A DNA stretch of 64,000 nt. Source: Asterias rubens. Lineage: Eukaryota. Shown here piece by piece: positions 1-64,000 of the stretch. The notes under the pieces were generated by a model. The model saw only the letters and a program-made list of their open reading frames with translations. It was not told the DNA's origin and ran no database searches. The position numbers and the translations under genes were made by a program. The stretch lies in assembly GCF_902459465.1 (NCBI RefSeq), contig NC_047075.1, forward strand, positions 4,464,001-4,528,000. Direction: 5' to 3'. Position 1 is the stretch's first letter; every line of letters starts with the position of its first letter.

Positions 1-1670
1 GCTATTCACTGTAGTACCTTATCATCTTTTTCAAATGGGAGACTTGGCTCATTGCCGTATCAAATCAAGGGCTTTTTGCCTCTTGTTAACCAGGCAACTT
101 TTTAAGGACAAAAAATGGCGTAGTAAACAACATAAATTCTCCTGCCATACCACAGTTAATAACCAGGATGTACCTTTAAGTCGCATACATGGCATAGGGC
201 TAAACGGCACTGGACACTTTTGGTAATTACTCAAAGTAATTGTTAGCATAAAAACTTACTTAGTAACGAGCAATGGAGAGCTGTTGATAGTAAAACACAT
301 TGTGATAAACAGCTCCCTCTGAAGTAACGTAGTTTTTGTGAAAGACATAGTTTCTCACCCAAATAATATTTGAATTGAAACAAGACCTCAGCTGCGGTCT
401 CGAATTCAAGCATCTGAAAGCACACAGCTTACAGTGCAACAAGAGTTTTTTTCTTCCATTATTCTCACACAACTTCGACAACCAATTGATTTCAAATTTT
501 AACAGTTTTTTTATGCATGTTGAGATACACCAAGTGAGCAAGACAGATCGTTGACAATTACCACAGGTCTCCAGTACCTTTAACTGTTAAAGGAACACGT
601 TGCCTTGGATCGGACGAACTGGTCTATAAAAAGCGTTTGAAACCTTTTGTTATGAAATGCTAATGGTTAGAAAGATGTTTTAAAGTAGAATATATTGATC
701 TACAAAAGTATCACTCAAAATTGCACGTTTTTCATTATACGTCGCGAACTAACACGGTCGGCCATTTATGGGAGTCAAAAATTTGACTCCCATAAATGGC
801 TGACCGTGTTAGTCGACGAGGTAAAAAGAAAACCACGCAATTTCGAGGCATATTAATGCAGAGCATTGTATTCTACTTTTACAACATCTTTCTAACCATA
901 CCGATTTTATAACAAACGGTTACAGAATGCTTTTCAAGGACCAACTCGACCGATCCAAAGCAACGTGTTCCTGTAAGTGTTATATAGTAAGGCATATTGA
1001 TTGAATACAGTCCACACAATAATCTCAACCTGAAAGTCGGGCAGAACGAAAGCGGATACTATGCAAAAAGTTGACTCTTTTGTCACCATTATACATGTAC
1101 AATGTAGCTAACAGCAAACTCAAAGCTGTCTTGTATTTTAGGAAGTGCCCTGATGCTGAAGTAACGTAGGGCATTATACACGTACTTGTAAACCAGTTAA
1201 GTATTATATTGAAAATATTGATCGTGCAATTAACACAACCATCTCAACTTGAAGAAGCCGTCAGACCATTGTGATGGAAAAACCCTGCTCTACTGGAGTA
1301 CAATGAAAGGGCTAAACTATAGAAGCATTAGTGAAAAGGTTTTCAATAGGCAATTAGTCAGGAAATTATTACACCACAGGCGTAAGCAGAGCGGGAAGAG
1401 CAGAGCCAATGAAAACACGCTACAGATGATGATGGTGTATGTCTTCAAGCTTTTGTCTTGTGCCATTTTTCTTTCTTTTGCTCTCACTCTCTCATCGCTG
1501 TGAAATGCTGATGTCAATGGGTGGAGTTTAAAATTGGTTGCGACCGAAGATGTGGTTCATTTAATCCGTCTATGAAGAACCGTCAGTGTCAGGACATCTT
1601 TTCACAGTCAGTTAAAGGGGGAAAATTAACACAAAAAACATCTCTCTGATAGAATCCACGAACATTCATC

Positions 1671-2672
1671 ATGGAAGTTATGATGATCATAATCTTGGTT
1701 AAGACTTTGATGGTACAAACCTGCCAGGGTGAAAACCAACAACAGTTCAGCGAAACGTTTTACCTGGCTGAAAACCAAGCCTTACTGAATCATGTGTTTC
1801 AGTTGAAGACTGTATCTTCTCCTGTGATCTGTGGGCGAGACTGCTCTATGGATCCACAGTGTGCATCATTCAACTACCACATCATAAAAGGTATTTGTGA
1901 ATTGAATAATGCCAGCAGAGCCCACAGCCCTGATGACTTTGTTGAGATTCAAGGAAGTGCCTACTATGATGACAACTTGGACACTTTATCATTTTCACTA
2001 CCCAGCACTACCACTACAACAAGTTACAGTAGTTGTCTGGAGATGTACCAAGCTGGTTACAGCATCAATGGTTTATACACCATCTTTCCTTCAAGCGTGC
2101 CTGATGGGTTACAGGTTTACTGTGATATGGAGACAGATGGAGGAGGCTGGATCGTGTTCCAAAGGAGGCAAGATGGCTCTATTGACTTTGACCGTACCTG
2201 GGCTGATTACCAATCTGGGTTTGGTGATGATCTACAGAATGAGTTCTGGTTGGGGAATGATATCCTACGTGACCTTACTGGGTCAGGTCAATGGGAGCTC
2301 AGAGCAGATATGGAAGATTGGGAGTCCAACACAGCTTGGGCGTCCTATGGTGAGTTTGCTGTTACAGGAGCCAAGTACACTCTCCAGGTTGGTTCATATG
2401 ATGCTCAGAGTACAGCAGGTGATTCAATGGCAGTTAGTAATGGCCATTCATTCTCAACGGAGGATCAGGACAATGATGCGTGGTCTAATGTCAACTGTGC
2501 CAAGCGATATGATGGGGCCTGGTGGTTTAATACCTGCTTTCGTGCTCATCTGAACGGTAAATATTATCCAAGCCAAGATGTGACACAATCACATGGAATA
2601 CAATGGAAAGAGTGGAAAGGGAAATACTACTCCTTGAAGAAATGCAGCATGAAAATACGGCAAGTTTTGTAA
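1671..2672 (+). CDS. Secreted PAN/apple-like + fibrinogen C-terminal domain protein (FReD), copy 1; uninterrupted ORF
   Basis: 333-aa ORF. Hydrophobic N-terminus, then C-x3-C-x5-C-ASFNY...C-x-LN (PAN/apple-like), then FReD motifs VYCDMETDGGGWIVFQRR, EFWLGND, FSTEDQDND, GAWWFNTC, LNGKY, MKIR. Confidence 0.92.
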   Translation: MEVMMIIILVKTLMVQTCQGENQQQFSETFYLAENQALLNHVFQLKTVSSPVICGRDCSMDPQCASFNYHIIKGICELNNASRAHSPDDFVEIQGSAYYDDNLDTLSFSLPSTTTTTSYSSCLEMYQAGYSINGLYTIFPSSVPDGLQVYCDMETDGGGWIVFQRRQDGSIDFDRTWADYQSGFGDDLQNEFWLGNDILRDLTGSGQWELRADMEDWESNTAWASYGEFAVTGAKYTLQVGSYDAQSTAGDSMAVSNGHSFSTEDQDNDAWSNVNCAKRYDGAWWFNTCFRAHLNGKYYPSQDVTQSHGIQWKEWKGKYYSLKKCSMKIRQVL

Positions 2673-2932
2673 CTATCAACTCATTGACCGGGGACAGGCA
2701 ATTAAAATTGAATGACTGGAGTGGGGATTATTACTCCCTCAAGAAATGCAGCATGTTAATACTGAAAGAACATAAAAGTTAAACTCAAACAATTACCAAA
2801 GGGTTTTTGGAACATGAATTGAGTGACTTGTTGAACTGAAAACTTTGTTTTCATTGCTGTAAGAAATGCCCCCAGACCCTCCATTTGAACAAAGGGACCG
2901 ACAACGCATCAATGGTAGGGTTTTTAATAACA

Positions 2933-3302
2933 TTAAAGGCAGTGGACACTATTGTTATTACTCAAAATAATTATCAGTATAAAAACTCACTTGGTAACGA
3001 GTAATGGGGAGAGGTTGATAGTATAGTGAGAAACAGCTCCCTCTGAAGTGCAAAGTTTTTGAGAAAGAAGTAATTTTCCAAGAATTTGATTTCATTTAGA
3101 ATTTGAGGTCTCGAAATCAAGAATCTAAAAGCACACAACTTCGTGTGACAAGGCTGTTTTTTTTTCTTCTTTCATAGTTATCTCGCAACTTCAACGACCA
3201 ATTGAGCTCAAGTTTTCACAGGTTTGTTATTTTATGCATGTTGATACACCAAGTGAGAAGACTGGTCTTTGACAATTTACTAATAGTGTCCACTGTCTTT
3301 AA
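2933..3302. mobile_element. TTAA-target MITE family A (Kolobok/piggyBac-like ends), representative copy
   Basis: ttaa-aggcagtggacact ... agtgtccactgtct-ttaa. Related copies at about 201-583, 14940-15331, 22462-22818, 32790-33140, 48375-48760 and 50922-51309. Confidence 0.8.
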
Positions 3303-4122
3303 CATTAACAAGAAAAACAAAAGCCAAAAACCCCCAAATAGCTCATTGCCGAAGCAAATCAAGGTCTATTTGGCAATGGTTGAGAACCAGGAACTTATGA
3401 ATTTTGAGAAAAAATAAGCAGTGGTCTAGCTTATATAGCACTGCTGTAGAATCTCAAAGGTTCTTGGTTTGAATCCCGTCTGAGTATGCATGTAATGTTT
3501 GTTCACAGAACACGGGAAAGTAATCAAGTACACAGTGCTACACATTTAGTGTATCCCGTGCAATTAACACACCATTTCAACTTGAAGGTCATCAGGCCAT
3601 TGTGATGGAAAATACCCTGGAAAGGGAGTACAATGGAAAGCCTTAAATTAGAGAAACAGTACTAAAAATGTTTTCAATAGGCAATTAGTCTGAACAAATA
3701 TAACACTACAGGAGTAAGCAAAAAATCATGAGCGAGGAGAGCACAACCAATCAAAACCCACTACAGATGATGATTGTGTCTTGTGCGTTTTTTTAATGTC
3801 TTTTTCAAGAAGAGCACAGCCAATCAAAACCTGCCACAAATGATGCTGGCGTTTGTCTCCATGCTTTTGGTTTGTGTGGTTTTGTTTTTCTATCTTGTTC
3901 TCACTCTCTCTCTCACTGCTGAGGAAACGCCAATGGGTGGAGCTTCTGCATTAAAAATAGCTGCAAACCAAAGATTTGGTTCATTTGATTCGTTTGTGTT
4001 AACGAGTAACTGTTAGGGTAGGGACAACTCTTGATCGAACTCTTCACCGATGGTTAGGGGAGAAAATAAACACCAAATATTCTCTCTGATAGAATCCAAA
4101 AACATTCATAAGGGAAAATAAG

Positions 4123-5097
4123 ATGATCACAATCTTCGTTCTGATTTTGATGGTACAAACCTGCCTAGGAGAAAACCAAAAACGTTTCATCGAAACCTTC
4201 TACTTGGCTGAAAACCGTGCCTTACTGAATCATGTGTTTGAGTGGAAGACTGTATCTTCTCCTGTGATCTGTGGGCGAGACTGCTCTATGGATCCACAGT
4301 GTGCATCATTCAACTATCACATCATAAGAGGTATTTGTGTGTTGAATAATGCAAGAAGAGATCACAGTCCCGATGAGTTTGTTCAGATTCAAGGGAGTGC
4401 CTACTATGATGACAACTTGGACGCTTTGTCATTTTCACTGCCCAGCACTATGAATTACAGTGGTTGTTTGGATTTGTATCAAGCTGGTTACCGCAGCAAT
4501 GGTTTATACACCATCTTTCCTACAAGTCGGACTGACGGGTTACAGGTTTACTGTGATATGGAGACAGATGGAGGAGGCTGGATCGTGTTCCAGAGGAGAC
4601 AAGATGGCTCTGGTGACTTTTACCGTGCCTGGGCTGAATACCAATCTGGTTTTGGTGACCTACAGAATGAGTTCTGGCTGGGGAATGATATCCTGCGTGA
4701 CCTTACTGGGTCAGGTCAATGGCAACTCAGAGTAGATATTGAAGATTGGCAGTCCAACACAACTTGGGCTTCTTATGGTGAGTTTGCTGTTACAGGTGAC
4801 AAGTACACTCTCCAGGTTGGTTCATATGATGCTCAGAGTCCAGCAGGTGATTCAATGGCACACCATAATGGCCATTCATTCACAACGAAAGATCAAGACA
4901 ATGATGCAAAATCTTTTAACTGTGCCGAGCAATGGGAAGGTGCCTGGTGGTATAATTACTGCTTTCGTGCTAACCTTAACGGTAAATACTATCCACAGGG
5001 ACATGTGCCATTTGGACATGGAATACAATGGGTCATACGGAAAGGATATGAATACTCCCACAAAAAAAGCAGCATGAAAATACGGCAAGTTTTGTAA
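4123..5097 (+). CDS. Secreted PAN/apple-like + fibrinogen C-terminal domain protein, copy 2; uninterrupted ORF
   Basis: 324-aa ORF collinear with copy 1, same motifs. Confidence 0.92.
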   Translation: MITIFVLILMVQTCLGENQKRFIETFYLAENRALLNHVFEWKTVSSPVICGRDCSMDPQCASFNYHIIRGICVLNNARRDHSPDEFVQIQGSAYYDDNLDALSFSLPSTMNYSGCLDLYQAGYRSNGLYTIFPTSRTDGLQVYCDMETDGGGWIVFQRRQDGSGDFYRAWAEYQSGFGDLQNEFWLGNDILRDLTGSGQWQLRVDIEDWQSNTTWASYGEFAVTGDKYTLQVGSYDAQSPAGDSMAHHNGHSFTTKDQDNDAKSFNCAEQWEGAWWYNYCFRANLNGKYYPQGHVPFGHGIQWVIRKGYEYSHKKSSMKIRQVL

Positions 5098-6481
5098 CTA
5101 TCACCTCATTAAACAGGTACAGAAAATAAAACAGAATGACCGGAGTGGGGATTATTCCCTCAAGAAAGCTGGCATGGAAATACGGCAAGTAATCTATCTC
5201 AAACTCATACCCGAGGGTTGTTGGAACGAGAATTGACTGACTTGTTGCACTGGACAGGTTATTTTCTTTGCTGTAAGAAATGCCAAGAGACTATCCATAT
5301 GGACACAGCTGAGATCAACAACACCAACGGTAGGGTTTTTAATCACGTTCACATTATCAATTAATTTATTAAAGGAACAGAAAAAAAGAAAATGCAAAAT
5401 GCTAAAAATAAAAACCAAAAACTCATTGCCGTATCAAATCAAGGGCTATTTGGCTCTGGTTCAATAGGGAATGAATTTTTTTGCAGAAAAAGGTGAAAAC
5501 CAAAAATTATGGCGGAGTATTAACAACTTTTCAGTACAAACATGCTTCAAAATATAGGCTCCTGCCACACTACAGTTAATAACGAGAACCTACATACAGA
5601 TATGGCTTAAGTGTTATCGTAAGTATTGATTGTACGATCCACACCACCACCTCAACTTGAAGGTCTGGCCACTGGAAAGCACTCTTTTTACTCTCAATTG
5701 AGCTGTCGGTAAATTCAAAGTCTTCTTAGTATTTTAGGAAGCCCCTTAATTGCCAAAACGTTAGTACACTGAGATTGCGTTGGGCTTAACTGTCAAGTAT
5801 TATATCGTACATATTGGTTGTACGGTCCACACGACCATCTCAACCTGACCCCTGCACTCTTTTTTCTCTCCATTGAGCTGCCGGTAAATTCAAAGTCTTC
5901 TTAGTATTTTAGGAAGTCCTTTAATTGTGAAAACGTTGCCCACACTGAAATCGCATTGGGCTTACCCTTCTAGTATTATTTAGTAGTAATGAGTGTATTG
6001 TCCAAAGGACAATCTCAACTTGAAGGGCTGGCCATTGTGATTGAAAATACTCTGCCAGCGCCAGGAAATGGAGTACAATGGAAGGGCTTATATTATAGAA
6101 ACGTTACTGCTAAGGTTTTCAATTGGCGAGTGTAAACCATTAAAAAAAAAAAAAAAAAAAATTAAAGACGTAAGGAAATAATCTTGAGCGAGAAGAGCAC
6201 AGCCAATCAAAACCTGCCACAAATGATGCTGGCGGTTGTCTCATAGCTTTTGGTTTGTGTGGTGTTCTTTTTCTTCCTTTGTTTCTCCCTCAATGCTGTG
6301 TATCAGTGATGTCAATGGGTGGGTCTTACTGCGTTAAAATAGGTTGCAACCAAAGATTTGGTTCATTTGATTTGTCTGTGTCAAAGAGTAACTGTCAGTG
6401 TCAGGACAACTTTCCAGCAAAAGTAAGGGGAAAAATATTACCCAATATTTTCTCTCTGATAGAGTCCATTGAACACTCAAC

Positions 6482-7456
6482 ATGGAAGTTATGATCATAA
6501 TCTTTGTTCTGATTTTGATGGTAAAATCCTGCCAGGGTGTTAACCAACGGATGATCGGAATGTTCTACTTGGCTGAAAACCGAGCCTTACTGAATCATGT
6601 GTTTGAGTGGAAGACTGTATCTTCTCCTGTGATATGTGGGAGAGACTGCTCTATGGATCCACAGTGTGCATCATTCAACTATCACATCACAAGAGGTAGT
6701 TGCGAGTTGAATAATGCCAGCAGAGCTCACAGCCCTGATGACTTTGTTGCAATTCAAGGGAGTGCCTACTATGATGTCAACTTGGATACTTCTTTATTTT
6801 CACTACCCGGCACTAGTAGTTGTCTGGAGTTATATCAAGCTGGTTACCGCATCAATGGTTTATACACCATCTTTCCTACAAGTCTTACTGGTGGGTTACA
6901 GGTTTACTGTGATATGGAGACAGATGGAGGAGGCTGGATCGTGTTCCAGAGGAGACAAGATGGCTCTGGTGACTTTTACCGTACCTGGGCTGAATACCAA
7001 TCTGGGTTTGGTGATCTGCAGAATGAGTTCTGGTTGGGGAATGATATCCTGCGTGACCTTACTGGATCGGGTCAATGGCAGCTCAGTGTAGATATGGAAG
7101 ATTGGCAGTCCAACACATCTTGGGCTTCTTATGGTGAGTTTGCTGTTACAGGTGACAAGTACACTCTCCAGGTTGGTTCATATGATGCTCAGAGTCCAGC
7201 AGGTGATTCAATGGCATGGCATGATGGCCAATCATTCTCAACAAAGGATCAGGACAATGATGCAAGGTCTGATTACAATTGTGCCGAGGGATATGAAGGT
7301 GCCTGGTGGTTTAATCGCTGTTTTCAAGCTCATCTGAACGGTAAATACTATCCACAGGGAGAGGTGTCATTTGCACAGGGAATACAATGGGAAGCGTGGA
7401 AAGGATATTACTACTCCCTGAAGAAATGCAGCATGAAAATACGGCAAGTTTTGTAA
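6482..7456 (+). CDS. Secreted PAN/apple-like + fibrinogen C-terminal domain protein, copy 3; uninterrupted ORF
   Basis: 324-aa ORF collinear with copies 1 and 2, same motifs. Confidence 0.92.
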   Translation: MEVMIIIFVLILMVKSCQGVNQRMIGMFYLAENRALLNHVFEWKTVSSPVICGRDCSMDPQCASFNYHITRGSCELNNASRAHSPDDFVAIQGSAYYDVNLDTSLFSLPGTSSCLELYQAGYRINGLYTIFPTSLTGGLQVYCDMETDGGGWIVFQRRQDGSGDFYRTWAEYQSGFGDLQNEFWLGNDILRDLTGSGQWQLSVDMEDWQSNTSWASYGEFAVTGDKYTLQVGSYDAQSPAGDSMAWHDGQSFSTKDQDNDARSDYNCAEGYEGAWWFNRCFQAHLNGKYYPQGEVSFAQGIQWEAWKGYYYSLKKCSMKIRQVL

Positions 7457-8609
7457 CTATCAACTCATTGAACAGGTACAGGGAATAAGATGGAACAACT
7501 GGAGTGGGGATTATTACAAATTGCATCATGAAAACACGGCAAGTTTTTTCGAATTCAAACTCTTACCAAGGCCATGGTTTATGGGACATGAAGTGATTGA
7601 CTTGTTGAACTGGAAAGGTTATTTTCTTCGCTGTAACTAAGAACATGAAGAATGCCTGAGACTCTCCATTTGAGCACAGAGATCAAGAACACATCAACGG
7701 TAGGCCCTTTTAACCTTGTTAACGCTATCAATGTTTTAAAAAAGGAAGAAAAGAAAGGTAAACAAAAACTACAACAAAAACAATTTCCAATAAATTCTAG
7801 TAAAAAGATCAACTAAAAATTCAATTTTAATGAGAAGGCTCAAATTTCTTTGACAAAGGGACTGCCGACTGTTTGTTGGTGGACATTACGAAAACATTCA
7901 CAACATTCACAGCGGTAAAGTTGATTTCCATTCAGTATACAAACATCGGAAATATGAAATCAGATATTAGATACCGACTGTTTGACTATTGCAGTGAGAT
8001 GAAAAATTATTGTTTTATTGTAGAATATTCTTTACTAGAATTTGTCATTTGACATTTTATGAAAGTAACATTTACAATCTCATTTCGTCCAGCATTGTTT
8101 AACCAAACGATTGATGGCGATAACCAGCTAAGTTTGTTGGTAAAGAAATAATTTCAAAGATCAGCCAAATTGTTTACTGAAATAATCAAGGTGTGTTTTT
8201 AAATGTACAGAGCAGAAGTTAAAATTGTGACCTGGAAATTCAAAACTTTTTTTTGTCGGAAGGAAATAGAATCGCACAACTAGGCCTATTACAAAATGTT
8301 TAACAGAGTGTTTAAGAAAAGATTTTTTGAAATGGTATTTTCTCTTTTTATTCTATTGTGATTATAGCTGCACACATGCTGTTGGATAGTAGAATTACAT
8401 GGCACGTGAACTGATTATATTGATATAATAAGTGATCCAAGTCATTTGTATTTGTAGGACTTAGAATTTAACTAGTGACATTTTCAAACTTGCCAAATAT
8501 TGTGAAATGCTGAGAAGAGATGTAAAAATCAGATTGTCGTACCACAACTTTCCACACTGCTTCGTGTGGGGGAAGAGTCCAGAGATTTGACCATGGATCA
8601 AGAACCTCA

Positions 8610-8653
8610 GTCTCCTGACGATGACTAGAGCAAGCTAGTCGAAACATTGAGAC
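8610..8653 (+). ncRNA. Minimal type I hammerhead ribozyme motif in a Penelope-like repeat
   Basis: gtctc-CTGACGA-t-gactag(agcaag)ctagtc-GAAAC-att-gagac: core boxes, 6-bp stem II, 5-bp stem I. Stem III carries a mismatch. Confidence 0.6.
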
Positions 8654-11201
8654 CAATTCAGAACTGACTCTGCGGCAGTACAGTTAATTACGATCCTATA
8701 AGCTACAGTAGTAGTCCAGTCTAATTTCTATACCATCCGCCCTGGTAATAGTTAAAAAGCAGGACAGTTCATTACAGAACTGAGAAGTCTCCCGAACCTC
8801 CGATTATCTACTCCACGGCAGTAGAATAAAGCAAGACAGTTCCCTAAGAACAACTCTACCTGGCAAGTAGATACACACATGGTGTTACCGCAAACCAAAT
8901 ATACATTGATACCTCACCATGCAATGCCTCAAATCCTATATATGATCAAGAATCTATCAAACCTTTGATTATGTAGAGGCATTAGTTCCTGTAAGACCAA
9001 GTGTGAAAGTACAGTAAACAGTTGACAATCTGATTTTGTTTTAAAAGCATTGTTTAACCATCGGGTGAAACCAAAAAGCCAGCTGAATTTTGAGTTAAAG
9101 AAATTGTTTCTAAGAAATCATTGCAAAGATTGGTGTACATAGCAACATTAGTTACTGAAATAATCAAAATTAATATGTGTTTAAATAATTAACGAGGCGG
9201 AAGTCAACTTTGTGGACAGGATGTCAAAAGGCATGTGTTCTATCTGATGTCAAAACCATATCAGAAATGTTCAACTGAGAGTTTAAGAAAAGACTTTTTA
9301 ATGATATATTATTCTCTTTTTAATTAAAATTGTTTTCTTAATCTTTAAGTGTGTAAACCTTAAATTAGTGATATGAAAATCACCTTTAGTGCTATTTAGA
9401 CATTGGCTTAAATCCAGGGCCAATTTAAGAACAAAGCTATCAAGTCAAACGTATGGACTAGAAATCTATATAAAAAAACGTTTTCACCTATATTATCTTG
9501 ATGGGAAAAAGTGTATCAGATGTTCAACAGAGTAATTTCAAAGGAGGAATTTTCAAAAGTGTGTTTGCTACTTTTAATTAATTGAATTGTCTTAATTTTA
9601 ATTTATTTAAAGCTAGAATTTGTGATTTAAAGAAAAAGAATAACTTTTTGTATGACTATACAAAAATTCATACTTATCCAGGGTCAATTTCAGAACAATG
9701 AAAACCAATTAAGCTTTTATGATCCATGCCGCAACAAAGTTTCATGACCAAACGGCCTAAGCATCAAACTAAAATCATAATGATTATGTATGTCCTCAGA
9801 GTTTGGGTTTGAATCCCTGACATGTTATTTGTATTCTTTGCCAAGACACTTAACATTAATTGTTCCTCTTCACCAGGAGTATATTGGTACCTGTGAGTGT
9901 GGCCAATGTACATGTTGTGTGAATAATTAGCAACTTGGGCAACAATTTGTCAACAGTCTGAGAGAAATACTTGCAAAGATCAGTAGATCAGCAAAATTAT
10001 GAACTGAAATAGGCTAATCACTGTGTTTTTAAATATTTTGAGAAGCAGTTTGTGGACTGGAAAGTCAAAACAGTTATTGTTTTTACCTGGTTGACAAAAA
10101 CAATATCAGAAATGTTCAAAATTCCTGAGTGTTTAAGAAAAGACTTTTTGAAAGCACATATTATTCTCCTTTTATTTTACCTTAATTTTATCTGTATTAA
10201 TGCTGTTTATGTTATGTAAACCTTAGTTGAGTGAATAAAACAAAAACATTTTTTTAATTGACATACGTAACTGTCACCTGTACCTGTGAGTGTGGACCTT
10301 GTTAACATTGTTGTGAATGATTAATGGCAACATGTGTGCCCATTGGGATGCTGGTGCTGCATACTCCACAGGAGTTGAGATGGGTCAAGGAATGCCAAAG
10401 GCCCAAAAGAGGTGCCAATAACCAAGGCATTCCTTGGGTGAGATTCAAACCCACAACCCCTTGGGTCCATGGGATAAAACCCCCAATAGCCAATATTCAT
10501 CTTACACGTATATTTATCCCATTTTGTGACAAGGAATTCCAGAAAATGTATAGGGCTACCGCGGTTTGGTTAAGTGTGTTAAAGTATACATGTAAGATAA
10601 ATTTATTGCTCTACTAGTCCTGCCTCATATAGTCGCTACTTATAGTCGCTACACCTACATGTACATGTAGTCCCAACTAATTTTTAATTTAAATTCTCAA
10701 GATGCATTGCGGCATACATTGTACTCTTTGCCACAGGCGCAAAATAGTAAAATTCACAAGGAAAGGAATGGGTCAAGGCTGATGTCTGATTGTGATGGTG
10801 TGAATAGTCATGAGAAACACAATTGGTTCACCAAGCAGGAAGTCACGAAAATTTTTGGATTAGTCATGGCGGCATGATTATTCAAGTAGTTGAACAACGG
10901 TTTGTAGTTGCAGTTCGACTAAGTATTAGTTTTGACTTTGACACTAGCCACACAAGTCGCCCAGGCTAAGTGTTAAGCACTGCCCAGAACCTTCCCTGAG
11001 TCCTGTGAACAAAAATCCATATTATTCGGGTGGGATTCAAACCCACGGACTACATGTATGCCACTTCTAGAGCAGTTTTCATACCAATGGATTAGTATAA
11101 TGCAGGTTTTGATTTCACAAAGCACATTCAGAGTTATCAATGAACTAGCCAATGAATTTGTTTTAATTGCTAAGGGCAATTACAAATTGGAGTAAAACCA
11201 T

Positions 11202-11797
11202 TAGGCCTGGGCGAATTATTCAAATATCCGGTTAATGGCGAATAGGTTTTCCTATCCGTAACCGCGAATGCCTTTTTTTTCTTAACCGGATATCCGCATA
11301 GGGCGCAAATAGCTGTTTATAAACCGGATAGTTCTGTAATTACGACCAAGTAACCGGATATTCTTAAATATAATTACCGAATATCCGCGGACGTCGGGCG
11401 ACAACTGATAGGAATGTTTTGTCTGAATCCTTATGAAACTTGTATTAAGACAGCATAAACAGCATAAATTAAGTATTTAACTATGCTCACCTCCGTGAAG
11501 AGTTAAAACAATGAAATTTCTGACGCAATTTGTTCAAAGATTACGAAAGTTTTCCTTCACGTAGAGTCAATCACGATCAAAAGAAAAAGCATCCGGTTAT
11601 TTTTATGAATGAACCGAGTGACACTGTCTAAATTTAATCAATCCGCCCATAAGATCTCATTCACAGCGCCATCTAGCGGAATATGTATCTTTAAAGCGCC
11701 CTATAGCGGCGAAAAAAACTATTCGAATATTCGGTTAATTTCGGATAGTTGGCCAGCGGTATCCGAATAACAATATTTCACTATTCGCCCAGCACTA
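11202..11797. mobile_element. Non-autonomous hAT-type MITE
   Basis: TIRs taggcctgggcgaat / attcgcccagcacta; perfect 8-bp TSD aaaaccat. Confidence 0.85.
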
Positions 11798-11957
11798 AAA
11801 ACCATGTAACAAAAAAACAAACAAAAATAAAAACAAGTAAAAAATAAAGCAATTTAGTGATAATATTGACTGTTTAGCAAAGAATGAATCTTTAGTACTT
11901 CGTGAAATCAAGCCCTTGTTAATTTATAAAAGACAATGAGGACTTAGTTCAACTCAC

Positions 11958-12984
11958 CACATCATAGCTCTCTGCGACTAAATGACTGCAGTTCTGGAAC
12001 AGATAGCTTTCCAGCACCTCATAGAACTTGTATTCACACCTCTGATGCACACAAGAGGTATTGCAGTTCACAACTGCCTCCTCAATACATCTGCTCTCAT
12101 TGCCTCCTGTCAAGTTAGCCTCACACCTCATGAGGTTCTCATACAAGCAGGAGGTACAGTTGGACAGCTGCTGCGAGGTGCAATTAGCAGTTGTTACATT
12201 GTAGAGGGTGATGGTCAGATGGTGGCAGGAGATTGCTGTGTCGTTCCAAACACCCGCGGAGGTGTTCTGGCAAACGTCTGAGCCGTTGACAGCGCACAGG
12301 ACTCGCCACTCCTCCATGCATTCCTCAGCCTCGAGCTCCAAACAGGTCTCATATGAGGCATTGTGGTGGACGAATATGTACCCGTAGTCCACACATATTC
12401 CCCTGGCTTGTTTGGCACACGTCTCATTAAACTGATTGACACAGCTTCCTGCGTAGGCGTCAACGCAGCAAGCTTGTGCTTCTTCGGAGATCATGGAATC
12501 ATGTTGATAGAAACTCTCTCTGGCTGTCTTCAAGCATGCCTCCTCAACGGTACCTCTGCAGTTTACCTCAGCAAGCTGCAAGCAGACCCCATCGTGCACA
12601 TTGGTGCAGTTTGCCTTGCTGTCATTCATGCAATGTGAGTCCTCTATATCGCCACACGCAACCTCAGCTTCCTCCTGGCAGAGCTGGGCGAAACTTCCGC
12701 GGCATTCAGTCAACGTCTCATTCCGGCAGATCCTTCCCGAGTCTAGCAGGCAGGATTGGTGTAGCACCTGATCCATGCAGATGTCGACCACTGTGTAATT
12801 GTTCCATGCGAGTCTGGTCTTGTTGCAGTCAAAGAAGACCGTTTGATAGTACGGCTCCAGGACGGTGTGATTGGAGGGTGTGTACAGAGAATGAGCGGTG
12901 TCGGCATAGCGACGGAATGTGGTGTGGTTTCCACAGTGACAGTCGGAGCCATTCTTTGTGGCCGAAATGTAAAAGTTGTCCTCC
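11958..12984 (-). CDS. Giant gene exon: second half of WSC domain plus Cys-x7 periodic region
   Basis: Acceptor catcacag, phase 2. EDNFYISATKNGSDCHCGN completes the WSC pattern begun in exon 14865-14630. Ends at a consensus GTGAGT donor. Confidence 0.85.
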
Positions 12985-15900
12985 CTGTGATGAAACAGTA
13001 AAGGAGTGGTACACAAACATGCAATAATTAACGGTAGGGTCATGGATTGGTTTTTGTTTACGTAATGCTGATTTACAGGCAAAACTATAAAAACAAATAA
13101 ATAAAAGTCTCTACTTGCTGAGAAAAACAACAACAAAATTTCATGGTGTTTTCACACGAATAGTCACCAAGGTCAAAATTCCAATTGAGCCTAGTTAAAC
13201 TGGGTTTAACTGGAACTAGTTGAAAACAAGTTCATAAACTATTTAAACACAGCTAAAACCAGTTGGTTTAATATGGCAAATGGACAGAAACCAACTGGTT
13301 TATAATTTAAACCTAGTTGAGCAGTTAAACCTAGTCCAAACCAGTTGGTTAATTTGGAAAATGGACGAGTTTGGTCACAATCCAAGTGACCCAATTTGAC
13401 TGGGTTCAACTGAAATTTTGACCTGGGAAAATTGATCCAAGTTCAAGTACCAATTGTACATGTACCGTATCTCTAGCCTCAGCATTCACGAAGAGACGCA
13501 AACCTCGTGTACATGTATCTCATAAATTTGAGAAAAGATTCATGCATGAATGGTTTCTCAAACTTAAATGGTTTGGGGTGAAGTATCATCCAAATCATAT
13601 GACTTCGGAAAGAATCCTTTCTTAAAGGGAAGGTACACGTTTGGTAATTGTCAAAGACCAGTCTTCTCACTTGGTGTATCCCATCATTAGCATAAAATAA
13701 CAAGCCTGTGAAAATTTGGGCTCAATTGGTCATCGAAGTTGCGAGAAAATGATGAAAGAAAAAACACCCTTGTTGGACGAATTTGTGTGCTTTCAGATAA
13801 GCTAGAAGTCTTTTATTATTTTAGTGAGAAATTACCTCTTTCTCAAAAACTATGTTAATTCAGAGGGAGTCATTTCCCACAATGTTTTATGTTAACAGCT
13901 CTCCAATGCTCGTTACCAAGTCAGTTTTTAAGTTAATATTTGTTTTGAGTAATTATCAAACGTGTACCTTCCCTTTAAAATAGTTTAAATTATCACAATC
14001 TGCAGCGCTACTTACCAAGTAAGATTTCATGGTCACTAATTTGTTTTAGTACCTAGAAAAGTATGACCCTGCCTTTAATGATTGGACAACATGGTCCCAT
14101 CCTCTACCTTTCAGTCAATTTAAATGGGTCTCATAATTCAAACATATTTGCCAGAAAAATATTGAGCGTTTTGAGCTGCATATCAGGCGTAGATAAAGCA
14201 GAAAATAAAAAAAATCATTACATATAATAACTTGTGTCCTTAAAGCCATTGGACCCTTTCGGTACAAAAAAAAAAAAAAATAAAAATCACAGATTTACAA
14301 ACAACTTACATGTACAGGGTTTACAGAAGGTAATGGTGAAAGACTTCTCTTGAAATATTATTTCATGAAATGCTTTACTTTTTGAGAAAACAGTAAAACA
14401 ATATCAATTCTCGATATCGAGAATTACAGACTACTTTTAAACACATGGGACCAACGGCTTTACGTCCCATCTGAAGGACGAAGCAATGGTTAAGTGTCTT
14501 GCTTAAGGACACAAGTGTCACAGCTTTTTAGAAAGACTAGAAGTTGTAGAGTTATAGTTGTTGTTGTAGAGAGTTTGAGAAATAAAATAGTCTGATTTAT
14601 AACTGTGGTTGGTTTGACAAAGATCGTACCTGCATAGCTTCTGACACAACTCCCTTGTCATGACTTTAGAGAAGTTGAGGTTCTCAGGGTGGTCTGTCGT
14701 GACTTTGGCAACATCGAAAAAATGGTCCAGATCATGGAAGCAGCCGATAAGGATGGCCTTCTCGTAGTTGGTGCCGTTGACCGTGATGCAGCTAGGATTA
14801 GTTGGATAAGGCTGCTGCTCTCCTTTCATGGTCTTGAAGCAACGCTGAATGGTGGAATTTAATTCCTGTTGCAAGATAAACAATATGTACTTACTTACGG
14901 TTGTATGGATGTATTAAGAGGATCGTTCAGAGTGATTTCTTAAAGGCAGTGGACACTATTGGTAATTACTCAAAATAATTATTGGCATATTTTGTAAATC
15001 CTTACTTGGAAACGAGTAATGGGGAGAGGTTGATGGCATAAAACATTGTGAGAAACAGCTCCCTCTCAAGTGACCTTGTGTTGGAGAAAGAAATAATTTT
15101 CCACGAATTTGGTTTCGAGACCTCACGTTTAGAACTTGAGGTCTCAAAATCAAGCATCTGAAAGCACACAACTTCGTGTGACAAGGGTGTTTTTTCTTTC
15201 ATAGTTATCTCGCAACTCTGACGACCGATCGAGCTCAAATTTTCACAGGTTTGTTATTTTATGCATATGTTGAGAACACCAAGTGAGAAGACTGCTCTTT
15301 GACAATTACCAATAGTGTACACTGTCTTTAATTGGTTTCAACCTATCGACTAGCTTGCTCTATTCATTGTCATGAGACTGCGTAGACTCTTGATTAGTCT
15401 TGGACTGTTCATCCCCTTACGGGTGAATGTAGACTTAGGCTTCTGCCTTTATTAAAGACACCGGGGTCGATTTCACAAAGAGTTAAGACTAGTCTTATCT
15501 CTAGTTAGGACATGTTACTCGTCCTAACTTAGGACTAGCTGTACATTTTTCATATCTCCTAAGACTTGTCCTAAGTTAGGACTAGTCCTAACTCTTTGTG
15601 AAATCCACCCCTGGACACCTCTGGTAATTGACAAAGACCAATCTTCTCACTTGGTGTATCTCAACATACGCATAAAATAACAAACCTGTGAAAACGTGAA
15701 CTTAACTGGTCGTCGAAGTTGTGAGAGAATAATGAAGAAAAAACCCACCCTTGTTGCACAAGTTGTTTGCTTTCGGATGCCTTCAATTCGAGACCTCAGC
15801 TGAGGTCGCAAATTCAATTCAAATATTGAGTGAGAAATTACTTCTTTCTCAAAAACTGTACTTCAGAGGGAGCCGCTTCTCACAATGTTTTATACTACAT

Positions 15901-18900
15901 GTATCAACAGCTCTCCGTTGCTCGTTACCAAGTAAGTTTTTACGCTAAGAATTATTTTGGTGTCCAGTGCCTTTAAGACCCCATGTCTATCTTGATCACA
16001 CCCCAGCATATGTATGTATGTATGTGAGTCGACCCTGTATGTATGTATTAAGAGGATCGTTCAGAGTGATGTCTTAATTAGTCTCAACATATCGACTAGC
16101 TTGCTCTATCCATCGTCAAGAGACTGCGTAGACTCTTCAATAGTCTTGGACTGTTCATCCCCCTTTGCCGCAGCTTTGTAACAATAGACCGATCCAGTAG
16201 GCTCCGCCCACGTTGCACTTGTGAGCGAGAACACGTGGGGCTCTCCAATGCCTTCCTGCACAACTCGTGCTGCACGCGCGCCAAGATACGCGCACGCATG
16301 TCGGACCTTCGTTGCGTTGTGATTGGTCAATACGCAATGGGGCGGAGCTTAATGGATCGGTCTGATGAGTTGCTCATTTGAAGTCACTTATTATGAAAAC
16401 ACCTAGGTCCTAACCGAATGTAACGTGGTATGAGAGAGTGGACAGTTGAAAGCACCCTGAGTTACCTTGGAAGTTGCAAAACGAGTTCCTGAGGCAAAGC
16501 CGGAGGATCTAGTTAGTAGCTAACTGTAAGATTTAAATGGATATTATGGGTGCGTTTGATTAGCTTCCCTGTGTCGACCCCGCGGTGCTCATTCGGGTGA
16601 GCCCCTGACAAGAGCTAACCAAACGGTCACACTCGTCCTTTTGTGGTGCTCATGCACCTCGGGCCAGCCCCAAGTGACCCGTTCCACAAGCAGGGCACTG
16701 GGGGTTGACCCGGGTGAGCCCCTGAAATGATGTCAAAGCTATTTGAAAAGACTGAGGGCAGACCCGGGTCGACCCTAGGAAGCTAATTGAACGCACCCTA
16801 TAGGTGCACACTTACCCTCTGCTTGGTAATTGTGTTCGGATGACTGTAGATATCTGGCAACTCGGCAAAGAAGAACTTGTTGCCTTGGATATCCGTCGTC
16901 AAGGACTCATTAGATAACTTCTCCGTCGGGAAGCTGATTCGGCTACCCATCTTGACAATCCGAACGGACTCAAATTGGAATCCATTCCCTTCATTAAAAT
17001 ATACAGGCAGTTTTTTTATTTATTTATTTTCTAATTCAAAAGTTTAATGTTCTGGTTGTCGTACAACGATTTTCGTCAAGATATATTTGGTAAATTTTTA
17101 TGATTCAAAGGTGCTTTCATATTAAAGGAACACGTTGCCTTGGATCGGTCGAGTTGGTCTTTGAAAAGCGTTCTGTAACCGTTTGTTATAAAGTGCATAT
17201 GGGTAGAAAGATGTTGTAAAAGTAGAATACAATGGCCTATACAAATATGCCTCGAAATTGTGTGTTTTCTTTTTACCTCGTCGACTAACATGGTCGGCCA
17301 TTTACGGGAGTCAAATTTTTTACTCCCATAAATGGCCGACCGTGTTAGTTCGCGACGTAAAAAGGAAAACCGTGCAATTTTTAGTGATACTTGTGTGGAT
17401 CATTGTATTCTACTTTTAAAACATCTTTCTAACCATATGCATTTCATAACAAACGGATAAAAATGCTTTTTATAGACCAACTCATCCGATCCAAGGAAAT
17501 GTGTTCCTTTAACATTTTAACACTGTTTCCCAATACTTCACATAATAAATAAGAACCCATGAAATTTTGTAGATATTTGTGTCAGTTAACTCACAAGTAG
17601 TGACACCCTAAACCACGTTCACGCCTCATGCAGAACCCTTGATAATATGGATTTATGATCGACAGCATAATGCGCCACAGCACCTTGTAAACCATGACAT
17701 TATGCTATAAACGAATAGGTCTCATACATTTCAAAAACGTAGTTCCACATATATGTACCATGTACACATGCAGGGAAAAAATACTAAAAGCACTTACATT
17801 TTAGGGGTTTGATTAAAAGCTGTGTAAGAACTTATTATTATTAACTCTCTCTGTATCCATATTGAACATGGTATGTACATGTAGATGTCTTGCCATGACT
17901 TTAACAGTGTCATTCATAGCCAGCAGATTAGTCATATTACATCTGATCTTAGGAAAGACAACTTCCATTCTGAACGTGACCTCTGGCTCCTCTCTGAGGT
18001 TGACAGTCACCTCGTGGGTGATTCATCACATAACGATCACGATTGCTTTGGACTGTTGATGCGCACAAAAAAGTGCAGACAAATTGTCACTTGATACGAA
18101 CGTTTTAAAATTACATGCTGATGCAGAACCCTATGATCTCTGCAATATGGAATTATGATCGACAGCACAATGCGCCACAGCACCTTGTAAACCATGACAT
18201 GGTGCTATAAAGGAATAAGTTTAATATTTCAAAAACAAAGCTCCACATACATGTACATGTACCATGTACACATGCAGGGGTGTGGTTAAGAGCTGTATAG
18301 AACTTATTATTAGTCCACCCTCTGTTACATATCCAACATGGTATATGCAGATGTCAGTCTTGTTGACTCGAGTCGGTGACTTGGACTCGGGTCAGACTCG
18401 AGTCACCAATTTTGTTGACTTGCGACTTGACGTGACTTGGACAAAAATTACTTGTGACTTGACTTGATTTGAACAAAAATGACTTGTGACTTGACTTGAC
18501 TTGACTTGCGCAAAAATGACTTGAGAGTTGAGAAGTGACTTGAATATTGAACAAATGTGATTTAATTAAATTATCAGTCGTAATTATTGTTTAACATAAT
18601 CAAGTCTTCGGCGACAATGCCGCTGGCCGCTGCTATCTCATGTTTACCACAATGCGCGCCTATGGACGTATGTAACACGCGCATGCATACAGTATCTGTG
18701 TACATGTACTAGTTTGCGCATAGAAAAACATGTATTCTTCCATACAATCAGTTTAGGAAAGCTATGTAGGCGTGTATCGTTACGCTTGTGCAATAGTAGC
18801 TATACAGACGGCTGGAAAAGAGGCTGTACAATCTTGCAATATTTACATACATTTTCTCAAATTCTAATGAAAAATAAATACTATTGACTTAAATAGGCCA

Positions 18901-21900
18901 ATATGTAGCACATATTATATTTAGTAAGGTCAATTGTCCTTTGCAAAGCGTTTTCGTCCTGAAATATTTTACTGTAAAAATAATGTACACTTCATTATTT
19001 AAATTCTCCCTACATCACCATGCTCCCAGCATGCATTGTGCCATGGAGATGGGAACTTACGCCGTCTATTCGTGTGTACACACGGCGGACGTCGGGCATT
19101 CAGCTCAGCCGTACATTGCATGCAAGTTCATTTCAGCGGTATTCTGCAGCTGAAAGAATGTCGTCTTCTAAATAAAAGGTCAGAGTGAATGAGCTCTGAT
19201 GATTTACGGATTGAATTTATTGACTGGTCTCTTAACAGGTTTTTTTCCTTAAACTTAAGTTTGTCACAACATCATGGGAGTGAGCTTATTTCCGGACATT
19301 ATATGACTTGTGACTTGACTTGACTTGCAAAAATTTGACTTGTGACTTGACTTGACTTGAGCAAAAATGACTTGTGACTTGACTTGACTTGAGCAAAAAT
19401 TACTTGTGACTTGACTTGACTTGAGCAAAGATGACTTGCGACTTGACTTGACTTGAGAAAAAATGACTTGGTTACAACACTGGCAGATGTCTTGCCAGGG
19501 GGTCTTTTTCTAGGGAGTGAAACAACAAATATTTTCTCAAAATAAGATGTTTACAAAATACCATTTTTAGCAGTGCATCATTCAAAGCCACAAACCTTCA
19601 GGAAGTGCCAGCAGAACCGTCATATTACAGCTGATCTTAGGAACGACAACTTCCATTCTGAACGTGACCTCTCGCTCCTTTCTGAGGTTGACAGTCACCT
19701 CATGGGTCACTTCGGACGAGGAGTACACCTCAAAGTCAATGGCACTGGAGCCTCCCGTCGGAGGCAGCATGAGGAAGCGGGAGCTGGGGGCAGGTGCTGT
19801 GAGGTTGAAGGTGATGTTCTTGGGCATACGGTAGAGGCGAGACCCCGGGTTTAAACCGACGGGAACGTTGTAGGGCTTGGCTGAGTTATACCACATGGAG
19901 ACCTGTAGGAACAAAGCAGGCCAATTCATCATGCAAGCAACAGTGTTTTAACCAAGTAAGTTTTTATTTCCTGGAGTGTTTACAAAAGGTGTAAACATGG
20001 TAACAGACAGTGCCGGCATTATTTCAAACAAATTTTCTGAATTTTCCAACAGCATAAAAATAAAAAAAGTAGGAAGAATGAAATGTCTGTTGAATACCCG
20101 AGTCTTCCATGACATCCCAGCATACACCTCAACCTCAGGGTGGATAGGATGAGGTACTACAAACCTCTCACACATCTGAGCCTGATTAAACTTCAGGATG
20201 TAAATCTATATAGGTACCGTTTTTTTCATTAGCATTCACCCCTAAACTTAAGTACTTAAGTCTGGACTTAAGTACACAAATGACCCATACCCTTGAAATA
20301 CCCGAGTCTTCCATGACATCCCGGCATACACCTCAACCTCAGGGTGGATACGATGAGGTACCACAAACCTCTAACACATCTCAGCCTTATTAAACTTCAG
20401 GATGTAAATCTATATAGGTACCGCTTGTTTCATTTGCATTCATCCCCAAACACCCAGTGAATGTCTGGACTTAAATACAAAAATGACCCAAACCTTTTAA
20501 ATACCTGAGTCTTCCATGACATCCCGGCATACACCTCAACCTCAGGGTGGATACGATGAGGTACCACAAACCTCTCACACATCTGAGCCTGATTAAACCT
20601 CAAGATGTAAACCTCGTACTCATGGAAGTTAAGCTGCTGCAGGGAGGGCATGTTCTCCAGATCATGGACAAACGCTGGAGGAGGGTGACTGAAGAAGTGG
20701 GAGTCTTGAATTATATCTGAGGGTAGGTCTGAGTGGACCATGATGAAGAGGTCGAAGGCATTGCCTGGTGGATACATATTCATTATAGAGTTACATTCTA
20801 TTCAAGGTAGGATCGTTATAAAAATATTACAAGTTACCACACAACCATGAATTGAATTAGGAAAAATACAGCACTTCTATGTCACTTCAACAAGGCCAAA
20901 GGCCAAGTTGGATAATAATAATAATAATAATAATAACCGTATTTATAACGCGCCTTTTGCCAAAGGATACAGAGCACCAGGTATTATTACTGAAAGGAGT
21001 GGGACGAAGTTTGAGATATAAGACCTAATCCTTAATCACCATGTGATGGTTTACAAGGTGCTGTGGCGCAATATGCTGCCAATCCTGCCAGGAACACCGG
21101 GGCGAACCCCTTCTCTTTGCCATTAAAGTGCACTGGGTTCTTTTACATGCGTTTACACAACACATGGGACCAACGGCTTTACGTCCCATCCGAAGGACGA
21201 AGCAATGATTAAGTGTCTTGCTTAAGGACACAAGTGTCATGGCTGGGGATTCGAACCCACACTCTGCTGATCAGAAACACCAGAGTTTGAACTCGTTGCT
21301 CTTAACCGCTCAGCCATGACACTTCCACTATGGGACTATGTTATACACTGATTCTCCCTCGAGACCAGGCGATTGGAAAAAACTTTCGACAGTGAGTAGG
21401 CTTTCTTTTGTTTGAGTTGTCTAGCAAAGGAACGGTTCGGATCACAGGAAGTGCCTGTGACATAATTTATCCATGCTCCCCTATCATTTTCATTATCATT
21501 ACTATATAACATTGTCATGGCGTATTAATTTTGGTTTTACCCATACACCAATGTGTGTTAGCACTGTATACTCAGTACTTTCCCGAGTCCTGTGAACAAA
21601 TATCACAGGCATGTTACTCGGGTGGGATTCAAACCCACGACCCTTGCAATTCTAGAGCAGTGTCTTACCAACTAGACTACCGAGGTTGCACACCAATGTG
21701 TGTTAGCACTGTATACTCAGTACTTTCCCGAGTCCTGTGAACAAATATCACAGGCATGTTACTCGGGTGGGATTCGAACCCACGACCTTTGCAATTCTAG
21801 AGCAGTGTCTTACCAACTAGATTACCGAGGTTACACACCAATGTGTGTTAGCACTGTATACTCAGTACTTTCCCGAGTCCTGTAAAAAAATATCACAGGC

Positions 21901-24900
21901 ATGTTTACACTCTGGTGGGATTCGAACCCATGACCCTTACAAAGCAATGTCTAACCAACTAGACTACCGAGATTGCCCGGGGATAAAGAATATTAATTTT
22001 GGTTTTTATCCATACACCAATGTGTGTTAGCACTGTATACTCAGTACTTTCCCGAGTCCTGTAAACAAATATCACAGGCATGTTACTCGGGTGGGATTCG
22101 AACCCACGACCCTTGCAATTCTAGAGCAGTGTCTTACCAACTAGACTACCAAGGTTGCCCGGTAGCCCGGTAGCTAGAGGCAGTTTGAATCCTATGTTTT
22201 GGTGCCTTGACACCTACCTGTGTAGTCAACATGGTGTGTGACAGTCAGCCCATAGTTGAGGATATCACCGGCTGTTCTACCAACTGCTGTGCACCCCTCA
22301 AGCTCATTGGATGTGTACCCAGAATAACAGCGGCACCTACAAGTATAAATGTAATATGCATTCATATTCAAAGTCAAAGAGCAAAGCATATTAGTTTTGT
22401 TTACATTGATTTTTCACAGCAGTTTATTTTGCACATCAGAATAATAAAACTGAACAAGTTTTAAAGCCAGTGGACACTATTGGTAAATGTCAAATACATG
22501 TACCAGTCTTCTCACTTGGTGTATCTCAACATATGCATGAAATAACAAACCTGTGAAAACTTGAGCTCGATTGGTCGTCGGAGTTGCGAGATAACTTTGA
22601 AAGAAAAAAAACACCCTTGTCACACGAAGTTGTGTGCTTGATTTCGAGACCTCAAATTCTAAATTTGAGGCCACAAAATCAAATTCGTGGAAAATTACTT
22701 CTTTCTCGATAACTACTTCACTTCAATCCGTTTCTCACAATGTTTTATACTACCAACCTCTCCCCATTACTCGTCACCAAGTAAACTTTTATGCTAATAA
22801 TTATGTTGAGTAATTACCAAAAGTGTCCACTGCCTTTAAAGCCATTATACACTTTCGGTACAGAAAAAACCCCAAAATTTCACAGATTTACAAATCCATG
22901 TACTGGGTTTACAGAAGGTAATGGTGAAAGACTTCTCTTGAAATATTATCCCATGAAGTGTTTTACTTTTTGAGCAAACATTAAAACAATATCAATTCTC
23001 GATAACGAGAATTACAAATTTATTTTGAACACATGTCATGACACGAGGAAACGCGCGGAAACAAGGGTGGGTTTTCCCATTATTTTCTCCCGACTCCGAT
23101 GACCGATTGAGCCTAAATTTTCACAGGTTTGTTATCTTATATATAAGTTGTGATACACGAAGTGTGGGCCTTGGACAATACTTTTTACCGAAAGTGTCCG
23201 CTGCCTTTAAAGGTAGGGTCATAGAATGGCAAGAAACCCCAGAAACTATTGACCATGAAATAGTATTAGTTTGGGTTTTTACCCATACACCAATGTGTGT
23301 AAGCACTGTATACTCAGTACTTGTAAACAAATATCACAGGCATATTATACTCAGGTGGGATTCGAACCCATGACCCTTGCAATTCTAGAGCAGTGTCTTA
23401 CCAACTAGACGGTTGCCCGGCAGCTAGAGGCAGTACGAATCCTATGTTCTGGCAGAGGGTACCGCAACGATAAAATAGATGTTAAATTTGCATCGGGGAT
23501 AAAGAATATTAATTTTTATTTTTTTTACCCATACACCGATGTGTGTTAGCACTGTATACTCAGTACTTTCCCCGAGTCCTGTGAAAAAATATCACAGGCA
23601 TGTTACTCGGGTGGGATTCGAACCCACAACCCTTATTAGTTTGGGTTTTTACCCATACACCAATGTGTGTAAGCACTGTATACTCAGTACTTGTAAACAA
23701 ACATCACAGGCATATTATACTCGGGTGGGATTAGAACCTATGACCCTTGCAACTCTAGAGCAGTGTCTTACCAACTGGACCACCGAGATTGCCCGGTAGC
23801 TAGAGGCAGTTTGAATGCTATGTTTTGGCAGCGATTACCGCAACGTTATACTACACGTAGATGTTATTATCTTTTACATGATAATTTACTTGTTGAGAAG
23901 CACTGCAGCTGTTGATAGTATTAAAACGTGTTAACAGAAGAAACGCTTATTGAAACAGGATCCACAGTGTCAACAGAAACAAAGCAGTGTCATGGCCGAG
24001 CGGTTAAGAGCACCGGATTCAAGCACTGGTGTTTGATCAGCAGGGTGTGGGTTTCGGATCCCGGTCGTGACACTTGCTACATAAAATTGGGGAGGTAGTG
24101 CTTTCTGCTCGACCGGCCAGGCTTCCAATTGATGATACCCAAGCCTACATTTGTATGGACTGTGAAAGGGGTAACCCTGTTTCAGCACTAGGAGTAGGTG
24201 GCAACGGCCTCTGGAAAAAATAATTGTAGCCCACACCTTGAAGTGGCCTTCAGGCCTTGTGTGTCTGGCGACTTGCATAAACAAACAAAAAAATTAAAAA
24301 AATAAGACCCAAAAGGGATCAAAAGTGCCAACAAAATCAAGGCTTGAGACATGATGAAAACTGTATCAACAGCGCTAACAGAAACAGAGTATGAGAACTA
24401 AACAGGGTCACCAAAATGTCAACTGAAATAAAGCTTTCAAACCTAAAAGAGATCAACAGGAGGCCTACTAAACAACGCATGAGACCTAAACAAGTCAACA
24501 GTACTAACAAAAACAAGCATAATACCAAAACAGGATGCTAACGGAACACCGCATTAAACTTAAACTGTATCAACAGTAGGTCTACTAAAAGATCCAACGC
24601 ATGAGACCTAAAGCGATTGCCTCCATGCCCCCTAGTCATTGCCTTGGTGCCCTTGAAATGCTCCAGTAGAAGTTTACAATTTCCTCATAGGGTGCCCTTT
24701 ACCAAGGAGAAAATGCCTTGGTGCCCTTGCCCCTTCAAAAACGAAGCATACAGGCCTGAGAAACAACGCATGAGACCCAAACTGGATCAACAGTGCTCAC
24801 AGAAACAACGCATGAGACCCAAACTGGATCAACAGCGCTAACAGAAACAACGCATGAGACCCAAACTGGATCAACAGTGCTCACAGAAACAACGCATGAG

Positions 24901-27900
24901 ACCCAAACTGGATCAACAGCGCTAACAGAAACAACGCATGAGACCCAAACTGGATCAACAGTGCTCACAGAAACAACGCATGAGACCCAAACTGGATCAA
25001 CAGTGCTCACAGAAACAACGCATGAGACCCAAACTGGATCAACAGTGCTCACAGAAACTAATGCATGAGACCCAAACTGGATCAACAGTGCTAACAGAAA
25101 CAACGCATGAGACCCAAACTGGATCAACAGCGCTAACAGAAACAACGCATGAGACCCAAACCGGATCAACAGTGCTAACAGAAACTAATGCATGAGACCC
25201 AAACTGGATCAACAGTGCTAACAGAAACAACGCATGAGACCCAAACTGGATCAACAGCGCTAACAGAAACAACGCATGAGACCCAAACCGGATCAACAGT
25301 GCTAACAGAAACTAATGCATGAGACCTACTCTGCCGTGGCACAGTCATCTATGGAGTCAGTGGCTGTAATACATGTAGTGCCTGCATTACAATCTTCAGA
25401 GTCACAGCATGTGTTCTCATTACACGTATACTCAGCCTCCTGATTTACTACCTGCTCTATCTGCCATGGGTGATCTAACAACTAGAACGGAGTAGGGTAA
25501 GGGTACAAATGTGTGCCTCATTTACACTAGTTTATTTCAAGGCAGTGGACACTATTGTAAAGTACTCAAAATAATTATTAGCATAAACCCTTACTTGGTG
25601 AAATAGGTTGATAATATAAAGCATTGTGAGAAACGGCTCCCTCTGAAAGTTTTCGAGAAGAAAGAAGTAATTTTCCACGAACTTGATATAGAATTTGGCA
25701 CTTATGAATGAGAATAAAAGAGAAGCGCCTCGTTCTGAAACGGCCGTCACCTCGGGCCTTTATCGCACACAACTGCCACAACCCTGTCGGTTTTAAACGG
25801 CCGTTTAAGAACTCACTACCAAACATTAAATAGCAAGTGTGTTTATTTTGAATTACTTGGGTCATTAAACTTACTGGATGAGCTGTTAATCTGCCTGGGG
25901 CAGCACTAGTATGATCCAATTAAGTCTACTATTTGGAAAAGCAATAACATGGGGATAACAGGCCTGTGTGAGTTTCCAAAAAAATTTGATGTCTCTTTTT
26001 AGCCTCTTTTTGAAATGGAGCATTCCCAAAATGAAACTTGGAAATTCTTTAATGGAGCTTTTTTTGTAATGCCGGCACATTCAAACGAGTCGCACTTGCC
26101 CAAGTGTGTATACAAATGTACGCCTGCAACCATGTACTTGTCCCTCTTTAGTTTATACTCTTATATAAGTTTTTGCAACAGCTCCCTTTGGTTTTGTATA
26201 CGTTTTCAAACAGTGGACGTTACCCGAACCGTGGACCCTATTGTCCCTTTTTGGTTAACTTTTTTTGCAACAGCTTCCATTGGTTTTGTACACGTTTTTC
26301 AACCGTGGACCTTACCCGAACTGTGGGCCCTATTGTCCCTGTTTTTAAAAACCTTTTTGCAACAGCTCACATTGGTTTTGTACATATTTTCCAACCGTGG
26401 ACATTGTTTGAACCATGGACTTTGTTGTCCTCTTTTTGGTAATATAGGTCCTCGGTTTGAACACATTGCGTATACCTACTCACCTCAACTCTCAAACTCA
26501 ACTGTGGTTCGACGACCGTCATCACTATGCTATCATCAACCAATAGCACAGGGGTACGGGTGTAGTCGCTGACATACGTAGCGGACATCGTGAAGGGGAC
26601 CTCAACACCCTGTACCCAGTAGGGTTCATCTTCGACACGGAAGGTCAGCAGGAGATGAATGAAATCTTGTTCGTCGGCAATGTTGTCTGCTTCGTTCACT
26701 ATGACTCCTGGTGGTAATATGGACATAACAGGTGTGAGTTGCAAAAGGTACATGTAAAGGATGTCTCTTTTTAGCTTCTATGTTTATTGGAGCATTCCCG
26801 TTACTATAACAGTAACAGCGTTTAGTAAAGTGCTTTTTACAGTGGTCGCAAAGTGCCACAACAAAGCAATTGACGACCACAGAGGAAACATAGGGAAGGT
26901 ACACGCTTGGTAATTACTCAAAACTAATATTAAATTAAAAAACTGACTTGGTAAGAGCATTGGGGAGCTGTTGACAGTTAAAAACATTGTAAAAAACGGC
27001 TCCATCTGATGTAATAATTTTTGAGAAAGGGGTAGACTTCTAGCTAGAAGTCTTTTAACCCTATCTGAAAGCACCCAAATGCGTCCAACAAGGCTGATTT
27101 TCTCTCATCATTTTCTCGCAACTTCGACGACCAATTTAGCTCAGATTTTCACAGGCTTGTTATTGTATGCAAATGTTGGGATAAACCAAGTGAGAAGACT
27201 GGTCTTTGACAATTACCAATAGTGTCCAGTGTCTTTAAACAAACGAGCGAGTTTCAAGAGTCTTTTTGAAGTGGGAAATGGATGTCACACTATCTAATGA
27301 AAGAAGGCAATGAGTTCTAGAGAGTTAGTCAACGATGTTGTCTGCTTTGTTACTGCAACTCCTGTTTGTAATAATAATAATTTAATTTAATTTTTAATTT
27401 TAAATCTTTAGACATACCATGCATACACAATAGTTACAAGTTGTACAGGGGCTGTCTAGGTTAAAACAAAAGTATAAAACTGTCATCAAAAGATGTGTAA
27501 AACCAGACCCCTGCCAACGACAAAAATATAATTATACAATATAAAAAGGAGATTACACTGAAACATTTTAGAATCACACCATAAAAATCATTAAAACACA
27601 AGAAAAACCAGACTATTGAAAACAAAAAACTAGGCCTACACCCACAACAAAACACCGCAGCGATAAGAGGAAGGGACAACAATTGAAAATAAAAAAACAT
27701 AGAATGGACTCAAAACCCTCAGAAAAATAAAAACCAAAATAAAATTGGCACAGAGTGCACCCTCACAGATTCATGCCAAACCCACTGGATAGAATAAATA
27801 TTAAAAGGTAAGAGTACCAATATTAAAAAAACAAAAATTACGGACTTGACCATCCACCATAATCATGAAATTTGCTACAAGTGTTGTATTTAATAGAGGT

Positions 27901-30900
27901 TAAATTTGCATCGGGATGAAAAATATTCATTTTGGTTATTCACATAGGATTCGAACTGCCTCTAGCCACCGGGCAATCTCGCTGGTCTAGTTGGTATGAC
28001 ACTGCTCTAGAATTACAAATGCCATGGGTTCGAATCCCACCCGATTAATATGCCAATAACAGGTGATTTTTTCACAGAACTCGGGTAAGTACTGAGTATA
28101 CAGTGCTTAACACACATCGGTGTATAATGGGTAAAAAAAACAAAATAAATTAGTGTTGTATTTTTTCCCAGTAGATTTCAAAATTATACGTGCCTGGAGT
28201 GACAGAGATTCCAGTATCCAGGAATCGGCAGTTGTTGTACTGGGATCCCGGGAAGAGTTTTCCTGTAATGTCTACTTCAGGATACACAGAAGGCGTATCA
28301 TTCCGGTTATAGATCCTCTGTGACAGCAAACACTGGGCGCTACCGGCGGTGAAATTCTGCATCACAGCCTCGATTGAGAAGTTCAGAAACTGAAGCGTGA
28401 TTTCCGGAATCCACAGCGTGGCCTTCATGCGGACGTAGTCGCCGATTGAGAAGGTCTTAGGAGGGTCTCCGAGCTCGGTGGTGAAAAAATAGCGGGTGTT
28501 GGCCGTTGTGAAGTCCAGGGAGGTGGAGATGGTTGGCGCATCGATTTGGACGGTGTCCGAGGCGGCGATCGAGGGGTAGAGTCGGCCTGGGAAGTCAACG
28601 ATACTGCTGTCATACCAGGCGATGCTGGTAGCGGTGATGAGAGAATTGGCGACAAAGTCAAGGTGGTTGCCAACTGAGAGGTTGAACATTCCCTCGAAGA
28701 CGGCACCCGGAGGATCGACAGGGAGGAGGGGTAGATGAAATCGACCGATGAAATTGTCGTAAGTGACATCGCAGAGGTCTGAGTGAGCGCAAGATGGTAC
28801 CAGTTTAGCCGCGCCTGTATTGCGTGTGAAGTTGACAGCGTCAAGCTGCAGGGTCACGTTGAAAGCAGGCGCGTCAGATTCTTCCGTGTGGGAGATCTGG
28901 AAGTCGAAGATGACCTGATCGATGCTGTCCACGATGCTTGGTTCTGGTCGACGCGTAAATGTAATCTGGAGTGACGGCTCAATGATGATCACCTCATGGG
29001 AGGCTCTGGTGATCATTTGATCGATGATAGTAGCGTTGTGGTCCCAATGATCAAGGATGAATTGAGTCTCGTTATCAGGCGGCACTAAACAGTCACAATC
29101 AAATACTTCATACGCATGATGCTCGACACAATACGAAGGGCTGACGTGATACACAACTTTATCAATATCAATACAATCACATTCGAGCTCGTATGTGAAA
29201 TTACTGGTGTTAATGTCGGTTAAGTTGACTGTTTTATTAGAGTTTGATCCATTGAGAAATGTACTATTGAACCATGAGGAGTTTGAAAGACTTGCGTTCT
29301 CAAATTGAGGAAAGCTTTTGACTTCTTGGGTGTAATTCTTTGGTTGGTACCATTCCATGATGTCTGATATATTCCATGGATCGTTGTAGATCTTGTGGCA
29401 TTTGCACATACTGTCGTCTAGAGGTAAGGTGTGCGTGTGCTCAATATTAGAGCATTGTTCATCGTCGCTTCCTATGCAGTCCTGTTCAACGTGAATGCTA
29501 CATGTGATCTCGCAAGAGCAATCGAACCCAGGTTGTGTTGTTGCGTTTGTTGAGCTATCATTATGTGTGCTGCTTGAGGTTGTTTGGACGGGTGCAACTG
29601 TACTAGTCTGGTTTCCAGCATCAGCAGCAAGATCTGTGCCGTATGAGCAGTCACTGCGATTAAACGTATGCTGGAACATTTCCTTGTCCGATGTTATCGT
29701 CCAGTTCAAACACTGCAGGAGAGTCACTTTGTTTTTAAATGACTGCTGGATTTTGGTTGTTAGACCATCAGGATCACATGAGCACGGGGTTCGCTTGACA
29801 CCTTCCACAGTTGTGTTTTCGCAGGCGCAGTTAACCGAGACTGGTACTGTGTGGTGCGTCATGGTATATGTGAGGTTAGTGCAGGTGTAGTTCCTTTGGT
29901 ACAAGACCAGACAGCTGTCCACATGGTGCTGTAGCGGCGATGTCAGACCCTGAGCCAAGAGGGTGGCATTTAAGGCGACGCAATCGCAGGAGTCAACCTC
30001 AAATTCCTCCAAGGTGGCCACATGTGGTGGATTTAAGAAGTACCTCAAGACTCCGAAACAGAAGTTGATGCAGTTACAGGAGTATCGCTTCTCGAAACCA
30101 GCGTCCTCGTTGTGAAAGTAACTGGTGCAATTGCACACGTCCTCGGTCATGTTATGCAGATGCCAGGTCTCGCATGAGCATTCCTTAGGGGTCTCCGCGT
30201 CCAGGTGGTCCTCCAAGAGCTTCTGACAGGTGCAGTTCTCGCGGAAGATGTCGCTTGGAGGAACGGGGTAACTCAGGTAGGAGAAGGCGGAGGTGGCATT
30301 GAGCAGGAGAACGTCCCCGCGGGATAGATCGGGAAGATCGAGTATAACCATGGTGACAGTTACTCTGATTGTGCTGCCACCCATTGAAAGATTGGCCGGT
30401 AGATGCTCGGATATGTAGAAGACACCTGTTGGATAGGAATATAATCTCAAAATAAACAAGTTGAAATTTGGATGAACTTTATCAACAAAAACAATTGGAA
30501 TGGAAATTTGTTGAAAGTTTACGCTGAAACAGGTACACTGTAATTTAGACTGAGCAAGTTTTGGGCGCATTGACAACATGGTTGGAACACTCATACTGAT
30601 GTAGGAAGAACATCATGCCTGCACAATCTATTATTTGTTCTATTTAAAAAAAAATGCATTTCTCTACTGTTCACAAAATAGACAATCATTTTGGTTTTTA
30701 CCCATGCCATATACACAGGTGTAAAATGCCTGTGATTTTTTCACAGTATACAGTGCTACAATGTAGGTAAAACCAAAGTTAATATTCTTTATCAAGGGTC
30801 ATGGGTTCAAATCCCAACTGAGTAATATGCCCGCTGTGATTTTTTCACAGAGTTCTGGAAAATACTGAGTATACACTGGTAACACACATCGGTGTATATG

Positions 30901-33900
30901 CATGGGTAGAACGCAAATTTATATTCTTCATCCCCGATTGGCCATGTTTCCTCAAACCTTCACATACGTACCGGGTTGGAATGGACTATGCAGATTCCCA
31001 CCGATGAAAGTACAAACACTGCCCTCTCTGGTGGACCAGATTTCAGTGTGGACTACAGAAGCCATTCCCAAAAGAAGCGTCTCTTCCTCATCACATACGT
31101 CAAGCATAGAGGGCGCTGATGTCGAATTGCTGGAGTTTGGGGATGGTGACGTCTGGAGAGGTTCGAGGTTGTCTCGGCTTCTGCACGTCAAGTATGGATC
31201 TTCCGTAGCAGTGACATTTGTGCCGTTGAAAAACACTGGGAGCAAAGTACAAAGGATCAACTTTAAATACCATGACCAAGTTATAAACCACAAGGAAAAA
31301 AAAGACTGGGGCAATTCCATGGACAGTCGCATTACACCTTGGCATTTCTTGATCTTGGTGCTAGTAGAGCTATGTGAAATATTTTGTTCTGCTAAGTTTA
31401 GATACTGATTTGTACTTGACACCCAAGGTTTTGAAGTGATGATATCAGAGATGTTGTTGGCTTTGTGCTCTGGATCTTATAACATTGTAAAAAGCGGTCA
31501 GTCACATCATGGTCACATACACAAAAAGGACGGTAAAAAATACAATTGTCACAATGCAAAAGTGTCCTCAAACTAAAAAACTTGCAAAAGTTTTAGTAAA
31601 CAACTACGGGTTATTTGTGCAAAAACTATTTGGGGTTAAAGCCATTGGAAACTTTCGAAACAGAATTTTTTTTTTTCACAGATTTACAAATAACTTACAG
31701 GGTTTACAGAAGGTAATGGTGAAAGACTTCTCTTGAAATATTATTCCATGAAATGCTTTTAAGGGGTACTTTTTGAGAAAACATTAAAACAATTATCAAT
31801 TCTCGATCGAGAATTACGGATTTATTTTAAACACATGTCATGACACGGCGAAAAGTGCGGAAACAAGAGTGGGATTTCCCGTTATTTTCTCCAACTCCGA
31901 TAACCAATTGAGCATTTAAATTTTCACAGTTTGTTATTTTATACACGAAGTGTGGGCCTTGGACAATACTGTTTACCGAAAGTGTCCAATGGCTTTAAAG
32001 AGATGAATTTACTGGAGCAGAACTTGAACCTGCAACCTCAGGATTAAAGTGCTGGTGCTCTATCAACTGAGCTACACGTATCATCGGGGTCATCCCGTGT
32101 CAATTTAACACGCTTTTGGACCTGACCCTCACGGATTTAAATGAAATTCGGTGTGCTGATTGGACTCCCTGAGAAATGCCCAAATCCCAAATTTTATGTA
32201 ATTCGGATCATTATTTTGGTAGATACGGCTTAATGAACTTTTGACTTATTAGCATGACCTGCTACATGTATGTATGTTTGGACAATCATATCTCCAAAAG
32301 TAAAATACCTACAGAGATAATTACATCATTTTGAAGCTCGCGACACGGCCCACATTTGATAACATCAAATCAAAAAAATTCCACGCACCACCGAAAAAAT
32401 ACGCAAAAATTTGACCGTTGACCTTGATTTGCGAAAATGTGTATTTTTCAAAATGCAAGTTTAAGATGTAAGCAACAATATTCTGAAATATTGTGATGAA
32501 TTGACACAGAATGACCCATAGACTGATGTTGGCGATCTCCCTATTCACAGGTTGAATGGCTTCTGACTGGCACCCCAAACAAAGCATTGACAAAATAGGA
32601 AGACCGCCAACATAGGGCTAGATAGCTCAGTTACAGATTATTCTTCCTTCGTACGGATATCAATAACCGCTCAGGATTTTCGGTAATATCTTAAAATGCT
32701 CCCATCTTTTCCAATGAAATTTTCACATTAGTTTGAATTGAGATTGAAACAACTGAACGATTCCAACTAAACAAAGGTATACTTTGCCTTTAAAGACACT
32801 GGACATATTGGTAATTGTCAAAGACCAGTCTTCTCACTTGGTGTATCTCAACATGCATAAAATAACAAACCTGTGAAAATTTGAGATCAATGGGTCGTTG
32901 AAGCTGCGAGATAATAATGAAAGAAAAAACACCCTTGACACACGAAGTTGTGTGCTTTCAGATGCTTGATTTTGAGACCTCAAAGTCGGATTCTGAGGTC
33001 TCGAAAACTATGTCACTTCAGAGAGAGCCGTTTCTAACAATGTTTTTATACTATCAACCTCTCCCTTTACTCATTACCAAGTAAGGTTTTATGCTAGTAA
33101 TTATTTTGAGTAATAACCAATAGTGTCCACTGCCTTTAAAGCCATTGGACCCTTTCGGTAAACAGTATTGTCCAAGGCCCACACTTCGTGTATCACAACT
33201 TCTATATCAAATTACAAATCTGTGAAAATTTGGGCTTAATCGGTCATCAGAGTCGGGAGAAAGTAACGGGAAACCCACCCTTGTATCCGCACGTTTCGCC
33301 GTGTCATGACATGTGTTTAAAATAAATCCGTAGTTCTCGTTAACGAGAATTGATATTGTTGTAAGTTATTTGTAAATCTGTGGATTTTTTTGTTTGTTTT
33401 CTGTATTGAAAGGGTCCAATGGCTTTAAGGACTGAGGTCTCACATACACGACTGGAAGTGGTCAGTTATTGGTTTGCATACTCACCGGTTGGTTGAGGTG
33501 CCGGGGGCGGTGGTTCATAATAAGTACAAGCACAGGTAGCATTCCAATCCATAGCACCCGTTTCATTGTACACATCCTCAGGCAGGATGCAGTGGTGAAG
33601 ACTGGCTGCCTGGCAATACACTTCTGCAAACTCCTCACAGGACAGGACTGTTGAGTATTCATCAGCTGTTTGATTGCCCGGTTGGCTCTGATTGACAGCA
33701 GTCTCATTTGCATAGGTGGGGCTTGGGGTTGTATACTCATCAGCTGTTTGATTGGCCGGTTGGCTCTGATTGACAGCATTCTCATTTGCATAGGTGGGGC
33801 TTGGGGTTGTATACTCATCAGCTGTTTGATTGGTGAGTTGGCTCTGATTGACAGCATTCTCATTTGCATAGTTAGGGTTTGGGGTTGTGTGTTCATCAGC

Positions 33901-36900
33901 TGTTTGATTGGCCGGTTGGCTCTGATTGACAGCGATCTCATTTGCATAGTTAGGGTTTGGGGTTGTGTGTTCATCAGCTGTTTGATTGGCCGGTTGGCTC
34001 TGATTGACAGTGGTCTCATTTGCATAGGTGGGGCTTGGGGCTGTATGATTGGTTGATGGGTGTTGGGTGGGTGTGGCCTGAGATTGGGTCTGGTTCCTGT
34101 CTCGACTAAAGATATGACTCCATTGAGTTGTTAAGTTAGCATCAAGGTGACACCCTTTGAGGACAGTCTTAAAGCAGATGTCGTAGGACGCATCATCATA
34201 AACACAAACCTCAGTTTGACTTGTAATATTTTCAGGTGCATAAGTGTCGTTAGTAACTGAGCAATTTGAAGTATTATTGTAACCACACTGGGTGCAGTTC
34301 ATACTAGTCCCATTACACACCGTTTGATTCCTTGTCGACCGAATCCCTCCATCAACATCGACCCCCGTGCAGTTCTCCTTTGGTATCTCCCTACAGGTTT
34401 CCAACCAATCAGGATACACCCTGTAGAACGTTCCATTACCCGATAGGGGGTTCGTCGCGCAGAAACAAGCGTCAGTGATGACAGTCTGATTGGGGAAGCA
34501 ACCCTGCCTCACAAAGGTTCCCTCGATTGGAAACGGGCGACGAGGCTGCTCCTCCCGGAGCTTCAAGACCTCCCACGTCTTCAAGGAAACCTCAAACTGC
34601 GGGAGGTGGATAGTAACGGAGAGATTACTTGGGATCGGGGGTACGGGGATCACCATGGAATACATGACCTGCTCGTTGATTGTGACCGTGTTATCCGGTG
34701 TCTGTGGATGGGACGTACCATCGAAGACGAGGGTAGCATTGCGGATGTTGATGACGTTGTCACTGACTGCCGTGTAATGGTACACACGACCCCACTGGTA
34801 GAAACTGTAGATGTGGTACTGGGAGGTGGCCAACAGGGCCATTCCTGTTAAAAACAATACAGTTTTATTTTTTACACAGGTGTTATGTGGAAGTGTCGCG
34901 GCCGAGCGGTTAATAGCACCGAATTCAAACTCTGGTGTTTCTGATCAGCAGAGTGTGGGTTCGGATCCCCAGCCGTGACACTTGTGTCCTTAAGCAAGAC
35001 ACTTAACCATTGCTTCGTCCCTTGAATGGAACGTTAAGCCGTTGGTCCCATGTGTTGTGTAACGCATGTAAAAGAACCCAGTGCACTCTGAAAAGAGAAG
35101 GGAGTTCGCCCGGTGTTCCTGGCTGTGGCTGCTGTATGCACCGTAGCACCTTGTAAACCCTTCTACATAATTTGGTCTCAGAATTCATCACTGCAATAAC
35201 CTATCTTTCTGTAGGTTTGTACTGTACATACTCAGCGCCTTGAGTACCTTGTTTGGTACGTGCGCTATACGTAAGGCTTTGATATCATTATTATTATTAT
35301 GATGTGATAGGCTGAACTATGAGGGCAAATAGCAGAGCCATGACATTGGGCCCTGTGCGCAATTTCCATAAAGCTGTTAAGCGAGAAAACACTGATTATC
35401 AAGTTTCTTTGTTATAAGCAAAAAAATGAGACGGCACCAGTTGCAACAATGTAAACTTAATTGAACTTTGGCTGGTAAGCAGTTTTGGTTAAGCAAGATA
35501 TTTCTGTGTAAGCAAGTTGATATGCTAATAGCCTTTATGAAAGTGGCCCTTAAACTTTTTTCAAAAATTTAGACACAAGGACCCAATTTCATAGAGCTGC
35601 TAAAGAAGAAAAAGAAAATGCTTAACAAAATCTGCTTAGCAAAAGTAAGCGGGATACCAGGCACAGATAGTACATGTGAGATGGTACTTTGGTTGGTGAC
35701 TTTATTCTGGTAAGCATAATTTTGTTGTGCTTAGCTATTTCTTTGTGCAATAGCAGCTCTTTGAAATTAGGCCAAGCGGTCGATTTCACAAAGACTAGTT
35801 CTACTTGTCCTACCTTAGGACTAGTCCTACCTTAGGACTAGTCCTACCTTAGGACAAGTCCTAGGAGATGATAAAAAATTAAGGCTAGTCCTAAGTTACA
35901 ATGTAGGATGAGTAACTCGTCCTAACTCGAGATAAGACTAGTCCTAACTCTTTGTGAAATCCACGCCAGGTCATTTTAACAAACCTTCCGTCAACTTGGT
36001 GGATATCTGAATTAGAAAAGTCCCTTCGAGGATCTCCCCGACAGCCATCTTAAACACATAGAGCTGGAGTTTCCCATCGGCTTCATATATCCCAAGCTCA
36101 TCAATGATCTGAGTCTTGGGTACGTGGTCGGAGAGGTTGCCAGGAACGAAGTCTTGGTAGACTGCCATATAGGGCAGATAGATCTCTATTAGGATGTGAT
36201 GGGCGGGTGTCTGGGAGGGTTCCGTGTGGGTAAGGTAAAGAGAGTACTGGAAAACGTCACCTTTAAAGACAGGAAAATAAAATGGAAATGAATGGGCGTG
36301 ATGGTCTAGCTAGCGATCAAGCTTGATCGCTAGCTACATGTAGACCAGCATGCACCTGATTCAACAGTAAGTGTTTGCGCAATGGGTATTTGCAAAAAGG
36401 TCCGTAGGAATTGATGTTGGGAACCAAAGTGCGCCCTCAAAGTTGAAGTCGTCACCGTCTTCAGGAAGAGCCACATTTGTCCAAGACATTGAAATAAAAA
36501 TGAAAATTAATGTTGGGCGGGTGTCTACCTGGGAGGGCTCTGTGCCCGATCCAAGGCAACGTGTCCCTTTCACGTAATGAGGGTACTACTGGTGGGGTTA
36601 AACTAACAAATAGTCAGACAAACAAACAGTCAGACAAACAAACAGTCAGACAAACACACAGTCAGACAAACAAACAGTCACACAAACAAACAGTCACACA
36701 CACAAACAGTCACACAAACAAACAGTCACACAAACAAACAGACTTACCAGGGTCACCAGCGAGCGTTTCATTTGTCAGGTTATACATCAGTGTCATCTCA
36801 GGCTCCCATACATGGACCGTAGCCTCCTGCGCCAGATCCTTGCCGTTAGAGTACGACAACAGTCAGACAAACAAATAGTCAGACAAACACACAGTCAGAC

Positions 36901-39900
36901 AAACAACAAGTCAGACAAACAAACAGACTTACCAGGGTCACCAGCGAGCGTTTCATTTGTAAGGTTATACATGAGTATAATCTCAGGCTCCCATACATGG
37001 ACCGTAGCCTCCTGCACCAGATCCTTGCCGTTAGAGTACGACAACAGTCAGACAAACAAACAGTCAGACAAACAAACAGTCAGACAAACAAACAGTCAGA
37101 CAAACAAACAGACTTACCAGGGTCACCAGCGAGCGTTTCATTTGTTAGGTTATACATCAGTATAATCTCAAGCTCCCATACATGGACCGTAGCCTCCTGC
37201 ACCAGATCCTTGCCGTTAGAGTACGACAACAGTCAGACAAACAAACAGTCAGACAAACAAACAGTCAGACAAACAAACAGACTTACCAGGGTCACCAACG
37301 AGCGTTTCATTTGTCAGGTTATACATGAGTATCATCTCAGGCTCCCATACATGGACCGTAGCCTCCTGCACCAGATCCTTGCCGTTAGAGTACAATAACA
37401 GTCAGACAAACAAACAGTCAGACAAACAAACAGACTAACCGGGGTCACCAGCGAGCGTTTCATTTGTAAGGTTATACATGAGTATAATCTCAGGCTCCCA
37501 CACATGGACTGTAGCCTCCTGCACCAGATCTTTACCGTAAGAGTACGACAACAGTCAGACAAACAAACAGTCAGACAAACACACAGTCACACAAACAAAC
37601 AGTCAGACAAATAAACAGACTTACCAGGGTCACCAGCGAGCGTTTCATTTGTCAGGTTATACATCAGTATCATCTCAGGCTCCCATACATGGACCGTAGC
37701 CTCCTGCACCAGATCCTTGCCGTTAGAGTACAACAACAGTCAGACAAACAAACAGTCAGACAAACAAACAAACAAACTTACCAGGGTCACCAGCCAGCGT
37801 TTCATTTGTTAGGTTATACATCAGTATCATCTCAGGCTCCCATACATGGACCGTAGCCTCCTGCACCAGATCCTTGCCGTTAGAGTACAACAACAGTCAG
37901 ACAAACAACCAGTCAGACAAACAAACAGACTTACCAGGGTCACCAGCGAGCGTTTCATTTGTCAGGTTATACATGAGTATCATCTCAGGCTCCCACACAT
38001 GGACTGTAGCCTCCTGCACCAGATCTTTACCGTTAGAGTACAACAACAGTCAGACAAACAAACAGTCAGACAAACACACAGTCAGACAAACAACAAGTCA
38101 GACAAACAAACAGACTTACCAGGGTCACCAGCGAGCGTTTCATTTGTCAGGTTATACATGAGTATCATCTCAGGCTCCCATACATGGACCGTAGCCTCCT
38201 GCACCAGATCCTTGCCGTTAGAGTACAACAACAGTCAGACAAACAACAAGTCAGACAAACAAACAGACTTACCAGGGTCACCAGCCAGCGTTTCATTTGT
38301 CAGGTTATACATGAGTATCATCTCAGGCTCCCACACATGGACCGTAGCCTCCTGCACCAGATCTTTACCGTTAGAGTACGACACCGTCGTGGTCAGAGTG
38401 TGCTCTTTGTCCCTAGAAACGAGGTCCGTTGTGTTCTCCAAGACCGCATTGAACTCTAGAATCAGATTGTCTCCTGTGTAAATTAATCAAAACATTGTCA
38501 AGTAAATTAACTTGGATGTTATACTAATAATAAAAATAATAACTGTTTATTGGTAAAGCGCCAAATTGCCAAAGGATACAAGGTGCTGAAGAAAGAAGGA
38601 AAACAAGACAGAACACGGACAATGACGACCAGCTAAGAAGAGGGAAAGGGAGGGTGTTGAGAGCACCTTTGAAGGCTTGGACACTGTTGAAGTTTCTGGT
38701 TAGGGTAGGTACAGAATTCCATAATCAGGGCGCAGCAATAGACTAGGCCCTGTCACCTGCAAGTTTGTGTGTTTTATGGACTGCGAGGGATTTACCCGTA
38801 GAAGATAGCGATCTAAGTCTCTGTACTTTGTAAACAAATGTAACCCAAATGTAACCCAGAACTTCTCCCAAGGTTTCTCAGACACCTAATTTCTATAAAC
38901 GGCGGATAACAACCTTCTCATCCCCAAGGACTGTACTTGGGGCCCCATTTCATAGAGCTGCGTAAGCACAAAAAGCACAAAAAGTAGCTAAGAACAACCA
39001 AATTATGCTTATACATTGTAAATACCAGAATAAGATTACAAGCCAAAAATAGTCGCCACTACTGGTGTAACCAATTGTGTCGCTCACGACTATTCAAGAC
39101 AACATATTTTACTTACAAATCACAATCAGACAACAGTGACACAATCCTTCAATCCTTCAGCTTGAATTTTACTTTATTGCGCCTGCAGCAAACATTACCA
39201 CAATGCATCTTGAGAATGAAAAATAAGTCGCGACTAGCATCGTAGTCATGACTATTTGAGGTGTGACTAGTTGAGTAGTAATTTTCACAAGTCGCGTAAT
39301 ATTGATTGATTTTTACCTGCACTGTCCAGCTTGTTGTCTGCGAGATTCTCCACCATTCCAAAGTCAAGATCAACGACCGTCCTCGCAGGTATGTCCCAAT
39401 CATCTGTAGATGTGATAGTACAGAGGTTTGGGTTGAGTAACATAGAATAACTTCATTTGTAGTAAGCTTGGGGGATACCACATTATTATCGAATATCGTG
39501 ATACTAATTTGGAAACGATTTCGATATCAGATGGATTTGGTTTTAATCGAAATATCGATATATATCGCGATATCGATTAAGTATCGCAATATCGCGATGT
39601 TTTTCCTAGCTGAGACATCTTGCACCCCATAGGTTTTGAGTAAAACCAGAAGAATAGGTCATTAGAACACCTCTCTTATGCTATGATTGTCTCTTCCACA
39701 ACTTTCACTAGGAGTTTGAAGACTGATGATGTCAAATTTAATTAGATGCGATTATATCGAATATCGCAATAAATTGTCGGCGATATATCGTGAATAAAAT
39801 AAATCGATATCGCCCAAGCTTAACTTGTAGCGGAAGTATTTAAAGAAACATTACATTACAGAATTGATTTTTGCTTACAAACGTTTGCTGGGAGTGTAAG

Positions 39901-42900
39901 CACTTTATGTAATCTACCATACATATGTACATGTAAGCTGACAAACCTTTAGAAGTTTGAGATCGATCGACCAGCTTGGTCATGAGAAACTAGTGAAAAA
40001 CTTGTAACAGATTTTGCATAGACATCGATTAAAAAAAGAGATTAATAAATTGGTCACTAAGCGGTAAACCAAATGGGAAATTAGTTCTTTTATTTATTTA
40101 TTTCTCATCAAATATAATAATAGTAATGATATTGAGTTTTTAAATAGCGCTTTTTCACTCCCTACGGGTGTCTCAAAGCGCTTCAAGATATTACCCCTGG
40201 TCACTGGGCCTTAATTCACTCTTTAAACCATCTCAGCTCCCTAGCGAGTATCAAGCCTCGTGCAACAAATGCGCTACTCGGCTAAATCAATCACAAGAAC
40301 CATCTCTGCCCTCACAGGTACCCATTTACCCCTGGGTGGAGAGAAGCAATAATAGTTAAGTGTCTTGCTCAGGGACACAAGTGTCACGACCGGGATTCGA
40401 ACTCACACTCTGCTGAACAGAATCAGCAGAGCTTGAATTCGGAGCTCTTAACGGCTCGGCCACAACACCCCACTGAATATGAAATTTCAGACAGAAATAG
40501 TTCAAGGGATGTTTTCTTCTCATGTCTTTGTGCACAAAACTAGGCACAGGTACACCGCAGCAGTGTCGCACGATGCCCAGCACTTGCGCGCCCGGATTGT
40601 TGTGTAGAATAAATTTTTTATGACTTACCAACATGGTTGTTTGTTGTCTCTACTGCAATAGTGCCCTGGTCCTCTAAGGTCAGTCTGGTACCCTGATATA
40701 TCACATGTGCATAGTACACAGCCAGAACCTGGGCTGGCATCTTCAGTCTTATATCCAGCTGTATGGAGGAAGAATCACAAACAAATGAATGTGTATTCAG
40801 TTTGTTGTAACATCAATGTTCGCAGTGTTTATTCAAGCTCCTGTGGGAGCAGAGATGTTTTTTAATATTGATTAAGCCGAGTAGCGCTTATTAATGTTGC
40901 ACAGGCCGTATTATATATTCCTCAGGTTTTTATATGCTTTTCGGTCCTTGAAGTTGCTAGATAATACATGTAATAATGAAAGAAAAGACACCCTTGTCAC
41001 ACAATGTTTTACACTATCAACATCTCCCTATTACTCGTTACCAGGTAAGGCTCTATGCTAATAACTATTTTGAGTAATTACCAAAAGTGTCCACTGCCTT
41101 TAAAGGGAAGGTACACGTTTGGTCATTACTCAAAACAAATACTAACTTAAAAAATGACTTGGTAACAAGCATTGGAGAGCTGTTAAGTATAAAACATTGT
41201 GAGAAACGACTCCCTCTGAAGTAATGTAGTTTTTGAGAAAGAGGTTATTTCTCACTAAAATAATAAAAGACTTCTAGCTAGAAGTCTTTCATTCCTGTCT
41301 GAAAGCACACAAATTAGTCATACCGGTGTCTTTTCTTTCCTCATTTTCTCGCAACTTCGATGGCCGATTGAGCCAAATTATTCACAGGTTTGTTATATCG
41401 TGCAAGTGATGGGATACACCAAGTGAGAAGACTGGTCTATGACAATTACGTGTACCTTCCCTTTAAATGGTCTATGTAACTTTTGTAGGACAAAAAACAC
41501 AATGTCCACAGATTTACACTAAACTTACACAGTTTGAAGATAATGATAGTAGAAATCTTCCCTGAAAATACTATGCGCTGAGGTGCGTAGTTTTTGGGAA
41601 ATGAGTAAAACAATGTCATGAAATCATTTACAAACGTATTTTCATGACATTGTTTTTATCATTTCTCAAAAACTACAGCACCTCAGTAAGTAAGATTTGA
41701 AGGGAAGCTTTCCACTATCATTATCTTCAAACCCTGTAAGTTTAAGGTAAATCTATGGACATTTTGAAAAAGTACCCAAATCCTTTAAAGAATGTTGGCG
41801 AACAAACCTTGGTAGTTGTCTCTGAGAATGTAACATTGAGGATGAATGTTGCGTTTGAGCCAACAGGCATGTAGTACATGGTGTCGTTCTGTCCCACTAG
41901 ATCTTTCGGGTAGAGTACATACTGTATGCCCTGGAGGGTAACTGCCGGGCTGTGTCCCGCTAGGTAGGGTAGGATCAGCGCCTCGGTACCCTTCCTGAAA
42001 GGAACACAAAAGGGGAACATTTACGCCCATTATTTCTTTGCCCGCTAGATAAAGTAGGATCAGCGCCTCTGTACCCTTCCTGAAAGGAACACAAAAGGGG
42101 AACATTTACGCCCATTATTTCTTTGCCACTAGATAGGGTAGGATCAGCGCCTCTGTACCCTTCCTGAAAGGAACACAAAAGGGGAACATTTACGCCCATT
42201 ATTTCTTTGCCACTAGATAGGGTAGGATCAGCGCCTCTGTACCCTTCCTGAAAGGAACACAAAAGGGGAACATTTACGCCCATTATTTCTTTGCCCGCTA
42301 GATAGGGTAGGATCAGCGCCTCTGTACCGTTCCTGAAAGGAACACAAAAGGGAACATTTACGCCCATTATTTCTTTGCCACTAGATAGGGTAGGATCAGC
42401 GCCTCTGTACCCTTCCTGAAAGGAACACAAAAGGGGAACATTTACGCCCATTATTTCTTTGCCACCTAGATAGGGTAGGATCAGCGCCTCTGTACCGTTC
42501 CTGAAAGGAACACAAAAGGGAACATTTACGCCCATTATTTCTTTGCCACTAGATAGGGTAGGATCAGCGCCTCTGTACCCTTCCTGAAAGGAACACAAAA
42601 GGGGAACATTTACGCCCATTATTTCTTTGCCACCTAGATAGGGTAGGATCAGCGCCTCTGTACCCTTCCTGAAAGGAACACAAAAGGGGAACATTTACGC
42701 CCATTATTTCTTTGCCCGCTAGATAGGGTAGGATCAGCGCCTCGGTACCCTTCCTGAAAGGAACACAAAAGGGGAACATTTACGCCCATTATTTCTTTGC
42801 CACCTAGATAGGGTAGGATCAGCGCCTCTGTACCCTTCCTGAGAGGAACACAAAAGGGAACATTTACGCCCATTATTTTTTTGCCACTAGATAGGGTAGG

Positions 42901-45900
42901 ATCAGCGCCTCTGTACCCTTCCTGAAAGGAACACAAAAGGGGAACATTTACGCCCATTATTGTATTCACTGCCTGCTTTTTGTTTTTGTTTTGATGTGGT
43001 ATCGTGGCCAAGTGAATAAGGGCACCGAACTCAAGCTCTGGTGTTTCTGTTTAGCTGAGTTTGGGTTTGAGTCCCGATCACGACACTTATTTGTGTCCCT
43101 GAGCAAGACACTTTTGTTTTAATTGCTTCTCTCCACCTAGGGGTAAATGGGTACCTGTGAGGGCAGAAATGGTTCATGTGATTTATTTTAATAGTTTAGT
43201 AGCGCATATTTGTTGCACAGCCTGTATACTCCCCGGGGAGCTGAGATGGTTTAAGGAATGAATTAAATGGCCCAGTGACCAGGTGTAATATTGTTAGAGG
43301 CACTTTAAAACGCCTTTCGGGTGTGTAAAGAGCTATGAAAATCAACTATTAATATTGTTTTAAAGGGTCACAATCACAAAGCTTGGTTATACTGTGACAT
43401 ACCTATAGGACAGCATCACATTACAGATGATCTCTTGATGGGTCAACATGGAGTTATTCCACATCAGGAAGGTCTGGTTCCCCAAGAGATTCACCCCAGG
43501 AGCAAGCATCACCAGGTGAATATGGTATGTCGTCTCCGTTGTGAAGCTCAGGTCCGAGGAGCTATTGGTGGTCATGTTCATATCCGGTTCCAGGAAATCC
43601 ATCTCCAAGGTGCCCGGGATGATCTGAAGATCTGGACAGGAGACGTTCATCCAGATGTCGTTCACGTCAAAGTCCAAAGTGTGAGAGAGGTCAAAGGTGA
43701 AGAGGACAAGGTCGGCAGAATCTGGGGACAGGGTGCGGTCAGATGCAGGTATGAGTGGAACAAACGGTTGGTCTGTGATCATCACTTTGGGAGAGCTGCC
43801 ACTGGAGAAGGCATTCCTGGTGAACTTGTAAACCGCCTTGGCTTTGAGTTCCAGCTGCTGACCAGGAAGGACCTCGGTCAGCACCCGGGAGTAGAACCAC
43901 ATCATGATCATGTCAGCACCAGAATTACGCTGATCCATGACGTTGATGAAGGGTTCAATTTGGAAAACTAGCTCGTCGATGATCCCAGAGCCCTCCTCGG
44001 AAGATGCAAAGTGGGCAACAATACCGGGAAACCTCTTCTCTGTCATCACCTCCTGTGTAGTGTCCATGGTGACAAAATGACCCGCCCCATCGTGAGTCTC
44101 ATTAAACATGGATCCGCTCGTCGTTGCCACCAAGTTCGCCCCAATCGACCACCACGGAGTTACGTTGAGGAAAGCCATGGGAATTATGCCCTCGATGGCG
44201 GGGAAGGAGATCGTAACCTCAATCCCATGATTTATAGCTTCGGGATGTCTGATTATGAGCCTGTAGAAGAACTGCTCATGCTTCAGAGCAAAGTTGACCT
44301 CTGAGAAGGAGGCAGTCGGTTGGAGGTGGAGGCTTGGTCTCCTTACCGTGTAGTCCAAGGAAGCTGCAAGTAAAATGACAGACATGTATGGGTTTGAGGC
44401 ATTGCAAGATGAGGTATCAATGGGCGTAAAGCCGTTGGGACGTAAAGCCGTTGGTCCCATATGTTGTGTAATGCATGTAAAAGAACCCAGTGCACTTATC
44501 GAAAAGAGTAGGGGTTCGCCCCGGTGTTCCTGGTTGTGGCTGCTTAATGCGCCGTAGCACCTTGTAAACCCTTATAAGGTGCTTAATAATTGGGTCTCAG
44601 AATTCATCACTGCAATAAGCTATCTTTCTGAAAGTTTGTATATACTCAGCGCCTTGAGTACCTTGTTTGGTAGATACGTGCGCTATATAAGACTTCGATA
44701 TATATATATATATATATGTCTACATTGTGGCAAGGCTCAAATTTTACAGTGGACCCTATACATATAAGCCTGAGGCCAGTAGTTCTAGTGATGGGGCCTG
44801 TAAACTCATGACTGGACAAGTTCAGCAGTCTTGTGTTTTTCAATGTAATAAAATACAAACATAATATATATTATATTTGTTTTATTACACTTCATACATA
44901 ATTCAGTAGTTTGGAGCAAGGGAAACTTACGACTGTGAAAGTGAACCATGATAAGTAGAATAGCGCCCGTGGATGACGTCGCACAATGTAATGCGCATGA
45001 CAAGTAGAATAGCTCATGGGGAGCTATACTTGTCATGCGCACTTACCACTTGCGTGAATACTCACGTGCGTGCTTTTAGCTAAATTAACACCTGGCATGT
45101 GATGATGAATGGACCAATGAAAACTCGACTCGGTCATGAATATGAATGAGGTATAGTAGCATAAACTATAATACACCTCTAGCTACCGGGTAATCTTGGT
45201 CATCTAGCATGTCTAGTTAGAATGACATTGACCTAGAATTTCAAAGGTTGTGTGTTCGAATCCTACCCGAGTAATATGCCTGTGATATTTTTTTTCACAG
45301 AACTAACACACATCAGTGTATATGGGTAAAACCAAATTGAATAATAATCATAATCAAAATGAGAATACTAGCATTGCCCGCATCGGAAGTGTCGTGGCTG
45401 AGTGGTTAAAAGCACCGAATTAAAACTCTGGTGTTTCTGATCAGCAGGGTGTGGGTTCAAATCCCCAGCCGTGACACTTGTGCCCTTTTAAAAGCAAGCC
45501 ACTTAACCGTTGCTTCGTCCTTCAGATGGGACGTGAAGGCATTGGTCCCATGTGTTGTGTAACGCTTGTAAAAGAACCAAGTGCAGTTGAAAAGAGAAGG
45601 GGTCCGCCCCGGTGTTCCTGGCTGTGGCTGCTAAATGCGCCGTAGCACCTTGTAAACCCTTTCAAGGTGCTACATAATTGGGTCTCAGAATTCATAACTT
45701 TCAATTACCTCTCTTTCTGTATAAATGTATATACTAATGTTAGATACGTGCGCTATTTAAGACTTTGATAATATTATTATTATATTATTAAATCTTTACC
45801 GTTAAGTGATGTTATCTGCTCTTCTACAGGTCGAGTTTGTTGAATGATTGTAGTTGCAAGGACTGGTGAGAAAATCTGATTCACATCTATAAAGTTAGGC

Positions 45901-48900
45901 AGCTCACCTGCAAATAATGAAATAAATACAAGTAGGATTTGAAACTTTGCATGGTGGAAACACGATTAAGAGTTTGCGGTAACACCATGTAATGATAATC
46001 TCTAAATGAGTTGGGGTGGTTCTTAAAGCCATTAGACACTTTCGGTACAGAAAGAAGGAAAAAAAGGTCACAGATTTACAAATAATTTACAGGGTTTACA
46101 GAAGGTAATGGTGAAAGACTTCTCTTGAAATATTATTCCATGAAATGCTTTACTTTTTGAGAAAATATTAAAACAATATCAATTCTCGATAGCAAGAATT
46201 AGGGATTTATTTTAAACACATGTCATGATATGGCGAAACGTGCGGAAACAAGGGGTTTTCCCGTTATTTTCTCCCGACTCTGATGACCGATTGAGCCTAA
46301 ATTTTCACAGGTTTGTTATTAAGTGTGGGCCTTGGACAACCCTGTTTACTGAAAGTGTCCAATGGCTTTAAAAGAAGCGTTGGTTTCAACTTTCGATCAG
46401 TATGCTCTGATCATCTTGAAAAATTAGTGACCATAAAAACATACTTGGCGGCTGTTGATAGTATCAACTATTTTGACAAAAAACTTACACACCTACGATA
46501 ACCACTGTCAGGTTAAAATCTTGCCAGTTTATCGGTTCCGGCGGTGGATAGTAGAAACTAGTAGTGTTGACATTAATGCAATCCTTGGCATGGACGTAGT
46601 CTAAGGTCGTTGGGAGCTCCTTGTAAGGATTGTACGTGGGCTCTGGAGTGGCAGGTACAGGCTTCAGTTTCATAAGCACAGTACGACAGGCTCGATCGAT
46701 GTCCTCACTGATGAATATATCCACCGTGTAAACGGTGCCATTACGATCCTCCTCATAAGCTGGGAGAAATAATAATATAATATATAATATTGAAGTCTTA
46801 TATAGTGCACGTATCTACCAATTAAGGTACTCAAGGTGCTGAGTATTTACAAACTTTCAGAGAGATAGGTTATTGCAGTGATGAATTCTGAGATCCAATT
46901 ATTTAATGGCGCATACAGCAGCCACAGCCAGGACCACCGGGGCTTAAAAATGTTTAAGTGTCTAGCTGTTAAAAGGACACAGGTGTCACGGCTGGGGATT
47001 CGTAACCCACACTCTGCTGATCAGAAACACCAGAGTTTGAATTCGGTGCTCTTTACCGCTCGGCCACGACACTTCCATAACAACACACAGGGTGAGTCAA
47101 AATGAAGCTGACCAAGGTTTATGATTTAAAGACAACACAACAACTGACACTCAAAACCCTAGTGAAGCACATAATAAACAAGCATTCTTTGCTGTTAATC
47201 TGAAAAAAAGGTTGACACAAATTGATCCTTTCGAAGAGAAGTTATGCCTGTTTTACTGACAGCACTCAGGTTTGTAGCTGTCAATGGAATGTTTATAATG
47301 CTTGACAGAATCTAAACATCTGACTTTGTGGGGAAGTGGGTTTAAATCCCGGTCGTGACACTTGTGTCTTTGAGCAAGACACTTAGCCATTGCTTCTCTT
47401 TACCCAGGGGTAAACTGGGTGCCTGTGAGGGCAGAGACGGTTTATGTGAATGGTAAGCTTGGAGCGCGGTAACTCACAGCGCCGGCTGTATACTCTCCAG
47501 GGGGCTGAGATGGTTTAAGGAATGAAATATATGGCCCAGCGACCAGGGGTAATGATGGCAGAAGCGCTTTGATACACCCTTCGGGCTGTGATAAATCGCT
47601 ATATAAAAATTGATTATTATTAATATTAACGACTAGAACTACTCACTCCATATCTCCTCAGTAGACATGTTACAGAACTCCTTGTTGAACGTCGCAAGTA
47701 TCGGGGCTTTCGTCGGTACCGTCCAGTCATACTGAGTGAAAAATAGACCTCTATCATTCACCTGGATGCAGGTTGTGTTGGGCTGGACGGGGCAGAGGAG
47801 CTCATGGGGTTCGTCGGGGAAGGTGGCCATGAGGCGAGAGAGGCACTCATAGGGTTGGACGAAGAAGCATTCAGAGGTTGTGTTGTGTGGGAGACACCGA
47901 GAGATGTTGAAATGGTAGCAGAAGGCAGGATCCCAGTTCTGCTCCTCAGAGGTGTCAAAGAAGACACAGTCTGAAAAGAGAAATAAAACAATTGTTAGCA
48001 TAAAGACTTACTTGGAAATAAGCAATGCAGACCTGTTGATAGTATAAAGCATTAAGAGAAACGGCTCCCTGGACTAGTCCTAAGTTAGGACTAGTCATAA
48101 CTCTTTGTGAAATCGGCCCCAGTTCATTTAAACTTGCATACCTTCATAGCTGGTCTTGTAGCAATTCTGACCAGGTGTCCACCAGCAGTCAGGAAGCCTC
48201 CATGGTTCCGTCAAATTAATCCACAACGGCTCTGAGATGTCAACCTTTATCTGAACCTGGGAAAATAACAACCAAATTCAGCCTGTTATTGGTCGTAGTA
48301 GTACTAGCTAGTAACAGTTACTAGTTATGATAGTAGTAACAGTACTAAGTAAGTTTAGTAATAAGTATTGGTATTTAAAGGCAGTGGACACTATTGGTAA
48401 TTGTCAAAGACTAGCCTTCACAGTTGGTGTATCTCAACATATGCGTAAAATAACAAACCTGTGAAAATTTGAGCTCAATCGGTCATCGAAGTTGCAAGAT
48501 AATAATGAAAGAAAACACACCCTTGTCACACGAATTTGTGTGCGTTTAGATGGTTGACTTCGAGACCTAAAGTTCTAAATCTGAGGTCTCGAAATCATAT
48601 TCATAGAAAATTACTTCTTTCTCGAAAACTATGTCCCTTCAGAGGGAGCCGTTTCTCACAATGTTTTATACCATCAACCTCTCCCCATTACACGTCACCA
48701 AGAAAGGTTTTATGCCAATAAATATTTTGGGTCATTACCAATAGTGTCCACTGCCTTTAACAGTAACTGAGTACTGGCAACCCAATCCAGAACAGACTGG
48801 ACAATGGCCTTAAAACCGACATGATGATGATGAGAAAGTTGGAACGAACCTTTCAGACCAAACCAAAATTCTACCAGCAGACAATTGTAGGGTGTCGTGG

Positions 48901-51900
48901 CCAGGTACCCATTTACCCCTGAGTGGAGAGAAGCAATTATAGGGTGCGTTTGTTTAGCTTCCCTGGGTCGACCCCGGTGTGTGGCGTTTTTTTTTCCCAG
49001 GACAAGTGTGTGCAGATAATTACCCACGTTCGTCCTGGTAAAAAAAACGCCACGCACCGGGGTCGACCAAGGGGAGCTAAACGAACGCACCCATTGTAAA
49101 GTGTCTTGCTCAGGGACACAAGTGCCATGACCAGGATTCGAACCCACACTCTGCTGAACAGAAACCACGAGCTTGAGTTTGGTAATCTTGTCCGCTCGGC
49201 CACGACACCCCATTAGAAAGCAATAATGGTTCTTTACCGTGCTTTGGTCTTGAATCCAGTTGACAAACATTGGGTTTATTCTAGTCTCATTCATCTCAAA
49301 GGAGTAGCTGGAGAGACTGATGTTGACTGAGCTCTCATCGAAGGCCAAATACGGGAAATCAACCTGAGAATCACAATTAGAAAAGTTAGTACCACTATCA
49401 TAAAAATACAGACATTTTGTTTCCATTGGCTCATAAAAATAATAATAGTGGCTTCTTTTATAGTGCTTTCCTGTCACTCAGTGACTACAGTATTTCCTGC
49501 AAGGTACACAAAAGTACTTGTTATACCTGGGTAACAAATATTGTTAACCGGTGTACATTAGTTTGATCGTTTCCAGCGTTGGTCGGTTTCTAGTGCTCAG
49601 TACGAAAAGGCAGTGGATTCAAGGGAACAGTGAAGAGTTGTTTCTTACTTGAGCAACTGTTCGTCTGCTTATTAAACTATGCATACTCGCCGAAAAATAA
49701 TATTCGAAGATGACAACAGAACTTTGAGATAGGAATAATCATATTACCAAGGTATACTAAAACAATTGTTGCACGCTGTGATAGGTGTCCGTGGGTTTTA
49801 TACACACTCGGGGAAAATTGGCACCCTCGGGCATGACGAGTGTACAATACGCCATGGACCCCATCACAGCGCGCAACAATTGAATAATGTAAGTGGGACC
49901 TTGTTCCTTTATAGCACCTTTGTTTACAGCTCTCCGTTGCTTGTTACCAAGTAAGTTATTATACTAACAAATATTTTGAGTAATTACCAATATGTTTTGT
50001 GCCTTTAAAGCCATTTGACACACTGGGTACAGAAAGAAAATTAAAAGTTCACAGATTTACAAATAACTTGCAGGGTTTACAGAAGGTAATGGTGAAAGAC
50101 TTCCCTTGAAATATTATTCTATGAAATGCTTAACTTTAAAAACAAAAATTTAAACAATATCAATTCATTTTAAACACATGTCATGGCACGGCGCAACGTT
50201 CTGAGACAAGGGTGGGTTTTCCCATTATTTTCTCCCGGCTACGATGACCAATTGAGCCTAAATTTTCACAGGTTTGTTATTTTATATATAAGTTGTGATA
50301 CACGAAGTGTGGGCCTTGGACAACACTGTTTACCGAAAGTGTCCAATGGTTTTAAATATGTCTATGTCCTCATACGATGTACTGTAGAGTAAAAATCAGA
50401 CAGGTACCTTGAATGTTACATTGATGGCTGTGTGCTCTGGTTTTACAGTATGTGTCAGGTGCCAATTGTACATCAACACACTACCTCCATCGATGAGATG
50501 GGGAACAGTGTCACCACTAATCCAGAAATCCACCTGTAATGTCAATCAAATATTATACAAATAATGAATGTTAACGAGTAAAATGGTGTGAATACTTTCG
50601 TGAGTTGAAAGACCGAATGTTCTTTTCAACGAGGCGGAGCTGAGCTGAATGGAACATACCATCTTTTACTGAATGAAAGTATTCCACGAGCCTCGAAGTG
50701 TGACGTCAGCTGTTGAGGCTATGGAAGACTTTGGAACTCTAGGTGGCAGCAGACTTACAAAATTCCATGTTTACGTAATGCTGACCATGCGCATTTTCCC
50801 AGAGAATAGAGGATTTACCCGGTACGTCTGCTGCTCCATAGCGTTCCAAAGTCTCCCAATGAGGTCTATGGTCACTAGGCCTGGGCGACTAGTGTCGAAG
50901 TGGCGACTTTTAAATTCTTAATTAAAGACAGTGGACACTATTGGTAATTGTCAAAGACAAGTCTACAGACAGTTGGTGTACCTCAACATATGCACAAAAT
51001 AACAAACCTGTGAAAATTTGAGCTCAATCGGTCGTCGAAGTTGCGAGATAATAATGAAAGAAAAAACAACCATGTCACACGAAGTTGTGCGCTTTCTGAT
51101 GCTTGATTTTGAGACTTCAAATTCTAAACTTGAGGTCTCGAAATCAAATTCGTGGAAAATTACTTCTTTCTCGAAAACTACGTCACTTCAGAGGGAGCTG
51201 TTTCTCACAATGTTTTATACTATCAACCTCTCCCCATTACTCGTAATCAAGAAAGGTTTTATGATGATAATTATTTTGAGTAATTACCAATAGTGTCCAC
51301 TGCCTTTAAGTCACGACTACCGTTTTTCATCTACTCAGTTAATCATGCCGCCACGAGGACAACTAGAAAAAATAGTCGCGACTACTACAAAAATAGTCTC
51401 AACTACCTAATGGTCAACAAATTGTGTCCCTCACGAAAACACAATCAGACAACAGTTACACAATCCTTCAGTGTGAGTTTTACTTTTTTGCGCCTGCGAC
51501 AAACATTGCCACGATGCATCTTGAGAATTAAAAATCAGTCGCGACTAGTGTCGTAGTCGCTACTATTTGAGGCCCAACTAGTCGAGTAGTAACCGTCACT
51601 AGTCACCTAGGCCTAATTATCAGTGTATTCACCACAGGAATAGGAGCAAGGTCACTGGAGTCATCTGTAGTCTCTTCTGCAGCCATCAAGCGTCTTGAGG
51701 TGAACCGAGGGCCATTATTATCCACCTCATGCTTATCTGTGCAAAATAAGATTCACGTTTAAACGGAACACGTTGCCTTCGATCGGTTGAGTTGGTCTTT
51801 GAAAAGCGTTTGTAATCGTTTGTTGTAAAATGCATGGTCGAAAGATTGCATGGTTTTCCTTTTACCTTGTTGACTAACACGGTCGACCATTTATGGGAGT

Positions 51901-53139
51901 CAAATTTTTGACTCGTCCCATAAATTTTTTACTCCCATAACAAACGGTTACAAACGCTTTTCAAAGACCAACTCGGCCGATCCAAGGCAACGTGTTCTTT
52001 TAATTCCATTCCATACACAATATAAACAATGGAACATATAGATATGACCATGGGCAATCAATAAGTAGATATTGATACAATTCAGCCACCTTAAGGCTGT
52101 GAAGTTTTTATTTTTGGAATAAACCAAATAATAGGCCTACACCAATCAATAAATTAAACATTATCTTCCTCAAACCGGAGTGTGATAATAAGCCATAGTA
52201 GTAAGTACCTACTAATACTCTCAGTTTGTATACTGCACTCTGCGTATTGTGAGTGTCAGTGCAAGAATTACATTCTAAACATTATCTTCCTCAAACCGGA
52301 GTGTGATAATAAGCCATAGTAGTAAGTACCTACTAATACTCTCAGTTTGTATACTGCACTCTGCGTATTGTGAGTGTCAGTGCAAGAATTACATTCTAAA
52401 CATTATCTTCCTCAAACCGGAGTGTGATAATAAGCCATAGTAGTAAGTACCTACTAATACTCTCAGTTTGTATACTGCACTCTGCGTATTGTGAGTGTCA
52501 GTGCAAGAATTACATTCTAAACATTATCTTCCTCAAACCGGAGTGTGATAATAAGCCATAGTAGTAAGTACCTACTAATACTCTCAGTTTGTATACTGCA
52601 CTCTGCGTATTGTGAGTGTCAGTGCAAGAATTACATTCTAAACATTATCTTCCTCAAACCGGAGTGTGATAATAAGCCATAGTAGTAAGTACCTACTAAT
52701 ACTCTCAGTTTGTATACTGCACTCTGCGTATTGTGAGTGTCAGTGCAAGAATTACATTCTAAACATTGTGCGTGTACGAGGTTCCTCATGAAATAACGCT
52801 CTGTAATTTTAAACTTTCAGGTTTACTTAATGAGGCTGGAAGATAAATTCGTTATCACACGCACGCTCGTGAAATACGTTAAAATACAGCGCATTTGCAA
52901 CCCATATCCAACTCAGCCTTCAGCCTCGTTGGATATGGAACGCAGAAGCGCTTTATTTTAACGTATTCCACCCGCGCTTGTGTGATAACTTACTATGTAC
53001 ACACATACGTGTTTGACCATATAACTGGGCTAAGGGAAGGGTGTGAAAGAAACCTACCTGTCCTGATAAGAAAGTCTCCCAGAGTGAGACAGAGGAACAG
53101 ACCAAAGAATGCCAGAGCTGTCCGTTTCCAAAGACTCAT
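11958..53139 (-). CDS. Giant multi-exon secreted glycoprotein (at least 3153 aa): repeated beta-rich modules, Cys-rich inserts, EGF-like unit, WSC domain; probably 3'-incomplete
   Basis: Coding exons read by hand, each AG/GT bounded (one GC donor), each phase matching the next: 53139-53058 (signal peptide MSLWKRTALAFFGLFLCLTLG; alternative ATG 53166), 51736-51633, 50533-50408, 49363-49238, 48256-48142, 47970-47647, 46759-46493, 45886-45800, 44363-43403, 41994-41808, 40758-40629, 39403-39317, 38473-38273, 36260-35985, 34844-33486, 31235-30972, 30425-28194, 26707-26484, 25481-25330, 22336-22218, 20797-20505, 19902-19596, 16988-16816, 14865-14630, 12984-11958. Total 9459 nt with no internal stop. 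Confidence 0.8.
13622..13978. mobile_element. TTAA-target MITE family D, representative copy
   Basis: ttaa-agggaaggtacacgttt ... aaacgtgtaccttccct-ttaa. Related copy at about 41100-41466. Confidence 0.8.
14630..14865 (-). CDS. Giant gene exon: first half of WSC domain
   Basis: IGCFHD...MTRELCQKLC matches the WSC pattern GC(F/Y)xD...MTxxxCxxxC; AG/GT boundaries. Confidence 0.8.
16548..16798. mobile_element. MITE with gggtgcg TIRs and 3-bp TSD (PIF/Harbinger-like)
   Basis: tat-gggtgcgtttgattagcttcc ... ggaagctaattgaacgcaccc-tat. A related copy at about 48941-49091 sits inside a SINE. Confidence 0.7.
17122..17512. mobile_element. TTAA-target MITE family C, representative copy
   Basis: ttaa-aggaacacgttgccttggatcgg ... 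ccgatccaaggaaatgtgttcct-ttaa. Related copies at about 587-976 and 51760-52003. Confidence 0.8.
18355..19482. mobile_element. Non-autonomous hAT-type element with subterminal GACTT arrays
   Basis: Imperfect TIRs cagtcttgtt / acaacactg; perfect 8-bp TSD gcagatgt. An empty paralogous site is at about 17880 (gtagatgtcttgcc). Confidence 0.88.
20060..20620. repeat. Three-copy duplication (about 203-bp period) of an exon 3' end + donor
   Basis: gagtcttccatgacatccc...aaacctctcacacatctgagcctgattaaac at about 20100, 20304 and 20507. Confidence 0.9.
21519..22200 (-). repeat. Head-to-tail array (about 145-bp unit x4) of a tRNA-like-containing repeat
   Basis: Units repeat at about 21545, 21690, 21835 and 22012; minus strand carries ggtagtctagttggtaagacactgctctagaattgcaagggtcgtgggttcgaatccc. 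A second array lies at about 23260-23870. Confidence 0.75.
24760..25326. repeat. 42-bp minisatellite, about 13.5 copies
   Basis: Unit aaacaacgcatgagacccaaactggatcaacagtgctcacag; degenerate copies extend to about 24330. Confidence 0.95.
28194..30425 (-). CDS. Giant gene largest exon (2232 nt): CxC-rich insert plus repeat modules
   Basis: Core of the 814-aa ORF. Acceptor ccaacag at 30426; inferred GC donor at 28193. Contains DQVIFDFQISHTEESDAPAFNV and SIGDYVRMKATLWIPE. Confidence 0.88.
33486..34844 (-). CDS. Giant gene exon (1359 nt) with a 26-aa x5 N-glycosylation-rich repeat
   Basis: Core of the 463-aa ORF. Acceptor ttttaacag, donor GTGAGT, phase 1-1. Confidence 0.88.
34890..35300 (+). mobile_element. 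tRNA-derived SINE, representative near-full copy
   Basis: A-box gtcgcggccgagcggtt, B-box gggttcggatccc, body gtgtccttaagcaagacacttaacc and (att)n tail. Related copies at about 20925-21325(-), 45385-45790(+), 40110-40470(-), 47330-47625(+), 53510-53830(-) and 59990-60200(-). Confidence 0.8.
36600..38400. repeat. Tandem array (150-185-bp period, 10 copies) of an exon 3' end + donor + CAGACAAA microsatellite
   Basis: gacttaccagggtcacc...gttagagtac recurs at about 36742, 36927, 37111, 37280, 37433, 37618, 37776, 37927, 38112 and 38267. Confidence 0.95.
39463..39822. mobile_element. hAT-type MITE
   Basis: TIRs taagcttggg / cccaagctta; 8-bp TSD atttgtag / acttgtag (one mismatch); CGATAT-rich interior. 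Confidence 0.75.
41960..42960. repeat. 84-85-bp minisatellite, about 12 copies, spanning an intron acceptor and exon start
   Basis: Unit ttcctgaaaggaacacaaaaggggaacatttacgcccattatttctttgcc(c/a)(g)ctagatagggtaggatcagcgcctctgtaccc. Confidence 0.95.
43403..44363 (-). CDS. Giant gene exon (961 nt), repeat modules
   Basis: Core of the 357-aa ORF. Acceptor cttgcag, donor GTATGT, phase 1-2. Confidence 0.85.
46022..46370. mobile_element. TTAA-target MITE family B, representative copy
   Basis: ttaa-agccattagacactttcggta ... gaaagtgtccaatggct-ttaa. Related copies at about 22815-23208, 31636-31998, 33137-33428 and 50005-50355. Confidence 0.75.
52156..52767. repeat. 121-bp tandem repeat, five identical copies
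   Basis: Unit starts at 52156, 52277, 52398, 52519 and 52640; no differences seen between copies. Confidence 0.95.
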
Positions 53140-54479
53140 ATTGTCAGGTTTTTGCCATGGCGACATTTCTAAGCAGTCAATGGAGCAGCCATCATATCTT
53201 TCTCTCTGCTGAACTGTTAGAAAGTAGGAAAAAAAATCTACTAGTGGCTTCTTATAGACAATGTGACCCATGTTAACATTCAAATCGCCCTCTGTTGAAA
53301 AAACACTGTATACATGTACGTACATGTACGTCATGTTTGCCGGGCAAAAAGATGCGTAGTCATGGTAAGATTGCATACACTTTCTAGCGGCTGCCAAAAC
53401 ACATTTGAAGGTTTTGCCCGACGGTATGCACGCGAATCATGTTTTGGTTTTCGAGTGACGTCAGAGGTCACATCGTCTAAAGCTCCGGTTCGTACGGCAG
53501 TGACGCTCATGGCGCTTGTACAGTGTTACCCCTGGTCACTCGGCCTTATATCATTCCTTAAACCTAGAGCTCTTCCTTGCTCTATGCTTAAACCTTCTCA
53601 GCTCCCTGGGGAGTATACAGCCGGTGCTGCCAGTTACCGCCCTCCGCGCTGATCATTCTCATAAACCATCTCTGCCCTCACAGGCACCCATTTACACCTG
53701 TGTGGAGAGAAGCAATGGAATAGTGTCTTGCTCAGGGACACACAAGTGTCACGACCGGGATTCGAACCCACACCCTGCTGAACAGAAAAACCATAGCTTG
53801 AGTTCAGTGCTCTTATCCGCTCGCCATGACATGGCTAATGGAAAACTTTCCGTAGGGCGCCACCACTTTTCACTCATTTTTACAAAAAGGGATCTCATTG
53901 AGGTAAATTTAACACTATCCTTGTGTCATGTGTTTTCAGTAGGATAACAGGAAAATTGTTCACAATCAAAAACTAATTTTTTTTTTTTCAAATCATCTAT
54001 CCAATTTTTTAACAATAACACTTTCACTTCATGGTGTGTTGAAATTTTTAAAGTTTCGGTTTTACGTTGCGAGAGACAGTCCGCCATTAACAGTGCTTAT
54101 GCGTGCACGACATTGGAGCAACGTCATATGTTTTCAAACCTTTCATTGGTTGGTATTTTATTGAATATTCAGAAGCTAGTATGGCATGCAAAAAAAATCA
54201 AAAATATTATTCAATTACTACTTAACAAATTTGTCCTAAGGCATTATGGCTACTATATTAGAATCCGGAGATATCATAAGGCATGAAAGTAAAACACCCC
54301 CCCCCCCCCCTGGATGCACTCACACTTCATAACAATCCGTTTTCCCCCATTTCAGACCGGTAATGTTTGGTTTCAGGAGATAAGAAACCAATCTATGATA
54401 TTTTCTCTTTAATGTAGACTTATTTTTATTACGCTTATCAGAATTTATTACAGTATGCAGTGTAAATAATTAAAAAAAA

Positions 54480-54595
54480 TTGTTGTCCTTTTCACTTAAA
54501 ATATTTTAATATTTTCCCACATTTGCACACCATAGACTCTATGGTGTGCAAATGTGGGGAAAATATTAAAATATTATAAGTGAAAATGACAACAA
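54480..54595. repeat. Near-perfect palindrome of about 116 bp
   Basis: aatattttaatattttcccacatttgcacaccataga-c-tctatggtgtgcaaatgtggggaaaatattaaaatatt; 1-nt centre at 54537. Confidence 0.9.
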
Positions 54596-55330
54596 GAATC
54601 CCAAATAGTAACCACCTCACATGATCCATCTAGTGACCTAAAGCAGAATGAAACTCAATCTAGCAGATAGTAATTTTGTTTTGAACTTTCGAGGTTGGTT
54701 GATGTTTCTTTGACTCATTTGAATGTTGGCGTAATAAATGCACTAGTAATTAGTACCAAAAATCAATCATTTTTATAAATGTTTCAGCAATGATAACCAA
54801 CGACAGGAAACTTTATTCTCAGCATGATTAAGCCTGAGGAAAATACAGACCGTGAGTAAACTGCATAGCTTCTGTCACCGGTGCAGCTTGCACAATTTCG
54901 CGGTAAACGGGAATCAATTCAAAGTTGGGGACCGAAAACATAATTATAGAGGGTCGATAACGTATGACGCTACGATATATTATTTCATATCGAATGAAAA
55001 AGGGAAAAGTTTCCGTATGGCGCCACCACTTTTTCATTCGATATGAAATAATAATATAGTATCTTATTTACCTCAATTAGATAACCCTTTTTGTAAAAAT
55101 TTGTGAAAAAGTGGTGGCGCCATACGGAAAGTTACCTGAAAAAGTCGTGGCGCCATACCAAAACTTTTCCAAATTAACAAACAAATTAAATAGTAAATAC
55201 CTTCTTGAATATTATATGTTTTCTTATAACCAACTCTGAAATGCATGAACCTGGTGTGCATGAACTTGAAATGCTGAACATTTCGCATTTCGTCCCTAAA
55301 ATGCAGTACAAAATAACCGAAAATACTTAC

Positions 55331-55430
55331 ACAAATTTGCAGACGACCTCAGCAGACATGACACTGACAGGAGAGTTGTTCAAGTTTTGACGCCAAGGAG
55401 TTCATCCTCGCATCCACGTTTTGTTAATAA
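55331..55430 (-). other. Probable 5' non-coding first exon of the giant gene
   Basis: GC-richer stretch ending at a GTAAGT donor (plus-strand acttac at 55325-55330). Its ATGs stop early or fall out of frame when joined to the acceptor at 53214. The 5' end is approximate. Confidence 0.4.
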
Positions 55431-55584
55431 CAAAGTGTCGTGTAAATTCAACGTGGGGACAATGTTTTTAATAACGAGGTTATCAGAAATAAAAACCTTG
55501 CACGTGTTAAGCGCCCTCTTGTGACAAGGGGTTTTACGGGGCTATTTTGTGAAGCGACTCTTTGAACCAAGACTAGCAGAGCAA

Positions 55585-55594
55585 CAAGATGGCG
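55585..55594 (+). promoter_or_regulatory. YY1-type CAAGATGGCG motif in a head-to-head promoter region
   Basis: Motif near the YY1 consensus about 125 bp upstream of the C1orf131-like ATG. Its own ATG frame stops after 18 codons. Confidence 0.4.
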
Positions 55595-55714
55595 ACCTAC
55601 ATAACACATGTGAAACATACAACGCATTGGAAATCTTCGTGTTGAGAGATCTATTCTTAGTCCAGAGAGAAAATAGGGATCCGAAAATAGTGTAATTAAC
55701 CATCATCGCATAAA

Positions 55715-58700
55715 ATGGAGGATATTGATCTACAACAACGACTTTTGAGTAAACTCAATCAATATGGTAGGCCTAATTGTCAAACATTCTCTTCTGTGAA
55801 ATTTGTTGTGACTGAACTGAACTAAAAAATTAACTGAGCTGAACCATAGAGCAAGGACCTGAACTGAGTCAACTAAAAAAATATAAAATAATAATAAATA
55901 TGGAAGTGTTTGCGAATTGCGGTAACACCATGTAATGACTATCTCTAAACTAAATGAGTTGGGGTGGTTCTGTAAAGAACCGTTGGTTTCAATTCGACGT
56001 TAACAAATATAACAAACAATATATTTTATTCTTATTTTATTATTTTATCTTATTCTTGACTTAATAACTTATAAATAAGTTAAAATTGATTTAAATTAAA
56101 TTGTTATTTACTTTTTAGTCTTTGTTCGACCTCGTAAAAATTTAGTAAGGTTAGTGGATAACTTTCCGTATGGCGCCACCACTTTTTCACTCATTTTTAC
56201 AAAAAGGGATATATCAATCAGGTAAATTAGATACTATATTATTTTATTTCGAATGAAAAAGTGGTGGCGCCATACGGAAACTTTTCCAGGTTAGTTCATT
56301 TGTAATGGTCATCAATGCCTTTATTTTATTTGTCATTTATTTAATTTTCTTAATTTGTTAATTACTTTTTTTTAACAGGGGACAGCTTGCTGGATGAAGA
56401 CAGGAAGACCAAAAAGAAAGCCAAAACATCAACCAAACTGCCTGAAAAAAATACACTCCGACCATCAAAAGATGGCGACCACCGACCAATCAATTCTCAA
56501 CGTTCCTTGTCTGCAAACAAATCACTTTCATCAACAAAAAGCAGGAAACGTAAGAAAACTAAAACGCCAGGTGACCAAAATGAGGATATGTCCAGAACTA
56601 AAGCTGCAACGGTTGCCATGGATTTTGAGGAGGAATTGAGGCTTTTTAAAAAGGAGCAGTTGGAGAAGACGAGACTAGAGAAGGAAGGGGCGGAGACGGA
56701 AGGAATGAAGGGAGGAGTAACAGCGAAGAGACCTCCCCCGGAGGTCATTGTGTTTCAGGATCCAAGCAGAAGGAAAAAGAAAAGGGTCTGTGGCTAGATT
56801 GTTGTGTCCGAGTAACAAACTAAATCAACATGGGTGACGTGGGTTATTCCGAGGTCTGGAGTTGATCAGGGCCCAATTTCATGCTTATTGCCGAATTCTG
56901 CGCTTACGATCACGATTCCCCGCTTACGTGCAAGCGCCGAATTTCTGCGCTAGCCTTGTAAGCGTAGAATGCCTAATAAAATGGAGTACGCATGCGCAAA
57001 AGCCAAAATTCGTCGCTAGCCCGTGAAATATGCTTGCCGTAAGCACAGAATTCTCTGCTTCCGTAAGCGCCGATTCTGTTCTTACGGTAAACAGAGCCAT
57101 GAAATTGGGCCCTGGGGCTTGCACGCTTTGCACTCGGAGTTCATTTTTTTTTCTTAACAGCATAAATCATATCCCTGTGGTATAAGCACTTCATTGTACC
57201 AGACTTTCTTCACAAATCTAACTCGCAAATGGCTTATTTAATTTGAGGATTTTTGAATTTCTTTATAGGTGCAAGAAGAGGAGCAAGCCGAGGCAGATGA
57301 GGATAAGTTCAACCTAAAGAAGGCTCGCTACGAGGTCAGACAGTTTGGTCTTTCAGGGTTTTCCTTCGAAGACAGAGAGAAGTGTGAGGCAGATCGAGCC
57401 GTGACCCTTGGTGCATGGGTGAGCTTATTTGGGTGGTTTATTTTTGGATTTTGTTTAACTTTAATTTGTTATATGCAAGTTGCCAGACACACAAGGCCTG
57501 AAGGCCACTTCAAGGTGTGGGCTACAATTAGTTGCGATAACGTAACCCTCCTCCCGACGGCCGCCACAATCAACTTTTTTTTTAAGGGCCGTTGCCACCT
57601 ACTCTTGGGGCTACCCCCTTTACAGTCCATAAATATAGTCGAGAATAAGTTATATGATAATAATAATAATGCACCTTAGAAACAGTTCTATAATTGCAAG
57701 TTAATTGACATTATTTTTGATTATTTCAGGCTCCAAAGCGAGAGTACATCAACTACAAGGAACTAATCTCAATACAGAAAGGCAAGAAGGAACAAGCGAG
57801 ACAGCAGCGAGAGATGGTAAGATATTATAAGAATAATAATAATAATATTGAAGTATTATATAGCGCACGTATCTACCAAACAAGGTACTCAAGGCGCTGA
57901 GTATATACAAAAAAGTAAGGGTGTCGGAGAGGGCTATGGAAAGGATTAAATTATTTTAGTATGTAAAATTTACCAGCATTAACCGGTTATGGTAAAATAC
58001 CATAACATGTTTTACATGCTAAAACTGAGACGAAAATTGTTTTTGTGACATTGTTTTACTCATTTCTCAAAAACTAAATCAATGCAGCGAGTAATATTTT
58101 AAGTGAAGCTTTCTACTATCTTGCTTAAGCAGTGTTAGTTTAATGTAAATCTGTGAACATTGTGTTTTATGATCATAAAAAGGTCCTAAACCCTTTAAAG
58201 TGGTATTACTTTTATGTTCAATATGTTTGGTGCCATGTTTTCTTTTGAAGGATCGTAAAATGGGTTACAGCGTGGCTAAGAAACCAACCACTGAGAAGGT
58301 CAGGGTAAAGTAAGTTGAAGTTTGATTCATAGCACACATAAGGCTTGTAATTAGACCAATTTTAGTGGTGGGCAAACAATCAAATTTTTGGGAAGTATAC
58401 CGAGGGCAAGGGGGATCAACAAAATTATTCATGTTTAATTGTGGGCCATTATTGCTGAAGTGGGGCGAGTTTTTCAAAACTGTTTGTGTTATGGGGCCAT
58501 GCAATAAGTTGAATGGCGTTTTGATTGTGTTCTTTCTCTGTGACATTCGATACTCAAATCATGCTGTGTTCCAGATCAATGCACAGTGGACAATATTTGA
58601 AATCTGTGCCGAGCGGCAAAATGTATTTTGCTCAGAGTGCTGGGCAAAAAATGTGAGTCCAGGGGTCGATTTCACAAAGAGTTAGGACTAGGCCTAACTT

Positions 58701-59346
58701 AGGACTAGTCCTAGGAGATGTACAAATTGCATGGATAGTCCTAAGTTAGGACGAGTAACTGGTCCTAACTCGAGATAAGACTAGTCCTAACTCTTTGTGA
58801 AATCCACCCCTGGGCAGGCCTGCCCAGCATTGCCACCGTGGCTACAACACTGGACAACATGTAATAATAATAGTGGCTTCTTATACCGTGCATATTCGTA
58901 ACCCAGCGCCCTCAAGGCACTTTAACGTACATTATTTTCTTAGCAAGGCACATGTATGGTGGACTACGTTTGCATTATGAGATCTACTTCTTTTAGCATA
59001 GCACCATGTAATGGTTTACAAGGTGCTGTGGTGCAATATGCTGCAAATCCAGCCAGGAACACCGGGGGAGTAGGTTATGGCTTATTATCACACTCCAAGT
59101 CGAGCATCTGATTGGAGGATTAGCGCGTACTGGAAGATAGTATTATTTATTATTATTTCAATAACTGATTTACTTCACAGAAATCAAGGATTTTGGCGGG
59201 ACCCTACGCAGGACAAGAAGTTCTTCATAGACGGCCAGATTGGGAGATACAAACAAGGTGTTCAGGTCGTCAGTAAGAATGAAATAACCGCGGTCAAATC
59301 AAGCAGGGGGAAGCGATCAGGTCGGACAAGCAAGATCAAATTTTAG
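55715..59346 (+). CDS. C1orf131: C1orf131-like protein (small-subunit processome assembly factor), 306 aa, 6 exons
   Basis: Phase-consistent exons 55715-55766, 56379-56785, 57269-57418, 57730-57816, 58251-58309, 59181-59346. Motifs KARYEVRQFGLSGF, RAVTLGA-APKREYINYK and GQIGRYKQG match the human C1orf131 family as I recall it. Confidence 0.85.
58662..58811. mobile_element. Short palindromic MITE rich in ctagtcctaa
   Basis: ggggtcgatttcacaaagagt ... actctttgtgaaatccacccc. Related copies at about 15462-15611 and 35778-35968. Confidence 0.7.
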
Positions 59347-60767
59347 TTCACTTAAAGGCACTAAGCATAAAAATCAGTAGAAATAACCGCAGTCAAATCT
59401 AGCAGGGGGAAACGATCAGGTCGGACAAGCAAGATCAAATTCTAATTCACTAAGCATAAAATCTTACTTGCTAAAGAGCAATGGAGAGCTGTTGATAGTA
59501 TAAAACATTGTGAGAATCGACTCCCTCTGAAGTAACGTAGTTCTCCAAAAGAAGGTATTTCTCACAAAAATATTTGAATTTGAGAAAGACTTCAGCAGCC
59601 GCGAAAAGTTTCGTGAAATTGGCTGTTGGCCTGAAGCTTTCTTCAGACATCTGATTGAAAGCACACAAATTTGTGCAACAAGGTTGTTTTTCTATCATTA
59701 TTTTCTTGTAACTTCGCCCAAGTTTTCACAGATTTGTTATTTTATGCATATCCTGCTGGATTACACCAAGTGAGAATACTGGTCTTTGATAAACTGCATA
59801 CCAACCAAAAGAACTTATGATATAAATGCTACTTTACTTTTTAAACACCCATTATGTTGACCGTGTCTTTAAAATTGTGTTAATATAGAATGAAATAAAC
59901 AAAACGGTAAATACCAGTTAACAATTAAAAATCATGTAGAAATCTATTTATTACTTTACATATTTACAGTGTTTACAACTGCAAAAGAATATTCTTCTGT
60001 ACATCTTCCTTTGAAATATCACTCAGATAAGAACCATCTCTGCCCTCACAGGTACCCTTTTACCCCTGGGTGGAGAGAAGCAATTATAGTTAAGTGTCTT
60101 GCTCAGGGACACAAGTGTCACGACCAGGACTCGAACCCACACTCCGCTGAACAGAAGCACCAGAGCTTGAGTGCGGTGCTCTTATCCGCGCGGCCACGAC
60201 TCCCCACATAGTATCTTAATGATTTGAGTACATTATGAACTGGCCACCCCGCCTAATAATAATATTAATAAAACCCAATTCTTATAGTGCTTTATGGGTG
60301 TCTCAAAGTATTCAGTATTTTTCCTGCGAGGCATGTGGTGTTGAAGCACGAGACCTACTCCTTTAAAGCACCATAATGGTTCCCAAGGTGCTGTTGCGCA
60401 ATCAAACCAGAAACACCGGGGCGAACCCATTGTCTTTATGATATTAGTGCGCTTGGTTCTTTTACGTGCATTACACAACACCAGGACCTCGGCTTAACGT
60501 CCCATCCAAAGGATGAAGTATGTGGTGAGGTGTCTTGGTTAGGACACAAGTGTAAGGACTGGGATAGGAACCACAACTCTGCTGCTGCTAAACAGAAACG
60601 CCAGAGCTCGAGTGCGGTGCTCTAATCCGCTCGGCCACAACACTCCAGATGGTCTCGTAATGGTTTGAGTACATTATCACCTGGCACTGTGCCTAATTGT
60701 GGTATAACTCGAGAGACGTAACCAGAGTAACTCCACATCAAACACATCGAACTGTAACATCGAACAC

Positions 60768-61148
60768 TAGGCCTGCATGACTTGTGCAGTTTACTACTCG
60801 ACTAGTCGCACCTCAAATAGCTGTGACGACGACACTAGTCGCGACTTGTTTTTACTTCTCAAGATGCAATGTTTGCTGCAGGCGCAATAAAGTAAAATTC
60901 ACACTGAAGGATTGAAGGATTTTATTTTGTCATTGATGTCTGATTGTGTTTTGTAAGTAAATTATGTTGTGAATAGTCGTGAGCGACACAATTGGTTCAC
61001 CAAACAGGTAGTCGCGACTGTTTTTGAAATAGTCGCGATTATTTGTTATTAGTCGTGGCGGAACGATTAATCGAGTAGTTGAAAAACTGTACACGCGACT
61101 CGACTAAGCAATCAATAGTCGACTACGACACTAGACGCATAAGGCCTA
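60768..61148. mobile_element. hAT-type MITE just downstream of the tectonic stop codon
   Basis: taggcct / aggccta ends; perfect 8-bp TSD tcgaacac. Related gtcgcgactag-rich copies at about 10614-10975, 39050-39300 and 51310-51612. Confidence 0.8.
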
Positions 61149-61163
61149 TCGAACACCTGCCTT

Positions 61164-63631
61164 TCAGAATGGATAGAAGAAATCGTTGGCGAGCTTGTCC
61201 TCAAAGCCGGGGTCCTCGGCGAGGATGACCGCCGGTCCCGTTGAGGCATCGATGAAAGAAACAGAGGAGACGACTTCAAACTGCTGGAGGAGGGTGTCGG
61301 GACCGGTCTGGCAGAAGGCACCTGAACACTGTAAAGCAAGGAGGATAATTCTGACCTTTATCTTGATTGAATAATTAATAATAATGATATTGTAAGTAAT
61401 AATACAGCTTTCTACTATCGTTATCTTCAAACAGTGTAAGTTTAATGTAAATTTGTGGACATAATAATAAAAATAATAATAATAATGACATTTATACCGC
61501 GCATTTCCCATACAAATATGATCAAAAGTGCCTTACAATAAAAATTAGACGATAAACTAAAACAATGACATAGTAAACACCCATTAAAACAAAAATAGCT
61601 AAGTAAAAATATGTAATAGAAAATCCACCTTAAAAACGGGAAGTAAACATTATAAAAAATCCAGCTGGACCAGCCAGAAAACATGAACCAGTTAAACATT
61701 AAAAGTTTTAAGATGACTTTTAAAACCCTCAACCCTCTAAGCAAACGCATAAGTTTGTTTCATAGTCAGGGACCAGCTGCAGCAAAAGCTCTATCACCAA
61801 TAGCATTCTTTGTCACAGGAACCTGCAAAAAGCCTTAACATTTTGTTTTGTACAAACACTACCCAAATCCTTTAAACTCACCTTGTATCTGAGTGTCCTG
61901 CTCTCCGCATAGTTGTACCTGACCCCAAGGATCTTCGGTTGTGGGTTAGCTAGGGACCCAACATTGGCATAGATCACCTCAATATGAACACCCATTACCA
62001 TGTTGTTGCATGTCCCTTCAATAGTACTCTGAAAACAAAAAGTAAACAAATTAATGGCCTGGCTTGTTTTGCCCTAGCAGAGTCTTTCTGGAAGGCTAAA
62101 TTCGATTCGATTCAAGTCAATTCACATGTACTTCCGCTAACACATTTTCACAAATTACAGAACTACTTTGTAATGCACAAAAGACAGAATAAGAATAAAC
62201 TAGCGGGAAACCGCATGAAGGCAAGGCCCAAAATAAGCCAGGTAGCTTGTAGCGGCTTCCATTTACATAACAAATTCATTTATACAAAGGTGCATGCTTA
62301 GGACAATACAAAGACGAAACAAACAGACAGACGAACAAACTACTGGAGAAAATGACAATGACAAAGTATGCAAAAATGACAACACAACACACAGGAGCAG
62401 ACTGGTTACATGTGTATCTATGATAAGAGTTTAAAATAGACAATGAAGTGGAAATACATGAATAGAGAGAGAGAGAGAGAGTCGGAAAGCACCCCAAAAA
62501 AAGCAGTAAACGATGGAAAGGAAGACAAAGGGAGGAGGTGACTAAAAGTAATAGTTTACTATATCAAGTAAACCCTTGGGTGAAGAGAAGCAATTATAGT
62601 TGTTAATATTTATTCACAAAGATATTTACAAAATAGGGACACCGCCAACATAGGGCTAGATAGCTCAGTTGGTAGAGCGCCGGCACGTTAATCCGGAGGT
62701 AGTTGGTTCGAATCCCACTCTAGTCAATTCTTTGTTCAACCCCAACAATCATTTCAAAAATTTACCCAGTCAGTTTCCCTTGTGGTTTATATTGATACCT
62801 GAAACAAAAAGTCGCATCCCCTTAAGGTAATCCCCTCGCTGCCACTTCCCAGGTTGTATCGTAATTTGGGTGTGATCCCTGGCTACACGGCAATTAATGG
62901 TTGTATGGCTTCTGACTGGCACCCCCGAACAAAGATATTGACAAAATAGGGACACCGCCAACATATGGCTAGATTGCTCAGTTGGTAGAGCGCTGGCATC
63001 CGGAGGTCGTTGGTTCGAATCCCACTCTAGTCAAATCTTTGTTCAACCCCAAATATTATTATTCTCATCATTGTTGTCTTCATCATTTCTGTCTTTGATC
63101 TAATTGTCTGTCCGTTCATTCTTGTCCCTGTTTATTTTATGTTTGTCTGTCCCCAGGCATCTCAACATAAGCCTCGCCTTCCAGATGATGCCTCAATCCT
63201 TTTTTTATTTATTTTTCTCTGCCTCGTTATATAGCATTTTTTATTTATAACTCCTTTGAAAATTAACGAGTACTGTTTTCATGAAATATGGAAAAAAAGT
63301 GTCCGTTTGAATGAATGAAATGAAAAGCATCTTGCTCGAGGACACAAGTGCCACAACCAGGATTCGAGCCCACTACACTCCGATAACTTATCCACCAGAA
63401 CTTTAATTTGTTGCTCCACTCAGCCATGACACCCTGGTATAAGTTTCTACCTAGCAACTTACTGATGGGCCCCCTACGATGTCCTCTACAATTATTGGAA
63501 CCCAGTCGCCGACGTTCTCAACGTCAGAGTTGCCGAATGTAGCCACATACTCGCGCATGACACCATTCAGGGCGTTGAGGGCAGCAGACTGAATCACAGA
63601 GCAACTGTCAGCAGTGTCACTGTAGGTTACC
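61164..63631 (-). CDS. TCTN1: Tectonic family protein (TCTN1-like), last three exons; upstream exons lie beyond the window
   Basis: Exons 63631-63463, 62028-61882, 61328-61164, phase-consistent. Motifs YVATFGNS...DWVPI, YANVGSLANPQPKILGV, VVSSVSFID and C-terminal DFFYPF-stop. Ending at this motif resembles TCTN1 more than TCTN2/3. Confidence 0.85.
62654..62726 (+). other. tRNA-like cloverleaf (GTT in anticodon position) inside a repeat; probably SINE-like or a pseudogene
   Basis: 7-bp acceptor stem ggctaga/tctagtc and A/B boxes, but a mismatched anticodon stem. Degenerate copy at 62967-63033 and a partial copy at about 32614 share the same 5' flank. Confidence 0.5.
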
Positions 63632-63779
63632 CTGGTGTAAAAAAACAAAAACCTATCACACTGGATACTGATTTCCTGTAAGGTACTTCTAGGACAGTGA
63701 ATGGGTCTACTCAATCCTCAAACTGGACCAAATTTCACAGAGCGTTAGAGGCCGCAAACTGATTGTATCAAAATGACCA

Positions 63780-64000
63780 AAGAACTAGCACTTTTAAAAC
63801 TAGCACCTTTACAACTATCACTTTTAAAACAAGCACATTTAACACAAGCACTTTTAAAACCTCACTTTTAAAACTAGCTCTTTTCAAACTAGCACCTTTA
63901 CAACTACCACTTTTCAAAAAAGCACTTTCAAACTTAGCTCTTTTCAAACTAGCACTTTTGAAACTAACACTTTTAAAATAGAACCTTTAAAACTAGAATT
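63780..64000. repeat. Degenerate ~15-bp tandem repeat in a tectonic intron
   Basis: Repeated variants of aaactagcactttt. Confidence 0.85.

Follow-up and report, generated by a model that had tools for sequence, protein, structure and literature searches.

The stalks of prokaryotic fibrillar adhesins are built from CLIPPER domains (DUF11, PF01345; 9IFR) that alternate with RrgB-D2-type isopeptide domains (TIGR04226), as in the metagenomic proteins P0005 and P0006. The name CLIPPER was given to DUF11 in a 2025 survey of intramolecular isopeptide domains, in which the Lys-Asn isopeptide with its catalytic Asp was found missing in some DUF11 members and eukaryotic occurrences were judged to be probably contamination, since related eukaryotes have no homologues (10.1101/2025.04.25.650565). 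In Asterias rubens itself, the footprint (adhesive) proteins Sfp1-15 are also large secreted multi-domain glycoproteins, some with lectin-type domains and Thr-rich repeats; compared by domain description, their published sets (vWD, EGF, FAMeT, FA58C, galactose-binding and others) lack the architecture reported here, and WSC goes unmentioned in that paper (PMC9382459).

Here we analyzed a stretch of 64,000 nucleotides of the A. rubens genome (NC_047075.1, positions 4,464,001 to 4,528,000; the window). We consider it probable that the locus within it is one transcribed gene, annotated by RefSeq as two adjacent 'uncharacterized' loci, that encodes a secreted protein of at least 3151 residues with an adhesin-stalk-like core of about ten beta-sandwich modules of alternating types A and B. 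Like the prokaryotic stalks, this protein is long and apparently secreted, and it repeats in tandem a two-domain unit of ~320 aa in identical order. In contrast to them, the starfish gene has 24 introns, 119 N-glycosylation sequons and no isopeptide Lys, and adds large conserved Cys-rich segments, mucin-like repeats, an EGF-like unit and WSC.

Gene structure, transcription and orthologues

We rebuilt the gene independently, using tblastn anchors from orthologues together with splice-site scoring. It comprises 25 exons on the minus strand from 53139 to 11958 (Table 1), whose 9453 nt translate into 3151 aa with 0 internal stops; the initial annotation had counted 25 in-frame exons and at least 3153 aa. 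Every intron follows the GT-AG rule except the one after exon 17, which has a GC donor. Our start codon is at 53139, and NCBI takes an upstream ATG at 53166. The end coordinate first proposed, 11958, is the exact position of a GTGAGT donor two codons ahead of a stop at 11949-11951, and the 3' end of the gene is either that donor or that stop. All 7 motifs originally quoted were found in place, with LDFGMVENLADNKLDSAGDNLILEF and TPGVIVNEADNIADEQDFIHLLLTF crossing the predicted exon 12/13 and 17/18 junctions. Acceptors at 50484 for exon 3 and at 13110 for exon 25 were dropped on comparison with orthologues.

Spliced cDNA contigs from two runs (X4 record 9, 4060 nt; X5 record 13, 4084 nt) connect exons 2-7, and each border coincides with the predicted one; the record coordinates are contiguous, and mismatches number 0-2. 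A. rubens LOC117299582 (P0010) is 100% identical over the large exons. We ruled out contamination because the locus has introns, spliced RNA and orthologues.

Table 1 Exons of the rebuilt gene, in window coordinates.
Exon	Content	Position	Strand	Support
1	Start codon and signal peptide MSLWKRTALAFFGLFLCLTLG	53058..53139	-	Donor CAG/GTAGGT; matches P0010 residues 1-38
2	Acidic linker with RRLM motif	51633..51736	-	cDNA contigs, junction scoring
3	Module A1 start (GSVLMYNWHLTHT)	50408..50533	-	cDNA contigs, prokaryote-only A profile, orthologue tblastn
4	Module A1 continued	49238..49363	-	cDNA contigs, junction scoring
5	A1 N-part end, start of conserved Cys-rich segment 1	48142..48256	-	cDNA contigs; 68% mean identity to four orthologues
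6	Cys-rich segment 1	47647..47970	-	cDNA contigs; Cys pattern conserved in alignment
7	Cys-rich segment 1 end, presumed A1 C-part	46493..46759	-	cDNA contigs
8	Presumed A1 C-part	45800..45907	-	Sensitive tblastn with P0003; P0010 residues 391-428
9	Putative modules B1 and A2 (DLVLFTFDLSHT)	43403..44363	-	tblastn E 1e-61; 99.7% identical to P0010
10	Module B2 start	41808..41994	-	tblastn, junction scoring
11	Module B2	40629..40758	-	Sensitive tblastn with P0004; P0010 residues 806-852
12	Module B2 (FGMVENLADN...)	39317..39403	-	Sensitive tblastn, junction scoring, P0010
13	B2 end, first A3 strand	38273..38473	-	tblastn, junction scoring
14	Module A3 (GDVFQYSLYLTHT)	35985..36260	-	Prokaryotic A profile, hhalign
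15	A3 end, B3 N-part, Cys-rich segment 2, mucin-like repeats	33486..34844	-	P0010 residues 1071-1523, 100%
16	Segment 2 end, B3 middle part	30972..31235	-	tblastn, junction scoring, P0010
17	B3 middle part, Cys-rich segment 3, A4 (DQVIFDFQISHT), B4 N-part; GC donor	28194..30425	-	100% identical to P0010 residues 1612-2356
18	B4 C-part (PGVIVNEADNIADEQDFIHLLLTF...)	26484..26707	-	Within CnaA-like-matching model region 155-338
19	EGF-like 9-Cys unit	25330..25481	-	Conserved in all orthologues
20	EGF-like unit end, module A5 start (GDILNYGLTVTHH)	22218..22336	-	Prokaryotic A profile
21	Rest of A5	20505..20764	-	Internal Met is start of NCBI 662-aa model
22	Module B5	19596..19902	-	tblastn, junction scoring, orthologue comparison
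23	Module B5	16816..16988	-	tblastn, sensitive tblastn
24	N-terminal part of WSC domain	14630..14865	-	WSC matches in collinear orthologue regions
25	WSC continuation (..DNFYISATKNGSDCHCGN), Cys-rich region	11958..12984	-	44% identity to P0009 residues 2682-3058

Orthologues are present in Acanthaster, the crinoids Antedon and Anneissia and the hemichordate Ptychodera, each as one model that runs through the NCBI split point. Collinearity extends across all 3151 aa, with 59-64% identity for Acanthaster and 40-47% for the others, and both Acanthaster planci LOC110989417 (5175 aa) and the crinoid and hemichordate counterparts have the module order, Cys-rich segments and WSC of A. rubens. All family members are called 'uncharacterized', in line with the earlier failure to recognize a named gene, and a literature search by locus and accession names returned no paper on these proteins. 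The Acanthaster protein runs ~2100 residues beyond the A. rubens model. In addition to a sixth A module and a conserved C-terminal domain, this extension has a CX3C-rich region, a furin site and a WSC-like C-terminal motif (by eye; Pfam nil). Searches with the Acanthaster and Antedon C-terminal parts found no exons downstream of 11958 in positions 1-11957 of the window, and a search for an A. rubens counterpart of the Acanthaster C-terminus matched Ptychodera P0011 only. No further eleutherozoan homologues were found with a lossy word filter that missed the known P0004.

Module A and its prokaryotic relatives

Within the protein, A-A and B-B profile matches are weak, yet they are the top-ranked pairs; in hhalign comparisons between modules, 75% was reached by A3-A4 alone. 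Paralogous modules were not linked by jackhmmer among six ambulacrarian proteins at strict thresholds, and a blastp all-against-all of minus-strand open frames returned intronic repeats only, without picking up the modules. Pfam searches of eight large open frames and of the full orthologues gave nothing useful, and neither Pfam nor NCBIfam matched A or B modules significantly on the starfish or orthologue sequences themselves. The TIGR04226 model had no match on P0010:2090-2435 or P0010:655-980 at E up to 1.

A phmmer search over 1.84e9 representatives returned only four homologous clusters, and prokaryotic P0005 and P0006 come next. With A4 alone as the query against these 1.84 billion sequences, the two were matched at E 5e-4 and 7e-4. 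Their ~317-aa unit consists of TIGR04226 (RrgB_K2N_iso_D2; E 2.9e-15) followed by DUF11, and P0005 is carried on a compact prokaryote-type contig. Module A aligns with the first half of this ~317-aa repeat of prokaryotic giant surface proteins, which is the TIGR04226-matching half; in P0006, the TIGR04226-matching part is the part aligned to A4 by both phmmer and hhalign.

We compared orthologue profiles with the prokaryotic A half by hhalign and obtained in-register matches for A4 (97.2%, E 4e-11), A3 (94.6%) and A5 (39%), and 6% for A2. An HMM made from prokaryotic sequences only matched A4 (i-E 4e-13), A3 (1.9e-6), A5 (1.5e-4) and also A1 (aa 75-109). In each orthologue it recovered four to five A modules, in register. 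The five-fold A/B alternation described in the initial annotation was partly borne out, with A4, A3, A5 and A1 at the expected places; A2 was not recognized, and A2 and B1 are provisional assignments by position and pattern only. The sequence match between module A and the prokaryotic repeat spans ~50 columns (46-52), with ~150 residues aligned in P0005 alone. Shared by starfish A and the start of prokaryotic stalk A is the motif V-x-V-x-EP-x-L-x-I ... D-x-h-x-Y-x-h-x-I-S-H-T-x-x-S-x-A-x-A-F-N. Judged by these alignments, type A and the RrgB-D2-type (TIGR04226) half of the prokaryotic adhesin stalk repeat are homologues.

Module B and the predicted fold

The AF2 models are all-beta, as the proposal of paired beta-rich modules had it. 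Mean pLDDT was 59 for unit 4, in which the A4 half is poorly modelled, and 41 for unit 2. By VIA-align, residues 155-338 of the unit-4 model (B4) match BcpA (Z 12.6), EbpB, SpaD and RrgB. These Gram-positive pilus shaft proteins, together with antigen I/II C-domains, are the best structural matches of B4 (Z 10-12.6, rmsd 2.4-3.8 A over 130-145 residues), at 8-19% sequence identity. Against the CLIPPER/DUF11 crystal structure 9ifr, B4 gave Z 9.6 and rmsd 2.7 A, with 122/123 residues aligned. In structure searches of AFDB and the ESM Atlas, too, DUF11 and pilin families came out on top, and the clusters nearest to units 4 and 2 in language-model features are DUF11/DUF7507.

At the sequence level, B2, B3 and B5 align in register, weakly, with the prokaryotic DUF11 half in hhalign. 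An HMM of that half did not separate the B modules from shuffled controls, and DUF11 (PF01345) had no match at E up to 1 on A. rubens exons or on P0003, P0004 and P0010 units; the prokaryotic relatives P0005 and P0006 do match DUF11. A profile search of PDB sequences gave nothing significant, the top match being Cna at E 0.38. The likeness to DUF11 and fimbrial D2-type domains suggested in the initial annotation is thereby given substance: the prokaryotic relatives of A match TIGR04226 followed by DUF11, and B4 superposes on CnaA-type pilin domains as well as on 9ifr. The most likely counterpart of type B is the DUF11/CLIPPER (CnaA-like) half, and for B4 a CnaA-like beta-sandwich is predicted from one model of moderate confidence.

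None of the A or B modules has a conserved Lys in its first strand; the isopeptide Lys position is taken by an invariant Phe in A4, and the remaining A modules have Tyr, Pro or Ile there. Unlike pilus shaft proteins, the starfish protein has no sortase or LPXTG signal and no Lys-Asn-Asp/Glu isopeptide triad, and whereas pilus subunits are polymerised, it is a single polypeptide of about ten modules.

Alternative readings of the locus

NCBI places two 'uncharacterized' models here, of 2528 aa and 662 aa, the second being our exons 21-25. That two products are called, and that the cDNA contigs cover exons 2-7 while the exon 20-21 join rests on sequence comparison, would suit two genes, with a 2528-aa protein ending after exon 20 and a 662-aa WSC protein starting in exon 21. 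Such a split, however, would divide the conserved module A5. At its end the first model runs past the consensus exon 20 donor (..VDYTG/RCQGTKT, then stop; P0010 ends ...VDYTGRCQGTKT), the second begins at an internal Met without a signal peptide, and the peptide across the junction is unbroken in single gene models (P0003, P0004, P0008 and P0009) of Acanthaster, Antedon, Anneissia and Ptychodera. We regard two genes as very improbable. The one giant secreted protein originally claimed agrees with the collinearity to single models in four other ambulacrarians and with the spliced RNA contigs, and joining the two models corrects the A. rubens reference annotation.

The nature of the modules invites a different objection. 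They could be ordinary metazoan E-set or Ig-like sandwiches, such as relatives of the integrin-alpha leg, that have diverged past recognition, with a shared fold and a short convergent motif accounting for the likeness; the protein would then be merely another lineage-specific matrix glycoprotein. Since integrin alphaV and alphaIIb legs are among the Foldseek and VIA-align matches (Z ~9.8), a generic E-set sandwich is conceivable for B, and the lack of curated DUF11 and TIGR04226 matches on animal sequences and the shortness of the significant prokaryotic alignment point the same way. Yet the pilin CnaA-type domains outscore the integrin legs, and the non-ambulacrarian matches among the 1.84e9 sequences are all prokaryotic DUF11/TIGR04226 proteins, with no metazoan Ig families. 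The repeated in-register recovery of A modules by the prokaryotic-repeat profile, and an A-then-B order and unit length as in the prokaryotic unit, also speak against E-set domains, which we hold to be unlikely.

Proposed role and origin

For the A/B-module protein, a glycosylated extracellular stalk or scaffold is the likeliest role. Its module array would form a long protease-resistant extracellular rod or scaffold, to which the Cys-rich segments, mucin-like repeat, EGF-like knot and WSC (of carbohydrate-binding type) are attached. We infer that this rod could display its WSC and Cys-rich units to ligands, be they glycans or further components of the matrix, perhaps in an external coat such as cuticle, mucus or adhesive secretion.

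As to origin, one speculative possibility, which we rate as less likely than not, is that the Ambulacraria stem lineage took up the A-B two-domain stalk unit by horizontal transfer from a fibrillar adhesin of a bacterium or archaeon. Multiplication of the unit, gain of introns, loss of the isopeptide bonds and addition of disulfide-rich segments would have followed. If this holds, the family would be the first genuine one in animals to consist of CLIPPER / pilin-D2 (CnaA-like) domains, an adhesin-stalk domain type so far regarded as missing from animals. Its introns, transcription and conservation across starfish, crinoids and a hemichordate counter the contamination argument of the survey. 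The family carries sequence-detectable relatives of prokaryotic stalk domains and offers a concrete test case for ancient prokaryote-to-animal transfer. It may also represent a naturally occurring form of the fold that does without isopeptide bonds and apparently draws its reinforcement from disulfides and glycans, and is a candidate structural component of echinoderm external coats.

Features outside the modules

The signal peptide is the sole hydrophobic segment (19-mer) in the 3151 aa, which contain 119 Cys and 2.3% Lys. The protein is predicted to be secreted and heavily N-glycosylated, without a membrane anchor. The RRLM motif had been suggested as a pro-cleavage site, a suggestion that found no support: the protein lacks an R-x-K/R-R site, and the orthologues do not conserve the motif.

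The WSC domain of the initial annotation was borne out by the collinear Acanthaster region, which scores above the Pfam cut-off, and by a weak precomputed match on the A. rubens 662-aa product (exons 21-25). In the orthologues, PF01822 reached 36.6 (P0009), 39.2 (P0008) and 31.5 bits (P0003) against a cut-off of 27.8, and a match is also present in the crinoids; two A. rubens exon pieces scanned separately with Pfam gave none. The asteroid orthologue match covers profile positions 2-60 of 82, and a WSC-like end (C..C.GD....CGG) lies ~300 Cys-rich residues on in Acanthaster, recognized by eye and negative in Pfam on the piece alone. For the EGF-like unit, the 9-Cys pattern stands, being conserved in all orthologues; an assignment to the EGF family is tentative, with only sub-threshold cEGF matches in two orthologues (E 0.0075-0.0083, ~16.5 bits, cut-off 26.6) and no match in an EGF-family Pfam scan of P0010:2430-2500.

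Judging from the sequence pattern, the Cys-rich segments may be placed inside modules rather than between them. Segment 1 has no look-alike in the ESM Atlas (best score 0.67), and the Cys-rich region of exon 25 has eight consecutive C-x7-C spacings (nine Cys). The mucin-like part of exon 15 consists of five 26-aa Thr/Pro/Asn-rich repeats, encoded by a 78-bp tandem repeat at 33659-34046.

Two further tandem repeats were observed at exon borders. Exon 10 is preceded by a 12-copy 85-bp array (41956-42961) that repeats its acceptor, and the last 93 nt of exon 13, with the donor, are repeated 9 more times downstream, to 36748.

The locus reads as a single 25-exon gene

Pfam gave no match to the large open frames of the minus strand (820, 492, 400 and 394 codons), and a phmmer search of 1.84 billion representatives returned only four real homologues of the 820-codon frame. 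Two of these are full-length, from Antedon mediterranea (3801 aa) and Ptychodera flava (2433 aa), and their tblastn matches follow one another collinearly on the minus strand, between 50.5 kb and 14.6 kb. We closed the gaps between exons by sensitive searches and chose junctions by splice-site scoring. The final model has 25 exons and 9453 nt and encodes 3151 aa with no internal stops. The initial annotation had proposed 25 exons starting at 53139 and ending at 11958; the independently rebuilt model has the same number of exons and the same ends, and the junction-spanning motifs quoted there were recovered as well. All splice junctions are GT-AG except for a GC donor after exon 17, where the exon-intron border reads CAG|GCACGT and the intron opens with GC instead of GT. 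The peptide is continuous across this junction in all orthologues, and the NCBI model also uses it.

NCBI places two genes here. The first product (P0010, A. rubens LOC117299582, 2528 aa) is 100% identical to our model over exons 7, 15, 17 and 19, begins nine codons before ours at another ATG, contains one additional 31-aa copy drawn from an intronic tandem array, and ends by reading through the exon 20 donor. The next gene, whose 662-aa product has a weak WSC hit, corresponds exactly to exons 21-25 from an internal Met. Since this split falls within module A5, and the peptide across it is continuous in Acanthaster (5175 aa), Antedon, Anneissia (4133 aa) and Ptychodera, the two loci read as one gene at the sequence level.

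We compared four sequencing runs with 45750-51740 (~6 kb). Two spliced cDNA contigs, record 9 of run X4 (4060 nt) and record 13 of run X5 (4084 nt), both span exons 2-7, with record coordinates contiguous across exons, 0-2 mismatches and empty introns; offsets of 2-3 nt are bases common to the donor and the following exon. Judged by length, these contigs should extend into exon 15, at the start of a 78-bp repeat. Run X8 behaved like genomic DNA.

Towards the 3′ end, a stop follows two codons after the GTGAGT donor of exon 25 (11958), and the NCBI model ends at the stop instead of the donor. The Acanthaster orthologue runs on in frame from the end of exon 25 for ~2100 residues; no exon matching this continuation was found within 1-11957. 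The Acanthaster and Antedon tails have CX3C-X6-CX3C cysteine spacing, whereas the last A. rubens exon has eight consecutive, exact C-x7-C spacings (nine Cys, aa 2885-2957). Beyond exon 25, on the other strand, there are three tandem genes, which would sit inside the giant gene should it extend past the window; by eye, their products show PAN/apple-like and fibrinogen-related domain likeness.

Probable kinship of the modules to prokaryotic stalk units

Five A modules appear to alternate with five B modules, and module regions are 40-68% identical over five orthologues, nearly without gaps. Profile-profile comparison between modules was weak (best pair A3-A4, 75%, E 2e-5), and the eight best pairs were all A-A or B-B, setting aside A3-B2, whose match is an overlap of the chosen segment borders.

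We rank evidence from outside the family as stronger. Apart from ambulacrarian proteins, the first search matched only two prokaryotic giant surface proteins, P0005 (E 5e-4) and P0006 (E 7e-4). P0006 has at least 10 DUF11 matches plus DUF4347, SdrD_B and bMG10, and the P0005 contig carries compact, same-strand genes of prokaryotic type. On that contig (L001), a same-strand gene adjoining P0005 at 6649-9807 encodes a protein of >1053 aa, possibly a second adhesin of its kind. The A4-aligned region repeats about every 300-317 residues in both proteins, and one P0006 unit consists of TIGR04226 (RrgB_K2N_iso_D2, E 2.9e-15) followed by DUF11. With hhalign, orthologue profiles scored 97.2% (A4), 94.6% (A3), 39% (A5), 9% (A1) and 6% (A2) against the prokaryotic A alignment, all five in one register. 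The B modules had no hhalign match to the prokaryotic A profile; B2, B3 and B5 gave weak alignments (6-11%) with the DUF11 half, all three in one register. An HMM built from prokaryotic A units only detected A4 (4e-13), A3 (2e-6), A5 (1.5e-4) and A1 (7.5e-3) in the A. rubens protein, and in orthologues these four together with a sixth A, with three hits in 120 shuffled control sequences.

The prokaryotic units begin with a first strand of the form EP-x-L-x-I-x-K. In place of this Lys, A4 has an invariant Phe, A3 Tyr, A2 Pro and A1 Ile, and a conserved first-strand Lys is absent from every B module. The A4 Asn position is retained as Asn or Asp, and P0005 likewise lacks the Lys. By these residues, the starfish modules are isopeptide-free forms of the domain.

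The AF2 model of unit 4 (A4 and B4; seven sequences) is all-beta with a mean pLDDT of 59; that of unit 2 (pLDDT 41) was unusable. In the unit 4 model, B4 (residues 155-338) superposes on several CnaA-type domains: BcpA (Z 12.6, rmsd 2.4 Å), EbpB, PrgB, SspB, SpaD and RrgB, as well as the CLIPPER (DUF11) crystal structure 9ifr (Z 9.6, 122/123 residues aligned). AFDB-cluster and ESM Atlas shape searches were likewise headed by DUF11 and pilin families, which by language-model features were also the clusters closest to units 4 and 2. Integrin alpha leg domains were likewise among the fold matches, at lower Z. The CnaA-like fold is predicted for B4; the A4 half is poorly modelled.

Other parts of the protein

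The protein has a signal peptide (aa 1-21) and no further hydrophobic segments, and contains 119 Cys and 119 sequons. An RRLM motif proposed as a pro-cleavage site found no support, because the 3151-aa protein has no R-x-K/R-R site; nor is RRLM conserved. Three Cys-rich segments keep their cysteine pattern across phyla, and module-like sequence on either side suggests that they may lie inside modules. No look-alike of segment 1 was found in the ESM Atlas. Exon 15 encodes five 26-aa repeats rich in Thr/Pro/Asn. The proposed WSC domain was borne out through orthologues and the 662-aa NCBI product; the contiguous part in asteroids is limited to positions 2-60 of the profile. For the EGF-like unit the sole hit was cEGF, below threshold.

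Proposed function and origin

Tandem CnaA-like domains form the stiff stalk of prokaryotic fibrillar adhesins (10.1101/2025.04.25.650565). By analogy, we infer that the module array is most likely an extended rod outside the cell, shielded by glycans. It lacks the covalent isopeptide clamp, and the disulfide-rich segments may stabilise the rod instead; candidates for the binding parts are its Cys-rich knots together with the WSC domain. None of the published footprint-protein architectures matches by domain descriptions, and a literature search by locus and accession names returned no paper naming the locus. Domains of these kinds have been described before, and existing annotation lists the gene as uncharacterized. 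Three points are new: an intron-rich animal family whose kinship to the stalk units of prokaryotic adhesins can be detected in sequence, its conservation from starfish to hemichordates (asteroids, crinoids and Ptychodera), and the absence of the isopeptide residues from the starfish family. A horizontal origin of the modules is possible.

Exon ends are duplicated into introns

Duplication of exon ends into introns was observed at four places in the giant gene. Copies of the exon 13 array are separated by a (AACAGTCAGACAAACA)n tract, and each has an open 31-aa frame (KDLVQEATVHVWEPEMILMYNLTNETLAGDP, 0-3 changes) and an internal AG as potential acceptor. The donor is GTAAGT in nine of the ten copies and GTTAGT in the other. 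The nine copies beyond exon 13 itself occupy 36748-38120. The copies, one of which is the additional copy in the NCBI model, could act as cassette exons or provide alternative donors. The exon 10 array unit carries the exon 10 acceptor and first codons.

Coordinates of features in and around the giant gene
Feature	Position	Strand	Description
Tandem single-exon genes (three)	1671-2672, 4123-5097, 6482-7456	+	324-333 aa, signal peptide each
C-x7-C run, last exon	~12535-12750
Exon 22 3′ end, degenerate copy	17852-18016		In following intron
Exon 21 repeat	20093-20611		204-bp unit including exon 21 3′ end, 2.6 copies
GC donor after exon 17	28192-28193
Exon 13 3′ end array	36748-38273	-	Last 93 nt and donor, ten tandem copies, period 153-185 bp
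Exon 10 array	41956-42961		~12 copies of 85-bp unit, 95-97% identity (Tandem Repeats Finder)
Intron 1 repeat	52155-52767		121-bp unit, 5.1 copies, 100% identity
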